A DNA stretch of 64,000 nucleotides from Nitrosopumilus sp. (GTDB lineage: Archaea > Thermoproteota > Nitrososphaeria > Nitrososphaerales > Nitrosopumilaceae): assembly GCA_965207075.1 (NCBI GenBank), contig CBDBLO010000002.1, positions 1,376,001-1,440,000 of the forward strand. Reading direction: 5' to 3'. How positions within the stretch are numbered: the first letter of the stretch is position 1; the number at the start of each line of letters is the position of its first letter. The notes below the pieces were generated by a model, which had not been told where the DNA came from, searched no databases, and saw only the letters and a list, made by a program, of their open reading frames with translations. A program made the translations under genes and the position numbers. This document shows, in pieces, positions 1 to 64,000 of the stretch.

Positions 1-643
1 TTATGAGGGCCATGCGTATGTGGTCCGTGCCCTCCTTGTCCTCGCTTGCGGCGTAGATGCCGCCTGCGGCCAGTACCGACGCCTCTTCCATGGTCAGGTC
101 GTACGAGTAGTTCTTTTCCAGAAACTCCGTCACCTTGTCGGAGCCCGAGCCTATTGCGACCGCGTCGTACGCGATGTACGTGCCGCTCGGGTCGGTAAGG
201 AAGAGCTGCGGGGTCGAATCTACGACGCCGCCCAGTATGAGCGCGACCCCGAACGGCCGCACGCCCCCGTACTGCGTGTACTGTTGGGACTGGTCTGCAA
301 GGTGCTTTGCAATGGTCTCGACCGTCACGGGCTCGTCGTATATGATACGGTTGCTCTGGGAGAAGAAGCGGGCGTTGTCCACCTGGCTTCTCGCATCAGG
401 TATGTATCCTGCCGCCGCGATCCCCACATGGTCGTCGACTTGGAATATCTTTTGAGCAGACGATGATATCTGGAGTTTCTTTGTCCTCTCCTCTACTGCA
501 ATGACGATTCCGTCCTTGCACTTGATCCCGAGCGCGACGGTTCCGCGCCGTACGGTCTCGATGGCATACTCGACCTGGTACAGGCGGCCGTCCGGGGAGA
601 ATATCGTTATGGCCCTGTCATAACCCTGCTGTGCCGGAAGCAT
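1..643 (-). CDS. psmA: Proteasome alpha subunit (3' end runs off window)
   Basis: Minus-strand translation from ATG 643 is MLPAQQGYDRAITIFSPDGRLYQVEYA..., the alpha-subunit N-terminal signature. Not in the ORF track because it lacks a stop in the window. Confidence 0.95.
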   Translation of the reverse strand, partial: MLPAQQGYDRAITIFSPDGRLYQVEYAIETVRRGTVALGIKCKDGIVIAVEERTKKLQISSSAQKIFQVDDHVGIAAAGYIPDARSQVDNARFFSQSNRIIYDEPVTVETIAKHLADQSQQYTQYGGVRPFGVALILGGVVDSTPQLFLTDPSGTYIAYDAVAIGSGSDKVTEFLEKNYSYDLTMEEASVLAAGGIYAASEDKEGTDHIRMALI

Positions 644-876
644 ACACGCGGATTGGAGGATCTCGTCAATTTAAGCCATGGCTTTGGCACGGCGGGAACC
701 GCCTGCGGCGGCGTGTCGCGCAGCTGCTGTTACTGCAGGGAACAGATGCCTGCACGCTCAGCGGATGCTGGACCCTGTCTCCTCCTCCTCCTCTGCTTCT
801 TCTCCACCGCTCACGCCGTCCGGCGCATTCGGCGCACGCCTGCCCTCAACCGGCATTACCTAATGGCGGACTGCCG

Positions 877-1095
877 CTATTCTCCGCGAGCAAGCCGCCA
901 GCTCATCTGTGACGGCTTGGCCGTTATGTTGTTATGCCCATATCTCGTGTGCCTCTCCTCGTGGCGGCGCTTTCTGGCATCCTGCGCAAAGTCCGCGGGA
1001 AGGCGCTGGCCGCACAGGGAGCAGATCCACTGCCCCCCTTGCCGCGCGTGCGCCTTTCTGCTGTCTCCCGGCGCGTCGGCCGCTACGTCATCCAC
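877..1095 (-). CDS. Possible small zinc-finger-like protein
   Basis: WICSLCGQRL...RHEERH gives a CxxC...HxxxH pattern in 72 aa. Confidence 0.35.
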   Translation of the reverse strand: MDDVAADAPGDSRKAHARQGGQWICSLCGQRLPADFAQDARKRRHEERHTRYGHNNITAKPSQMSWRLARGE

Positions 1096-1320
1096 TCCGG
1101 TCCTCTCCCGTTCTCATCCTGCAGTCACGCGCCGTTGGCCTGCCGGGGCCTCCTGCGGATCTCATGCCGCGGGCGCCCCAACTGGCACAGTACATGTGTA
1201 CGCGGCAGGTCCGCGGCCTAAAAAAAGATTGCAGCAGGAGTCCGGATGCCGCGAGCCCTCCCTTTCCTCGTCCTTCCTCCCCCACCAAGGTTTAATTCCA
1301 CACACTGGCCGCGTCCGTTT

Positions 1321-1734
1321 ATGCGGTTTGAAGTGGGCTTCTGCGGCCACCCAAACGTACTCTCGACTCACAAGAAGACGATCGAGATTACGAGGGAGGC
1401 GGCGCTGACGCCGCGCGGCGACTGCATAGTGGGCGTCGGTGCCGAGTCGGCGTGCGCCGATCTGCCCGACGAGCTCAAGAGCAGGCTCCGCGATCCCGGC
1501 AGGCCGGTGCGCATCGCAATAGAGGTGGGAGGCCTCAGGTTTGAGGCAGAGGGCGTGGGGCACAAAGGCCTCACGCTGACGCACGCGTCCGACATCGTAG
1601 TCCGGAAGAGCAGGTTTGTATGCCCGCGCACGCTTGCGGTGGGGTTTGACAAGGCCTCTGACGACGTTCCGCGCGACATGGTGCGCCTGCTCCGTGATTC
1701 CGGCGCGCGCGGAGTGTTCTCAATAGAGACATGA
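1321..1734 (+). CDS. DUF371 family protein
   Basis: GHPNVLSTHKKTIEIT...TPRGDCIVGV...DIVVRKS...RTLAV..DKA motifs; ATG at 1321. Confidence 0.85.
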   Translation: MRFEVGFCGHPNVLSTHKKTIEITREAALTPRGDCIVGVGAESACADLPDELKSRLRDPGRPVRIAIEVGGLRFEAEGVGHKGLTLTHASDIVVRKSRFVCPRTLAVGFDKASDDVPRDMVRLLRDSGARGVFSIET

Positions 1735-1766
1735 TGGATTTTATACTTGGACGGCCCCGCCATGCC

Positions 1767-1886
1767 ATGGGCCTCAAGACAAAGATCTTTTTGCTCATAC
1801 CGCTCGGGGTGTTTGCCTCCGTGATACTTGGATTCGGAATGTACATGACCTTGTGCAAGAACTCCAACATTCCTCTCTCCTGCTAG
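1767..1886 (+). CDS. Small single-TM membrane protein (39 aa)
   Basis: MGLKTKIFLLIPLGVFASVILGFGMYMTLCKNSNIPLSC, read manually; below the ORF-track cutoff. Confidence 0.5.
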   Translation: MGLKTKIFLLIPLGVFASVILGFGMYMTLCKNSNIPLSC

Positions 1887-1918
1887 CACATTATATGGGG
1901 CGGGCGCGGCACGCTGTC

Positions 1919-2257
1919 ATGGCGCCTGACGACAGCATACGGCCGCCTCCGGACGCGACAGAGTCCCAAATAGACGAGATCCGGCGCCTGATGGCGCTGA
2001 TGCCAGCAGACAGCGTGCTGTCGGGGCTGCGGTTTGCCCACAGCAGGTGGGCCGCCAAGGATGCCGGACAGCTAAAGGTGGGCCGCAAGAGCTTGATACG
2101 CGAAGAGGTGCATTCCGTGTCGTCTGAGCAGGCCCGCTGGAGGCTTGCAAACTGGAAGACCATGATCGCCGAGTATCGGAGAAAGGGGTACAGCTATCCG
2201 AGCATATCCAGAATCAAGAAGCTGCTTGTAGAGAAGGCGGGCGAGCCGGCAAAGTAG
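1919..2257 (+). CDS. Hypothetical protein
   Basis: Well-formed ORF (GRKSLIREEVH...YRRKGYSYPSISRIKK) resembling a conserved thaumarchaeal small protein. Confidence 0.65.
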   Translation: MAPDDSIRPPPDATESQIDEIRRLMALMPADSVLSGLRFAHSRWAAKDAGQLKVGRKSLIREEVHSVSSEQARWRLANWKTMIAEYRRKGYSYPSISRIKKLLVEKAGEPAK

Positions 2258-2317
2258 GGCGGCCTGCGATCTGTCACTGCATCCTGTTGCGCGCGTGGCT
2301 TTGAATGCGCCTGGCGA

Positions 2318-3244
2318 TCACATCGGGATGATCTCTTTCTTTTTGCTCTGCTGCTCGGCGGCGGCACGAGGTGCGGGTTGCTGCTGTTGCGGTGGCGGTG
2401 GCGGCGGTGGCGCGGATTGCTGCTGCGAAATGTTGAACTGAGTAGGCTGCTGTTGAGGCGGGGGCCGTATCTGAGATACCTGTTGTTGCCGCGGCGGTTG
2501 CTGCTGCTGCTGCTGCGGCTGCGGTGGCAAGATGTTTGGACCTTCCGCCGCATCCATCTCTATGTTCGGAACCGACTGCAGCATGTCACTGGCAGAGGCT
2601 GCGGCTGCTGCTGCCACTCCCGCCTTGCCGCTCTGAAACTCCGCCGGAACGTCCGGAAACGCGGTCTGTGCCTTCCCGACCATAACGTTGTGTGCCTCCT
2701 CCAGTATGGCGCGGGCCTCCTCGCTGCCCGCTCCCACCTCCACGCCGGTGCACATCGCGCCCATGGACGATCCATCTATCACGTCCCCGAGCATCTCTGA
2801 GAGATCGTTCATGGAGGAGCTTGCCTGTGGCATTATGCCGCTTAGGGACGGCGCCAGCCCGCGTATCAACGACATGCACGGGCTTAGCGTGACCACCACG
2901 TCGCCGAATTCGGTTACCGTGTCGAGCCTTATCTTTACCTGCTCAAGGGAGAGTTTCGCGCCGTTTACCATCGTGAGCATCTTGCGCACCTGGCCCAGTT
3001 CCTGCGCATACGCCCTCGCGTACCGTATCTGGTTCCTGCGCTGCGCGTGCATCACCTTTTGGAATATCGTGTCGTGTATCTTTTGCATCTTGCCGCGGGC
3101 CACGTCGAGCTTTGCAATCTGTATGTCGAATTCGCGCTGGGCGCCGGCAATCCTCTTTGTAAGCGGCTCTTCGCTCTTTACCTTGTCAAACATCCTCTTT
3201 GAGATGCTCTTGCGGCCTGCATTGTCCCAGGAATCCCTTAGCAT
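2318..3244 (-). CDS. cdvB: ESCRT-III / Snf7-family cell division protein (CdvB paralog) with Pro/Gln-rich tail
   Basis: Snf7 coiled coil (ARAYAQELGQVRKM...LEQVKIRLDTV.EFGD...EEARAILEEA); start set at ATG 3244. Paralog identity uncertain. Confidence 0.85.
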   Translation of the reverse strand: MLRDSWDNAGRKSISKRMFDKVKSEEPLTKRIAGAQREFDIQIAKLDVARGKMQKIHDTIFQKVMHAQRRNQIRYARAYAQELGQVRKMLTMVNGAKLSLEQVKIRLDTVTEFGDVVVTLSPCMSLIRGLAPSLSGIMPQASSSMNDLSEMLGDVIDGSSMGAMCTGVEVGAGSEEARAILEEAHNVMVGKAQTAFPDVPAEFQSGKAGVAAAAAASASDMLQSVPNIEMDAAEGPNILPPQPQQQQQQPPRQQQVSQIRPPPQQQPTQFNISQQQSAPPPPPPPQQQQPAPRAAAEQQSKKKEIIPM

Positions 3245-3294
3245 TTGATCTGCTTTACAAAATACGTTAAAAGCGTGGCTGTCACCGCGCCTAC

Positions 3295-3310
3295 TGTAAC
3301 CGTGGTTACA
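3295..3310. promoter_or_regulatory. Palindrome TGTAACC-GT-GGTTACA upstream of the cdvB promoter
   Basis: Perfect 7-bp arms about 20 bp upstream of a minus-strand TTTTAA box (~3267-3272). Confidence 0.4.
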
Positions 3311-3407
3311 CGTACGCGCGGTTAATGGCGTGAGGGGGGAGTGGGTGGAGGAGGAGGAGGAGATACAGCGGCGCCAGCATGCGGCGCGGGACGCGGCCCG
3401 GACGGCG

Positions 3408-4538
3408 TCATCCGAACGTGAACGTGAATATCTCAAAGCCGCCCCCGTTGTCTATCTGCAGCTCAATCTCATGCGTGGAGCTGGACTCGGCGCTTACCAC
3501 GTTGTACAGGCGCGGCTCGTCAGTCGCGATCAGTCCCGTATCGGGATCGACGTCGTGCCCCGCAATGTCCGGACTGATGGGGGCGCCGTCGACTAGCACC
3601 CGTATCACGCCGGCCCCGGCCGTCACGATGTTGACCTCCTTTGCGCTGTACTTTAGCAGCACGCTCCCGTCCTCCCCGTCCGGGAGGCTCATGCCGTCGC
3701 GCCCGTTGGTCCACGTCCCGACCATGTAGAACTTGTTGTGCTCCACGCCGTCTGGGCGCTCGTACTCTATCGTCCGGCCCGGATTGAACCCCTCGCTGCT
3801 GCCAAGGTTGTTGCGGTTCTGGGCGAAATAGTATCCAAAGTACAGCTCCGGCGTCCTGAATGCCGTGTGCTGGAACTCGTCAATGTCCACGAGCGGCTCG
3901 GCCGCGGCGGCCTGCACTCCGAGGGCCGCGGCGCGCTCGGCGAGCAGCTTCTGTATGACGCGCTCCGTCTCCTGGTATCCGCCCTCGCCTATCCTGTCAT
4001 ACCTGACGTACCCCTCGTGGTCGGCCACGTACTTGCGTGGCCAGTACCTGTTCTCAAACGCGTCCCACGTCTCCCAGTCGTTGTCGAGCACAACGGGATA
4101 CACGATGCCGTGCTTTTCAACTGCCCTTCTGACGTTGTCGACGTCCTTTTCAAACTCGAACTCCGGCGAGTGTACGCCTACTATCAGCAGCCCCTGGTCC
4201 GCATACTTTTCGTCCCACGCCGTGATGTACGGCAGGGTCCGCAGGCAGTTTATGCAGCTGTACGTCCATATGTCGTACAGTACGACGCTGTCGCCGATCC
4301 TGGACTCCAGCTCCTCGGGCGTGGTGTTCAGATAGTGCGCTATGCCCACCAAGTCGGGCGCCATCTTGAAGCGGGACTTGTCGACTGCCGGGGCGGACTG
4401 CTGCGCGTCGGGGTCCCCGCCTGCGGCCACCGTGGGAGCCGGTTCCGAGTCGAGCGCCGTGAACGCGATGCTTGCAACGGCGAGCCCCACTGCAATGACG
4501 CCCCCGAGTACTATTGCTGTCCTTACCTCTGGTCTCAT
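3408..4538 (-). CDS. Membrane-anchored redoxin (DipZ C-terminal-like thioredoxin)
   Basis: N-terminal TM; WTYSCINC; GVHSPEFEFEK; TPELYFG; ends FTFTFG. Confidence 0.9.
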   Translation of the reverse strand: MRPEVRTAIVLGGVIAVGLAVASIAFTALDSEPAPTVAAGGDPDAQQSAPAVDKSRFKMAPDLVGIAHYLNTTPEELESRIGDSVVLYDIWTYSCINCLRTLPYITAWDEKYADQGLLIVGVHSPEFEFEKDVDNVRRAVEKHGIVYPVVLDNDWETWDAFENRYWPRKYVADHEGYVRYDRIGEGGYQETERVIQKLLAERAAALGVQAAAAEPLVDIDEFQHTAFRTPELYFGYYFAQNRNNLGSSEGFNPGRTIEYERPDGVEHNKFYMVGTWTNGRDGMSLPDGEDGSVLLKYSAKEVNIVTAGAGVIRVLVDGAPISPDIAGHDVDPDTGLIATDEPRLYNVVSAESSSTHEIELQIDNGGGFEIFTFTFG

Positions 4539-4542
4539 TGCA

Positions 4543-5298
4543 TCACCCTAGGAACAGTAGCTCGTTGAGCAGCGGAAAGTTTGCAATCTGCGCAAGCTGG
4601 TTTGTGAGGACGAGGACGCCGAGCAGTATGATGAACCCTCCGAGCATCGGGTTGTAGTACTTTAGGTGCCTCGACATTGCGCGTATCATGCGGGTGGCCC
4701 TGGAATAGAACACGCCGATCAGTATGAACGGGATCCCAAGCCCCAGCGAGTAGACCAGCAGCAGGTTGAACGCCGCAGACGGCGTGGTTGCGGCAAGCGT
4801 AAGTATGGTGCCGAGTATGGGGCCAACGCACGGTGTCCACCCGACTGCAAAGGCGAGCCCGAACACGAACGACATGGGGTATCCGGTCTTTGCCCCCCTC
4901 GGGACGAACTTGCGCTCCACGTTGATCTGCCTTATCCAAGTCGAGAGCAGGAGAAACACGCCGAACGAGATTATTATGGCCCCCCCTACCGTGTTGAGTC
5001 CCTCGACCAGTTCCCCCGTATACTGCGACAGGACGCTGTTGATGAGCACGCCGAACACGGAGAACACCACGGAAAAGCCCAGAACGAAGAAGACAGAGTT
5101 CAGCACGATGCTGGCGCGGTTTATCGATACGGTCTTGGAGGCGCCGGACTGGGATCCGCCGCTGCCGCTCTGCGTGAGATCCGCAATGGTGGTGCCCGAT
5201 ATGTACGCCAGAAACGCAGGGATCATTGGAAGTATGCAGGGGGCCGCAAAGGATCCCATACCCGCAAGGGCCGCTATGGCAAGGTTGAGCTCCGTCAT
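4543..5298 (-). CDS. ccdA: CcdA / DsbD transmembrane disulfide reductase
   Basis: SFAAPCILPMIP and WTPCVGPILG motifs; about 6 TM helices. Confidence 0.92.
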   Translation of the reverse strand: MTELNLAIAALAGMGSFAAPCILPMIPAFLAYISGTTIADLTQSGSGGSQSGASKTVSINRASIVLNSVFFVLGFSVVFSVFGVLINSVLSQYTGELVEGLNTVGGAIIISFGVFLLLSTWIRQINVERKFVPRGAKTGYPMSFVFGLAFAVGWTPCVGPILGTILTLAATTPSAAFNLLLVYSLGLGIPFILIGVFYSRATRMIRAMSRHLKYYNPMLGGFIILLGVLVLTNQLAQIANFPLLNELLFLG

Positions 5299-5488
5299 GT
5301 GTATAAGAACGGCAAAAATGCATTAAAGAGTTATTCCAGATTCTGTTCCTTCTTGTCAGCCGTCGGCGGCCTTGCCTGCTCTGCGGGTCATACGCGCCCA
5401 AGGCGGCGGGCTTTGACAGTCACCAACGGTTGACGAGAAGCAGTCCTTCGACCATTTGCTTTTTATCGGAGATCACGCACGGGGCCCC

Positions 5489-5593
5489 ATGAACAAGAGG
5501 TTTGTCATAGTCGGCATAGCACTAGGCGTGGTAATCACCATTGCCGTGATAGTGGGCTCGCCCGCGCTTGGCGGGTTTGACATGATGCGCTGA
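5489..5593 (+). CDS. Small single-TM protein (34 aa)
   Basis: MNKRFVIVGIALGVVITIAVIVGSPALGGFDMMR; preceded by TTTTAT at ~5461. Confidence 0.55.
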   Translation: MNKRFVIVGIALGVVITIAVIVGSPALGGFDMMR

Positions 5594-5629
5594 TTCGGCC
5601 GCCGCCCCGGCGCGTGGCGCCGCGCAGCG

Positions 5630-6979
5630 TCATGCCAAAGCTGATTCCAGAGCCTCTCCTACGGCATCTATGTCCTTGTCCTCAAGCCAAGCAGTGGCCG
5701 ACATTCTGATCCGGGCCTCGCCGCGTGGTACCGTCGGGTATCTGATCGCGGGGGCGTACACGCCGGCCCTGTACAGGCGCTCCGAAACGTCCGCGGCGCG
5801 CCGCTCGTCTCCAACCATCACCGGCATGATGTGCGTGTGGGACTCGGTGGGATGTCCTGCCTCTGCAAGCGCCCCGGCCAGTCTCTTTACGTTGCGCGCC
5901 AACCTGGCCCTGCGACTGCGCATCACGTCTGACGCGAGCATCCTGCGGTATGCATGCTCTGCAAAGTATGACGGGAGGGCCGACGTGTATATGAACGCCC
6001 TCGAACGGTTGACGCACAGGTCTACAACGTCGCTGTCTGATGCCACGTACCCTCCAAACGAGCCGAGTCCCTTGCTGAGGCTGCTTGTATAGACGTGGGG
6101 CCCCCGTCCGTCGCGCGGGGAGATCCCCCGATACTCGAGGGTGCCGCCGCCCGTCTCCCCCAGCACAAAGTCGCCGTGGGCGTCGTCTACCATCATGACG
6201 GCGCCATGCCTGTCTGCCACGTCCCGCAACGGCCCCAGCGGCGCGACGTCCCCGTCCATGCTGAAGACCCCCTCCGTTATTATGACGACGCGCCCGCGTC
6301 CGTCGCCGGCGTGCGCGGAGATCTTGCGCTCCAGGTCGGCCACGTCGTTGTGGGCATATGTGACTGTTCGCGAGCCGCCTGCAAGCTTGCACCCGTCTAT
6401 TATGCTCGCGTGGTTGAGCTCGTCGCTAAATATGACGCTGCCGGCGGCGGCGCCCTTCTTTGCATCTCCCGCCGCTCCAAGTATCTGTATGGCCCCTATG
6501 TTGGCCATGTACCCTGTCGGGTAGGTTAGCGCGGCCTCGTACGACTTTGACTCGGCAAGCGCCTCCTCGAGCATCGCGTGGTGCGCGTCGCCGCCGGAAA
6601 GCAGCCGCGAGCTTGCCTGGACCTGCGCCGGTTCCCCAGGCCCGGCATCGTCCGGGCAGGTGCCGGCCCGGGAGCCGCCGCCTGGCGCCGTCCCCTTCCC
6701 ACTTCCGCGCCCCCCCATCCCGAGGTAGTCGTTTGAGCACAGGTTGATCAGCGCGCGCCCGTCGATTGTAATGTACTGCCCGCGGGTCTTCCCGTGCCGC
6801 AGCCGGCGGTACAGTCCTGCCTTTTCTGCCGCCCGGAGTGTCTCTGCTGCAAAAGAGGTGGCCCGTCTTGGCGGCGGCGGCGGCGGCGTGGGTGACGGGG
6901 GTGACTGGCGCGCCGCTCCTTTTGTCCCTCCAGGTTCCGGACCGTCCGCGGCCGGCGCGGAGGACAGATTTGATGCCAT
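5630..6979 (-). CDS. bioF: 8-amino-7-oxononanoate synthase
   Basis: NLCSNDYLG, DELNHASIIDG, TEGVFSMDGD, DDAHG, SLSKGLG (PLP Lys); lies in the bio cluster. Confidence 0.93.
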   Translation of the reverse strand: MASNLSSAPAADGPEPGGTKGAARQSPPSPTPPPPPPRRATSFAAETLRAAEKAGLYRRLRHGKTRGQYITIDGRALINLCSNDYLGMGGRGSGKGTAPGGGSRAGTCPDDAGPGEPAQVQASSRLLSGGDAHHAMLEEALAESKSYEAALTYPTGYMANIGAIQILGAAGDAKKGAAAGSVIFSDELNHASIIDGCKLAGGSRTVTYAHNDVADLERKISAHAGDGRGRVVIITEGVFSMDGDVAPLGPLRDVADRHGAVMMVDDAHGDFVLGETGGGTLEYRGISPRDGRGPHVYTSSLSKGLGSFGGYVASDSDVVDLCVNRSRAFIYTSALPSYFAEHAYRRMLASDVMRSRRARLARNVKRLAGALAEAGHPTESHTHIMPVMVGDERRAADVSERLYRAGVYAPAIRYPTVPRGEARIRMSATAWLEDKDIDAVGEALESALA

Positions 6980-7006
6980 CTTGCGCCGCTCGTCCCCCTC
7001 GGCCGG

Positions 7007-8029
7007 TCACTGCTGCCTGAGGCCGATCTCCTCGATCATCGCCCTGTCCCTGCCCGCGTCGTTGCCCGGACTGGTCAGGTATCCCCCCGTGATGATGCCG
7101 TTGGCGCCCCCGAGCAGCAGCCTCTTTCCGTCATCGTCAAGCGTCTCCTCGCGGCCCCCGGATATCTTTATGATGGAATCCGGCAGGACGAACCGCAGCA
7201 CCGCAAACACCCTGACAATCTCGGACTCTGGCAGCCGCACCTGAAGCTCAAGCGGGGTGCCCGGGACGGGCACCAGCATGTTTATCGTGACCTCCTCGGG
7301 GCGTATGCGCGCAAGCTCCATGACCAGCTCCAGCCTCTGAGCCCGGGTCTCGCCCATCCCGATTATCCCGCCGGTGCAGAGCTCCAGCCCGGCCTCCCTT
7401 GCAATCGCCAGGGTGTCGAGCCTGTCCTGGTACGTGTGGGTGGTGCATATCTCGGGGAATTTTGAACGGGAGGTCTCCAGGTTGTGGTTGTACCTGCGCA
7501 CGCCCAGCTCTTTGAGCGCCTTGGCCTGCTGCGCGGTAAGGAACCCCAGGCTGCACTCGACGGGTATCCCGACCTCTGTGTTTATGCGCCGTATGATGCG
7601 GCACACGTCCTCAAAGTCCCTTCTTGAGGGCTGTCGCCACGCAGCCACCAGGCAGTACGAGTCGGCCCCCTCGTCCCTTGCGCGCCTCGCGGACTCTACA
7701 ATCTCCCCGGCGGGGGGAAGCTCGTACGTGTCTATGCCCGTGTCGAACAGGGCCGACTGGGCGCAGAACGAGCAGTTCTCGCTGCAGGCGTTCTTCTTTA
7801 TGTTTGCCAGCTGCTCCACGTCCACGGACCTGCCGCCAAGGTCGCGCGTTATCTCGTTTGCGGCATCGGCGAGGTCTCCGAGCGCCGAGTCCGGCACGTT
7901 GAACAGGGCGGCGGCCGACTCGGAGGATATCCCCATCCCCGCAAAGATATCTTCAAGGCAGGATGATACAAGGGCGCGTGGGTCGCCTGCCTGCCCGTTG
8001 CCGTCTGATTCGCCAAAGCGCCGCGTCAT
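7007..8029 (-). CDS. bioB: Biotin synthase
   Basis: Radical SAM CSENCSFC, YNHNLETS, LCTGGIIGMGE, SGGRE, GGYLT. Confidence 0.96.
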   Translation of the reverse strand: MTRRFGESDGNGQAGDPRALVSSCLEDIFAGMGISSESAAALFNVPDSALGDLADAANEITRDLGGRSVDVEQLANIKKNACSENCSFCAQSALFDTGIDTYELPPAGEIVESARRARDEGADSYCLVAAWRQPSRRDFEDVCRIIRRINTEVGIPVECSLGFLTAQQAKALKELGVRRYNHNLETSRSKFPEICTTHTYQDRLDTLAIAREAGLELCTGGIIGMGETRAQRLELVMELARIRPEEVTINMLVPVPGTPLELQVRLPESEIVRVFAVLRFVLPDSIIKISGGREETLDDDGKRLLLGGANGIITGGYLTSPGNDAGRDRAMIEEIGLRQQ

Positions 8030-8189
8030 GGTTTACGCCTTGAGATCATTCAAAACCTCTTATAATGCATTGGGGGAGGGGGGGCGCCCCCACGGCGCGC
8101 CGTCCCCGTCCCTTCCCCCCGCCCCATACCCAGGCGCGCGGTTCGGACTCATCCGAGCTCCGATCATGAGCCGGTTGCACCTCCGGCCG

Positions 8190-9590
8190 TCACGTACACA
8201 GCAGGAAGGAGGGAGCCGCGTCCCCGATGGTCTTTGCCGTCCTTTCCACCAGCATGTCGATCTCCGACGCGGTTATTGCAAGCGGAGGCACCAGCATTAC
8301 GACGTTCCCAAGCGTGCGCAGATACACGCCGTTTCTTCTGCCCGCCTCGTATATGATGCGGTTAATCGACGCCGCTGGACGCGCCGGATCGGCGGCGCTG
8401 CCCCTGCCGGCGGCCAGCTCGATTCCAGCCAACAGTCCCCTGCACCTGATCTCGCCGACGGCCTCCACGCCCGACAGGTGCTCGGCAATCCGGTCTGCCA
8501 GTACCTTTGAGGCCTTTGACACGTGGGATACCATGTCGTATTTCTTGTACATCGAAAGGTTCTTGTTTGCCGCCGCCGCCGCAATCGGGTTTCCCGCAAA
8601 CGTGTGGCCGTGGAACAGGTGACGCTGCTCGTCGTACGCGCCGAGAAACGATTCGTACACCCTTCTTGTGGCCAGGGTGGCCGCAAGCGGGAGGTACCCC
8701 CCCGTCAGCATCTTTCCGTACGCTACGATGTCCGGCTTTGAGCGCTCGGCCGAGTACACGCACATGGGCCCCAGCCTGCCAAATCCCGTGGCTACCTCGT
8801 CGACGATCAGCAGTATGTCGTTCTCCCTGCAGATGCCGCTGACCTCTTCTTGGAACGACGGCTCGAAGATCCGGGCGCCGCCGGCCATCTGGGCCCCGCT
8901 CTCCATTATCACGGCGGCAACCTCGCCCCTTCGGGCCGACAGGGTGTCGGATATGCCCTCGATGCACCGCTGCAGCGCATCTGGCGCCGGCGCCGTTGCC
9001 GCCGCCGCGCCGTTGCCGCCGCCGCCGCAGCTCACGCCGCCCTGCACCGGAACCGGCAGCTCTATTGCGTCAAACATGTGCTGCCTGTACCTGTCAAAGA
9101 ACTCCGGCACGTGCCCCGCCGACATGGCCCCGAACGTGTCGCCGTGGTATCCGCGCTCAAGAGACGCGATCGCAGTGCGCCCCGCATCCCCCTCGTTTGT
9201 CCAGTACTGGAACGCCACCTTTACCGCGGTCTCCACTGCCGACGAGCCGTTCTCAGAGTACAGCACGCGGTGCATTCCCGGCGACATGCCCACCAGGCCG
9301 CGGGCCAGTTTTTCTGCCGGCTCGTGGGTCAGGTTGAACAGGGGCGAGTGCTGCAGTTTTTCAGCCTGCCTCGCAATGGCGCGCACCATCTCCCCGTTGG
9401 AGTGCCCCCACACGTTGCACCACATGGAGGCGACCCCGTCCATCATCCTGAAGCCCTTTGAGTCCGTAAGCCAGACCCCGTCGCCCCGGGATATCGAGTC
9501 AAACACGTCCCACTCGGACATCTGCGTGTTTGGATGCCACACGTTTGATGCCCCCGGCCTCATGATGGATGGGCAGGCTCCCTCTTCCAA
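8190..9590 (-). CDS. bioA: Adenosylmethionine-8-amino-7-oxononanoate aminotransferase
   Basis: VWHPNTQM, SMWCNVWGH, YHGDTFG, DEVATGFGR, GKMLTGGYLP, HGHTFAGNP. Confidence 0.95.
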   Translation of the reverse strand: MEEGACPSIMRPGASNVWHPNTQMSEWDVFDSISRGDGVWLTDSKGFRMMDGVASMWCNVWGHSNGEMVRAIARQAEKLQHSPLFNLTHEPAEKLARGLVGMSPGMHRVLYSENGSSAVETAVKVAFQYWTNEGDAGRTAIASLERGYHGDTFGAMSAGHVPEFFDRYRQHMFDAIELPVPVQGGVSCGGGGNGAAAATAPAPDALQRCIEGISDTLSARRGEVAAVIMESGAQMAGGARIFEPSFQEEVSGICRENDILLIVDEVATGFGRLGPMCVYSAERSKPDIVAYGKMLTGGYLPLAATLATRRVYESFLGAYDEQRHLFHGHTFAGNPIAAAAANKNLSMYKKYDMVSHVSKASKVLADRIAEHLSGVEAVGEIRCRGLLAGIELAAGRGSAADPARPAASINRIIYEAGRRNGVYLRTLGNVVMLVPPLAITASEIDMLVERTAKTIGDAAPSFLLCT

Positions 9591-9797
9591 TATAAACAGA
9601 ATTCTGCGCTGCTGCTGCTGCTGCCGTTACAATAGCAGTCGGGCGTGCCAGATACGGACGGGGGCAGGGCGCGCACGCCGCGCCAAGGCCGGTTTGCATG
9701 CCCGTAAAGCCCGGACGTGGCTCTCCCCCAATTGGACGGCGCCGCGGCTTTGGTGAGAAAAGTTTGGCAGCACGAAGCCTACCGATTGAGTCATTAA

Positions 9798-10589
<792 letters not shown>

Positions 10590-10592
10590 TCG

Positions 10593-11267
10593 TCAAGCCC
10601 CGAGTATGCGGAGCCTCCTTGAGCCGGCCCCCTCCGTGCTCGTGCAGTCAAGAAACTCCCGAATCTCTGCAAAGATGCGCGCAAAGCTGCCGCCGTCCCT
10701 TGTCACGACAAAGCTCCTTGCGCCGTACGGGCCGTCCTTCTCGGCCTCCTCGGGGAGCACCAGCCATACGTTGCCCGGCACCGGTTGCACCATCAGGGCC
10801 CCCCGCAGCGCGCCGCGTATTGCCGCGGCGTCCGCGGTCTTTGGCACGCATATCACGAGCGCCCTCCCCGGATCCTCCGCAAGCGTCTTCGCGTCGGGTA
10901 TCACAATGTCGAGATCCACACCGCCGTGGCGTATGTTCCTCTGGCTCCTTACGAGCATCCGGGTCAGCACATAGTGCATGATGCCGGTTGCAAGCACCCC
11001 CGATGCCATGCCGGGGGACTCGAAGAGTTCTGCAACGCTGCCGTGGCATGCGCGCACCATGTTCTGCGCGGCCGCGTCGGCCCTGCCTGCCGCCACCAGC
11101 CGCGGCACGGCATCCGACTTTTGTATGTGATCAAACAGGACGGCCTTTGCGCGGTCTGCAGCCTCGTCGCCTGCGGCCCGCAAGACTTCGTCCCCTTTTA
11201 TGCCACCATCGCCGCCGTCGCAGGCCTCGTGATCGTCCCCGCGTCCAGGCATTGCGGCAGCCGTCAC
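10593..11267 (-). CDS. Hypothetical protein (possible PD-(D/E)XK-like fold)
   Basis: GTG start overlaps the HMG-CoA synthase stop; contains HYVLT..L.RSQR and DLDIVIPD motifs. Confidence 0.6.
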   Translation of the reverse strand: MTAAAMPGRGDDHEACDGGDGGIKGDEVLRAAGDEAADRAKAVLFDHIQKSDAVPRLVAAGRADAAAQNMVRACHGSVAELFESPGMASGVLATGIMHYVLTRMLVRSQRNIRHGGVDLDIVIPDAKTLAEDPGRALVICVPKTADAAAIRGALRGALMVQPVPGNVWLVLPEEAEKDGPYGARSFVVTRDGGSFARIFAEIREFLDCTSTEGAGSRRLRILGA

Positions 11268-12658
11268 CCGTTGTACCTGTAGTGGCGCTCGCCGCTTGAC
11301 TCCTTGTCCGTGTTTATTCCCACCAGGACGAACTCCCCCCTGCCGTCTGCCAGGGACTCCTCCGGACGCAGCTGGTTCTCGTGCAGCTGCACGTACTCGT
11401 CCCACGTGAGCTTGCGGCGGCTGCCAATCTCGGACTCCAGGTCCATCTCCTTTACGATCTCCTCGTATCCGCGCTGCACCACGCCGCTGAACACCATGGC
11501 GCTGCTTCCGCTCCCGTACGAGCCGAACCCGATGCGCCTGCCCTCCAGATCAACGCCCTTCTTGTACTCGAACTCCAGGCAGCTGCGGAACCCCAGGTAC
11601 AGCGACGCCGTGTACAGGTTGCCTATCATTCTGGACGCGACCAGGGAGCTTGCGAGCTTTGACTCGTAGACCTCCCGGTACTGCGCAGTCTCGGTGAACC
11701 GCCTCGTAAACTCCTTGTCCCTCTGCATAAAGTCCCTGTCGGCCAGCACCGACTCTATCGTGCCGCGCGGATCCTTCGGTATGGGCTCCTCCAGGCCTAT
11801 GTCCCGCAGCACCTCCCTCCACCTGGGCAGGTGGCGCCACTCGTGCCGCACCAGGTACGCGAGCGCCTTTTTGCCCATCTTGCTGTACGGCAGGTGCATG
11901 TTGATGTAGTCCATGTGGTCCAGTATGGTGCCTTCGGGGCCCACATCAATCAGCCCCGCGGTCCGGACCTTTTTCTTGTACGTCTCGAGCGCCTTTTTCA
12001 CCTGCATCATGTACAGCATGTTGGAGTACTCGCCGTGGACGATTGGCGTCTCCTTGCCAAACGGCCTGTAAAAGTCGTACTCGTCCTTTATCGACGTGGC
12101 CGTGACGCGCGGGTCAAAGGAGAGCAGCCTGGGCTCGTCGGAGAGCAGCATTACCACCGCCCCCGCCCCCTGGGTCATCTCGCCGCCGGACTCTAGGTCA
12201 TACTTTGCAATGTCCGACACCACCACCATGGCGTACTGGTCCTCGGACTCGCCTGCGCGTATCCAGTTCGTGTTGTCGTACAGCGCGTATGAGCCGCTCA
12301 CGCACGCAAACTTTGTCTCGACGCCGCCGCAGTGCTCAAAGGTGCCGGGCCCGTACACCTGCTCCAGCATGCCCACCACGTACGAGTTCATGGCCTTCGA
12401 CTCGTCAAACGACGACTCCGTGGAGACGTACAGCCTGCCGATGTCCGACGGTGAGAGGTTGTTCCTCTGCATTATCTTGAGGCACGCGTTTGCCGCGAGG
12501 CATGCTGGATCCTGGTCCGCGTCGACCATCGCCATCTGCGAGACGCCCAGTCCCTTCTCCAGCTTTACGGGGTCAAGTCCGCGCGCCGATGCAAAGTCCG
12601 ACGCGTCCAGGTACAGCCTCGGAATGTATATTGCAATGTCATCTATGCCCGCTGCCAT
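11264..12658 (-). CDS. mvaS: Hydroxymethylglutaryl-CoA synthase
   Basis: GIDDIAIYIP, TESSFDESK, ETKFACVSG (catalytic Cys), GEMTQGAGA, HLPY, GNLYTAS, SYGSGS. Confidence 0.93.
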   Translation of the reverse strand: MAAGIDDIAIYIPRLYLDASDFASARGLDPVKLEKGLGVSQMAMVDADQDPACLAANACLKIMQRNNLSPSDIGRLYVSTESSFDESKAMNSYVVGMLEQVYGPGTFEHCGGVETKFACVSGSYALYDNTNWIRAGESEDQYAMVVVSDIAKYDLESGGEMTQGAGAVVMLLSDEPRLLSFDPRVTATSIKDEYDFYRPFGKETPIVHGEYSNMLYMMQVKKALETYKKKVRTAGLIDVGPEGTILDHMDYINMHLPYSKMGKKALAYLVRHEWRHLPRWREVLRDIGLEEPIPKDPRGTIESVLADRDFMQRDKEFTRRFTETAQYREVYESKLASSLVASRMIGNLYTASLYLGFRSCLEFEYKKGVDLEGRRIGFGSYGSGSSAMVFSGVVQRGYEEIVKEMDLESEIGSRRKLTWDEYVQLHENQLRPEESLADGRGEFVLVGINTDKESSGERHYRYNG

Positions 12659-12986
12659 GCGCCTGATTCGTTCGGATTTACTAATAAGGCTTTGCGGTTT
12701 GCCCGCGCGGTGTTCGGGTGCGGCGTGGAATACCGCATATAATTACCGTATTATTGGCGCGGGGTTTGTCTTTGTTTGTTTATTTTTGCGCGTGCCAAAC
12801 ATGCGTTGCACAAAGGGGTTGTACGGCGCGTTGGCCGCAGCCGATCGGCGGCGCGGAGGGCCGCGGCACCTGCCTGCGGCATCCTGCGGCGTGCGCCTTT
12901 TTCCCATCCGCGAAAGTCGAAGGGGGTGCGCGAATGGCGCGGGTTTTTTGCGGCAGCAAGTGGTGTTTGGCCGACGGAGGCCGCGC

Positions 12987-13739
12987 CTACTGCAGGCCCG
13001 CGCCCGCAAGCTTGGCGTCAAACACGCCTGCAAAGAATTCGTACGGCTGCGCCCCCACCACCCGGCTGGCCTCGCCGTCGGGCCCTATCACAAAGAACGA
13101 CGGGGTGGCGGAGAGCCCGAGCGCCTTTGCGTCCCGGTTGCTTGCGAGTATGGCCGCGGAGTACGGCCTGTCCTGCATGCACTGCGCCCACTCGCCAAGG
13201 TCCAGCCCCGGCATCTCTGATGCAAATCCCTCGAGATTCTCATAGGACGCCCACCCGTTGTTCTCCCCCGTCCAGTTCTCGTACAGGACGTCGTGGTACT
13301 CCCAGAACAGTCCCTGGCCCCCGGCGCAGTGGGCCCCGTGCGAGGCCTCCACCGAGTCGGGCCCTATGATGTGGTAGTCCTTGAATATGATACGCACCTT
13401 GCCCGTATCCACATAGTCCTCCAGTATTCTGCCCTCCGTCTCGTGGAAGAAGACGTTGCAAAAGTGACACTGGTAGTCCCCGAACTCGACGAGCGTTATC
13501 GGGGCAGACGCGCTTCCCAGTATGGGCGAGCCGTTCTCAAGAAGCATTGATGCGGCGTTTGGTGTTTCATCCTGCTGTTGCTGCTGCATCACCCTGTCCG
13601 CGTCAGACGGAATCATGACGAGTACGTTGTCGTCCCCGCCGCCGTCCTCCACCACCCCCTGCAGGGCCAAAAACACCGCCACCGTAACTGCGGCCGTTAT
13701 GCCCGCGCCGATTCCGATTGACGGTCCGTGAATCAACAA
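12987..13739 (-). CDS. DsbA-family thiol-disulfide oxidoreductase, membrane anchored
   Basis: N-terminal TM; EFGDYQCHFC; ATPSF; GAQP. Confidence 0.9.
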   Translation of the reverse strand: MLIHGPSIGIGAGITAAVTVAVFLALQGVVEDGGGDDNVLVMIPSDADRVMQQQQQDETPNAASMLLENGSPILGSASAPITLVEFGDYQCHFCNVFFHETEGRILEDYVDTGKVRIIFKDYHIIGPDSVEASHGAHCAGGQGLFWEYHDVLYENWTGENNGWASYENLEGFASEMPGLDLGEWAQCMQDRPYSAAILASNRDAKALGLSATPSFFVIGPDGEASRVVGAQPYEFFAGVFDAKLAGAGLQ

Positions 13740-13776
13740 CCAAGGGCGCGGCGCGCGGTAAATTTAGACGTTGACT

Positions 13777-13833
13777 CCGTACCGGGGCCGCGAATGCGGC
13801 GGAGTCTGCAGACAATGCCCGGCCCCGGTACGG
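13777..13833. repeat. 14-bp perfect inverted repeat (hairpin)
   Basis: CCGTACCGGGGCCG (13777-13790) / CGGCCCCGGTACGG (13820-13833). Confidence 0.7.
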
Positions 13834-14094
13834 GCGCGCCCGGACGGGTCTGTCTGCACTTATGGCCGGCCATCCGCAGTTGAGCCCCCGCTGAAGTCCT
13901 GCAAAGTCCAAGCGAGGGTGTCAACTCAGAGGTGGACTGCCGCGCCAACTGCCGCTAGCATTCGCCCCTCAGCGCCCACGCGACACCACGAACTAGGCTG
14001 ACGCGCAAAACCTCCCGGCTATGAATGCGTGTCCGTTTGCCAGCAACAGATTGTTGAGCGGCACGGTGACAGGATTCGAGCCATATCAGGAAGG

Positions 14095-14603
14095 TCACAG
14101 GTCCCCATAAAGTTGGATTGCCATCTTTATTCGAGAGTATCCCGTATCGGACTTGGTAGGATGCTCGATCTCATTCCAGCGGATTTTTGACTTGCGGCGA
14201 ACCGCCAGCCTTTTCAGATCCTCAACGTCCGCGTCGCGTCCTGCCCTGAACTTTGAAACGATCAGCCCCTCCAAAGAGATGGCCTTGACTGTGGTTCCAT
14301 TCTTGTCCGCGGGAATTGCTGCCGCCGTTTCTACTATGTACTCCAGTGGAATGCAGTTCAGGTCCCGCTCATGGTAGACGTCAATTTTGAATCCCCCCGG
14401 CGTGTATTTCTTGTTTTTTAGGATTCGACTTTGTATCCCTTCTCCGAAAACTCCGCGTCGGTTATCCGTTCGATGACGACAAAATCAATACCCATCGATT
14501 GCCGTTGCCCATCGGCATGCAGCATGACTGCGACTGTCCCTACGAACGTCGCGCTCTCAAAATCCCTTGAAATACGTACGGCCTATCTAATGATCGGATT
14601 CAT
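14095..14603 (-). pseudogene. Nucleotidyltransferase toxin (AbiEii/DUF6036-like) pseudogene
   Basis: MNPIIR*AVRISRDF..TFVGTVAVMLH...IDFVV, then a frameshift near 14420, then KIDVY...ISLEGLIVSKFRAGRDADVEDL...*; start overlaps the upstream gene end. Confidence 0.7.
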
Positions 14604-15276
14604 TTGGCAACAAGTCCTCGCGAACTTTTGATATGACGTCCCCCGTAAATCTGACCTCGGTTTCTACCTCATCCCCGTGGGTCAGCATGATTGCAGCCGC
14701 GTCCATAAAGCTCCGCCCCCCGTTTGCCACGCAGTCAAGAAAGACCCTCTCGATCAAGTTTTCAAAGGAGCCGATCTTCGGAAGCAGCACCACGCGTCCC
14801 TTTTTTCCCTCCCGGAACCCGTGTCTTTTCAGGAGCCCGGAGACGTCCTCGACGCTGTCAACGTAGGCATGCAGGACAAGTGGGGTCTGAAACCCCGTCA
14901 GTGCGTAAGCCCCGTGGTCGAGCGTTATGATCGAGTCGGACGGAAGGTGTTTTTTTGCAAAATTGACGTCAGTCGGCGCGTAATGCCTCCCAAATCTTCT
15001 GGCTTTTTTGAGTGACAACAATGAGTGGATTATGCGCTGCAAAACAACGTATGGCTGGGATACGACCTCCCTTTTTATCGTGGCTTTGCCGCGCTTGTAA
15101 TCGGCCAGCCCCAGCTCTTCCAAGCGGGCCATCCTTTTTCTGATGGTGCTCTCCGACAAGCCGGTGGCGCCTTTCATGTCATTCAGGTCATAAACCGGAC
15201 TGGGGGGCAGCATTTGCGCAAACCCGATCGAGCTCATTGCTTTTTCAAGCATTGACGTGCATTCGCCCATACTCAT
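14587..15276 (-). CDS. wHTH regulator, AbiEi-like type IV antitoxin
   Basis: N-terminal HTH (TGLSESTIRKRMARLEELGL); ITLDHGAYALT; ERVFLDCV; coupled to the NTase pseudogene. Confidence 0.65.
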   Translation of the reverse strand: MSMGECTSMLEKAMSSIGFAQMLPPSPVYDLNDMKGATGLSESTIRKRMARLEELGLADYKRGKATIKREVVSQPYVVLQRIIHSLLSLKKARRFGRHYAPTDVNFAKKHLPSDSIITLDHGAYALTGFQTPLVLHAYVDSVEDVSGLLKRHGFREGKKGRVVLLPKIGSFENLIERVFLDCVANGGRSFMDAAAIMLTHGDEVETEVRFTGDVISKVREDLLPNESDH

Positions 15277-15344
15277 GTGATAATTATGATGTGCAGCATA
15301 TTTATAGTTCTGGTAAACTTAACTTTTTATATATATACTAGCAC

Positions 15345-15720
15345 ATGAAACCGGTTGCCAAAATCAAGCAACAGTATGCCGCCTGCGGCACGGCGAGGTC
15401 CTCCGGGACGTCCCTTGGGCAGGGCCGCTACTGCCTGACGCGCTTGGTGATGGTGTCGGACATCTTGGACATGTCTTCGACCGAGTGGCCCTGTTCGAGC
15501 ACCGCGCGTGCGGTCCCGCGGCCCGTATGTACTGTCCCATGTCCTCGTGCCTGCTTTACAACGCATGGACGACGGCCGCCGCCCTGCCGGCCGCGGCATG
15601 CCGCACGCCGAACATGCGCGGCAAGGCCCTGAAATGGACGTTCGCAACGGCGCTTGACAGGCTCTTGCTTGCTCCCGCGCTCAAGACCGAGCCACCACCG
15701 GAGCTGTCCTGGGCCTGTTT
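15345..15720 (+). mobile_element. Degraded DDE transposase C-terminal remnant (IS4-like/ISH3-like)
   Basis: ...AARMYCPMSSCLLYNAW...KTEPPPE resembles the LLYNxW helix and EPPP tail of ISH3-type transposases; frameshifted and lacks an N-terminus. Confidence 0.45.
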
Positions 15721-15784
15721 GTTGCGCTTTTGCGCTAGTTGCCCATGATCAAAACTGTATATTGCCCACAGTCCTGTACAGCGC

Positions 15785-17122
15785 ATGAGCTGCGGGGCCG
15801 GCGCTTTTCTGCGCGGACGTGTGGTCGGAACGTGTCGCCGTCGCCATGTCGCGCTGCTTGCTGCCTCCCTTGCAATAGTTGTAGCGGCCACGTCGCATGC
15901 CGGCGCCGCGTCGGCTTATGATGGCGATTATTATTACAATTATGGGTCGGATCAGAACGACGCGCCTGCCGACGACGTGCCCCGACAGCTGGTGATGCTG
16001 TCAGGGGAGCTTGCCACGTACGTTGACGCAAACGGCGTCTACACCATAACGGGCAACGTAAAGAACGGATACCCGTGGGATGCAAGGCCGCTGCTGTTCC
16101 TGCACGTCTCAGACGGGCCCCGCTCGTACGAGGTGGAGGTGCCGTACGGCGCGATACCGTCCGGAGGGGAGCTCCCGTTCAAGGTAAAGGTGCCCGGCGC
16201 GTCGCCGCACGCCGGGCTGGCCGGATACGACATGGAGTCCGCAGCCGGCGTCGCGCGTACGGCTACGCTTGACGTGCTGTACGACCACACCCTGGTGGTG
16301 CACCCCGGCGGGCACCTGTCCGGACTTGCGGTGAACTCCGGCAGCAGTACGCTGGAGGACCCGGTGCTGTGGGCCGTCGTCCACGGCGACGCCTCGGTGC
16401 TTGACGCGGCCCGCAGCGAGCCCCTCGGGCCAGTCGCGCCGGGGCAGATCGTCCCGTTTGAGATGCACGCGGACCCCTCGATCTCCGGCGTCTCGTACTA
16501 TAGCTGCTTTGCCCCCTCCTCGGACTCCGTGCACCCCCTGACGGCGCAGCGCGGCGACCAAAAGTACCTGATGCGGTACGAGTCAGGGGCCTGGCTTTAC
16601 AGGCCCGTCTTTGCAGAGGACGGCCTCAGCGTCGAGATACAGAGCACCAACAGCTACCCCTTTGAGACGTTTGCAACGGTGGAGATACCGCCCGTCACGC
16701 GCGGCGAGTCGTTTGAGGTGTACAGGAACGGCGAGTCCATCAACCACACGCAGCGCGTAGACGACATGGGGCTGTGGCACGTCTCCTTTGACGTGCGCGG
16801 CCACTCCCAGGACGTCTTTACGATACGCGGCTTTGAGCGGGGCGAGACGCTGCCTGCCCTGCTGGCCGACTACATACGGCAGGACATGTGGGCGTGGGCG
16901 GCCGGAGCTGCCCCGGACAGCGCGGTGTACACCTCGCTGCTGCTGCTCTCCGAGCACTCGCTGCTGCCAGAACCCCTGCCCCCGGACGAGCAGGCGGGGC
17001 CGTCCATACCGGACTGGGTTGCAACCCTTCTCACGTGGTGGGAGTTCGGCGAGGTCAGCGACGACGACGCCATGGCGGCCCTGTCGCACCTGATCGAGGC
17101 CGGGCTGATCAGGCCCGGCTGA
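15785..17122 (+). CDS. Secreted FxLYD-like/Ig-like protein with C-terminal IPxW surface repeat
   Basis: Signal peptide (…ATSHAGA); GNVKN…PFK domains; C-terminal IPDWV…WW..GEVSDDD…AL..LI..GLI. Start uncertain. Confidence 0.7.
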   Translation: MSCGAGAFLRGRVVGTCRRRHVALLAASLAIVVAATSHAGAASAYDGDYYYNYGSDQNDAPADDVPRQLVMLSGELATYVDANGVYTITGNVKNGYPWDARPLLFLHVSDGPRSYEVEVPYGAIPSGGELPFKVKVPGASPHAGLAGYDMESAAGVARTATLDVLYDHTLVVHPGGHLSGLAVNSGSSTLEDPVLWAVVHGDASVLDAARSEPLGPVAPGQIVPFEMHADPSISGVSYYSCFAPSSDSVHPLTAQRGDQKYLMRYESGAWLYRPVFAEDGLSVEIQSTNSYPFETFATVEIPPVTRGESFEVYRNGESINHTQRVDDMGLWHVSFDVRGHSQDVFTIRGFERGETLPALLADYIRQDMWAWAAGAAPDSAVYTSLLLLSEHSLLPEPLPPDEQAGPSIPDWVATLLTWWEFGEVSDDDAMAALSHLIEAGLIRPG

Positions 17123-17236
17123 TGACCTGCGCGAGTCCCCCGTCCGGGATTCCCTGCGAGGCACTGCCGTCCCAGGGCGCATGCGCATCTGGGCGCGTGC
17201 AAACAGACTAAATATCCCACGCCCCGGTTCATCGGC

Positions 17237-18343
17237 ATGAAACGGGTCTTTGTAAACGGGTACGGCTCGATAGGGAGCAGGCTGGCGTCGTTCCTGCTAG
17301 ACGACCCGGAACTGGAGGTCACCGGGGTGGGCAAGCAGTCTCCGGACTCCAAGGTGGCAGAGGCCGCCTCGAAGGGAATCGACGTGTACGTGCCCGAATC
17401 CAAGCTGCCGGACTTTGAGGGGTACGGCGGCGTGAAGGGCACCATAAAATCGGCCCTTGCAAAGTCCGACATCGTGATAGACGCGTCGCCGGGCGGGTGC
17501 GGGTACGCAAACAAGACGCACCTCTACGAGCCGGGCGGCATACCTGCAATATACCAGGGCGGCGAGTCGGTAGAGGGGCCCGAGGCCGTGTCGGACCTGC
17601 TGTTCAACTCCCGGACCAATTACGACAGGGCGATAAACGCGAAACACGTCATGCAGGGGAGCTGCAACGTGACCGGGATGGGGCGCATGCTGGTGCCCCT
17701 GCACAACGCGTACGGGGACGGCATAAGCCGCGTCGACGTGACGCTGATCCGGAGGTGGGCCGACATCGAGCAGGCCGACAAAGAGGTTCCCGACACGATA
17801 GAGATGACCGAGGCGCCGCACCACGGCCGCGACGTCATGGCAACGTTTGGGGCAGGCAGCGGCAGCGGCGACACCGGAAAGGCCGCCCCGCCGCCCCCGT
17901 CCCAGCTGCACGTCAGGGCCGTAAAGGTGCCCACGCGGCAGATGCACCTGCACGTAATGGACGTGCGCTTCTCCCGCGAGGCGGCCGAGTCGGGCTCCGT
18001 GCCGGGCGCTGCAGAGCTGCACGGGCTTCTGGGGCGGGAGCCCGGGATCGCCATACTGCACGGGGCGAAGGGCACGGCCGAGATACGCGAGTGCGCGAGG
18101 AGGATGGGATTCAGCTTTGTCGATACAAACCTCGTGCACGTGCACGCGAACATGACTGAGGTGCACGGCGACACCATACAGATGATGTACTCGGACGACC
18201 AGACCGGCATCGTGATCCCGGAGAACCACATGCTGCTGCAGGCCATGGCCATGGGCCGGCCCTACGAGGAGGCCGCGGCCCACACGGAGAGGGTGTTCCA
18301 CATGGCAGAAAAGAAGCGCATCCTGCAGGAGACGTTTGCATAG
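17237..18343 (+). CDS. gap: Type II (archaeal) glyceraldehyde-3-phosphate dehydrogenase
   Basis: VNGYGSIG, YQGGE, GSCNVTG (catalytic Cys), IVIPEN. Confidence 0.92.
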   Translation: MKRVFVNGYGSIGSRLASFLLDDPELEVTGVGKQSPDSKVAEAASKGIDVYVPESKLPDFEGYGGVKGTIKSALAKSDIVIDASPGGCGYANKTHLYEPGGIPAIYQGGESVEGPEAVSDLLFNSRTNYDRAINAKHVMQGSCNVTGMGRMLVPLHNAYGDGISRVDVTLIRRWADIEQADKEVPDTIEMTEAPHHGRDVMATFGAGSGSGDTGKAAPPPPSQLHVRAVKVPTRQMHLHVMDVRFSREAAESGSVPGAAELHGLLGREPGIAILHGAKGTAEIRECARRMGFSFVDTNLVHVHANMTEVHGDTIQMMYSDDQTGIVIPENHMLLQAMAMGRPYEEAAAHTERVFHMAEKKRILQETFA

Positions 18344-18371
18344 GCCGGCGCGCATAGGGTACGGGCGCGCG

Positions 18372-19673
18372 TCATGCGCCTCCGCCGCTGCCGCTTCTTG
18401 ACGCGGCGCCGCCTGCCGCCGCCTTTGCAGTCCTCTCTATCCGGACCTTTTGCGGGACGTTCCTCGAGGTCTTCTCGACTATGATGCGCAGCCCCCCCAC
18501 CTCCACCTTGTCGCCGGCCTGCGGTATGTCCTGCAGCTTCTCGTGCAGCAGCCCGCTGAGCGACGCATAGTCGTCGCCCATCGGGACGCTTGCCCCGAGC
18601 GCCTCGTTCACCGCGTCGATCTCGATGTCCCCGTCCGCGATTATGGTGTCCGCGTCGACGCGCGTGTACTTTGCGCGCCGCGCGGCGTCCGTCTCGTCCT
18701 CTATCTCGCCGACGATCTCCTCCAGCAGGTCCTCGAGCGTCACCAGCCCCTCCACGCCGCCGTGCTCGTCCACCACTATGGCCATGTGCGTCTGCCGCCC
18801 CTGCATCTCGCGCAAAAGGGCGCTTATCCTCTTCTCCTGCGACGCGAACACGGCCTCGCGCGATATCTTGTCGAGCCGTGTCATCTTGTTGTCGCGCTCC
18901 AGCTCCCTGAGCACATCCCTGACGTGGATGAAGCCCACGATGTCGTCCGCGGAGTCGCCGTATATCGGTATCCGGGAGTGTCCGCTGCGGTTGATCTCCG
19001 GGAGCGCCTCGAAGAGCATCATCCTCGCGTTTAGCGCGAACATCTTCGTGCGCGGCGTCATCACGGCGCGTATCACGGTGTCGTCAAAGTTCAGGGCCCC
19101 GTGGAGCATGTCGACCTCCTCCTTTTCCAGGGCCTTCTCCTTGCGGCCCTGCTCTATCACGCCCCGTATCTCCTCCTCGGTTATGGGGGGAGGGGAGTAG
19201 CTGCTGCCCGTCAGGCGCACCACGCGCTTCGTTATCATCTCAAAGAACTTTACCACGGGGTACAGCGCGTAGCTGAACCCGAGCAGGACGGGCGCGTACC
19301 TGAGCGCTATCTTTGCCGCGTTCGCGTTGCAGTACGTCTTTGGCGTGATCTCGCCGAATATCAGTATGAGGAAGGTCATCACCCCGATTGCGATCCCGAG
19401 CCCCTCGTTTCCAAACAGCCTGATTGCGACGCTGGTGGCAAGGGCCGAGGCCCCCACGTTGACCAGGTTGTTTCCAAGGTTGACGCTTGACATCATCCAT
19501 CCCGGGTTGGACTTTAGTCGGTGAAGCGCCCTTGAGCCCTTCTTGCCCTCCGAGAGCATCTGTTCCACGGCGGACATGCGGACGCCCACCAGGGCCACCT
19601 CGAGCCCGCTGAAGAACCCGGACAGTCCCAAGAGCGCCGCGAGCGCGGCGGCCTCGACCCAGATGTCTACCAT
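18372..19673 (-). CDS. CNNM/CorB (hemolysin-family, DUF21-CBS-CorC) Mg2+/Co2+ transporter
   Basis: SGFFSGLEVA, GNNLVN, FGEITPK, VMTPR, HSRIPIY, VVDEHGG..GLVTLEDLLEEIVGEI; start ATG 19673. Confidence 0.93.
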   Translation of the reverse strand: MVDIWVEAAALAALLGLSGFFSGLEVALVGVRMSAVEQMLSEGKKGSRALHRLKSNPGWMMSSVNLGNNLVNVGASALATSVAIRLFGNEGLGIAIGVMTFLILIFGEITPKTYCNANAAKIALRYAPVLLGFSYALYPVVKFFEMITKRVVRLTGSSYSPPPITEEEIRGVIEQGRKEKALEKEEVDMLHGALNFDDTVIRAVMTPRTKMFALNARMMLFEALPEINRSGHSRIPIYGDSADDIVGFIHVRDVLRELERDNKMTRLDKISREAVFASQEKRISALLREMQGRQTHMAIVVDEHGGVEGLVTLEDLLEEIVGEIEDETDAARRAKYTRVDADTIIADGDIEIDAVNEALGASVPMGDDYASLSGLLHEKLQDIPQAGDKVEVGGLRIIVEKTSRNVPQKVRIERTAKAAAGGAASRSGSGGGA

Positions 19674-20449
19674 GCGGCGGCGCCTCCCCGGACTGCCGCG
19701 GATCCCGCCGCAGTGCGCTTCTGCGGCGACGCGCGCATGCCGCATGAAGCGGCGCGGAGCAAGGCCCGTGCTGCGGCTCTGTGAATCATGACGTAGGTGT
19801 CAGGGGTAACTATGGCGGCGTCCATCTATTGCTCCAACACCGTCGTACCTGCTGCCGCCGCCCCAGATGTCGCCGCACCCGTACCTGACACGCCCTTATC
19901 ACCTTTCATAACTGTCACAACAATCTATCCCGTCCGGACATGCCGGTATCACGCGCGGCCGCGGCGCCTGCGCGCGCACGCGTCATTCTGTATGGTGTCC
20001 CGTGTCTCTGACATACGCTAGACGTCGGAAGGCTACAAGTTAGTCTGCTGCCAGTGCGTTGCGCTGCGTGCGGCATTCCCAAGATCACCTTGTAACGGGA
20101 TCGGATTCATATATTGATTGCGCTACGGCGGGGGTCGATGCCGGATTCAAATCCACAGGCACAGGCCTTCCTTTCAAGAATGAATTTGCAGGCGCTGCCC
20201 GGCAACCTTGGGTAAAGTTCGCAAGTAGGCGCAGGCAGCATTTCAAGGCTCCAAGGCCTTTACGCGCATGCAAGGCCCGCCGATCATGCTTCTTTTTCCC
20301 CATCCGGCAGCAGCAGCAGCCACAGCAGCAGCAGCCACAGCCGCAGCACAGACGGAAGCCCCGCCGCCGCAAATAGCTAATATCTCTCACGACAGGGTTA
20401 ACCACTCTGCAAAAGGGTTTAAAAGAGGCGGAAATTTCACGCCCCAAGC

Positions 20450-21577
20450 ATGGGTGCAAGAAAGAGACACTCGCCGCGGCGCGGAAGCCTGGCATACTCG
20501 CCGCGCGCAAGGGCCAAGAGCATGGAGGCCCGCATAAGGGCGTGGCCCGAGGTTGACGAGGCACAGGAGCCCCGCATACTTGCGCACTGCGGCTTCAAGG
20601 CCGGCTGCGTGCAGATAGTGAGCATCGACGACAGGGAGAAGGTGCCCAACGCCGGCAAGCAGCTTGTGAGCCTGGGAACCGTCCTTGCGACCCCGCCGGT
20701 GCTGATACTGGGCATTCGCGGCTATGCAAGGGACGCCGCGCGCGGGTTGTACGCGGCATTCGACGTGTACGCGGAGGACATGCCGCGCGAGATGGCAAAG
20801 GTGATCAAGCTGAAGAACGGGGACGAGAACGCCCTCAAGAATGCAGAGGCGTCACTCGGCCGCATAAGCGAGCTGTACGCGATACTGGCAGTCTCGCCGA
20901 GGCAGGCGGGGCTGGAGCAGAAGAACCCGTACATATTTGAGGGCATGGTGGGCGGCGGCACCATCGCGCAGCAGTTTGAGTACTTGAGCGGGATGCTCGG
21001 CAAGCAGGTCAGCATATCGGACACGTTTGAGGCCGGCTCCAGCGTTGACGTGGCGGCCATCACAAAGGGCAAGGGATGGCAGGGCGTCCTGAAGCGGTGG
21101 AACGTAAAGAAGAAGCAGCACAAGTCAAGGAAGACCGTGCGCGAGGTCGGATCGCTTGGGCCCATATCGCCGCAGAGCGTCATGTATACTGTTCCGAGGG
21201 CCGGACAGTTCGGCTTCCACCAGAGGACCGAATACAACAAGAGGATAATGATAGTGGGCGACGCGACGGCAGAGGAGGAGCAGAGGCGGCAGGAGATGGA
21301 GGCGCAGTCCGCCGCCGCTGCCACGGGCTCGAAGAAGTCCGAGGGCGCAAAAAGGCGCAGAGGCGCCGGCTCCCAATCCGCGCAGCATCTGCAGCAGCAG
21401 AACAGGGGCATCAACCCGGCCGGGGGCTACAAACACTTTGGACTGGTAAAGGGCGAGTACGTAATCCTAAAGGGCTCGGTTCCCGGAACGTACAGGAGGC
21501 TTGTCAAGCTGCGAAGCCAGGTCAGAAACAAGCCCGCCAAGGTCTCAAAGCCGAACATACTGGAGGTCGTGGTATAG
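20450..21577 (+). CDS. rpl3: 50S ribosomal protein L3 (with ~50-aa insertion)
   Basis: PRRGSLAYSPR, ITKGKGWQG, RAGQFGFHQRTEYNK, KGSVPG. Confidence 0.97.
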   Translation: MGARKRHSPRRGSLAYSPRARAKSMEARIRAWPEVDEAQEPRILAHCGFKAGCVQIVSIDDREKVPNAGKQLVSLGTVLATPPVLILGIRGYARDAARGLYAAFDVYAEDMPREMAKVIKLKNGDENALKNAEASLGRISELYAILAVSPRQAGLEQKNPYIFEGMVGGGTIAQQFEYLSGMLGKQVSISDTFEAGSSVDVAAITKGKGWQGVLKRWNVKKKQHKSRKTVREVGSLGPISPQSVMYTVPRAGQFGFHQRTEYNKRIMIVGDATAEEEQRRQEMEAQSAAAATGSKKSEGAKRRRGAGSQSAQHLQQQNRGINPAGGYKHFGLVKGEYVILKGSVPGTYRRLVKLRSQVRNKPAKVSKPNILEVVV

Positions 21578-22587
21578 TGGCCCAGAACAGTACAGACGCG
21601 GCAGCTGCAGTAGTAGTCTCCGTGATCCCGGCCAGCGGCGAGGTGCCTGCCGCAGGCAGCGATAATGGTTCATCCGGCCACGCGCTGCCGCTGCCGCCGA
21701 TATTTCAGACGCCGTTCAGGCCCGACCTGATACACAAGGCGTTCGTGCACCTGTCCTCGCACTCCTTCCAGCCGCAGGGAAGGCACCCCACGGCGGGCAT
21801 GGACGTGGTGGCCGACACCAACGATCCGCCGACCGGGAGGGGCATTGCGCGCATTGCAAGGGCCCGCGGGGGCGGCGGGAGGCGCCGCGGCGAGGGCGCG
21901 GAGGTCGCGTCGACCAGGGGAGGAAGGCAGGCCCACCCGCCGGCTGCAGAAAAGGCCATCTACAAGAAACTCAACAAGAAGGAGGGCAGGCTGGCGTTCT
22001 GCTCCGCGGTCGCGGCTACGGCGTCCAGGAGGATTGTCGAGTCGAGGGGGCACAGGGTCGCCGGGTACGCGGACGGGATGAAGGGGGGATTTCCAATCGT
22101 AATAGAGGACGACATAGGGCAGCATGCAACGGCCCGCGAGGCGCTGGCGCTCGTCGAAAAGCTCGGGCTCGCCGACGACGTGGAGCGGCTCAGGGGCCGC
22201 AAGGCCCGCTCCGGGCGCCCCTCGCTCAGGGGCCGCTCGAAGAAGGTAGGCAAGAGCGTGCTGTTTGTGGTGGCCGGCGACGGCAACGTCCCGCTGAAGA
22301 GCGCCGTGGGGGCCCTTCCGGGGGTCGAGGCGCGCGGGGTCTCCGAGCTGAGCGTGCTTGACTTGGCGCCTGGCTCGGATCCGATAAGGCTCACGGTGTT
22401 TACGAGGTCCGCAGTAGAGCAGCTCGGGGGCATAAGATCCGCACATCTGGACGTGATGGGCATGATGCCGGGTGGCGGTAACACAAAGGGCAGGCGGTCG
22501 GATCAGCACCTGCAGGACGACATGCATACAGACGCCGGCGATGAGCCCGCAGGGGACGACGAACCGAGGGAGGCGGAACTGAAATGA
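21577..22587 (+). CDS. rpl4: 50S ribosomal protein L4 (terminal extensions)
   Basis: GTG 21577; LPPIF..PFRPDLI, QPQGRHPTAG, GGRQAHPP, DLAPG…RLTVFT. Confidence 0.95.
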   Translation: MAQNSTDAAAAVVVSVIPASGEVPAAGSDNGSSGHALPLPPIFQTPFRPDLIHKAFVHLSSHSFQPQGRHPTAGMDVVADTNDPPTGRGIARIARARGGGGRRRGEGAEVASTRGGRQAHPPAAEKAIYKKLNKKEGRLAFCSAVAATASRRIVESRGHRVAGYADGMKGGFPIVIEDDIGQHATAREALALVEKLGLADDVERLRGRKARSGRPSLRGRSKKVGKSVLFVVAGDGNVPLKSAVGALPGVEARGVSELSVLDLAPGSDPIRLTVFTRSAVEQLGGIRSAHLDVMGMMPGGGNTKGRRSDQHLQDDMHTDAGDEPAGDDEPREAELK

Positions 22588-22880
22588 GCAGCGGCAACGG
22601 CAAGGCAAGGGAGATGGACGCCGACACCGCCGCGCGCATCATGATCAGGCCCTACGTGACGGAACGCACCTTTGAGATGGTAGAGTCGGAGGCGAAGATC
22701 TGCTTTATCGTTAGCCGCACGGCGACAAAGCACGAGATTGCAGACGCCATAAAGGTGCTGTACGGAAAGACGGCGCGCGGCGTCAACACGGCCCGGACCA
22801 TATACGGCAAGAAGGCGTTCGTGCAGTTTGAGAGCGCGGAGATGGCAAGGGATCTTGCGACGGACATTGGAATGCTGTGA
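22584..22880 (+). CDS. rpl23: 50S ribosomal protein L23
   Basis: RPYVTERT, VNTART..GKKAFV, LATDIGML. Confidence 0.95.
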   Translation: MSSGNGKAREMDADTAARIMIRPYVTERTFEMVESEAKICFIVSRTATKHEIADAIKVLYGKTARGVNTARTIYGKKAFVQFESAEMARDLATDIGML

Positions 22881-23038
22881 GTGAGAGTGGCAGGGGTGAT
22901 GACGATGAGGAGGATGATAATGGGCGCGGCGGTGACGGCAATCACGCCCACGGCAGCGCCCACGGCAGCATCTGCGGCGCCACGCACGCCCGCCAAGGCG
23001 CCGTCGGCCCGCACCGCATGCCAGATGCGGGCAGATAA
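22877..23038 (+). CDS. Possible 53-aa low-complexity ORF in the rpl2 position
   Basis: GTGA overlap with the rpl23 stop; MSESGRGDDDEEDDNGRGGDGNHAHGSAHG... Confidence 0.25.
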   Translation: MSESGRGDDDEEDDNGRGGDGNHAHGSAHGSICGATHARQGAVGPHRMPDAGR

Positions 23039-23173
23039 TAATTTCATCACATATAATAACCGCCTGCCACGCACGGCCCGCATAATGACTGCAGGCGCAT
23101 CACGCATGACGGACGCCGCGGCAGCCGACGCGGCCGCCATCCGATACCGGCAAACCAGAGGGGTGCCATGCAG

Positions 23174-23569
23174 ATGGTAAAAGAGTTCAACTATCGCGGA
23201 ATACCGCTTGCCGAACTGGAGTCGCTGTCGCTTGAGAGGGTATTCTCGCTGCTGAACTCCAGGCAGCGGCGCTCGCTTACCAGGGGCATAACCGACTCAA
23301 AACGCAAGCTCATAGAGGAGATAAAGGCGGCCAAGGCGGGAACCCTCACGAATCCCATAAAGACGCACCTGCGCGATCTCATCATCCTGCCCAGCATGAT
23401 GGGCGTGACGGTAAACGTGTTTTCTGGCAAGGAGTTTGCGCCCGTCCTGCTGAGGCCGGAGATGATCGGCCACTACCTGGGCGAGTACGTGATTACTAAC
23501 AAAAAGGTCTCCCACGGCGCGCCGGGCGTCGGGGCCTCGAGGTCAAGCCTCTATGTCCCGCTGAAGTGA
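23174..23569 (+). CDS. rps19: 30S ribosomal protein S19
   Basis: MVKEFNYRG, IKTHLRD, PEMIGHYLGE, GVGASRSS..VPLK. Confidence 0.96.
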   Translation: MVKEFNYRGIPLAELESLSLERVFSLLNSRQRRSLTRGITDSKRKLIEEIKAAKAGTLTNPIKTHLRDLIILPSMMGVTVNVFSGKEFAPVLLRPEMIGHYLGEYVITNKKVSHGAPGVGASRSSLYVPLK

Positions 23570-23574
23570 TTGTT

Positions 23575-24033
23575 ATGACACGGTACGGATATGCGTTTCA
23601 GGGATTCGACTCCACGCAGCACGTCCGCGCCTCGGTACGTGATAAGGACATGTCGCACAAGCACGCCCGCGAGGTCGCAAAGGCCATATCGGGGCTCAGC
23701 CTGGAGAAGGCGCGCGACTATCTTACCGCCGTGACAAACAAGGAGAGGGCCGTGCCGTTTGGAAGGTACAAGGGCCAGGTCGGCCACCGCTCGGATCCCG
23801 GCATGATGGCGGGCCGCTACCCCCAGAAGACCGCGCACGAGTTCATAAGGGCGCTTGACAACCTGGAGGCGAACGCCGGATACCAGGGCTTCGACGTGGA
23901 CAGGCTGAAGATAGTCAACGCGACCGTCCACAAGGGCGTCGTGATAAAGCGCATCATACCCAGGGCGCAGGGAAGGGCGACCCCGAAGAACAACGTAATG
24001 ACGCACCTGGAGTTGGTGGCAAGGGAGGTATGA
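23575..24033 (+). CDS. rpl22: 50S ribosomal protein L22
   Basis: [24 protein letters not shown]. Confidence 0.96.
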
Positions 24034-24034
24034 G

Positions 24035-24847
24035 ATGTCCGCCGTAAAGAACGTCATAAAGGACAACTACAACATGATGCTCCTGCACGACTACCTCAAG
24101 CAGGCAATAAAGGAGGCCGGCTTCTCGCACGCAGAGATATCAAAGACGCCCACGGGCACGCGCATCGCGCTGCACGTGACGCGCCCGGGCATCGTGATCG
24201 GACGCAAGGGGACGGGCATACGCGAGCTGACGGAGCGCCTCGAGCACAACTTTGGCCTGAAGAACCCACAGGTCTCAGTCACCGAGATCGAGGTGCCCGA
24301 GCTCTCGCCAAGCGTGATGTGCAACAGGATGGCCGCGCACTTGGAGCGCGGGACCGCGTTCAGGAGGGCCACCATGTGGACGCTCAACCAGGTCATGGAG
24401 AACGGGGCCATGGGGGTCCAGATTACGGTCTCCGGCAAGCTGCGGGGCGACCGCTCGGCCTTTGAAAAGCATACCGCCGGCGTCTTGCCGCGCGCAGGGC
24501 ACCATGCGGAGGTCATAGTCGACGAGGACGTAGCCCACGTCAACACACCGATGGGGCTCATCGGCGTCCGGATAAGGATAGCGCACAAGGAGCGGAGGCC
24601 TCCGGAGTTCGAGATGAGATCGGCAGAAGACCTTGCCAAGGCCAAAAAGATTGCAAGGGAGGAGGCCGGAGGCGACGATGGTGACGGCGGTAATGATGGT
24701 GACGGCGATGCCGTGGACGGGGGTACGAAGGATGCCGACGCGCCAGGTGACGGCAGCCCGGCCACAGAGTCCGAGCACATCAAGATAGAGGGGGAGCGCA
24801 TAAAGGAACTCGACACCATGGAAGAAGAGGAGGCCGCAATGAGATGA
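24035..24847 (+). CDS. rps3: 30S ribosomal protein S3 (acidic C-tail)
   Basis: [12 protein letters not shown] domain, AFRRA, SGKLRG.R. Confidence 0.96.
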
Positions 24848-25086
24848 GAAGGAGAAGCATGGCAGTGATACGGGAATACGACAGGAAGGAGCTGGAGGGA
24901 AAGATACGCGAATCCAGAGGAGAGCTTGCAAAGCTGAGGGTCGTTGCAACAAAGGGCACGCTGAAAAAGGACAGCGGCAGGCTGAGGCCCATACGCCGCG
25001 ACATCGCCCGCATGGAGACCCGCCTCAGCGAGATCAAGATGGAAGAGTACGCGCAGTCGCTTGAGGCCGGCGGAGGCGGTGACTAG
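24844..25086 (+). CDS. rpl29: 50S ribosomal protein L29
   Basis: ELAKLR...RRDIARMET; follows rps3. Confidence 0.92.
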
Positions 25087-25481
25087 TGACCGTAACGCCC
25101 ACGCCGGTTCTGGCCGCCAAGGATGCGGCGCCACGCGCAACCATGTCTGCCGAAGACGTGCCGTCCCACGAGATTGTCGGGCTGGACGTCAGGGTACTCG
25201 GGGCGCCGAACCGGTCGCTGGTCGGCCTGAGCGGCAGAATCCAGTACGAGACAAAGTCGATGATTGCAATTATGGAGGAGGAGGAGGACCCGCGCGCGCA
25301 TGCCGGGGATCGCGCCGGCCGCCAACCGCCGCGCCACAACAAGGGGCCGCTCTGCCGCGACGCGTCAAAAAGCATCCCAAAGGGGGGGGCCGTCCTAGAG
25401 TTCTCACAGAATGGCGAGCTCATAGGCACGGCGAGCGGAGACGCCATGATAAAAAGGCCGTTTGAGAGGACGGCGGCATAG
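25086..25481 (+). CDS. rnp1: RNase P protein component 1 (Rpp29/Pop4) with insertion
   Basis: HEIVGLDVRV…N.SLVGLSGRI..ETKSM…IPK…KRPFER; syntenic position. Confidence 0.85.
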   Translation: MTVTPTPVLAAKDAAPRATMSAEDVPSHEIVGLDVRVLGAPNRSLVGLSGRIQYETKSMIAIMEEEEDPRAHAGDRAGRQPPRHNKGPLCRDASKSIPKGGAVLEFSQNGELIGTASGDAMIKRPFERTAA

Positions 25482-25499
25482 GAGGAGGATGGTGTCAGG

Positions 25500-25865
25500 A
25501 TGTCAGAAAAGGACCAGAGCAGCAGTGCGGGGCGCGACAGCGCCAGGAACATCGGGGTAGGCGCAGGACGCGCGCCGGGGCAGCCGTGCGACGACAGGAA
25601 CTGTCCGTACCACGGGGGGTTGTCAGTCAGAGGAAAGCTCTTTGACGGGCGCGTGACGGGCGCAAGGGCGAGGCAGACGGCCACGCTCCAAAAGGACGTC
25701 CCGGTATACTTTGCAAAGTTCAAGAGATACGCGAGGGGCAAGAGCACCATACACGCGCACGTCCCGGGATGCATCAAGGTGCAGAACGGCGACAGCGTCC
25801 TTGCAGCAGAGTGCAGGCCGATCTCAAAGTCGGTCTCGTACGTGGTGGTGGAGGTGCGCAAGTAA
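25500..25865 (+). CDS. rps17: 30S ribosomal protein S17
   Basis: CDDRNCPYHGGLSVRG, KFKRY, ECRPISK. Confidence 0.96.
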   Translation: MSEKDQSSSAGRDSARNIGVGAGRAPGQPCDDRNCPYHGGLSVRGKLFDGRVTGARARQTATLQKDVPVYFAKFKRYARGKSTIHAHVPGCIKVQNGDSVLAAECRPISKSVSYVVVEVRK

Positions 25866-26287
25866 TGGCAAAGCAGGCCGGCAAGGGGGTGGAGGAGTTC
25901 CGCCCATACGTGACAAGGTCAATACCGGTGGGCGCCAACATAGTATGCGCCGACAACTCGGGCGCAAAGATACTGGAGGTGATAAACGTGCCGCGGCACA
26001 AGACGCGCGCATCCCGGCTTCCCGCCGCCGCGGTAGGGGACTTTTGCAACGTGGTGGTCAAGAAAGGACCCGCCGAGCTACGCAAGCAGGTGTACGGGGC
26101 CGTGATAGTGCGTCAAAAATACGCGGTCCGCAGGCTCAACGGCGTCAGGGTCTGCTTTGAGGACAACGCCGCGGTGCTGATCACGCCGGAAGGCGAGACG
26201 AAGGGCACCGACATAAAGGGCCCCGTCGCGGCCGAAGCCTCTGAAAAGTGGCCCAGGGTGGCCAACCTAGCGTCGATGGTGGTGTAA
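25865..26287 (+). CDS. rpl14: 50S ribosomal protein L14
   Basis: CADNSGAK, FEDNAAV, KGPVA; ATG 25865. Confidence 0.97.
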   Translation: MAKQAGKGVEEFRPYVTRSIPVGANIVCADNSGAKILEVINVPRHKTRASRLPAAAVGDFCNVVVKKGPAELRKQVYGAVIVRQKYAVRRLNGVRVCFEDNAAVLITPEGETKGTDIKGPVAAEASEKWPRVANLASMVV

Positions 26288-27031
26288 ATGGTAAAGCCAA
26301 CGAAGATGAGAAACAGGCAGATATACAGGGCGTCCCAGGCCCTGCGAAGCAAGCAGGTGTCTGCAAACCTCTCAAAGGGACTCCGCTCAAAGTACAGCAG
26401 GCGCAGCATCAGGGTCGTGGAGGGCGACACGGTAATGATAAAGCGCGGCGAGTACGCAGACGTGCCCGGCAAGGTGGAAAAGATCGACGTCGAGTCGGGG
26501 CGCATCTCAGTTGCGGGAGTCAAAAAGGAAAAGGCAAAGGGGGACAAGTTTGACGTTATGATACACGCGTCCAACGTCCTTGTGACCGGGTTGAACCTGA
26601 GTGACCAGAGGCGCCGTGACAAGATCGGGGCAACCGGCGAGTATGAGACGGACGAGACCGTGGACGGCCCCGAGGCCAGCGCTGCTGCCACTGCCGCCAC
26701 AGATGACGCTGCGGCCACGGACGGCGAGCGCCTCCAAGCAGGAACGCCAGAGGGCGTCGAGACGGGCGCAGAGCCCCCGGACGGCGCGGAGGCCACCCCG
26801 GATGAGACTGGCGGGGACAGGGAGGCAGTTGACAGCCAAGACGGCGACCGGGATGTGGACAGTGATGCCGATGCGGGCGGTGACACTGGCAGCGGCAAGG
26901 ATGGCGATGTGGAGGATAACGAAGACAACGATGCCGTCGATGACATGGGCGGCGACCACGGCAGGAGCCAAGGCAACGGCGACGGGCAAGCAGATAAAAC
27001 CAAGCAGAATCGCCCGGGAGATGAGGCATAA
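26288..27031 (+). CDS. rpl24: 50S ribosomal protein L24 with ~130-aa acidic tail
   Basis: LRSKY.RRSIRV..GDTV, IHASNV. Confidence 0.95.
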
Positions 27032-27750
27032 TGGTGAGCATATCCGGAAGCAAAAAGCTAAAGCGGCAGATGGCCCCGCTGTTTTGGGGAATCACTCGCA
27101 AGGACAAGAGGTTTGTAGTCACCACGAGGCCCGGACCCCACGGCAGGCACGTGGCGGTTCCCACGGCGGTCTTTCTGCGCGACATGCTCAAAATAGTCAC
27201 CAGCCTGCGCGAGGCAAAGTCCACCATATACGCCGGCAAGGTAAGGGTCGACGGCGTGGTCAGAAAGTCGCTGCACCACCCCATCGGGCTGATGGACGTG
27301 GTGGAGCTTGACGGCATGCCAGACGCGTACAGGATGGTGCCAACCGACGGACGGCTGCTTGCGCCAATCGTGATTACAGACGGGGGGGAAACCTCCAAGA
27401 AGCTTGCAAGGGTGAAGAGCAAGACTACGATCTCCGGCGGCCGCACCCAGGTAGGGTTCCACGACGGCCGCTCCCTCATTACAGATACCGAGCTCAGCGT
27501 GGGCGACGCGTGCCTGCTGCAGGTACCGGAGCAGAAGATACTCGAGGTTCTGAGGCTTGAGGAGGGCTGCCAGGCTCTGGTGACCAGGGGGATAAACGCG
27601 GGCCGCACGGGCACAATCGAGGCGATAGAGCCCGGCACGTTCATACTGCCAAAGAGGGTGCTGCTTGCCCTAGAGGAGCGCAAGATCGAGATCCCCGCGG
27701 ACATAATAATGCCCATAGGACGGGACAAGCCCGTTATTGCGATAAGGTGA
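27031..27750 (+). CDS. rps4e: 30S ribosomal protein S4e
   Basis: KLKRQMAP, PGPHG, VDGVVR…PIGLMDV. Confidence 0.96.
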   Translation: MVSISGSKKLKRQMAPLFWGITRKDKRFVVTTRPGPHGRHVAVPTAVFLRDMLKIVTSLREAKSTIYAGKVRVDGVVRKSLHHPIGLMDVVELDGMPDAYRMVPTDGRLLAPIVITDGGETSKKLARVKSKTTISGGRTQVGFHDGRSLITDTELSVGDACLLQVPEQKILEVLRLEEGCQALVTRGINAGRTGTIEAIEPGTFILPKRVLLALEERKIEIPADIIMPIGRDKPVIAIR

Positions 27751-27754
27751 TGAC

Positions 27755-28363
27755 ATGATGTCGGTCCAACAGGCAGAGACGATAGAGGGGGAACAAGACC
27801 GCGAACTGCCTGCCGGTGATGGTAGTGGTGCTACTGCTACCACCCCCGCGCCAATGAACCCGATGAGGCGCGTATACCTTGAAAAGGTCGTACTCAACAT
27901 GGGCATGGGCCGCTCCGGGGACGCCATCAACATTGCAAAAAAGGCGCTCGAGCAGATCACCGGGGGGCGCAAGCCCTGCCAGCGCGACGCGAGGGGCAGC
28001 CAGCGCGATTGGGGCATCCGCAAGGGTGAGCCCATAGGCGTCTCCATCACGGTCCGCGGCGAGGAGGCAAGGGCGCTGCTCAAGAGGCTGCTGGAGGCAA
28101 AGGGCAACACGGTGAACGGGCGCTCCTTTGACAACTTTGGAAACTACTCTTTTGGGATAGGGGAGCACATCGACATTCCGGGCGTAAAGTACGAGCCGCA
28201 GATAGGCATACTCGGGCTCGGCGTCTCAGTCGCCCTCGCCCGCCCCGGATACTCCATACGCAAGCGCAGCAAGCACAAGGCGAGCGTCGGGCGCGCCCAT
28301 GCAATCACGAGCGCAGAGGCGCAGGAGTTTGTGGCATCCGAGTTCGGAGTGCAGGTGGTGTAG
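27755..28363 (+). CDS. rpl5: 50S ribosomal protein L5 (N-terminal extension)
   Basis: MNPMRRV.LEKVVLN, GIRKGEPIG, FDNFGN.SFGI.EHID. Confidence 0.96.
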   Translation: MMSVQQAETIEGEQDRELPAGDGSGATATTPAPMNPMRRVYLEKVVLNMGMGRSGDAINIAKKALEQITGGRKPCQRDARGSQRDWGIRKGEPIGVSITVRGEEARALLKRLLEAKGNTVNGRSFDNFGNYSFGIGEHIDIPGVKYEPQIGILGLGVSVALARPGYSIRKRSKHKASVGRAHAITSAEAQEFVASEFGVQVV

Positions 28364-28368
28364 CAGCA

Positions 28369-28548
28369 ATGGCAAAGGACCGTTCATACGAGTTTACCGG
28401 GAGAAAAAAGCACGACTTTGGGCGCGGCTCAAGGTGGTGCAAGCGGTGCGGCGACTATACGGCAGTGATTCAAAAGTACAACCTCATGATATGCCGGCGG
28501 TGCTTTAGGGAGGTTGCACCCTCCCTGGGATTCAGGAAGAACAGGTGA
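28369..28548 (+). CDS. rps14: 30S ribosomal protein S14 (zinc type)
   Basis: Manual translation MAKDRSYEFTGRKKHDFGRGSRWCKRCGD…KYNLMICRRCFREVA..LGFRK; 59 aa, missed by the ORF track. Confidence 0.95.
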   Translation: MAKDRSYEFTGRKKHDFGRGSRWCKRCGDYTAVIQKYNLMICRRCFREVAPSLGFRKNR

Positions 28549-28553
28549 GACGG

Positions 28554-28946
28554 ATGCCGGCAACCAACATACTCGCAAACCTGTTTGTCACTCTGTACAA
28601 CAACGAGGCGCGCCGCAAGCGCGAGTGCACCATACTGCCCACCTCGAACCTGGCCGTCGAGGTGCTAAAGACGCTGGAGCGCGAAGAGTACATAGGCGGC
28701 TTCGAGCACGTGGACGACAGGCGGGGCGGCAAGTTCAAGATCACGCTGCTTGCAAAGATAAACAAGTGCGGCGCAATCTCGCCTAGGTTCAAGGTGCGCA
28801 ACGACGAGTTCGGAAGGTGGGAGCAGCAGTACCTGCCGGCGTACGACAGGGGCATGCTGCTTGTCACTACAAACCAGGGCGTCATGTCGCACCGCGAGGC
28901 GCTGCAGAAGGGAATAGGGGGGTTTCTGATCGGATATGTATACTAG
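28554..28946 (+). CDS. rps8: 30S ribosomal protein S8
   Basis: INKCGAISPRF, YLPA, TTNQGVMSH, GGFLIGYVY. Confidence 0.96.
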   Translation: MPATNILANLFVTLYNNEARRKRECTILPTSNLAVEVLKTLEREEYIGGFEHVDDRRGGKFKITLLAKINKCGAISPRFKVRNDEFGRWEQQYLPAYDRGMLLVTTNQGVMSHREALQKGIGGFLIGYVY

Positions 28947-29496
28947 GCCCGAAAAGATGCAGGACGTGGTGGAGGTCCCCGACGGCGTCACGGTCACAAA
29001 GAAAAAGCACATGCTCGGATTCGAGGGCCCGCTGGGCAAGACGTTCCAGAGCTTTAGGAGCATACCCGTCGGGATAGAGGTGGCCGACGGCCGCATAACC
29101 CTGAAGGCGGCGGGCCCGCGCAAGCGGGACTACGCGATACTGCACACGGCGCGCTCCATCATAAGGAACATCTGCGAGGGGCTTGTCAGCGGGTACACCA
29201 TAAAGATGAAGGTGGTGTTCGCCCACTTTCCGATTACTGTAAAGGCCGAGGGCGGCGAGGTCATAATAGAGAACTTCCAGGGCGAGCGCGCCGCGCGCCG
29301 CACCAGGATAGTGGGCCCCACCACGAAGGTGGTGTCAAAGGGCGACGACGTCGTAATAACCGGCGCCGTGTGGACCGACGTGACGCAGACTGCCGCGAAC
29401 ATAGAGCTCGCCACCAGGGTAAAGGGCAAGGACCACCGCGTCTTCCTTGACGGGATATACGCGTATGAAAAGTCAAAGGGCATTACCGAAAAGTAG
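28936..29496 (+). CDS. rpl6: 50S ribosomal protein L6
   Basis: AHFPITV, NFQGER, QTAANIE, D.RVFLDGIY. Confidence 0.96.
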   Translation: MYTRPEKMQDVVEVPDGVTVTKKKHMLGFEGPLGKTFQSFRSIPVGIEVADGRITLKAAGPRKRDYAILHTARSIIRNICEGLVSGYTIKMKVVFAHFPITVKAEGGEVIIENFQGERAARRTRIVGPTTKVVSKGDDVVITGAVWTDVTQTAANIELATRVKGKDHRVFLDGIYAYEKSKGITEK

Positions 29497-29520
29497 CCGG
29501 ATGGGCATGGCGGTGCGCGT

Positions 29521-29826
29521 ATGGCCGAAAAGGACGGCGGCGGACTAGCCCCCGAGTTTGCAGACTGGCTTGACGGCTACGTTGGACAGATGTTGGACAT
29601 CCACAGAATGGCGCGGCCCGCACCCAGGACCGCCGACGTGTGGGGGTGCCAAAACGTGGGGGACTTTATGTGCGGCTTTTTTGTAGGGGAGATGATCGGC
29701 GCGGCCACATCCGCGCTGCAGTCGCGGTACGGACGGGAACCCACCGCGCAGGAGCATGCCGAGATTGCCGGTATCGTGGAGAAGCGCTCCGATTCCATAC
29801 GCGACGCGTTTTTGAGGTTCAATTGA
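29521..29826 (+). CDS. Hypothetical protein
   Basis: Compact ORF directly after rpl6 (DFMCGFFVG…YGREPT..EH.EI). Confidence 0.6.
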   Translation: MAEKDGGGLAPEFADWLDGYVGQMLDIHRMARPAPRTADVWGCQNVGDFMCGFFVGEMIGAATSALQSRYGREPTAQEHAEIAGIVEKRSDSIRDAFLRFN

Positions 29827-29973
29827 CCCCGCGAAGTGTCGACAGGGCAGCGGCACCGAAGCCGGGCTCTTGCGAATCCGGGATCTGCCAAACGACAGAA
29901 CCACATCATTGCGCATGCGTTATGACAATATGTCTTGGCACATAACTATGACGCTTGATATGTGTGCCAATAT

Positions 29974-30043
29974 TAATAATAATTGGGTTTGTCACAGGGG
30001 CCAGTTTTAATAATAATTGGGTTTGTCACAGGGCCGGTTTTAA
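29974..30043. repeat. Tandem ~34-bp direct repeat, 2 copies
   Basis: TAATAATAATTGGGTTTGTCACAGGG(G)CC(A/G)GTTTTAA twice, upstream of the Cache gene. Confidence 0.8.
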
Positions 30044-30151
30044 GAACGGCGTCTACCAGATATACCGATACATCATCTCCCGAATTTGCAAGAGCGCGAA
30101 ACCGACGCATTTATTTGTACACCCATGCCCCCACTTTCATAAGAGACGAGT

Positions 30152-33100
30152 ATGATACTTGATGCCCTGCGCCCGATCAAGACGAATGCAACCTCATCTA
30201 TTACAATTGCGCTGATCGCGTTTGCGCTGTGCGCCATACCTGCGTTTGTAACCGATGCAGAGGCCCAAGTGCGCACAGCATATGATCTTGAGAGCATAGA
30301 GTCGCGGGTTCAGGCAGAGGTAACACGTGTAGTGGATCTGTACTCGGAACAGGGTGAGGCGGCATTCGACACGATCACGCCTGCAGGAGTGTCAAACGTC
30401 AACAAGATAATTCCGTTTGTCGTAGATGCCAGAACCCTGGAGATCAAGGCGCACGGGGCAGTTCCAAATTTTGTCGGACAGACTGCACAAGGTCTGACCA
30501 GGGCAGACATACCCTACAGGGATATTCTCGCCGACCTGCGGGATGGCGAGGTGTGGATAGAGCACATCGGCATAAACCCGGCCAATGGCCAAAACCAGGC
30601 AAAGCGGACCCTGCTGCAACTGCACGACGGCTACATATTTGCCGCCGGCCACTACCTCGCAGACTCCGAGGTCCAACAGTTTGTAGAGGACACGGTGCGG
30701 CTATACGAGTCTCATGGAAGAGGAGCCTTTGATCGAATCACCCCCGACGCGCCAATCATAACAGACGCGCTATACCCGTTTGTGATACGCGCTAGTGACT
30801 GGACCAGGGTGGCAGACGGCGTCGTGCCCGCCCGGGTCAATCAGCCTGAGACCATACTGGACACGTCTCCAAGATCAGTCACTAACGTGCTTGCCGACCT
30901 GAGGGCCAACGGCGGCACGTGGGTGACGTATACGTTTCACAATCCGGCCACGGACATAGAGCAGCTCAAGCGCACGTGGCTCTACCTGCACGACGGCTAT
31001 GTGTTCGGATCCGGATACTATCCGCACGACTCCACGGCCCAGTCACTGGTGGATTCGGCCATAATCCTGTATACGGCACGCGGTGTGGGGGCGTTTAACC
31101 TCATAACGCCGGATGCGCCCGATCCGTTCTCGACGAGGTCCACCTTTGTGCTTGATGCCGAGACCTTGGAGATAAGGGCCCATGGCAGATCACCCGGGCT
31201 GGTGGGCACGATCGACACGCACCTTGCGTCGGCAGACATATCCTTGGATCGAATCAACGAAAGGTTGGACGCCGAGAAAGGCATCTGGATATGGCACATG
31301 GCCCGAAATCCCGCCACCCAGACAGACCAGCTTACCCACACCTACCTGTCTTTGCGCGACGGGTACATCTTTGGCGCCGGCTACTCGCTGCCCGATATCA
31401 GGCTGCAGTCCGTGGTCGACGACGCGATATTCACATACAGGAACAACCCCCAGACCGGCTTTGAGACGATAAGCTCCGGGGAGATCAACAGGATAGACGT
31501 CTTTCCGGTAGTCAGAAACGCGACACACATAGTTGCGCACGGCGCAGTGCCCGGCCTGATCGGGACGTCGCCCCAGGTGGAGGGATTAAGGAATTTCGAA
31601 GAGGCGAGAGAGGCGCTCATAAGAAGCGGGGGATCGCTGTGGTCGCAATTTTCATTTGTCAACCCGCTTACAGGTACGGAGCAGATCCAGCGCACCTTTT
31701 GGATGTTTTATGACTCCTATCTGTTCGGGGCGACATACATCGTTTCAGATGCCGACGCACAGTCGGTCACCGACTATGCGAGGTTTATTTACGAATCCAA
31801 CCGGGAGAACGACGCGTGGATCGACATCATAACGCCTGATGCGCCCATCAGGACGGACGCGCTCTACCCGTTCGTGATAAACGCGTCCACCTGGACCAGG
31901 CTGGCAGACGGCGTCGTGCCCGCCCGGGTCGGGCAGCCCGAGACCATACTGGACACGTCTGCAAGATCAGTCGAGGACGTGCTTGCCGACCTGAGGGCCA
32001 ACGGCAGGACGTGGGTGACGTATACGTTCCACAATCCAGACACGGGCGTGGAGCAGCTCAAGCGCTCGTACCTCCAGCTGCACGACGGCATAGTCTTTGG
32101 ATCCGGTTACTACCTGCTCGACTCCCACGTTCAGGGAGTAACGCAAAGTAGGATGCTAGAGTACTCGAACAACGGCAGGGACGCGGCCATCGCCTCCATC
32201 AACACGATCCCCGGCGCGCCGTTCACCACGTACGCCTTTGTGGTCGACCCACGAACCGGGGAGACGGTGGCGCAGAACGTGGATCCCGGCGCGATAGGCG
32301 CCACCACCGACTGGGACGCCATTACAGGCGTGCTGTCGGCGCAAGAGATCATCGATGCCACGGGCCAGGGAACCGGCACGTGGGTCAGCTACCCGCACAC
32401 CAACCCCGTGACCGGCGAGACGGAGACCAAGCGCTCGTGGCTTGCCATGCATGACGGCCTGATATTCGGGGCCGGATACTATACGTCGGACATACCCGAG
32501 TCAGACGTCAGGTTTGCAGTCAGCAACGCGATACGCATCTACGAGACCAACCAGGCAAACGACGCGTGGATCGACATCATAACGCCGGATGCGCCCATCA
32601 CGACTGACGCGCTATACCCGTTTGTGATACGCGCTAGCGACTGGACCAGGGTGGCAGACGGCGTCGTGCCCGCCCGGGTCGGGCAGCCTGAGACCATACT
32701 GGACACGTCTGCAAGAACACCCGGGGACGTGCTGGCAGAGCTCAGGGAGAATGGAAGCCTGTGGGTGACGTACATATTCCACAATCCCGCCACCGGGGTG
32801 GAGCAGCTCAAGCGTTCGTACCTCCAGCTGCACAAAGGATTGGTGTTCGGGTCCGGCTACTATGTGCTGGAGTCCAACGTGCAGTCGGCGTCGCACAGCC
32901 GCATACTAGAGTACGAGCGCGACGGAAGGGACGCCGCCCTTGCCTCCATCAACGCGATCCCCGAGAGCCCCATATCCACGTACGTCTTTGCCGTACATTC
33001 CTTGACGGGGTCCACGGTGGCGCAGAACGCAGATCCAAGGCTGATAGGAGTCTCCGACTGGGATGCCATCGTGGCCGTGCACCGGGCAGAGGACATCAGG

Positions 33101-34051
33101 GACGCGACAGACAAGGGAACCGGCGCGTGGGTCAGCTACCCGCACACCAACCCCGTGACCGGCGAGACGGAGACCAAGCGCTCGTGGCTCGTCATGTTCG
33201 ACGACCTGATATTCGGGGCCGGATACTATACATCGGACATACCAGCGTTAGACGTCAGGTTTGCAGTCAGCAACGCGATACGCATCTACGAGACCAACCA
33301 GGCAAACGACGCGTGGATCGACATCATAACGCCGGATGCGCCCATCACGACTGACGCGCTATACCCGTTTGTGATAGACGCGGCCACTTGGACCAGGCTG
33401 GCAGACGGCGTCGTGCCCGCCCGGGTCAACCAACCTGAGACCATACTGGACACGTCTGCAAGAACACCCGGGGACGTGCTTGCAGAGCTCAGGGAGAAGG
33501 GAAGCCTGTGGGTGACGTACATATTCCACAATCCCGCCACGGATGTCGAACAGTTCAAGCGCTCGTACCTCCAGCTGCACGACGGGCTGGTGTTCGGGTC
33601 CGGATACTACATACTGGATTCCAGCGTGCAGTCGGCGTCGCACAGCCGCATACTAGAGTACGAGCGCGACGGCAGGGACGCGGCCATCGCCTCCATCAAC
33701 ACTATCCCCGACGCGCCGTTCACCACGTACGCCTTTGTGGTCGACCCAGAAACCGGGAACACGGTGGCGCAGAACGTGGATCCTGATTGGATAGGCTACA
33801 CCACCGACTGGGGAGCCATTACCTCGGTGCACTCATCACAGGGCATTGTGGACGTGATAAGCCGGGGAACCGGCACGTGGGTCAGCTACCCGCACACCAA
33901 CCCCGTGACCGGCGAGGAGGAGACCAAGCGCGCATGGCTCGTCATGTTCGACGGCCTGATATTCGGGGCAGGATACTATACGTCGGACATCCTTGCCACG
34001 CCTCCGTCCGGTCCGGGCTTTGATGGCGCCTTCAAAACGGTGTGCAGATGA
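30152..34051 (+). CDS. Secreted protein of ten tandem single-Cache (Cache_2-like) domains
   Basis: Signal peptide (…TDAEA|Q); ten ~125-aa repeats with W-x-x-Y…NP.T…KR…GxxFGxGYY; no C-terminal TM or output domain; ends KTVCR*. Confidence 0.85.
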   Translation: MILDALRPIKTNATSSITIALIAFALCAIPAFVTDAEAQVRTAYDLESIESRVQAEVTRVVDLYSEQGEAAFDTITPAGVSNVNKIIPFVVDARTLEIKAHGAVPNFVGQTAQGLTRADIPYRDILADLRDGEVWIEHIGINPANGQNQAKRTLLQLHDGYIFAAGHYLADSEVQQFVEDTVRLYESHGRGAFDRITPDAPIITDALYPFVIRASDWTRVADGVVPARVNQPETILDTSPRSVTNVLADLRANGGTWVTYTFHNPATDIEQLKRTWLYLHDGYVFGSGYYPHDSTAQSLVDSAIILYTARGVGAFNLITPDAPDPFSTRSTFVLDAETLEIRAHGRSPGLVGTIDTHLASADISLDRINERLDAEKGIWIWHMARNPATQTDQLTHTYLSLRDGYIFGAGYSLPDIRLQSVVDDAIFTYRNNPQTGFETISSGEINRIDVFPVVRNATHIVAHGAVPGLIGTSPQVEGLRNFEEAREALIRSGGSLWSQFSFVNPLTGTEQIQRTFWMFYDSYLFGATYIVSDADAQSVTDYARFIYESNRENDAWIDIITPDAPIRTDALYPFVINASTWTRLADGVVPARVGQPETILDTSARSVEDVLADLRANGRTWVTYTFHNPDTGVEQLKRSYLQLHDGIVFGSGYYLLDSHVQGVTQSRMLEYSNNGRDAAIASINTIPGAPFTTYAFVVDPRTGETVAQNVDPGAIGATTDWDAITGVLSAQEIIDATGQGTGTWVSYPHTNPVTGETETKRSWLAMHDGLIFGAGYYTSDIPESDVRFAVSNAIRIYETNQANDAWIDIITPDAPITTDALYPFVIRASDWTRVADGVVPARVGQPETILDTSARTPGDVLAELRENGSLWVTYIFHNPATGVEQLKRSYLQLHKGLVFGSGYYVLESNVQSASHSRILEYERDGRDAALASINAIPESPISTYVFAVHSLTGSTVAQNADPRLIGVSDWDAIVAVHRAEDIRDATDKGTGAWVSYPHTNPVTGETETKRSWLVMFDDLIFGAGYYTSDIPALDVRFAVSNAIRIYETNQANDAWIDIITPDAPITTDALYPFVIDAATWTRLADGVVPARVNQPETILDTSARTPGDVLAELREKGSLWVTYIFHNPATDVEQFKRSYLQLHDGLVFGSGYYILDSSVQSASHSRILEYERDGRDAAIASINTIPDAPFTTYAFVVDPETGNTVAQNVDPDWIGYTTDWGAITSVHSSQGIVDVISRGTGTWVSYPHTNPVTGEEETKRAWLVMFDGLIFGAGYYTSDILATPPSGPGFDGAFKTVCR

Positions 34052-34179
34052 TAAGCAGGCCGCACGCATACTGCCCGCCGCAGCAACAGCAGATGATCTA
34101 TTGAGCGCCCAAAGCCTGCCGGCAACATACTACGCAGGACGCAAGGGTTAAATCACAAATGTCCAGACGCTACCCAAGG

Positions 34180-34256
34180 GCCGCCCTAGCTCAGCGTGGT
34201 AGAGCATCCGACTGTTAATCGGACGGTCGTCAGTTCAAGTCTGATGGGCGGCGCCA
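34180..34256 (+). tRNA. tRNA-Asn(GTT), encoded CCA
   Basis: GCCGCCC/GGGCGGC acceptor, TAGCTCAG..TGGTAGAGC D-arm, TCCGA-CTGTTAA-TCGGA anticodon arm, GTTCAAGTC T-loop. Confidence 0.97.
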
Positions 34257-34417
34257 TCACACCTTCTTCTTCATCCCGCCACCGTCATTGCCGCCCGCAT
34301 TGCCGTCGCATCACTATCATAACCCGCCCGCACACCACACAGGTTCTTGCGCGCCGGCCCCGTACCGCAGACGGTAAATACCGGTCCGGCCATCCAGTGT
34401 CATGGGGCTGTACGCGG

Positions 34418-34669
34418 TTGCCTAGGACAAGGAGGGCCAACAGATACTGCGTGGACTGCGGGGCGAGGCTCGTGTATTATCCGCGCCTCTCAAACCCAAA
34501 GGCGCCAAACGAGCACAGGGTGCTGGTGTATGCGTGCCCCGACTGCACGGCCGACTTTGAGAAGCCAAAGCTGCTCTCAATACGCCGCAACCAGGTGGAC
34601 GAGCCGCTTGAGGCAGTAGAGGTAGAGATTACGCAAGAGCGCAAAAAGGCCGGCAAAGGCCATACGTGA
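34418..34669 (+). CDS. Small zinc-ribbon protein
   Basis: TTG start; YCVDCG…YACPDC. Confidence 0.7.
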   Translation: MPRTRRANRYCVDCGARLVYYPRLSNPKAPNEHRVLVYACPDCTADFEKPKLLSIRRNQVDEPLEAVEVEITQERKKAGKGHT

Positions 34670-34774
34670 CCGGCAGCGGCCGTCCTGTCCCAAGCGCGCC
34701 CGCAGCATAGACCAACGGGGGCGGCTTGGCGGCAGTGGCACGGAGGCGGACGCAAGGGTGGCGGCGCATCTTCG

Positions 34775-37429
34775 TCACGCCTCTATTATTATGGCCGCCC
34801 TTGCATCCTCGGCCAGCTCGCCCCGTACGGCGCTCAGCACGTGGGACGGCGATGTCAGCCCCGAATAGTCCAGCATCCTGACGTCGTCTATCAGATGGAC
34901 GGGCGGGGCTATCCCGGAGTGTCTGGACTTCATGTACTCGTCAAGCTTCTCGGTTACGGCATGCTTGCCACCATGAAAGATCACGTCGCATGCAACGTCC
35001 AACTTCGACCTGCCAAACCTGTCAAGCACCAAGACTCGCCGCCTGTCATTCTTGCCAAACAGGCGCCGCCGCGTCGCGGGTCCGACCATCGCCATGAAGT
35101 GATCCGATTCAAACTCCAGATTTACCAGGCCGGCGTCCACCTGCATTATCTCAGACGCCCTTTTGAGCGCCTCATCAGGGCCGAATGCGGCAAGCATCCC
35201 GGCATCGGACGGCGCAGCCGCTGCAGCCGGCGACTCCGCTGCGCCTCTGCCGTGACCTGATCCCGCCTCGCCTGATGTCGTCCCATGCAGGCCGGCAGAG
35301 GCCTCCTCCATTGCAACGCTGCCGGTTGCCGTAATGCGCAGTATTCCTTTGTCTGATATGTGCCTGCTGTCTATCCTGACTGACTCTGGGACGGCTCCCT
35401 TCTTGATCAGGCCGGTGCGCGCATCCTTGTGGGCCGCCGATATCATCTCCGGCGTCGGATCAGTCATTGCAATCTCAAGCTCCTCCTGCAGCATCGATGA
35501 CGCAACGCCTATTGACGATATGACTTCCGCATGCGGGGCCTTCTCGTATGTCATGCCCATGTTTTTTGCCACCTCCGGGACAAGCACGGACGCCCCTCCG
35601 CCGCCTCCTATCACCTTTGTCGTCCTGGCCTCCATCTTGTACTCTTTTAGGACCCGGCTCACCGTCTTTGTAATCTCCTGGGCGGACGTCAGGATTACCG
35701 ACATCGCGGCCTCCGAATATGAGACTCCCATAGCATCGCCAAGCTTGCGCAGGGCGGCTTTTGCGGCGGCCTCGCTGCCACCACCACCACCGCCGCCGCA
35801 CTCAGAGTAATCGCCGCTCGGTATGCGTCCGAGCGCATTTGCGGCGCACGTGTTTGTTATTGCGTAGGTAGTGCCGTCGCCACACCTTATTGCAGCATAT
35901 TCGGGTTCGTCGTTTGGCCTGGGGCTTATCATGACAAGCTGCCCCGATTCTACATCCGATGCGTTCTCGGCATAGCATGCGTACCGCAGCCCCGCAATGT
36001 GGGCGCTTCTCGGCCCGACGCGGTGCACGCGCTTCTTGCGCACCACAACCATGCTGCCCCCTGCCACCCCCACTATCCGAACATCCATGGAGCGTATGCA
36101 CGTGGGATGATCTCGTATCGTAACGTAGCGTATCTCGGGCCTGCCGTCTTTTATTATGCAGATGTTAGTCGAGGTGCCCCCCACCTCGATGAATATTCCG
36201 TTTGTGACGCGCAGGTGCAAGAGCGCGCCTGCCACGCTGGCGGCGGGGCCGGACAGCACCGTAAGGATGGGCCTCGAGCGGAACGTCGACATGCTGGTGA
36301 CCCCCCCGTCGCCGCGCATTATCAGCAGCGGGGAGGTGACGCCGGCCTCTGACATGGCCCCCTCGACAAAGTCTGCGACCTGGAGGGTCTTTGGCATTAT
36401 GCTTGCGTTTACGGCCGCAGTCAGCGTGCGAATCTCAAGCCCGTACGTGCCCGATATCTCATGCGACGCGGTGCAGGGCAGTCCCGCGGCTGCCGCCTGC
36501 TCTGCGACAAACTCCTCGTTTGCGGGATCGTCTACCCCGAACATCTCAGTGGCGACTATGCACTTGGCGCCCGAGTCGCGCATGCGTGCTATCACGCCTG
36601 AGACCTCTTGCTCTGTTATCAGGTGTGACGTGTCCAAGAATTCGTGGTACGTGTGCAGGTTCTTGCTTGAACTGCCCTTGTGGCCTTGAAGGATCGAGCT
36701 GCGTTCATCAAGCCGGGTCCTCTTGATGACGTCTTTTTTTGTCGGGCCGACGCCCATTGCCACGATCCCGACAGGATACGTGTCGCCCTCAAGCAGTGCG
36801 TTTATGGCCTGCGTGGTGCTGTGCGCGACCAGATCTATGTCGTCGAGCGCCGTGCCCGAATCGTGTACCACGCGCGTAAACGCATCAAGTATTCCATCCG
36901 ACACGCCACGTCTGGCATCGTGCGTGGTCGGCACCGTAGATACCGAGACGATGTCCCCGGTGGCGGAGTCTATTGCGACTGCCTTTGTAAACGTGCCCCC
37001 CACATCTATGCCAATACGGACGCGTCGGCGGTAGGCGACACTGCCGATCTCCTCGCCGTTACTGTCAGCCGAGTTTTTGCCGTCGTCGCGCATGCGGGCG
37101 TTGCCGCGGCCGTTGCTTCTGCCGACGCTGCTACCCGTGCCATCACCATCTCTGCCATTATCATAATTCTCGCCATTGCGGTCAAGATTGTAGCGGTATG
37201 TCTCCAAGGCAGGGATCGGGCAGGCATCATCATCATCGCCACCACCATCAAGAAGAAGAATACGGCGCGCACTTGCCGCGCGATGATTCGCGCATTCGGA
37301 ATTTGGACGGTACTCAAACTCGCGTATGTGGTGAGTCCGAGATGGGCCGCCTGACATGTACGGAGATGCAAGACCAGATGACGGTGATGGCACACCGCGT
37401 TGCGGCCAGTGTTCATTATAAATATTCAA
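34775..37429 (-). CDS. Hydantoinase/oxoprolinase-family ATPase (true start probably further downstream, near 37093)
   Basis: IGIDVGGTFTK, HSTT..NALLE, RTLTAAVNA, LSGPAAS, EVGGTSTN, GPRSA; the first ~110 aa are low complexity. Confidence 0.85.
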   Translation of the reverse strand: MNIYNEHWPQRGVPSPSSGLASPYMSGGPSRTHHIREFEYRPNSECANHRAASARRILLLDGGGDDDDACPIPALETYRYNLDRNGENYDNGRDGDGTGSSVGRSNGRGNARMRDDGKNSADSNGEEIGSVAYRRRVRIGIDVGGTFTKAVAIDSATGDIVSVSTVPTTHDARRGVSDGILDAFTRVVHDSGTALDDIDLVAHSTTQAINALLEGDTYPVGIVAMGVGPTKKDVIKRTRLDERSSILQGHKGSSSKNLHTYHEFLDTSHLITEQEVSGVIARMRDSGAKCIVATEMFGVDDPANEEFVAEQAAAAGLPCTASHEISGTYGLEIRTLTAAVNASIMPKTLQVADFVEGAMSEAGVTSPLLIMRGDGGVTSMSTFRSRPILTVLSGPAASVAGALLHLRVTNGIFIEVGGTSTNICIIKDGRPEIRYVTIRDHPTCIRSMDVRIVGVAGGSMVVVRKKRVHRVGPRSAHIAGLRYACYAENASDVESGQLVMISPRPNDEPEYAAIRCGDGTTYAITNTCAANALGRIPSGDYSECGGGGGGGSEAAAKAALRKLGDAMGVSYSEAAMSVILTSAQEITKTVSRVLKEYKMEARTTKVIGGGGGASVLVPEVAKNMGMTYEKAPHAEVISSIGVASSMLQEELEIAMTDPTPEMISAAHKDARTGLIKKGAVPESVRIDSRHISDKGILRITATGSVAMEEASAGLHGTTSGEAGSGHGRGAAESPAAAAAPSDAGMLAAFGPDEALKRASEIMQVDAGLVNLEFESDHFMAMVGPATRRRLFGKNDRRRVLVLDRFGRSKLDVACDVIFHGGKHAVTEKLDEYMKSRHSGIAPPVHLIDDVRMLDYSGLTSPSHVLSAVRGELAEDARAAIIIEA

Positions 37430-37637
37430 AAAACAACCACGAATGCCAGGACTATGCGCAAATGCATCACATGTCGCTCATCATCATCATCATCTTTCAT
37501 CATCGTCATTATTGTTACCACCACCACCACCATAACAGGGCCATTGGCATCGGCAATGAAGAGCCAATTCTAGAAATCTAGATCAAACCCATGAAGCATG
37601 CGGACTGTTTATAACAAAACACCCCGTGTCGGATTTA

Positions 37638-39422
37638 ATGATTAGAAGGACAGTAATAATGACATCCATAATGACCATGGCCGTGGCGCTTTCCGTCACG
37701 ACATCACACATTGCATACGGAGAAGATATCGGCGTGCCAGAAAAACTCGAATTCGGGGCCGCGCTCGAGGAGACGTTGGGGCACTTTAGGGCGCTCGAGC
37801 TGAACCTGGACGCGGGCAACGGGGATCTTGCCAGGACGCACGCGACGCACCCGGTGGCCGAGCTGTACGACTCTATGAAGCCCACGCTGGCCGCGGCCGA
37901 TCCCGCGCTCGACAGAAAGCTCGGGACCATGCTTGACGAGCTGAGGGACAAGGCGAGCACAGAGGTAAGCCGGAGCGAGGCGCAGTCCGCAATCGACGAC
38001 GCAAAGGAGGCAGTTGAGGAGGCCCGCATGGCCGTCATCGGCGCGGATCTCAGCTCCGACCCTGCATTCAAGCTAAATCTCATGAAGACCCTGCTTGAGA
38101 CGTCCGCTGCCGAGTACGGCGAGGCCGTCTCAGACGGAAGGATAACCGAGATGGCAGAGTTCCAAGATGGCTCCGCATTCGTGTGGCGCTCGCAGCAGGT
38201 GCTGCAGACCATGGAGTCCGAGCTGGGCTCCGAGACATACGGGTACCTAGAACTGTCGTACGGAAGCCTCTGGGACGCGTACGATGCAAGACTTGATCCC
38301 TCCGAGGTGTCCGGACTTACAGACTCGGTACTCGGACAGGTCGAGGTTGCGGTTAACGAGCAGCTTGCAGAAAGACTCGAATTCGGGGCCGCGCTCGAGG
38401 AGACGTTGGGGCACTTTAGGGCGCTCGAGCTGAACCTGGACGCGGGCAACGGGGATCTTGCCAGGACGCACGCGACGCACCCGGTGGCCGAGCTGTACGA
38501 CTCTATGAAGCCCACGCTGGCCGCGGCCGATCCCGCGCTCGACAGAAAGCTCGGGACCATACTTGACGAGCTGAGGGACAAGGCGAGCACAGAGGTAAGC
38601 CGGAGCGAGGCGCAGTCCGCAATCGACGACGCAAAGGAGGCAGTTGAGGAGGCCCGCATGGCCGTCATCGGCGCGGATCTCAGCACCTACTACGGGTTCA
38701 AGCTGATGCTTATGACAACCCTGCTTGAGACGTCCATAGCCGAATACGGCGAGGCCGTCTCAGACGGAAGGATAACCGAGATGGCAGAGTTCCAAGATGG
38801 CTCCGCATTCGTGTGGCAAGCCGAGCAGATTCTGCGCACTATGGAGGGCGACCTTGACGGAGACGACTACGAGGAGCTTGTCGGGGTATTCGACGAGATA
38901 AACGAGGCGTACGACGACAGGCTTGACCCGTCGGAGATCGACGAGCGCACCAGCTACCTGCTTGCTGAGATAAACGGAATTCTCGGCGTAACAGGCGGTG
39001 ATGAGGACACGCTTCTGACATATGTCGACAACATCAACATGCTCCTTGAAGAGGCACGTGAAGAATACAATGCAGGTAACTCTGATCTGGCCTTGAGCCA
39101 CGTCACAAAGGCGTACCTGAACAACTACGAATTCCTAGAGATGCCACTTATGGAAGCAGGCGAGAGGGAGCTTATGGAAAGAGTCGAGGTGATGATGCGG
39201 GAAGAGCTGCGCAACATGATAAAGCAGGGTGCTCCCGCATCAGAGGTCAGCGATCAGATAGATGCTATACTGGTAGAGATGGAGGCGGTGGCAGTCATCG
39301 TCCCAGAGTTTGGGGTCATGGCATCGGTCGTACTTGCAGCAGCGGTTGCACTAGTACTGGGTCTTTCCACGCGCAGCCACCGCATTGCAGGCGTTTCGAT
39401 ACTGCCGACGCGAACAGTATAG
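37638..39422 (+). CDS. PEFG-CTERM secreted metal-binding helical-bundle protein with internal 210-aa duplication
   Basis: Signal peptide; duplicated GH…HATHPVAE…AEFQDG units; AYLNNYEFLE; C-terminal VPEFG + TM + basic residues. Confidence 0.85.
   Translation: MIRRTVIMTSIMTMAVALSVTTSHIAYGEDIGVPEKLEFGAALEETLGHFRALELNLDAGNGDLARTHATHPVAELYDSMKPTLAAADPALDRKLGTMLDELRDKASTEVSRSEAQSAIDDAKEAVEEARMAVIGADLSSDPAFKLNLMKTLLETSAAEYGEAVSDGRITEMAEFQDGSAFVWRSQQVLQTMESELGSETYGYLELSYGSLWDAYDARLDPSEVSGLTDSVLGQVEVAVNEQLAERLEFGAALEETLGHFRALELNLDAGNGDLARTHATHPVAELYDSMKPTLAAADPALDRKLGTILDELRDKASTEVSRSEAQSAIDDAKEAVEEARMAVIGADLSTYYGFKLMLMTTLLETSIAEYGEAVSDGRITEMAEFQDGSAFVWQAEQILRTMEGDLDGDDYEELVGVFDEINEAYDDRLDPSEIDERTSYLLAEINGILGVTGGDEDTLLTYVDNINMLLEEAREEYNAGNSDLALSHVTKAYLNNYEFLEMPLMEAGERELMERVEVMMREELRNMIKQGAPASEVSDQIDAILVEMEAVAVIVPEFGVMASVVLAAAVALVLGLSTRSHRIAGVSILPTRTV
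37745..38684 (+). repeat. Intragenic 310-bp near-identical direct repeat (37745-38054 / 38375-38684)
   Basis: Offset 630 nt; only one substitution seen (ATG/ATA). Confidence 0.9.
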
Positions 39423-39677
39423 AACGTCCAAACACTCTTTATTTTTTTATTTTTGATCACGCGCGCCGCCAAGCGTATTGGCGATCCTGCACGTTACGGC
39501 TGCGCTTATACGCACTATGAACGAACGACTACGCGTGCTGCCCACCACCACTCATGCTCGATCATACCATCAATTCTGATACGGTGATGCGGCTATCACA
39601 TGATCATACGATACCTCAGCTTCTAGAATCTTGTAATGAAATTCGGGTTTAAATTGATCTGACGGGAACAGCGTATA

Positions 39678-42086
39678 TTGATACGCCCAGGACGCGACAG
39701 GCATGGGATTGCAGCCCGATTCTCTTCAATGTCCGTGCTTTTAGCCCTGCCGCTTTTGCTTGTTATCGCGCCTATTCCGGCCACCACCGGCGACTCCGTG
39801 GACCACGCCCACTTCTGGACGCAGGCGCATGCCGCAGACGATGCGCCCTCTGCAGCCGCGGGGCCCGACCTGGCCGGTGCCGGCAGCGGTGCGACCATGC
39901 AGCCAACACCTGCCGCGTTTTACCCGATAGATGCCGGACTCGACGTCGCGCATGCGCGGCTTGGCGCGGGGGACTTGGAAGGCGCCGCGCATGCGGCGCA
40001 GTTTGCATCCGAGCAGTTTGCGCTGGGCCTTGAGTCGTTCCGGAGCATAGACCGCGACGCCACGAACCACGTACACGTTACACTGCTTGACATAGGGGCA
40101 ACCATAGGCGACGCCCCGGCCGAGCAGAGTGCCGACGCCGTATCCGAGGCGATAGACGATCTTGGCCGGTTTGGCATGCAAGGTGCGGCCGATCCGCGGG
40201 CGTCAGTCGTCTATATGCTCACCGTCGCCGAGGAGCAGTACCTCGAGGCCGGCGAGGACGCGCAGGAAAACGAGGCCGCATACATGATATCGCAGATCCT
40301 GTTCAGGCAGGCCTCTGAAATGTTTGCGCACGATGCGGACACGACGGTCATGCTCGACCTGGAGCAGCAGTCCTTCTTTCGCGATCTGATCAGGGCCGTA
40401 GACGAAAAGGACAGCTTTGTGACCGTGGGAACGCTCGTCAGCGCGATACAGCGCGACCTGCTTGGGACGGAAACCACAGAGGCGCGCGACCACGCGGCAT
40501 ACTTTGAGAACATACGCAACCTGTACGCGGACATGCGCGTCTCCCTTGGCGAAGGCGACTATGATGCGGCCCAGGAGCACGCCATAGAGGCATACCTGGA
40601 GAACTTTGAATATCTCGAACCCACCCTGGAGGCCGCCGACGCCGAGTTCATGTATGCGCTCGAGATAGAGATGCGCGAGGACCTCCGCGACATGATACGA
40701 GAGGAGGAGCCTGCAGGGGACATACTGGAATTCCTCGACGGCACGATACTGCCAAAGCTGGAACAGGGCGAGTCCATCGCCATCGAGTATCTGGGAGAGC
40801 AGTCCGCCGCGGCCCAGTCCGGAATCGCGCTGGCGGACACGGGCATGGAACTAAGGGCGATGGGGGACACTACGGAGTCCGAGCAGTCCGAGGTCAGAAC
40901 CGAGATCGACTTTATCAGGGACAGCCTGCAGGACATGATGATACTCTACGAGTCGGGCGACTACGAGTCGGCATACGCGACAGCCCGCACGGCATACCTT
41001 GACAGCTACGAGTACGTCGAGATACCGCTCCGGCCCATCGCCCCGGACTTTACGCTGGAGGTGGAGTACCTGTTTGCAGAGCTGCGCAGCTCCATAAAGA
41101 AGGAGGCGCCCGTCCACGAGGTGCGCTCTCTTGTCGCGCAGATAGACCGCAACCTCGACGAGTCAGAAAGGCTCGTGACGGGAACGGGGCAGGTCGCCCC
41201 GCTGATTGCGTTCTCCGCGTCGTTTGCCATAATATTCCGCGAGGGGCTGGAGGCGGTCCTGATACTGGGCGCCATAATGACATATCTGGAGGCGTCGCGC
41301 AACAAACGCTTCAAGATTTATGTCCACTACGGCGTGGTCGCCGCAATCGGCGCGACCGCGGCCACGTGGTTTGTGGCGTCGTATGTGATAGAGATATCGG
41401 GGGCCAGTCGTGAGCTGATAGAGGCCATTGCGGCGCTGTCGGCCACCGCGGTGCTGTTCTATGTCAGCTTCTGGATACTCAACAAGATAGAGCACAAAAA
41501 ATGGATGGAGTTTGTAAAGGCAAAGGTCTGGCAGGCCACCACCACGGGCAGCGTGATGGTATTCGTAATGCTCTCCTTCTTCACCGTGTACAGGGAGGGC
41601 TTTGAGACGGTGCTGTTCTACCAGGCGATGTTCGGCTTTGCCAAGTATATGGAGATGTACGTCGGGCTCGGGTTCGTCCTGGGCATCGGATCCCTTCTTG
41701 CCATATACTTTGTAATGAGGATGATGGGCAAGCGGCTCCCGCTGCGCGTGCTGTTCGGGCTTACGATGGGAATAGGCGCGTACCTCTCAATCGCCTTTTT
41801 GGGAAACGCGATAAGGGAGCTGCAGGTGCTCGACATCGTGCCATATACGAGCATGATTGGCACAATACCGCGCCTCGACATCAACATGGCCACGATGACG
41901 GGCATATACCCGACCCTTGAGACGGTGATAGGGCAGATCGTTCTGCTCGGCGTATACATGGTCGCATCCGCATACATACTGATAGTCAGGCCCAGGAGGG
42001 AGAGGGCGATTGCGGCCATGAGGCAGTCGAGAAAAAGTGCAAAGGGTGCTGGCGGCTCACAGGCGGGCGCCGGTGGCGGGGCCTGA
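39678..42086 (+). CDS. FTR1-family iron permease with long extracellular N-terminal domain
   Basis: Two RExxE motifs (REGLE, REGFE); about 7 TM; AYLENFEYLE / AYLDSYEYVE repeats. Start uncertain. Confidence 0.92.
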   Translation: MIRPGRDRHGIAARFSSMSVLLALPLLLVIAPIPATTGDSVDHAHFWTQAHAADDAPSAAAGPDLAGAGSGATMQPTPAAFYPIDAGLDVAHARLGAGDLEGAAHAAQFASEQFALGLESFRSIDRDATNHVHVTLLDIGATIGDAPAEQSADAVSEAIDDLGRFGMQGAADPRASVVYMLTVAEEQYLEAGEDAQENEAAYMISQILFRQASEMFAHDADTTVMLDLEQQSFFRDLIRAVDEKDSFVTVGTLVSAIQRDLLGTETTEARDHAAYFENIRNLYADMRVSLGEGDYDAAQEHAIEAYLENFEYLEPTLEAADAEFMYALEIEMREDLRDMIREEEPAGDILEFLDGTILPKLEQGESIAIEYLGEQSAAAQSGIALADTGMELRAMGDTTESEQSEVRTEIDFIRDSLQDMMILYESGDYESAYATARTAYLDSYEYVEIPLRPIAPDFTLEVEYLFAELRSSIKKEAPVHEVRSLVAQIDRNLDESERLVTGTGQVAPLIAFSASFAIIFREGLEAVLILGAIMTYLEASRNKRFKIYVHYGVVAAIGATAATWFVASYVIEISGASRELIEAIAALSATAVLFYVSFWILNKIEHKKWMEFVKAKVWQATTTGSVMVFVMLSFFTVYREGFETVLFYQAMFGFAKYMEMYVGLGFVLGIGSLLAIYFVMRMMGKRLPLRVLFGLTMGIGAYLSIAFLGNAIRELQVLDIVPYTSMIGTIPRLDINMATMTGIYPTLETVIGQIVLLGVYMVASAYILIVRPRRERAIAAMRQSRKSAKGAGGSQAGAGGGA

Positions 42087-42434
42087 TCGGCGGGCGGATA
42101 GCGGAAGGGCCGGTATCACGTCATGTCCCACACGCGCTGCCGCCACTGGCAACAACGCGCCCAAGCCACCAAGCCACCCCGACGTCACGCGTATAGGTAC
42201 GCGCGCCTTCCATGCTAGAATGTCACGCATATGGCAGGAAGACAGGCCTTTTGGATATCCATGAGCCAAGCAGACGGGGCTTGTAGACGCCTGATCAAAC
42301 CATCTTGTGCTCCGGGTACGGCGTCAGATGTAATCAGGGTATAGCGCCATAAACCAAGATCATAAACCACGTTATCGCAACATAACCATAAGACACTCAC
42401 CACCTTTAAGAAACAATTATAGATTTGACAGAAC

Positions 42435-42749
42435 ATGAGTGGCGAAGAGACACATCTTTGGGTCATGGTCAGCAACATGGATCAGGACGCAAAGGCCGAT
42501 GAGGTCCCAACCATCATATCCAGAATTACGTCGCTTGTGGACGACTGGCACTCCAAGGGCAGAATAATGCTGTCAGGCCCGTTTGACAACAAAACGTCGT
42601 CTATGACAGTCGTTGCGGCAAGCACAAAAGAAGCGCAGGAGCTGTTTCAACAGTGGAAAGACATCTGCTCTGGATTCCTTGTATCTGAGATGTACAGGTG
42701 GGACGCGATGCCAATTCTCTCCGTTATGGCAAGGCAGGATCTGCATTAG
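42435..42749 (+). CDS. YciI-like / dimeric alpha-beta barrel protein
   Basis: GRIMLSGPF…SSMTVVAASTKEA pattern. Confidence 0.55.
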   Translation: MSGEETHLWVMVSNMDQDAKADEVPTIISRITSLVDDWHSKGRIMLSGPFDNKTSSMTVVAASTKEAQELFQQWKDICSGFLVSEMYRWDAMPILSVMARQDLH

Positions 42750-43384
42750 CCAATGCGGCAAGAACTGGCAATTCCAACTTTTTTACTCGGTCACGTCTAT
42801 TGGGCATTCCCTGACGGATTCAGTCTCAGGCGCATTTTGCGATTTCTGCAGGACGGCCAAGTCACATAGAGATGCGCAGGGGTCAGGAATCCGTTTCTTG
42901 TTGCCGGCACTCGAAAATACGTCAACAATCTCTCTTGCAGCATATTCCTTGTTCCTTTTTTTTTTGGTGCCGACCGGCTCACGTCACCTCGCCGCCACGG
43001 TTGCGCTCAGACCGTCCGCGTGGATTGGGAAATTATGGCGCGCTCGATCATCTCACCATTATGGAATCTTAGCTCTCCCGATAAGACGGCCGGGTAGGCG
43101 GGGTCGGGGTGGGGGGGGGAGAAGGGAATGCGAACCGGCGATCCCTTTCGGATCCACGCCGGACTCCGGTGGGGGGTGGCCAACAGGCCGAAATTGGAAA
43201 GACGTCACGACCGCAATGCGGACTGTTGCAAGGATGACATGAATCACACCGGTGCGGCAGCGGCGGCCCGGCAGTCCCTGCATGCCGGCCCCGCGGCCCC
43301 TCCTGCGGCGCCCCTGCCCCACTCAGATCAGCACATGCGTGGCGAGGATCTGCATGCCGCAGGGCGCGTCCCCGATCGGTATGA

Positions 43385-43609
43385 TTAGTCGCCTGCGCCT
43401 AGGATCTCAGAGGTCCTCAGCTCCTTGACCCTTCCGACGAGGCCGTCTTCCAGCCTGACTTTGATGCCATGGGGGTGGGATCTTGAGGACGTCAGGATCT
43501 CCCTTACCGTACCCCCCGTCAGCCGGCCGGTGCCCCGGTCGGCCTTTGTCTCTATTCCCACCTTGCATCCTTTGCGTATCTGATCCCTGATGGGGAGAGG
43601 GCCGGCCAT
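43385..43609 (-). CDS. YwbE (DUF2196) family protein
   Basis: K.D..TG.LT.G.V.EILT.S..HPHGIKVRL.DG.VGRV. Confidence 0.88.
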   Translation of the reverse strand: MAGPLPIRDQIRKGCKVGIETKADRGTGRLTGGTVREILTSSRSHPHGIKVRLEDGLVGRVKELRTSEILGAGD

Positions 43610-43949
43610 GCGCGCACGGGGGCGCCCGGCGATTTAAAGTGGTCGAACCGGGGGCCTGACAGTATTGGATGAGTTTGCGCCTCTGAATTTTCCCCCAAAG
43701 CGGCGTTCGGCCCTTCCTACCGCATGGGTGCTGGCAACCAAACGCGGCGGCGGTTCGGAAAAGGCGGACGCAGAGCGGACGACATGCCGGTTGCGGCAGA
43801 GGGGGGGGGAGACGAGGCGCCCGTCAGCTGAAAAAAAAGAATCCAAGCGGCAGGGAATAGCAGGCTGTCGGCCCCTCTGGCTCGAGATCCCCCCGGAACC
43901 GGTGGCGCATACGGCGCAAAACTGCAAGTTACGCATACGGCGCCCCGCG

Positions 43950-44873
43950 TCACAGAGCGATCTTGCAGATCTCTATCCACCCGTTCCGCTCGCCAAATAC
44001 CGCGTTGCACCCAGTTCTCCTCGCCTCCATCGATCTCATGTCGTGGCGCGACAGGACGGTACCGCCCAGTCCAGCCGCGCGAGCCTCGACATCGCCGGGG
44101 CCATATCTAGTCGTAAAGGCCCACAGCGAGTCTTCGGCCGTCAGGCCGGGCGGGTGGTGCGGCATCGGAAACGCGGCCAACGGTATGACCGATTCGTACG
44201 CCTCCTTTACTATGAGGTCAAACGGGCGGCTCGCCACCGGCCTGAGATCCTCGGGTATGTCGGAGGTGGGAAGAAGGTATTCCAGGATCATCCTGCTGCC
44301 GCGATGAGCGGTGGGGAATCCCGACGCAAGCCCCCAGAGATCCCCGGCAGTCAGATAATACGACAGCCCCTCCACCACCAGCAGCGACGGCTCGTCCCAG
44401 CTCCACCCGGCCCCGGCCAGTCCAGACATCACGGACGCGCGCTTTGACGCGTCGGCGGTAACGCACCTCAGGGTGCCGCGCAGATCCCGCGCAAGCGGGC
44501 CGACAAGCTGCTCCTTGCGGCCCATGCCTGCAGAGTCGACGTCAAAGACCACGCAGTCGAGCCGCGAACAGAGCTCTATTGACAGGGCGTCCATGCCGGC
44601 CCCTAGTATCACCACCTGCCGCGTGCCGTCGTTTTCAATGCAGTCCAGCGCGAGGTCGAGCACGCACGACTTTCTGTTCCTTATCACCTCCGGATAGTGC
44701 GGCCAGAACTGGTCGCACTCCCTCATGACGCCCTCGCCCAGGCCCAAGTCCAGCATGCTGAGAAACCTCTGGGCCGGAGCGCTTGTATGCGCCCTGCCGT
44801 CGGACCACAGCAGTACCAGCGCCGAGGTAGAGGAGAGAAGGTCCACGACGCCGCGCGCGTGCGGGCCGCACAT
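43950..44873 (-). CDS. Class I SAM methyltransferase, LCM (leucine carboxyl methyltransferase-like) family
   Basis: RQVVILGAGMD, FDVD, LLVVEGLSYYL. Start uncertain. Confidence 0.85.
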   Translation of the reverse strand: MCGPHARGVVDLLSSTSALVLLWSDGRAHTSAPAQRFLSMLDLGLGEGVMRECDQFWPHYPEVIRNRKSCVLDLALDCIENDGTRQVVILGAGMDALSIELCSRLDCVVFDVDSAGMGRKEQLVGPLARDLRGTLRCVTADASKRASVMSGLAGAGWSWDEPSLLVVEGLSYYLTAGDLWGLASGFPTAHRGSRMILEYLLPTSDIPEDLRPVASRPFDLIVKEAYESVIPLAAFPMPHHPPGLTAEDSLWAFTTRYGPGDVEARAAGLGGTVLSRHDMRSMEARRTGCNAVFGERNGWIEICKIAL

Positions 44874-45173
44874 AAACCGTTGCCGGACTGGCGACGGCGG
44901 CAGTGGCGGCAAAGGAATCCAGAGGTGACTCGAGAAGTGCTGGTGTGCATCTACCACCCCGCAGCTGGCTCCAATGCCCCTTCCAAGACCTCGGCCGGGG
45001 CCTACGTCCGGCCAGGGAACCCGGGCAGGACTGGGAGGGTGCACACAGGCCGACTCCAAGTGAACTCCCGAGCACCGCGCATACCGTAACTACTGGCACG
45101 AAATTTCAGTCGGCACGGACACATACCCGAAAGATAATGAATGTTATTAAGATATTCCGGCAGGGCCACATAG

Positions 45174-47585
45174 ATGGACGCTGATTTGAGGCATGGCAGT
45201 CCCCGATACGCGATGCCGGCCGTGACAGTAGTCGCCGCGGCCGCCTTGGTTCTGGTCGCGGCAGGAGCGCTGCCGCATGTGGCAGAGCAGGCGGCGCATG
45301 CACAAGAGCAGCAGCCCGAGATCAGGACGATTGGCATAATCGTAATCCAAGGCAATCCGGACGTAGCCGAGAGAATGGAGCGCACATTCAAGATCGCACT
45401 GGAGGACTTTAACAAGAAACTGGCCAAAGATGGAAGAGACTGGCGGCTGGCAGCAGAATTTGTCATGATACGGGACGCCAGCGATACGACGGGGGCAATC
45501 AACGGCCTGAATGCAAAGGGGATAAAGGCGGTGGCCGGATTCATAGACGACGCGGGGGTCGCTGACGCGTACGATACCATACATCAGAACAACATGATAG
45601 TAGTCACATCCAGCTCCGGACTGCCAGAGCTTTCCCTGCGCGACAACATATTCAGGACGGCCTCCGCGTACAACAACGTGGCAGACGCGTTCGTAAACGT
45701 AATGCAGCAGGACGGCAAGACCGAGATCATCAACTTGTTCCTGGACTTTCGGGTGGGGCAGACATTCAACTCGACAATATACAGGATGCTCGAGGACGTG
45801 GACGACATGTCCATGCTGGGCTCTATCAAGTTTGGCAGCAACATAGCAGGCGATGCCGGGAGGATACGGGGCGAGATGATCCAGATACTCCAGAGCACCG
45901 ACAACCACGAGAACGTCGGAATCTTTGTCACCGGGATCCCCTCCAGCGCGGGGGTGCTTGGAATAATGGCAGGCCTTGACACGGGGACCGACTCGGCCAT
46001 AGGCAAGACCACGTTCTACGGAACCGGAACGCTGCAGCCAGGCATCGAAGGCAGCAAAAGGGTGCTGCAGTTCATGGAAAAGACCGGCTACAGGGGAATC
46101 GAGACGGGCATACACGAAAACGAGCTTAACATACGCCTCGACAGCCTGCTGGGCCACGCCCTGGCAGCCCTGACGTACGACGCGTACTCGACAGTCCAGA
46201 TACTTGGAAGGGCCATCGACAGCGCAGGCTCGGCCACTAATACGGCCATCATAAGACAGAACATGGATCAGGCCGCCCGGGACTATTCTCCCGTGTCCGC
46301 GCGCGGCATAGACGCTAACTTCGATGAGTACGGCGACGCTGCAGAGAGGGACGTCCACATATCGGAGATAAGAAACGGCAAATTCGTCATTACGCAAGAG
46401 TATGATCCAGACCACCACGGCATAACTGAGCTCGCCCCGTTCTCGGAGCCGGAGAGGCGGAAGCTTGGCGCAATCGTGTCGGAGACCGGAGAGCTTGCAT
46501 GGGTGATGGAGCCCGCAAGCGCCGCCATAAGCCTCGCCGTGTCTGACTTCAACATAGAACAGTTCAGGGCCGGGACCGACTACAGGATAGACCTGATAAA
46601 GCGCGACGACGGCACCGACCCGTCACGCACCGCACAGCAGGCAAGAGCCCTCGAGGCACTCGGCTCAAACGCGATAGTCGGGCCCGCGTACAGCGGGGGA
46701 GTCGGGAGCATAGCGGCGCTCAGCAGCGGCAACATCATAGCCGTGAGCTATGGGTCGGGCTCGCCCGAGTTCAGCACCCCGGACGACAACATATTCCGCG
46801 TACTGCCAGACAACGTGGCTACCTCAAAGGTATACGCAGAGATAATGGCACAAGACGGAATCGAGAACCTCATAATCGTGCACAGGGACGACGCATGGGG
46901 CAGGATAACCAGCGCGTCCATGTACGACATCGTCGCAGAGCGCACCGACATCACGCGGATTGACGGCGTCGCGTATGCGCCCGGTACCACCGACTATTCT
47001 ACAGTGACGGACCGCCTTGCCGGCGCGCTTGGTGCTGCGGGCGCAGGGGACGCGCCCAGCACGGCAGTGGTGCTATTGGCCTTTGGGGAGGAAAACGACA
47101 TAATCCGGTCCGCCGCATCCGACCCGCGCCTGCAGGAAAGCAGGTGGTACGGGATCAATATCAGGTCGCAGGCCGACAACGCAGGCATCACACCATGGAT
47201 CGAAAGGGCAGGATATACGACGGTGACCACCAAGCATGAGCCCAACGCGCTAAACGCGCGCATAGCTTCCGAGGTTCCGGGCGCAAACATCTATTCATAC
47301 CACGCGTACGACGCGACTCGGCTTCTGATAGAGGTATTGCAAAGGGAGGGCGGCGTGACTGGCAGCGTTCCCCTTGCGCGCGCAGGCAACGCCATCTACC
47401 AGAACACGGTGGAACCCACCGCGCTGGGGGTACCGCTTGTATTCAACGAGAACGGCGATCTGGACGCGGACTCGGTAAACTATAGCATTTATCGCACGAC
47501 GGGAGGAGAGTCAGTACCCTTGTTGGTCTTTGATTCCGCGTCTGAGACGATCAAGTCGGCAACGCCCGTCAGAATATGCAGATAA
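45174..47585 (+). CDS. Secreted tandem-domain LivJ/type I periplasmic-binding-fold substrate-binding protein
   Basis: Signal peptide (…AAHA|Q); two repeats of A..DFN…DNIFR…YDA…F.E.GD; ends VRICR*; no transporter genes adjacent. Confidence 0.85.
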   Translation: MDADLRHGSPRYAMPAVTVVAAAALVLVAAGALPHVAEQAAHAQEQQPEIRTIGIIVIQGNPDVAERMERTFKIALEDFNKKLAKDGRDWRLAAEFVMIRDASDTTGAINGLNAKGIKAVAGFIDDAGVADAYDTIHQNNMIVVTSSSGLPELSLRDNIFRTASAYNNVADAFVNVMQQDGKTEIINLFLDFRVGQTFNSTIYRMLEDVDDMSMLGSIKFGSNIAGDAGRIRGEMIQILQSTDNHENVGIFVTGIPSSAGVLGIMAGLDTGTDSAIGKTTFYGTGTLQPGIEGSKRVLQFMEKTGYRGIETGIHENELNIRLDSLLGHALAALTYDAYSTVQILGRAIDSAGSATNTAIIRQNMDQAARDYSPVSARGIDANFDEYGDAAERDVHISEIRNGKFVITQEYDPDHHGITELAPFSEPERRKLGAIVSETGELAWVMEPASAAISLAVSDFNIEQFRAGTDYRIDLIKRDDGTDPSRTAQQARALEALGSNAIVGPAYSGGVGSIAALSSGNIIAVSYGSGSPEFSTPDDNIFRVLPDNVATSKVYAEIMAQDGIENLIIVHRDDAWGRITSASMYDIVAERTDITRIDGVAYAPGTTDYSTVTDRLAGALGAAGAGDAPSTAVVLLAFGEENDIIRSAASDPRLQESRWYGINIRSQADNAGITPWIERAGYTTVTTKHEPNALNARIASEVPGANIYSYHAYDATRLLIEVLQREGGVTGSVPLARAGNAIYQNTVEPTALGVPLVFNENGDLDADSVNYSIYRTTGGESVPLLVFDSASETIKSATPVRICR

Positions 47586-47696
47586 CTCTGCCGCTCTTCG
47601 AAGAGTACAGAATGGCAATGGGCAACCACCCGCACATCATAGGCCGTGTTCTGTCACATGCGAAGCGGTTAAAAGCACACTTGGTGACCCAGCGTT

Positions 47697-47897
47697 ATGC
47701 AGATCCAAACGACTCGGAGTAACTGGTGGTTCCTGTTGCCGATATTCCTGAATATAGTTGGAGGAATAATCGCATACTTTGTGCTGCGGCACGACGATCC
47801 GCAAAAGGCCAGGAACTGCCTTATGCTTGGTGCAGTATTGCTTGCAATACCGATAGTATTAGGTTTCGGATTGGACGCGCTGCCGGCAGCAGACTAG
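47697..47897 (+). CDS. Small two-TM protein, paralog 1
   Basis: RSNWWFLLPI…GGIIAYFVLRHDDPQKARNCL. Confidence 0.75.
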   Translation: MQIQTTRSNWWFLLPIFLNIVGGIIAYFVLRHDDPQKARNCLMLGAVLLAIPIVLGFGLDALPAAD

Positions 47898-48195
47898 TAC
47901 GCGCACTACGAAGGACGTAATTTTTTATTTACTTATCAGGCCGCATACGGCCGCGAACCGACGGCCTCAGGACACCGACGTGCACCGAATCCCAGCACAA
48001 GGCCAAAGCGGGCCATCGACAGTAGCCGCTAGCCAACCTACCGCACGGCGCGCTGTTGGCGGACGGGCGTATGCACGTTAAGTTCCGAAGTGGTATGCAG
48101 GGGATCCGCGCGAAGATGAGATCAAAACTGTTCCCGCAGAGTACCGGTCCGTGGCGTTCTCCAACGGTTATAAGCAGACCCGCCAATCCAGAATC

Positions 48196-48381
48196 ATGTA
48201 CAACGAGAAAAGACGGAGCAATTGGTGGTTTCTGCTCCCCATACTACTCACCATAGTGGGCGGAATAATCGCATATTTTGTGCTGCGGCACGACGATCCG
48301 CAAAAGGCCAGGAACTGCCTCATGCTGGGCGCCGTACTGCTTGTGATACACATAGCCCTTGCATATGTGCTGCCAGGGTAG
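48196..48381 (+). CDS. Small two-TM protein, paralog 2
   Basis: MYNEKRRSNWWFLLPI…RHDDPQKARNCL; ATG 48196. Confidence 0.75.
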   Translation: MYNEKRRSNWWFLLPILLTIVGGIIAYFVLRHDDPQKARNCLMLGAVLLVIHIALAYVLPG

Positions 48382-48852
48382 CCGAGGCAGAGGCTCACAG
48401 AGTACGGAAATGCGAACGCGACACATTCGGACAAGACAGATCCGTCAAGGGCCACGAACAAGCAGAACGAGAATCTCAAGCACATCCAACGGCTTCCGGG
48501 CATGACGATGTCAGAATGTCAGTGATGCCAGGGCGAGTCACGGAGGCGCCACAACTCCGCGGCGCAATACTCACTTGTTGGCAGAAAACGGGCCCAATAC
48601 GGCAGCTGGTCTGCGCGATGATCGATGCCAAGGAGATGCGGAACTCGGACCATTTTCCCAAATCCCTGCCAGCCGCGGCCTCGACGGGAGAACAGGCAAA
48701 CAGCTGCATGAGACGCACAATACAGCGCCGCGCCGCGTGGTATCGGCGGCCGTCGCGCATGCGGCAAACGTTGTGGTGGCATGCATGCAAGATCTTACCG
48801 GATGTCCGTTTAAAAATACAGGTTCAGGCCGGGCCTGTTTTCCGGATAAAGC

Positions 48853-49257
48853 GTGATGTCACACGCACAATCGCAACGAGGCACCCGAACAAGTGCAAAA
48901 AACAACGCACAAATAGACTGCGTTGCGCTCACATGCATGGCGTCTCCGTGTGGAGATGGATACAGCCTCATAGGCGACATCTGCATGCCCACCCCGGAAG
49001 GATACGTAGAAACCAGGTCCGAATGCGAGATGGGGGTCGACAGTATGGAAGCTGCCGGCGTCGAACAGGACTATCAAGCGGAGCTTGCAAAGTGCAGGGA
49101 AGAAGCAGCAGCAGCGGCCGAATTATCACCATCACATCCAGCAGACGCCAACCAATCTGGCGCGGAAGCCGCTCCCGACGCGTCCACAATTGAAGGATTC
49201 TTTTCATGGCTACTCTCCGAGATTGCAGAGTGGTTCACGTCGATACAGATCATGTGA
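48853..49257 (+). CDS. Cys-rich hypothetical protein with amphipathic C-terminus
   Basis: C..PCGDGYSLIGDIC…C…C; ends FFSWLLSEIAEWF; no clear signal peptide. Confidence 0.45.
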   Translation: MMSHAQSQRGTRTSAKNNAQIDCVALTCMASPCGDGYSLIGDICMPTPEGYVETRSECEMGVDSMEAAGVEQDYQAELAKCREEAAAAAELSPSHPADANQSGAEAAPDASTIEGFFSWLLSEIAEWFTSIQIM

Positions 49258-49571
49258 CCGCGGCACGTGGCGCCCCATCGCATACGTCACGTTGCGCCTC
49301 CGCAAGATTCCAATCTAGGCAAATTCCAGCAGGTTTGACAAACTATTAGACTTCCTTCGCGCGCCTCGTTGGGATACGCCTGCCCGCCGTTTCTATTGCG
49401 CACCATAAGAAGAACAGGCATGGCACCACGTAGCAAGCCGCAGTTCTTGTTTCAATGTTTCGGAATATAGGCGGCAAAGTACTTACAGCACGTACCGCGA
49501 GCGCATACAGATGCAACCGATTGAGGCGTCGACAGAAATAACTACTTAAGCAACCACACACCACATACAAC

Positions 49572-49862
49572 ATGATACTTAGCAGCAGCGGAAAGACAAT
49601 CCGCAGTAGATGGTGGTTCCTGCTGCCTGTGATGCTCCAACTGCTGGGCGGCATCATAGCATACTTTGCTCTGAGGCAAGACGATCCGGCAAAGGCCAAA
49701 AACTGCCTGTTGCTAGGCTCCACACTCACCGCGCTGTGGATTGCCGCGATTGTCGTACCCATCGCGCTGCTCATTGCATTTGGAACACCGATTCAGGACG
49801 AACACGCATGGATGCTCCCGCCAGAGGAGTTTTCGATAATCAACCTCAACCACGAGACATAA
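49572..49862 (+). CDS. Small membrane protein, paralog 3
   Basis: RSRWWFLLPV…GGIIAYFALRQDDPAKAKNCL. Confidence 0.75.
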   Translation: MILSSSGKTIRSRWWFLLPVMLQLLGGIIAYFALRQDDPAKAKNCLLLGSTLTALWIAAIVVPIALLIAFGTPIQDEHAWMLPPEEFSIINLNHET

Positions 49863-49892
49863 TCAGGACCCGCCAGATGCAGGCAGCATATA

Positions 49893-49920
49893 AAGTTTCT
49901 AAATTCGAATTTAGAAATAT
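49893..49920. promoter_or_regulatory. 28-bp palindrome, copy 1
   Basis: AAGTTTCTAAA-TTCGAA-TTTAGAAATAT; central 22 bp perfectly palindromic. Confidence 0.65.
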
Positions 49921-50064
49921 TGGAAAAATGGGAGCGGCGGCATGCAAGCAGTGCAGCGCCGCACAACGCCACCAAAATCACCACGGACCCCCGCAGAGCA
50001 CGCGGTACGATCATCTGCAGCATGCTTGGCATATATTGCATCGTGGCACCAGATCCCGCATACC

Positions 50065-50517
50065 ATGACATCACGAATCCAGAGCAGTGTAGAGCGCTGG
50101 CTGATCCACGAGGGCCTGAGATTCAAGTACCAAAAACCGGATGATGATCATTCATTCAAGGTTGTGATAAGCGGCCCCCCGGACGTACGCGACATGGGCA
50201 CAGAGATATTTGAGCCTGCCAAGCAGCCGGGCGTAATAGTGGTCGGCAGGAGGTGCCCGTTTGGCACGAGACTGAACCAGCGGTTTTTGAACATGACTGC
50301 ATCTGAGCAGCAAAGGGTGCGGGAACGAATCGCAGAGTACTGCAACTACGTCGGGGCGGTGCACCGCTTTTTGATTGACAGCGGGCGCAACATAGTGGGC
50401 GTATACGTCGTAATCGACTCTGCAGACAGGCAGAATCAGTCGGACTTTTCAGAGTCACTGAGACAAATAACGAGGATATCAGACCAGGTAAAGGAGCACA
50501 TCAGGCGCGCCACGTAG
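50065..50517 (+). CDS. DUF2299-like protein
   Basis: MTSRIQSSVERWLIHEGL…EIFEP..QPG.IVVG. Confidence 0.6.
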   Translation: MTSRIQSSVERWLIHEGLRFKYQKPDDDHSFKVVISGPPDVRDMGTEIFEPAKQPGVIVVGRRCPFGTRLNQRFLNMTASEQQRVRERIAEYCNYVGAVHRFLIDSGRNIVGVYVVIDSADRQNQSDFSESLRQITRISDQVKEHIRRAT

Positions 50518-50720
50518 CCAAAAGCCGGGCTTGCCGCAACCCTCCTCTCCCCACGCCACCCCAATCACGGCCGCTCGTCACTTCCGCATGCATAAGCTTG
50601 AGACATCCACTGACAGACCCGAGCATACGTGCCAACAGAACGGACACCAAAGCAGGACGTGCCGACATCGCATAAGATCCGAAAGTTGGGGGTTAAATAC
50701 AAAGGCGGCAAGCAGCGCGC

Positions 50721-51122
50721 ATGGGAAAATTACTAATCGCGCTGATCGCAATTACGGTCATAGGCATCATAGTGGCCACGGCCAGCTCATACGTTGCACC
50801 TTCCCTGCTTGAGATGCCCCCTGACACGGACGGACCCGACACGGGGGACATGGACACACTTCCATCAGACGTCATGGAGTATCCTGCAGCAGTGGCATTC
50901 GTGGAGAAGCATAGAGACAGCTACGTCGAGACGGAGAGCCTTGAGTCCGGCGTAACCAAGATGATAATCGTATCCGGACATGACGGTTCACAGCTCACGA
51001 TAGAGCAGGGTGCGGACGGTACGGTGACAAACATGGAGTACATCTGCTTCTATCCTGACGGCCTGAGCATGGAAATCATAGAAGGACTGGACGTGGCAGA
51101 TCAAATACCTCCGCTGTGCTGA
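50721..51122 (+). CDS. Membrane-anchored hypothetical protein
   Basis: N-terminal TM, acidic linker, two Cys; TTAAATA box ~25 bp upstream. Confidence 0.7.
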   Translation: MGKLLIALIAITVIGIIVATASSYVAPSLLEMPPDTDGPDTGDMDTLPSDVMEYPAAVAFVEKHRDSYVETESLESGVTKMIIVSGHDGSQLTIEQGADGTVTNMEYICFYPDGLSMEIIEGLDVADQIPPLC

Positions 51123-51444
51123 CATATACGGGCCGACACGCCGTCAAGCCACAGTCATTTTTTCATTTTCTGCCCACCATAGCAGCATACATTGCAGTCC
51201 GGATGGTGTAGTTTTTGCCACCACCACCGCCGTCACGACGAATGACACGTACAAGGCACATACCAAACGCACCCTGAGAGCATCAGGAAGTAGGTCGGTT
51301 TATTGCATATGTCGCCAAGCGCCCCCACAAAATCGTGCGAAAGCCGCGGAAAAGGGAACGATGCCCGCAGCGTGGCAGCACGTACACGCATGTCGCGTCG
51401 CGGCACGTGGCGACTCCACAAAATACCTGCCGCGTCCATTATGA

Positions 51445-51472
51445 ATATTTCTAAACTCGAAATTAGAAATAT
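51445..51472. promoter_or_regulatory. 28-bp palindrome, copy 2
   Basis: ATATTTCTAAA-CTCGAA-ATTAGAAATAT. Confidence 0.65.
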
Positions 51473-52236
51473 CAAAAATTAAGGGCCGGTGACACGCCAG
51501 ACAATTTGGCAAAAGGCCAGCGTCAGGGCACAGGGCAAACGGCTTTGCAAATACCAAGGACCGAACCCCCCGCAATGTCTCTGGCATAACGCAGCCCTGA
51601 TTCCGTGACTATGACAAGACTCCCAGCATCGACATCCTGGTGTACCACGAACCACTACATGCCATACAACTTACTTCCGTCAACCCTACAAACTGGCATT
51701 CGGCAGGCGGCAGGGGGATGCAAAAGGCCAATTTTTGGCCACCGTCCTGCAGATCCAAAAAAACGCCGACATCGCTCCTCAAGCACCCATTTTGCAGTTT
51801 CACGCCTGAGAGCTAAACCCCCCTCCCGGCGCCATGCGTTCAGGCACAATCCCAAATATCTGGAAAACGCGATTTTGAGGGGGGGTTTAGCTTCCATGCC
51901 TGCATATGGGATCCAAGGGTCAAACCATCCCGGTAGCTGGGCCCGGCATGTGCCGGCATTCATTCCCGTGCCTGAGTGCTCAACCCCCCCTTTTGGGGGC
52001 GGCGCAGCCGGCTTTGAAGAAGATATTGCATGCAAAGGACTGGCGGGAGGAGGGACAGGCAGACGCCAAAACGGCAACTAGGAGAAGGGGGCTGGCAAAA
52101 AAAAGCAAGACCATCAACCTACATGCGTCGTGCAGGGGGGGTATATCGCACCAAGAACGATCCCCGTACCCTTTGTCCGCTTTCACCAAACACGCCAAAC
52201 TTAAGAATATAATACGACAAAGGCGGAGAGAGACGC

Positions 52237-52728
52237 ATGGTTGCAATAGTAGTAATAGTAATTGGCGCGATAGTAGCATCCATGATCATAGCAGGCTACA
52301 TGTACGTAGAGTACACGCCGGACCACCTAGAGGTCGCCGCGGGCGAGCCCGTGATGGTGGGGCCCGTCGAGTATACCGTGTCGTTTGAGAACACCCACAT
52401 GGGCGACAAGGAGGAGCAGCCAGAGCACGTATATGTTATGGTTGCGCTCACGGCGGAGAACAAGGGAGAGGACAGGACGCTCCTTTCGGGCGGCCAGTTT
52501 TACATCGAGGGAGAGGATAGCGTGAGGCACCAGGCCGTATACGGCAACTTTTCGCAAAGGGACCTGCTGGTGGAGTGGCTCGAGCCGGGCGACGTGGTGG
52601 AGAGAAGCACGCAGTTTGACGTGCCGTTTGATGAGGACTCCAGGTATGACATACTGATAAGACCGCAAAAGGAGCAGAACTTCAAGGACATAGGCTCCGT
52701 ATGCATTGCAAACTGCCACATTGAATGA
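52237..52728 (+). CDS. DUF4352-like membrane-anchored Ig-fold protein
   Basis: N-terminal TM; V..TAEN.G…QFY…LEPG…FDVP. Confidence 0.7.
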   Translation: MVAIVVIVIGAIVASMIIAGYMYVEYTPDHLEVAAGEPVMVGPVEYTVSFENTHMGDKEEQPEHVYVMVALTAENKGEDRTLLSGGQFYIEGEDSVRHQAVYGNFSQRDLLVEWLEPGDVVERSTQFDVPFDEDSRYDILIRPQKEQNFKDIGSVCIANCHIE

Positions 52729-52899
52729 CGGCTCCTCCGGGTGCGAGTCAAACGGCGGCGTGCGCATGCCTGCATGTGGGCGCATCCACAACCGATCGAG
52801 TTTGCCCCGTCCCGCCTGCTTCTCCCCCGCGCCTCCAAGCCACCACCGCAGGATCTGCTTGCATTTGGATCCGTTTCACACAGGCCTAAAAGGGCCAAT

Positions 52900-53790
52900 T
52901 TAGGACAGGTACTTTTTGTTGTCCCTCAGGTATTTTGAGACGAACCACTTTAGAAAGATCATGTGGTCACCGCGCGTCTGCGATCCCTCCAGTTTCTTGA
53001 TGTACGTGATCTTCTCCTTTGGGAGGATGTTCATCATGGGATACCCGCCCTTGTGGAGAATCAACAGCGCCAGCAGCCTTCCAATCCTTCCGTTTCCGTC
53101 AATAAACGGGTGTATCATCTCGAACCTGCTATGGAAGATCGCCGACGCTATGACGGGGTTTGATCTTTTGTTTTTGCGATACCACTTCAGCAGGATCTCC
53201 AATTCAGGGATTACGTCGGGCCACAACATGTATTCCGTCCTTCCCCCGTATGGGGCGACATCTACACGCCTGAAGCTCCCCGCATTGTTCGCGTCCGTCC
53301 CTGCAAACAACATGTCATGCCATCGCAGAATAAGCCGCTTTGTGATGTCCGATTTTGTCACAAGCAGTTCATCAAATATTTTCTCCATCTGTGTTGCCTC
53401 TATAATGTGCTCCAGTGCGGTGTCCTTTGGGGACAGGTTGTATTCCAACAAATTTCTTGTCTGGCCAAGTGTCATGGTGCTGCCCTCGATTCTCTGCGTG
53501 CTGTATATGTGGTTGATCTTGAACCAGTGGTTCTCGGATTGGATGATCTTTTTGTCAACGGCTGCAATGTATCCGGAATACCTGTCACGTATCACCTCAA
53601 GCAACGGGATGTTTTCCTTCAGGTACATCTCCTCTTCGAACTTTTTTTTGACAGAGTCGATCTCCGCAGGAACGCGCCTCCCAAGATACCGCTCGTACTG
53701 GTTTTTGCCCGAGTGGTACACAAGATAGTAATAGTGTCCGCTTCCCTTTTTTCTTCTGATTACCGATACCATGCAATTGTTTACCAACAT
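52900..53790 (-). CDS. Fic-domain protein
   Basis: HPFIDGNGRIGR; STQRIEG inhibitory-type motif; AT-richer than flanks. Confidence 0.93.
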   Translation of the reverse strand: MLVNNCMVSVIRRKKGSGHYYYLVYHSGKNQYERYLGRRVPAEIDSVKKKFEEEMYLKENIPLLEVIRDRYSGYIAAVDKKIIQSENHWFKINHIYSTQRIEGSTMTLGQTRNLLEYNLSPKDTALEHIIEATQMEKIFDELLVTKSDITKRLILRWHDMLFAGTDANNAGSFRRVDVAPYGGRTEYMLWPDVIPELEILLKWYRKNKRSNPVIASAIFHSRFEMIHPFIDGNGRIGRLLALLILHKGGYPMMNILPKEKITYIKKLEGSQTRGDHMIFLKWFVSKYLRDNKKYLS

Positions 53791-53965
53791 AACTATTTAA
53801 TTTTTATTAAAATAGTAAAAATTCGATGGGTAATGATAATGCATGGCGCCAAGCGCCGGTGCCGTCAGGGCGGAGGCATTTCAGCATCGGCAAGCGTGCG
53901 GCCGGATCCGGACAACGCCGGGCACCGGCCAAATCTTTCTAAATACGAGTTTTGAAACATGCGGA

Positions 53966-54397
53966 TCAGTCGCCGGGCTCCGTCCGTATCTCCGGCATGA
54001 CGTACACGCTGACGGGCCTTATCCTGAGCGTGGTGCGTTTCTCGCCAGGGCGGCGGAAGGGGTACCTGTCCCTCCCCGGCATATACTGTCGCGTCAGGAT
54101 GTCAGCGTACTTGTAGTCATAGTCAGGAATCATCTCCTCGACCACGCCCCGGACTGACACCATCTGCAGCGGATCGTCGGCCGACGTGACCGACACTGCC
54201 ACCCTGTTGTCGCGCAGGACGTTGCGGTGCTTGGTCCTGCCCTCCGCCGTGTTGACCATTATGAACCCGTCATCCCAGTTTGCCCAGACCGGCGTCACCT
54301 GCGGCGAGCCGTCCGGCATTACGGTCGCCACGTACGCCAGGTTCCGTCCCGAAAGCAGGCGCTTTAGGTGCCTCACCGAGTCCGCATCGACATTCAT
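53966..54397 (-). CDS. PPOX-class F420-dependent oxidoreductase
   Basis: ATVMPDGSPQVTPVW…NTAEGR.K.RN..RD.RVAVSV; ATG 54397. Confidence 0.88.
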   Translation of the reverse strand: MNVDADSVRHLKRLLSGRNLAYVATVMPDGSPQVTPVWANWDDGFIMVNTAEGRTKHRNVLRDNRVAVSVTSADDPLQMVSVRGVVEEMIPDYDYKYADILTRQYMPGRDRYPFRRPGEKRTTLRIRPVSVYVMPEIRTEPGD

Positions 54398-54556
54398 ACG
54401 AGCCATATGCACCAACACCACCGCGTTGCGCAGTCCGCAGTATATAATCTCCCCGGCCCCGTGACCAGTACGCCCTAGGGGCAACTCCCACAACAGACAA
54501 TCCAGTCCGCGCATTTCCCCCCGCCGCCTCACTGACGGCGATGCGCAGGACAGATG

Positions 54557-55204
54557 TCAGCCGTTGCCGGTCTTTTCCTTTTTGGCGTTCCCTCCGTCGT
54601 TACCGGACAGCGAACTTGCCGTTGTTTTCTCCCCACGTGAATCCGCCTTTCTGGACGAGGCCTGCCGCGCGGCCTTTCGGCCGCTCCCCTGCCGCTTGCG
54701 CCTCTTTCCCTTCTCAAGCACCTTGGTAATGGCGCGGTTCATTATCTCCACCACCAGGTACGCCGAATACTCGGCAGTAGGCCTGCCGCCGTTTCCGGAC
54801 GCGGCAATATCTGAGAGAACTCCGCCGAGAATCTCCTCCAGCCGTCTTGCCGTCCTGTCTATCACCGACGAGTACGCAGACTCAAAGTTCTCTGGCTCCT
54901 CGAGGTCCAGCAACCTCGTGGACGTCCCATAGTACTTCGTAATCCCGCCGCGCGACTCGACTACCCTCATCACCTCTACGAGGCCCGTCGTCCTGAGGAT
55001 GTCTATGTGGTGTCGCACAGTCGACAGCGCCTTTTCTGGTCCCGTCCTGTTCACCGCTGCTGTGATCTCTTCTGCCGACAGCGTCTGGCCGTACAGCATG
55101 GATAAGATCCTTGAGCGTATCGGGTCCCCTATGGCGCGTGCGTGCTGCATGGTGACTGACACGGTCCGGTTAGTCCGGATCTGCCTGTCCAGTAGCGTAG
55201 CCAT
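54557..55204 (-). CDS. ArsR-type wHTH transcriptional regulator
   Basis: AIGDPIRSRIL…TVRHHIDIL..GLV…KYY. Confidence 0.85.
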   Translation of the reverse strand: MATLLDRQIRTNRTVSVTMQHARAIGDPIRSRILSMLYGQTLSAEEITAAVNRTGPEKALSTVRHHIDILRTTGLVEVMRVVESRGGITKYYGTSTRLLDLEEPENFESAYSSVIDRTARRLEEILGGVLSDIAASGNGGRPTAEYSAYLVVEIMNRAITKVLEKGKRRKRQGSGRKAARQASSRKADSRGEKTTASSLSGNDGGNAKKEKTGNG

Positions 55205-55751
55205 GCGGTCCAGTCAACGGGTTCGTTAAAGAGAGCCCATGTCACAATTTGTTGTCCTGCCGGGCAAATATTTTGAACCAACCCCGTGCGTGGCACTGTT
55301 CTGATAATAATGGCAGCATATCGACTATTTCAGCAGTATGTCAATGCATGCAGGGACAATCGACCCATCTAGGATCGCTCTTGTGGGACTTAAGATGGTA
55401 TGATATTGGAATCAATCTGATGTACATGGTTTAAGGTTGAACATATCATGTTATTTCTATAATTATAGTAGTATAATGATTTTATTAGTATTCTTGTAAA
55501 TAAAGTATAGCAATATGAAAAATTTAGTAGTGGTTGGCGATCGGGGGCCAGGAGAGGGATCGGGGGCGGCAGGGGGCGGCAGGGGGCGGATCAAGCCGAT
55601 GGCAAGACGGCAAAACCGGACTGCCTGCAAATTCGAGTTGAAGGCGAGATCAGGGACGACAGGCGATGAGCGGCATCGGGGCGCAGTGCGATGCCGGACG
55701 CCGGCATCGGGGCGCAGGGAGCGTGACAACATTTACCGCGTATGATGCCGT

Positions 55752-56081
55752 CTAGGATATAGGCCGGACGGAGTTTCTGCGCTTTTCGATAAATGCAATT
55801 GCAAGGATAACGCACACAGGAGCGATTACCATCACGGCAAAGAACGGGATGTTATCTGAGATGAAGATTCCAACATTTGGTTCTTCCACTCCCTGGACGG
55901 TTCCCGTATATTCAATGTCATCACTCCCGCCGGGAACTGTCAGCCTGGTGTTTATCACAAGTTCTCTGATAAAAGTACAGTTGTTGGCAGGCTCAATACA
56001 GATCGTCCCGAGGGGCGTAATTCCCACATAAAATGCGACAAAGCACGCCACAACCGCGGACGTCTTGTATCGGTGCCTCAT
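55752..56081 (-). CDS. Small two-TM hypothetical protein
   Basis: Two hydrophobic helices flanking a Cys-containing loop; AT-richer codons. Confidence 0.55.
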   Translation of the reverse strand: MRHRYKTSAVVACFVAFYVGITPLGTICIEPANNCTFIRELVINTRLTVPGGSDDIEYTGTVQGVEEPNVGIFISDNIPFFAVMVIAPVCVILAIAFIEKRRNSVRPIS

Positions 56082-56151
56082 GGCTTGTCACAATTTTTTG
56101 CTTTGCGCGGTGCGGGCGTATCCCTTCCTGCAACGGCGTCAGACAGGGATC

Positions 56152-56997
56152 TCACACGGGCTCTCCCGCAATCTTGCCAAAAGAGTCCACGTACCGCCGA
56201 GTCATGGCCGACACCACGTCAGGCGGAATCTCGGGGGCCGTCGGCGCCCTGCCCGCACTGCGCTCCTCCTCAAACTTTTTCTTGTAGCCGCGCTCTGCGA
56301 GCCAGTCGCGGAGTATCTGCTTGTCGTATGACGTCTGGATGTCCCCCGGACTGTACGCATCCTTGGGCCACATGCGGTACTCGTCGGGCCCTATCGAGTC
56401 GCCCAAGGTTATCTGTTCGTCACCGTCCTCGCCCTTGAGGATGCCAAACTCCAGCTTCAGGTCGGCCAGGATGAATCCGGCAGAGTCGGCTACGCGCGAC
56501 ATGTCCTCGTATATGCGGATGGACCTCTCTTCAAGCCAGTCGTACTGCTGCTCGGAGACCAGCCCCATGCCTACTGCGGCCTCCCTGTCTACCGGCACGT
56601 CATGCTCGGACTTTGTGGTCGGATCAAACACGGGCCTTGAGAGCCTGGACGCCAGCTGCGTGCCGGAGCCCCCTGGAAGCGTCAGTGCCCCGTTCTTCCA
56701 TCTGTCATACATGCTTCCATACAGGTAGCCCCTCACCACACACTCGATTGGCAGCATCTTCATCCGTCGAACCACCATGTCAGTGTCCGAAACGCGCCGC
56801 ACGAAATGGTTAGGCACGTTCAGCCGGTCGAACCAGAATTCGGCGGATCTGCACAGTATCTCCCCCTTGCGCGGAATGTCCTGCGAGAATTTTACATCGT
56901 ATGCGGACACGCGGTCAGAGAACCGGAACAGAAGATGTCCCGGGTCGTCCTCCAGCTCGTAGATGTCCTTGACCTTGCCGCTTGCAATAAACTTCAT
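56152..56997 (-). CDS. purC: SAICAR synthetase
   Basis: [44 protein letters not shown]. Confidence 0.95.
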
Positions 56998-57171
56998 GCC
57001 GGTGGTGCCGCATGCGGGGGATTTAACTGTAAGAGCGCGGGATCAACTGGATCGGATCGCGGCAAAAAAACCAAGCGCGTATTTTGTCACTTGTTGCCGG
57101 CGTGCATCTGCGCGTGATATGGCGCGGGCCGTTTGCCAGGGGCAAGGGCGCCAGGCCGGCGCCGTACGCGC

Positions 57172-58413
57172 CTATGCATAGTCCCCGAGTGTGCGCTGTC
57201 TTGCAAGCCTTGTGGTATCTACGTGCCCGAGCCAGTCGGATGCGGCAATGCCCGTGGCGGACGCGGCAAGTCGCACGCCATCGGCCATGCTGTCTGCCAC
57301 CGCAACGGGGTTCTTCATCGCGGCCCTGACGCCCTCGCGCACCTGCCATACGCCCACGGGCACAGAATACTCGGGACGAATCTCCCGCAGCACCAGCGCG
57401 CCGGCCTGCACGTGTCTTTCTGCCAAATACTCCAGAACCCCGAGCCGGGCCGCGTAGTACGCCCCCGCCGTGTTCTGAGGCGCGCGCTGCAGGTGCGAGG
57501 TCTCCCAGTCGGAGGCAAATGATGTCAGTCCCGCGGCCTTTGGAGCGCTGCAGCTGCCGCCGTCGGGGGCCGGCTCATGCCACGCCTCCACCAGCTCAAA
57601 GAGCCACCTGTTCTCAAACAGCACCACCGCAAACGCGTTTCCAAGGTGCTCGTGGCAAAAGACCCTGCACGAATCTATCACGTCGCACTCGCTCACGTGC
57701 CCAAGCAGCCGGGAGGATATCGCAGAGTCGGCCGCAGTAATGCTCCATTTTGTAGGAACCAGCCTGCGCCTTGAGCCGAGCATTCCGATGCTGAGGCATC
57801 TCTGTATGTCGGACATGGCGACGCCCGACTCGTACAGCGAGAACATTGCATCCGATGCGCTCGCATCCGTGTCATAGTACAGTTTCTCGATCTGCCTCGA
57901 GGGGCGCGGCATGTCTGAGAACTCTGCAGAACGCACCAGCCCGATCGGCCCAAAGGGGGTCCCCGTGTCATCACCGTAGCTGCTTCGGGCGGCCCTGATC
58001 TGCACGGGCCTCTCAAAGGAGATGTCCGATCCGAGCGGGGCCGAGGACATGGCGACCTCCTGCAGCTGCTCCACGTACCGGCTGCCCCCTCCGGAGCCGG
58101 TCAGATCGGCGCGCACCTGCCTCACCCCGCGGATCATTCCGAGCCTCAGGCCCACGATGTCGCCAAGCGAGAGTTCCCGCCATCTTTCGGGACTGTCAAA
58201 TATCGCGGTATCACCGTGTACGGGCGGCACCATGGGGCCCACGTACACTTTGGGATACCCGTATGAGCCCACGAACACCGAGGGCGGCGTCGAGCCGCTG
58301 ACTGACATGCCGCGCCCAGTGCGCGCGCCACCGCCGGCTCCGGTATCGGCGCCCCGGGCAAGCGTCCTGTGCCACCGTCTGGCAATCTCGTCCTTGATCT
58401 CGCGGGCGTCCAC
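57172..58413 (-). CDS. nreA: Nre-family DNA repair protein with C-terminal PIP motif
   Basis: GSTPPSVFVG..GYPKV, RRLVPTKWSITA.D, YYAARL, VPVGVWQVRE; ends QRTLGDY. GTG start inferred. Confidence 0.9.
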   Translation of the reverse strand: MDAREIKDEIARRWHRTLARGADTGAGGGARTGRGMSVSGSTPPSVFVGSYGYPKVYVGPMVPPVHGDTAIFDSPERWRELSLGDIVGLRLGMIRGVRQVRADLTGSGGGSRYVEQLQEVAMSSAPLGSDISFERPVQIRAARSSYGDDTGTPFGPIGLVRSAEFSDMPRPSRQIEKLYYDTDASASDAMFSLYESGVAMSDIQRCLSIGMLGSRRRLVPTKWSITAADSAISSRLLGHVSECDVIDSCRVFCHEHLGNAFAVVLFENRWLFELVEAWHEPAPDGGSCSAPKAAGLTSFASDWETSHLQRAPQNTAGAYYAARLGVLEYLAERHVQAGALVLREIRPEYSVPVGVWQVREGVRAAMKNPVAVADSMADGVRLAASATGIAASDWLGHVDTTRLARQRTLGDYA

Positions 58414-58576
58414 GCGTATGAGGAGAGATGCTTGCGTAATAAAGTCGAGCGGTGTCCTCTCCCCTCCCCCCCCCCCCCCGTTCAAGCATCTGCAGTGTAG
58501 GACGGGCTCACTGCAATGTACGCACAGATTGCGGATGTGCGCCCGCCGCCACTTCACCGGCCGCACATATACGCAG

Positions 58577-59641
58577 TTACGAGCGCTCCGCAAGCCACGC
58601 GCCCAGTTCGGGCAGCACCCTCTTCTGGGACAGGGAGCTTGCAATCATGCCCACGTGACCGGTGGGGTATATGCGCAGTGTCTTGTCACGGCTCCCCACG
58701 GCATAGTACAGGGGCATGCTGCATTCCGGCGAGACCAGGTGGTCTCCTACTGCAATCTGGATGAACACGGGCATGGTGATCTCCTTGAGGTCGACGTGCA
58801 CGTCACCCACGTGCATCTTGTTGCGGGCCAGAAGGTTCCGCTGGTAGATGTCGCGTATCCACTGCCTGAACAGCTCTCCCGGTATGGGGGGCGTGTCGCC
58901 CAACCATTTCTCGACGCGCAGAAAGTTGTCCACGAACCGCTTGTCGTGTATGTTTCTAAAGAAATTGACGTATTTTTCGACGCCCTGCTCAAACGGCTTG
59001 AGCACGGAAAAGCAATAGTACATGAACTCTGGGGGCATGTTGCCTATCGTCTCGACCATCTTGTCCACATCCATGTGCTTTGCAAGGTTGCTGATTACGG
59101 TGGTGTCCTTCCACCCGTCCACGACGGGCGCGGTGGCCACATAGTTTCTGACGCTCTCCGGGTGGAGTGCGGCGTACATGGCAGAGATGGTGCCGCCCGT
59201 GCAGTATCCCTGCAGGGACACGGACTCTACGGAGGACTCGTCCTTGATGTATTCCACGTAGGAGTCCATGTATCCGTTCACGTAGTCGTCAAAGTCCAGG
59301 TACTTGTCCATGCTGGTGGGCGTCCCCCAGTCAAGCATGTACACGTCAAAGCCCTGGCGCAGCAGGTTGCGCACCCAGCTCTTTTCGGGATGAATGTCAA
59401 GGATGTGGAACCTGTTGATTACCGCGTACGATATCAGCAGGGGCGTCGCATGCCGCCTTTCGGTCAGCGGCCTATAGTGCAGGAGGCGTGTCTTGTCTAT
59501 GCTAGAGGCCACGTCATGCCGGGTCACGTCAAGTATGATCTGATCCGGCGAGGAGACCATCTGGGGCGCGTTTACGACGTTGCGTCCAAATTTCAGAATC
59601 TCCTCGATCAGTTTTGGATCGATGTTCGAGCTGATCGTCAC
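58577..59641 (-). CDS. phaC: Class III polyhydroxyalkanoate synthase subunit C
   Basis: PLLISYA.INR..ILD, LDWG, GYCTGG lipase box, DHLV, GHVG. Confidence 0.93.
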   Translation of the reverse strand: MTISSNIDPKLIEEILKFGRNVVNAPQMVSSPDQIILDVTRHDVASSIDKTRLLHYRPLTERRHATPLLISYAVINRFHILDIHPEKSWVRNLLRQGFDVYMLDWGTPTSMDKYLDFDDYVNGYMDSYVEYIKDESSVESVSLQGYCTGGTISAMYAALHPESVRNYVATAPVVDGWKDTTVISNLAKHMDVDKMVETIGNMPPEFMYYCFSVLKPFEQGVEKYVNFFRNIHDKRFVDNFLRVEKWLGDTPPIPGELFRQWIRDIYQRNLLARNKMHVGDVHVDLKEITMPVFIQIAVGDHLVSPECSMPLYYAVGSRDKTLRIYPTGHVGMIASSLSQKRVLPELGAWLAERS

Positions 59642-61203
59642 GTCTCGGTGTCACCGTCCTTTCGGGGCAGCCCGCTGGCCGCGGCCGTGCCGGGCTTGCC
59701 GCCAGGGGGAATCTGCCGGTCCGAGTCACTGCCGGTGTCGCGCGTCCGGCGCTCGGAGTCGTTGGTGTTTTCAGGACTCTGCACGTCCTGTGGTTTCCGG
59801 GAAGGCGCGGGGCGCGTGCCAGCGGCGGGTTGCGGCTGCGGTGGTCTCGACTGTCCCTGCTGCGACTGCTGCTGCTGCATACGTCTGGTATGCCTGTCGG
59901 GTCTGTGGCGCCTGCGCCTTTTTTTCTTGGCAGTAGCTTCAGGTGCGGCTGCCGCGCCACCAGGGGCCGTCTCCGCCCGTTTGGTCGCATCCTGCGGCGG
60001 ACGTGAGAGAGAACCGGACGATGCGTCTGGTGCATGCTGCACTACGGCAGCAGTATGCGCGTCCTTTGGACTGTCAGATGCCTGCGCGGGTTTTGGCGCT
60101 GACCCCGGTTGCATTGGCGGGGGGTTGGGGCCGCCAGGCCGCCCCGGCTTTGAGAGCCTGTGTCGGGGGCGCCTGCGGCGTCGTCTCGGGTTTTTGGCGT
60201 TCTGTGCTGAGGGGGGTACGTCGGGTCGATCAGGAGGACTTGGCGCGGAGTGGGAAGACGCTGTATCCGGTTTTGAGGGGGGCGGTTCGTTCTCCGGTTC
60301 TCGGTGAACCGGTCCTTCGGCAGGGCCGCCGGGTGGCGCAGTATCGCGCGAGCGTGACGGGGCTGGAGGCTGCGGCGCCTGATGCGGTGGTTGTGCCTGT
60401 ACGCCACGTGGCTGTTGCGGCGGTTGGTGCTGTGGCCTATGTTGTGTCGGCTGTGGCGTTTCTTGAACATCCTGCGGCTGCGGCTTGCCCCCATCGCCAG
60501 CCACAGTGGAAGAAGTAGGCGCTGCAGGGGCGTCACCCCCTCCCGGGTCCGAAGGTACGTTGTCCACACCTGTAGCGGGTGCCGAACCTGACGCGCTCCT
60601 CGAAGCGGCGCCAGAACCCGCGCGCCGCAGGCGCTGCAGCTCCAGTTCCGAGAGCCTCAGCCTCTTCTTTAGTGAGTGAATCTCGCGGTACACGTCGTCG
60701 ATCTCCTCCTTGCTTGGCAGGTTGGCCGACTGCAGCACTGTGTTGGATATGTTGTTCCAGTGCTTTACAATCTCGAGCTCCTTTGAGACCAGCTTGCCGT
60801 AGTTTGAGCCAAACTTTGGCGAGTCGAAGAGCTCGGTAAAGTCGTTGTCAAACATGTCAATCCAGACGCGCTTGAGCGCCTCGATCTGCTCCACGTCCTG
60901 CGGGATTTCCGGCATCTTCTGGTTGACCTTTTTTTGCGCCCCGCCCCAGGTGTCTGCAAGCTGTGAATAATACTCTGTCAGGTGTTTGCTGAACGTCACC
61001 ATGTCCTCACTCATCTCTATCATCTCATTTGTAATCTTCTTGGAGTTTGCCGCAAGCGCCCTCATGGGCCCAACTGATGCCAGTGCCCCGGGCTTGCTTG
61101 ACATCAGGTGCAGTATGTCGGTCCAGAACGTCGCAAGCTGTTTGTAGCGCTCAGATGCGTCCCGGAATTCTGAATCATCAACGGTCATGGCAGGGTTCAT
61201 CAT
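59638..61203 (-). CDS. phaE: Class III PHA synthase subunit E with ~330-aa disordered tail
   Basis: WID…F..LF.S..F…NLPSKEEIDDVYREIHSLKKRL; overlaps the phaC start. Confidence 0.85.
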   Translation of the reverse strand: MMNPAMTVDDSEFRDASERYKQLATFWTDILHLMSSKPGALASVGPMRALAANSKKITNEMIEMSEDMVTFSKHLTEYYSQLADTWGGAQKKVNQKMPEIPQDVEQIEALKRVWIDMFDNDFTELFDSPKFGSNYGKLVSKELEIVKHWNNISNTVLQSANLPSKEEIDDVYREIHSLKKRLRLSELELQRLRRAGSGAASRSASGSAPATGVDNVPSDPGGGDAPAAPTSSTVAGDGGKPQPQDVQETPQPTQHRPQHQPPQQPRGVQAQPPHQAPQPPAPSRSRDTAPPGGPAEGPVHREPENEPPPSKPDTASSHSAPSPPDRPDVPPSAQNAKNPRRRRRRPRHRLSKPGRPGGPNPPPMQPGSAPKPAQASDSPKDAHTAAVVQHAPDASSGSLSRPPQDATKRAETAPGGAAAAPEATAKKKRRRRHRPDRHTRRMQQQQSQQGQSRPPQPQPAAGTRPAPSRKPQDVQSPENTNDSERRTRDTGSDSDRQIPPGGKPGTAAASGLPRKDGDTET

Positions 61204-61748
61204 GATTTCAATAATAAATAGTTAGACAAAGGAAGGCGACAAGCCCCCAAGTCGGAATCGCTTGACGCAAGATAATTTGATCAATTAGCGTACAAAGACA
61301 GACCGCACCCTTGGAGCCGACCTCCCCTCCCCCCCTTCCCTCTCCCCCACGAACACACCAAGCCCTTGCGGATACCGTATTCGTGCATGCGCAGTCGCGC
61401 CATGATGAGGCCCAGACCGCCCGCGTATGGCGCGGTCAGATGCCACCAGAACTGCACGGCGGCGCCCACGCCCGATCCAAGGGCCAAACGGCCATAAAAG
61501 TAGGCGCCGCGAATTAAGGTACTGCTGCAAATTCATAACATGTGTATGGCGGTAGTTAGAAATTGAAAAGCTAACGAGGAATGCCCTGTTGCGAAAAATG
61601 TCGGAAATTGATGGACTTGGCGGTGCTCTGGATGATCACCATGTGTGAGTGCTGATAAGTCCTTAGCGCCCTGTATAGAATTTGTATATAAAGGTGGATT
61701 CTATATCGCGAATTCGCAGTACGCGAATTAAAAAGAGATTTTAATGGC

Positions 61749-62315
61749 ATGGGGAGAATCCCGCCCATGGAAGACCGCGACGACGGATCCCCGGTTTCAA
61801 AGGAGATCATCGTGCTCGAGGCCATACGAAATGGCATTACAAAGTTTGGCCGCATACAAAAGACGACAAGGCTGTCGCCCGAGGAGCTGAACTCCATACT
61901 CGAGAGGTTGGAGAGGCAGGGGGACATAACGGTAAGGGAGAAGAAAGGCTGGCTCGGCACCAAGATCGAGATGCACGTCACAAAGTCGGGTTCGGACAAG
62001 GTCGACGAGGGCGTACGGGAGATGCAGGCCAAGTGGGGCCAGATGCAGGCCATCTACAAGTCCGGTGACAAAGAAAAGATGAGGAGTTTCATGGATAGCA
62101 ACCGCTCCATACTCCCAATGATGCTCTTCTTTGGCGTCATAGACATTATGATGTTCAGCATGATGTTCAGCATGATTGGGATGCCCATGGCCTCGTACGT
62201 TCCGCCGGAAAGCATGCCGGAAGGCATGGACGACGGCGGTGCGGGCATGGACGACGGCGGCGGCGGTGCGGGCATGGACGACGGCGGCGGATTTGACTTT
62301 GACATTGGTTTCTAA
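61749..62315 (+). CDS. wHTH protein with Met-rich segment and (GMDDGG)x3 tail
   Basis: ELNSILERLE..G.I….KGWLG…TKSG wHTH; tail repeats ~62224-62290. Confidence 0.7.
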   Translation: MGRIPPMEDRDDGSPVSKEIIVLEAIRNGITKFGRIQKTTRLSPEELNSILERLERQGDITVREKKGWLGTKIEMHVTKSGSDKVDEGVREMQAKWGQMQAIYKSGDKEKMRSFMDSNRSILPMMLFFGVIDIMMFSMMFSMIGMPMASYVPPESMPEGMDDGGAGMDDGGGGAGMDDGGGFDFDIGF

Positions 62316-62320
62316 GAGCA

Positions 62321-63421
62321 ATGCCGGATAGCAAGAGGCGCAAAAACGACGACGGCTCATACGGCAGCCGCGCATACTACGACTCGGCGGATCGCAGGGG
62401 CCCCGCAAGGACGCTCCGGTTCCTAAAGGCGCACAGCACCGAATACCTCTCAGGCAGGGACCTTGGCGACGTGCTGGGCATCAGCAGGGTGGCGGTGTGG
62501 AAGCACATCAAAACGCTGCGGAGCCTGGGATACGACATAGAGTCGAGGCAGAAGGTCGGATACAGGCTGCGGGGTTCAAGCGGCGAGCCATACCCGTGGG
62601 AGATCACAGAGGGCATAGGAACCAGCACGGTGGGCAGGAGGGCATACTATTACGACGACGTGGGCACTGCAGGCTCCACCCAGGATGTCGCGGCGGCTTT
62701 GGCAGGGACGCCCGGAAGCGACGGGGCCGTCGTCATATCGGCCACGCAGTCCAACGCAAGGGGCAGGACAGGGAAGAGGTGGGCGTCCCCGCGCGGCGGC
62801 ATATGGATGTCCGTCGTGCTGCATCCGGACTGCAGGGCGTCGACCGCGTCCCTGCTGCCCATAGCGGCCGGCGTTGCAGTGGCGGAGTCCATAGAGGAGG
62901 CGTGCGGCATAAGGCCCGAGCTCAGGTGGCCCAACGACGTGACGATCCGGGGCAGGAAGGTGGCGGGGATAATAACAGAGGCCGAGATGGAGCTGGACCG
63001 CATACAGAACGTGCGTCTCGGGATAGGGATCAACTTTGACGTGGACGCAAAAGGCATAGAAGAAACGTTTGCAGGCGCGCCCGGTTTTTACGGCGCGGCG
63101 TCGCTCAAGCAAGAGGCTGAGTCGGCCGGCGCGCCGAGGACACCGTCCAAGGCGGAGCTGGTAAGAACAATGCTCCGCAGGCTCGACGTCGCGTACGGGA
63201 TGCTGCTTGGCGGGAGGGCCAAAGCCATAACGTCAGAGTGGGCCAAGAGATCGTCGACCATCGGCAGAAGGGTCAGCGCAACCGTTGACGGCCAAAAGGT
63301 CACCGGAACCGCCACCAGAATAAACGACGACGGCATGCTTGTGATCAGAACGGACGCCACGGGCAGGGGCGGCCGGAGGCAGGTCGAGCTCATGGCAGGA
63401 AGCCTGGAATACGCTGCATGA
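62321..63421 (+). CDS. birA: Bifunctional biotin ligase/repressor
   Basis: N-terminal HTH (LSG..LG..LGISRVAVWKHI), Q..ARGR.G.RW.SP.GG, WPND, KVAGI, GIGIN. Confidence 0.93.
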   Translation: MPDSKRRKNDDGSYGSRAYYDSADRRGPARTLRFLKAHSTEYLSGRDLGDVLGISRVAVWKHIKTLRSLGYDIESRQKVGYRLRGSSGEPYPWEITEGIGTSTVGRRAYYYDDVGTAGSTQDVAAALAGTPGSDGAVVISATQSNARGRTGKRWASPRGGIWMSVVLHPDCRASTASLLPIAAGVAVAESIEEACGIRPELRWPNDVTIRGRKVAGIITEAEMELDRIQNVRLGIGINFDVDAKGIEETFAGAPGFYGAASLKQEAESAGAPRTPSKAELVRTMLRRLDVAYGMLLGGRAKAITSEWAKRSSTIGRRVSATVDGQKVTGTATRINDDGMLVIRTDATGRGGRRQVELMAGSLEYAA

Positions 63422-63496
63422 GATTGGGTCATAGTGTGCCAGTTACGGCCGTCCTGTGCCGGCGTACGCGCACTCTTGCGCATGGCGCGTCGGGGG

Positions 63497-64000
63497 TCAG
63501 GTCCGTCTGGTGCGGGGCCTCCCCGCGGCCGCCGGCCTTGGACTGGTTGTCGTTCGCACCCTCTTTTTTGCAGGCGTCCTGCCGCGGGTCTTGCGCCCAC
63601 CAGCGGATGCTGCAGCAGTCTTTTTGCCGCCGCTGCCGCGGCCCTTGCTCCTTCCCTTGGCGGCCTTGGTAGTACGCGTGCGGGCAGGTGGTTTTCCGTC
63701 CTCAAGCAGCTCCGACTGCGCCCTTAGCACCTCCAAAAGTCCCGACTGCACGTCAAGCGCGTCCCCCACCACCGACTCGAGCATGCGCGCATACCGCGCA
63801 TAGTGCGACAGCAGCTCCGCGTATATCACGTCCCTAGCGGAGAGGTACTCGTTTGTACGCAGGGTATTCGTAGAGTCCACGACCTCCGCAAGCGGCGACG
63901 GCGGGGGGCCCATCTTGTCTAGGCGCGCCTGCAGATCGTCTATTGCCAGACGGATATCCTCGGCCCCGAGGCTGTCCTGCTCCGTCTCGCTTGCCAACAT
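63497..64000 (-). CDS. Hypothetical protein with basic tail (start at or beyond the window edge)
   Basis: Helical N-part, Lys/Arg-rich C-terminal tail. Confidence 0.55.
   Translation of the reverse strand: MLASETEQDSLGAEDIRLAIDDLQARLDKMGPPPSPLAEVVDSTNTLRTNEYLSARDVIYAELLSHYARYARMLESVVGDALDVQSGLLEVLRAQSELLEDGKPPARTRTTKAAKGRSKGRGSGGKKTAAASAGGRKTRGRTPAKKRVRTTTSPRPAAAGRPRTRRT

Follow-up and report, generated by a model that had tools for sequence, protein, structure and literature searches.

Exported proteins of unrelated fold in the genome of an ammonia-oxidising Nitrosopumilus archaeon and its closest relatives share a C-terminus that reads Cys-Arg followed directly by the stop codon (the CR tail), and this tail is most likely a minimal C-terminal tether that acts through its free Cys. 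The analysis began with two proteins encoded in the window, the whole stretch of 64,000 nucleotides of DNA that was analysed, whose features are listed below.

30152..34051, plus strand: 1299-aa secreted Cache-domain repeat protein with the C-terminus ...GAFKTVCR before the stop codon (ORF and Pfam)
30152..30265, plus strand: predicted Sec signal peptide of the Cache protein, residues 1-38, cleaved between AEA and Q (inferred from the translation and a hydropathy heuristic)
33989..34048, plus strand: C-terminal tail of the Cache protein, a 20-residue Pro/Gly-rich linker (ILATPPSGPGFDGAFKTV) and then Cys-Arg
45174..47585, plus strand: 803-aa secreted protein with two type-I periplasmic-binding-protein domains, ending ...TPVRICR before the stop codon (ORF and Pfam)
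45174..45302, plus strand: predicted signal peptide of the binding protein, residues 1-43, cleaved between AHA and Q (inferred from the translation)
47559..47582, plus strand: C-terminal tail of the binding protein, residues 796-803 (SATPVRICR region), with TGC AGA at 47577-47582

Both ORFs agree with the original prediction in their ends, in the TGC codons at 34043 and 47577 and in a predicted cleavage between AxA and Q. Its further claims that the two folds are unrelated, and that both proteins lack a lipobox and a C-terminal TM, were also borne out, the final 30 residues of each being free of any hydrophobic stretch. The Cache protein matches dCache_2 (1.7e-19; 70.5 bits against a cut-off of 26.5) and sCache_2 (5e-15) in Pfam, and the binding protein matches Peripla_BP_6 (96.2 bits against a cut-off of 31.7) and ANF_receptor. 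The only Cys residues of the Cache protein are residue 27, inside the signal peptide, and residue 1298; its Cys-Arg codons are TGC AGA (34043-34048), and the linker that precedes them comes after the last Cache domain. The binding protein, for which the dicodon gene caller used here preferred a start at 45213, has a single Cys, residue 802. An AlphaFold2 model of this protein (mean pLDDT 82.9, pTM 0.80) consists of strands alternating with helices in two tandem modules, with residues 792-795 as the last beta-strand and pLDDT values below 50 for residues 1-46 and 799-803; the CR end is disordered in this model.

A genome-wide excess of CR ends had been set beforehand as one of two tests on which the original prediction would stand or fall, and such an excess was found. 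Among the 2179 proteins called by our own dicodon gene caller in the genome (2.23 Mb, 60% GC), 23 end in CR, compared to 1.8 expected from composition (binomial p about 5e-18) and 3.7 expected given the 254 proteins with a terminal Arg (p 6e-12). No C-terminal dipeptide is more enriched: CR stands at 12.7-fold and the runner-up at 4.7-fold. When proteins were divided with a crude classifier, CR ends were present in 16/216 secreted-like proteins versus 7/1963 others; the gene and signal-peptide calls behind these counts are our own crude heuristics, based on the dicodon caller and on hydropathy. As the 13,594 uncalled ORFs yielded only 55 CR ends against 36.7 expected, a bias at the DNA level is absent. 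Rather, selection acts on the tail at the protein level, as is evident from the CR genes themselves, which between them use every stop codon and four different codons for Arg and have unrelated downstream DNA.

About 20 of the 23 CR proteins are exported, and these represent seven or more unrelated fold families. A Pfam scan of 20 CR proteins identified type-I binding proteins, SBP_bac_3, SBP_bac_5, Cache repeats, DUF285 with PKD, PKD repeats, and DUF6851 with VCPO; three of those scanned have no Pfam family, and the one left over is a cytoplasmic 2-hydroxyacid dehydrogenase, which was taken as a chance case. Three of the 23 CR ends look like chance, namely that of this dehydrogenase and those of two ORFs just 51 and 72 aa long. 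Most CR binding proteins have no adjoining permease gene. In each of the 18 CR proteins whose N-terminus resembles a signal peptide the mature chain contains an odd number of Cys residues (one in eleven proteins, three in six and nine in one), compared to 171 of the 519 other signal-peptide-like proteins that served as the comparison set; an odd count leaves the terminal Cys without a partner inside the chain. The claim that the terminal Cys is the sole Cys of the mature chain thus holds for 11/18 of these proteins and fails for the rest, which have 3 or 9. Across 63 distinct tails, the residue before the Cys is Val in 27 and Ile in 19, and position -2, counted from the Cys, is Arg in 20 and Lys in 10.

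The tail is also conserved. Its loss from orthologues had been named as a refutation of the original prediction, and instead it is largely kept: the CR tail is found in 12/13 binding-protein homologues and, after a variable linker, in those 12 of 120 Cache homologues that are closest. Overall, it is retained in homologues of 33-94% identity with variable residues before it, and in 12 aligned binding-protein homologues C802 and R803 are invariant, with no majority residue in any of the seven preceding columns. More distant Cache homologues end right after GxGYYxSD and have no Cys. In five clade genomes, the tail is present in 8/11, 3/3 and 10/12 ORFs of three more families; it is present in 6/6 members of a clade-only family, and the orthologue loci of the DUF285/PARCEL family did not reach comparable C-termini. 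The tail recurs across independent assemblies and metagenome contigs and occurs only in one deep, high-GC clade, represented by six species-level genomes in the 151-genome genus. G018, a complete genome of the same genus from outside the clade, has one CR end among 1932 proteins, compared to 1.3 expected. The clade is small and uncultured and represents a single evolutionary origin, and the evidence that the tail tethers is comparative throughout.

In sequence comparisons, the CR tail appears at the position that a membrane-helix anchor occupies in relatives. The best G018 homologues of 12/20 CR proteins have a membrane helix and a basic cluster at the C-terminus, which lends indirect support to an anchoring role. 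Similarly, among the best 150 representatives for the SBP_bac_5 carrier, the C-terminal tail is hydrophobic in 74 and a CR tail in five, all of these within the six closest matches; CR-ended and helix-ended paralogues occur together in the clade. By a crude and noisy count, a signal peptide combined with a C-terminal helix and basic residues is found in 21 proteins of G000 and 30 of G018. None of the 21 CR proteins of at least 250 aa (the 20 credible cases and the dehydrogenase) has a membrane helix in its last 30 residues, where the 17-residue mean hydropathy is at most 0.91. For 20/21 of these genes a downstream hydrophobic segment was absent in all three frames, with a single exception in one read-through frame; together with the use of three stop codons, this ruled out read-through or frameshifting into a hidden helix.

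The CR tail resembles the MYXO-CTERM and CGP-CTERM signals in that an invariant Cys near the C-terminus, with a low-complexity linker before it and Arg after it, is shared by many unrelated exported proteins of one genome; in those signals the Cys is thought to be the lipid attachment site. As described in two reports (10.1101/2023.06.07.544157; PMC11980579), their Cys is followed by a helix and an Arg cluster that an intramembrane protease cuts off, whereas the CR tail has only one Arg and the stop codon after its Cys, with neither helix nor Arg-rich cluster. Another C-terminal route to the surface in the same organisms (Thaumarchaeota) is PEFG-CTERM (TIGR04296) with its archaeosortase. The genome encodes about five PEFG-CTERM proteins, including one in the window at 37626-39419, whose TIGR04296 score of 21.4 bits falls short of the curated cut-off, 25. 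PEFG-CTERM consists of the PEFG motif, a membrane helix and basic residues, whereas CR proteins have no helix and match no model: no NCBIfam sorting-domain model was matched by the 15 CR proteins scanned. The motif-then-helix order of tripartite sorting signals (PEFG-CTERM, PGF-CTERM) was likewise lacking in CR proteins, as were the HMM match and the basic cluster, a single Arg forming the end of the chain. C-terminal helix anchors of archaeal substrate-binding proteins hold the same position in homologues but comprise about 20 hydrophobic residues plus Lys/Arg, as opposed to the two residues of the CR tail.

In eukaryotes, CaaX and Rab CC/CXC prenylation modifies cytosolic substrates in which the Cys is at -4 or doubled. 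As in the CR tail, a Cys lies in the final few residues, beside aliphatic and often polybasic ones, and in these substrates it makes a soluble protein membrane-attached; the carriers of the CR tail, however, have signal peptides and a Cys at -2 from the chain end, followed by Arg, and so do not fit the CaaX or Rab pattern. Lipobox lipoproteins, which are made by the bacterial Lgt pathway or, as one article describes for archaea, by AliA/AliB (PMC12462473), also carry their lipid on a Cys thiol and include many substrate-binding proteins, but their Cys is N-terminal, at the end of the signal peptide, and that of the CR tail is penultimate. A lipobox at the cleavage site ([LVI][ASTVI][GAS]C) is absent from 20/21 CR proteins, and one has LVAC. 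No description of a Cys-Arg end was found in the literature searched, and the words 'cysteine' and 'signal peptide' never occur in PMC7848895.

A search for an enzyme, helper or redox partner returned no candidate transferase for the Cys, no recurrent neighbour gene of CR genes and no VKOR. The 6-helix protein L322, encoded two genes upstream of L001 and L019, was rejected as a helper because both loci are copies of one duplicated segment and so amount to one case; Pfam assigns it to no family, and its protein-atlas matches are hypothetical only. A CPBP/Rce1-like protease was discarded as the sorting enzyme, as the genome has one PF02517 (CPBP) gene and this is a core gene with homologues in 114/121 genus genomes and in G018 (50% identical), quite apart from the distribution of the tail and so different from a dedicated myxosortase. 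An archaeosortase-like gene, a weak match in G000, was dismissed likewise, with a 77%-identical homologue in the CR-free G018. Subtracting G018 left 560 genes without a homologue, of which 274 encode at least 120 aa and 36 of these at least two helices; 20 of the 36 were searched in Pfam and comprised MFS, PMT-type glycosyltransferase, MscS, pilus-locus T2SSF and A24 proteins and unknowns, none of them convincing. Phylogenetic profiling has no power to separate the enzyme candidates, because the clade forms just one deep branch. Redox proteins of DsbA-like, CcdA and thioredoxin-like type are among the exported proteins encoded in the genome. The proposal that CcdA, a redoxin and DsbA encoded in the window could service a bond at the tail fared poorly: their orthologues are 61-76% identical in G018, and they are not tied to the tail.

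We propose that the tail is a minimal signal, specific to the clade, of the form [Pro/Ala/Ser/Thr-rich linker]-[Arg/Lys/Ser]-[Val/Ile]-Cys-Arg-COOH. After export via Sec and removal of the signal peptide, the unpaired Cys on its disordered tail would become a covalent attachment point to the cell envelope, standing in for the C-terminal membrane helix and basic cluster of related archaeal homologues. The likeliest chemistry would be a thioether-linked membrane lipid, added at the outer face of the membrane, and the flanking basic and aliphatic residues would be placed at the membrane interface; basic residues beside a lipidated Cys are usual in such motifs. We regard it as quite possible, if somewhat short of probable, that the tail is a clade-specific retention signal on Sec-exported proteins whose Cys is thioether-linked to a membrane lipid outside the cell. 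More tentatively, a motif of only two to four residues, (R/K)-(V/I)-C-R-COOH, might be recognised there after Sec export without a helix, its Cys being joined to archaeal lipid through a thioether by a new enzyme family. We know of no prokaryotic precedent for lipidation of a soluble tail outside the cell. According to one article, lipobox lipoproteins are few in TACK archaea (PMC12462473), so an alternative lipid-anchoring route would fill a gap. Cache homologues in other lineages have no tail at all, which indicates that a tether is unnecessary for the function of that fold, and the S-layer alone could retain soluble proteins.

The same free Cys could instead, as in the first option of the original prediction, be oxidised outside the cytoplasm by DsbA-type enzymes and end up in an intermolecular disulfide, either with a membrane or S-layer protein, giving a tether, or with a second copy, giving a dimer. 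The odd Cys counts, which leave a thiol without an intrachain partner, and the exported redox proteins encoded in the genome are consistent with this chemistry, which would need no new enzyme and so fits the lack of a clade-specific one among our candidates. The redox genes are equally present in G018, however, which means that the system must be defined by some other component, and no partner turned up. Moreover, a link to the S-layer would keep binding proteins off the membrane to which their homologues are anchored, and a disulfide has no obvious need of the conserved Val/Ile at -1 or of flanking Arg/Lys. We favour lipid attachment, and consider a disulfide unlikely.

It is also doubtful that the tail serves no tethering role, its thiol being a redox or metal (e.g. 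copper) ligand, a handle for contact with host matrix or a C-terminal cap that influences proteolysis or export, on proteins that stay soluble under the S-layer. Such roles would suit the Cache homologues of other genera, which have neither tail nor Cys, the several CR binding proteins that are orphans with no adjoining permease, and a clade that looks host-associated, with high GC and an expansion of Cache and amino-acid-binding proteins; one study describes such features in sponge Thaumarchaeota (PMC7848895). They would leave unexplained why the tail sits exactly where homologues carry a helix and basic cluster, and why a single catalytic or ligand requirement, located at a disordered end, would be common to seven unrelated folds. 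That the tail has no function, and reflects chance, composition bias, a mobile 3' sequence common to the genes or an error of annotation or assembly such as overlooked read-through into a membrane helix, is most improbable and already refuted by the data. About two to four CR ends are expected by chance, three of the 23 do look chance-like, and transposase genes that we take to be IS630-like from their N-terminal sequences lie near several CR genes; but the enrichment is far beyond chance with no such excess among non-gene ORFs, 20/21 genes hide no hydrophobic segment downstream, and independent assemblies and metagenome contigs repeat the tail. The differing codons, stop codons and downstream DNA of the CR genes specifically rule out a shared mobile 3' end.

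A lipid-linked or otherwise tethering CR tail would bear on how binding proteins and sensors are retained at the surface of archaea without lipobox lipoproteins, which is only partly understood, and the sequences point to an undescribed way of fastening proteins there. To our knowledge, all catalogued prokaryotic C-terminal sorting signals include a membrane helix. A terminal Cys-Arg signal, if true, would be a new class and would imply a new modifying enzyme or partner protein; if joined to lipid, it would parallel eukaryotic CaaX prenylation, but outside the cell. Predictions of which proteins are secreted, anchored or soluble would change as well, since current predictors would call CR proteins soluble. 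The proteins that bear the tail are binding proteins for amino acids and peptides, Cache sensors and repeat proteins resembling adhesins. The same families were singled out by comparative work in host-associated Thaumarchaeota (PMC7848895), and the surface that the cell presents to its host is thus probably shaped by the CR tail.

Two genes were named in the original prediction as encoding unrelated secreted proteins that share a C-terminal Cys-Arg-stop (the CR tail):

30152-34051, + strand, Cache-repeat protein of 1299 aa, with Cache-domain repeats (Pfam)
45174-47585, + strand, binding protein of 803 aa, with two type-I periplasmic-binding-protein modules (Pfam and AlphaFold2 model)

Both match that description in their open reading frames, cysteine positions and CR ends. 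The Cache-repeat protein has cysteines only at residues 27, within the signal peptide, and 1298, the single cysteine of the binding protein is residue 802, and each chain closes with a beta-branched residue and then Cys-Arg-stop; both proteins lack a lipobox and a hydrophobic C-terminus. An AlphaFold2 model of the binding protein, built from an input alignment of 12 sequences (mean pLDDT 82.9, pTM 0.80), has its last strand stopping at residue 795 and pLDDT below 50 for residues 799-803, so that the cysteine lies outside the fold, at a short disordered terminus. Divergent from the binding-protein gene, and upstream of it, lies a member of the leucine carboxyl methyltransferase family (window 43953-44873, - strand; PF04072, 9.4e-16), so that a C-terminal-carboxyl methyltransferase adjoins a gene whose C-terminal motif is conserved; it lacks an obvious export signal and has a 37%-identical homologue in G018, a CR-free genome of the same genus.

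In G000, the Nitrosopumilus sp. genome that contains the window (2.23 Mb, 60% GC), a self-written dicodon-model caller gave 2179 proteins and covered 83% of the DNA; gene calls, signal peptides and membrane helices are from our own simple heuristics, and the whole proteomes covered are those of G000 and G018. Cysteine is penultimate in 42 of the 2179 proteins, whereas each of the other nine positions between -1 and -10 has it in 24-38, and this signal is almost wholly one dipeptide, CR. There are 23 CR ends, against 1.8 expected from composition (p 5e-18) and 3.7 expected given the 254 R-ending proteins (p 6e-12), making CR the top-enriched ending at 12.7-fold (runner-up 4.7-fold); among the same proteins RC occurs three times and CK and CRG not at all. 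ORFs outside the gene calls (n = 13,594) yielded 55 CR ends where 36.7 were expected. Among CR genes, all three stop codons (TAA, TAG and TGA) occur and the arginine is encoded by four different codons; the DNA downstream of these genes is unrelated except in two duplicated pairs, and no hydrophobic segment was found in any downstream frame for 20 of 21 genes. Taken together with the enrichment, these features indicate that the motif is selected at the protein level. The original prediction's idea that penultimate cysteine would be enriched among secreted proteins is borne out genome-wide: a stricter, though crude, classifier labels 216 proteins as secreted-like, and 16 of these have the CR end versus 7 of 1963 others.

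Three of the 23 CR proteins resemble chance hits, one being a cytoplasmic 2-hydroxyacid dehydrogenase and the other two short ORFs (51 and 72 aa). The remaining 20 are large, and 18 have a signal-peptide-like N-terminus by our heuristic; also among the 20, L001 is a near-identical copy of a signal-peptide-positive protein, while L017 is the final piece of a frameshifted giant DUF285/PKD gene. This surface-protein gene (G000 C2:1996903-2004846, - strand) is split into three ORFs, of which the last keeps ...APKVCR. Carriers belong to at least seven unrelated Pfam families, namely type-I binding proteins (ANF_receptor/Peripla_BP_6), SBP_bac_3, SBP_bac_5, dCache/sCache repeats, DUF285 (PARCEL) with PKD, fourteen K319L-like PKD repeats, and DUF6851 with a vanadium-chloroperoxidase-like domain; Pfam assigns no family to three carriers, and NCBIfam sorting-domain models matched none of the 15 CR proteins scanned.

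A segment of several kilobases is present in two near-identical copies (G000 C2:8399-16359 and C2:2155436-2163531), each encoding a CR-tailed binding protein (L001 or L019), an 83-aa one-helix protein and L322, a 6-helix membrane protein without a Pfam family. Transposase-like genes, which from our own reading of their N-terminal sequences we take to be of IS630 type, adjoin several CR-protein genes (G000 C2:259509-260444, 541041-541973, 698765-699781 and 875807-876814), suggesting that these CR genes lie in variable regions. A related CR-positive genome, G345, has 52 matches to the DUF285/PARCEL protein on contig C1, in open frames up to 5199 aa (e.g. 44053-61421, 982890-990758 and 1959717-1973171), a large expansion of adhesin-like repeat proteins.

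In every one of the 18 CR proteins whose signal peptide is recognisable, the mature-chain cysteine count is odd (one in eleven proteins, three in six and nine in one), compared with 171 of 519 other proteins with signal-peptide-like N-termini. Where there are three, the other two mostly lie near each other (e.g. 343/353, 89/96 and 69/95), and in the clade-only L010 family the cysteine pair and the terminal cysteine are kept in 6/6 homologues. By these sequence counts, the terminal cysteine is unpaired within its own chain.

Orthologues retain the tail, as the original prediction needed: a CR end is found in 12 of 13 database homologues of the binding protein (33-92% identity) and in the closest Cache homologues, these counts including orthologues and so not being independent. 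The exceptional binding-protein homologue has ~120 extra residues beyond the matching cysteine; the aligned sequences do not vary at C802 and R803, and the seven columns before these have no majority residue. For the Cache-repeat protein, 12 of the 120 homologues listed end in CR, and these are the closest; the others listed stop right after the last GxGYYxSD motif, most without any cysteine, and the tail is thus an extra Pro-, Ser-, Thr- and Gly-rich linker of 10-30 residues with CR at its end. Across five related genomes, CR ends 8 of 11 SBP_bac_3 ORFs, 3/3 L010-family ORFs and 10 of the 12 SBP_bac_5 ORFs that are complete, with one SBP_bac_5 paralogue having a membrane helix and Arg/Lys in its place. 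Rare variants carry one added residue (...YCRG and ...ICRD in the clade genome G122, ...VCRR in one library representative). Among 63 distinct tails, which include orthologues and are not independent, the residue before the cysteine (-1) is Val in 27 and Ile in 19, position -2 is Arg in 20 and Lys in 10, and Pro, Ala, Ser and Thr are abundant from -3 to -6. That the exported proteins of this clade carry CR-COOH as a selected C-terminal signal, with its cysteine free for intermolecular chemistry, is nearly certain.

Within the genus (151 genomes in the collection), CR-tailed homologues are present in G000, G345, G348, G122, G062 and G104. Cache homologues with the CR tail were seen on contigs of ~2.49, 2.32, 2.13, 2.10 and 1.78 Mb. 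In a sample without G345 and G348, identity to G000 on the core CPBP gene is 87-93% for G104, G062 and G122, 61% for the next genome, G044, and at most 57% for the rest; the clade is therefore one deep branch, and represents one evolutionary event. No CR tail was found on Cache homologues of a second genus (g34), nor was CR present at any of the 19 distinct Cache-type ORF ends inspected in g34 and four other genera. As a negative control, the identical gene caller was applied to the complete 1,892,740-bp G018 contig (53.5% GC), where one of 1932 proteins ends in CR versus 1.3 expected; it has 165 aa and an N-terminus unlike a signal peptide.

The CR tail falls outside the definition of lipobox lipoproteins and that of CaaX proteins. 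Closest among described systems are PEFG-CTERM and the Cys-bearing tripartite signals that myxosortases cleave (10.1101/2023.06.07.544157; PMC11980579); a membrane helix and, after it, a basic cluster define both, whereas the CR tail has neither. Our literature searches found no description of the tail. A comparison of sponge Thaumarchaeota describes high GC, amino-acid transporters and Cache enrichment, and does not contain the word cysteine (PMC7848895).

G000 also has, as a separate, conventional system, an archaeosortase-like gene together with about five PEFG-type tails. One such tail, scoring 21.4 bits with TIGR04296, under the cut-off of 25, ends a 598-aa exported protein with an internal duplication of ~220 residues (window 37626-39422, + strand); in the 785-aa protein that follows (39729-42086, + strand), an FTR1 iron-permease domain is joined to a long N-terminal region outside the cell, and the two proteins look like an iron-uptake pair. 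The single Rce1-like/CPBP gene was rejected as sorting enzyme, being a core gene. No gene recurs beside CR genes in the G000 neighbourhoods, and subtracting G018 homologues from the G000 genes left no convincing enzyme candidate. Type-IV-pilus-like loci without a G018 homologue (G000 C2:736013-760586, 1201593-1206885 and 1719405-1751228) encode T2SSF-like membrane proteins, A24-like peptidases and pilin-like small proteins.

What stands in place of the tail in relatives bears on its function. In G018, the best homologues of 12 of the 20 CR proteins, the type-I and SBP_bac_5 binding proteins without exception, close with a hydrophobic helix and then a Lys/Arg cluster. Related same-genus binding proteins likewise end in a membrane helix and basic residues in G002, G018, G081 and G133; others end plainly, some behind an N-terminal membrane segment. 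Among the best 150 matches to an SBP_bac_5 carrier in a library of 1.84 billion representatives, five end in CR, all within the six closest (46-80% identity), one ends in VCRR, three further have a cysteine among their four final residues, the C-terminal tail is hydrophobic in 74, and 67 end otherwise. Binding proteins of G002, G018 and G081, outside the clade (L032, L034, L054, L056 and L059), share a conserved C-terminal module, ...NQVYYSFSPAIADLER...ADPGSE..., ahead of the membrane helix and basic tail, and this module may itself be an uncatalogued sorting domain. Chiefly because homologues end in a hydrophobic helix or tail, the CR tail would do the work of a C-terminal anchor; it probably tethers its proteins, and a function other than tethering seems unlikely.

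On the chemistry of such a tether, the original prediction held that redox genes in the window could service a bond made by the tail:

4546-5298, - strand, DsbD_TM/CcdA gene
3411-4538, - strand, redoxin and Thioredoxin_10 gene
12990-13739, - strand, DsbA-like gene

All three genes are real, but each has a G018 orthologue at 61-76% identity, so none defines the system. A disulfide from the terminal cysteine to a partner, for which that cysteine would be free, is a doubtful reading to which we give a low weight. A thioether-linked lipid, which the terminal cysteine would carry as an anchor, is a tentative possibility that we prefer because homologues are anchored in the membrane, because binding proteins need access to membrane permeases, and because the cysteine has basic and aliphatic neighbours. 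Against it, no enzyme was found in the G000 searches, and the Cache fold works elsewhere without any tail. One report describes lipobox lipoproteins as scarce in TACK archaea (PMC12462473), which would leave room for an alternative lipid route in these organisms.
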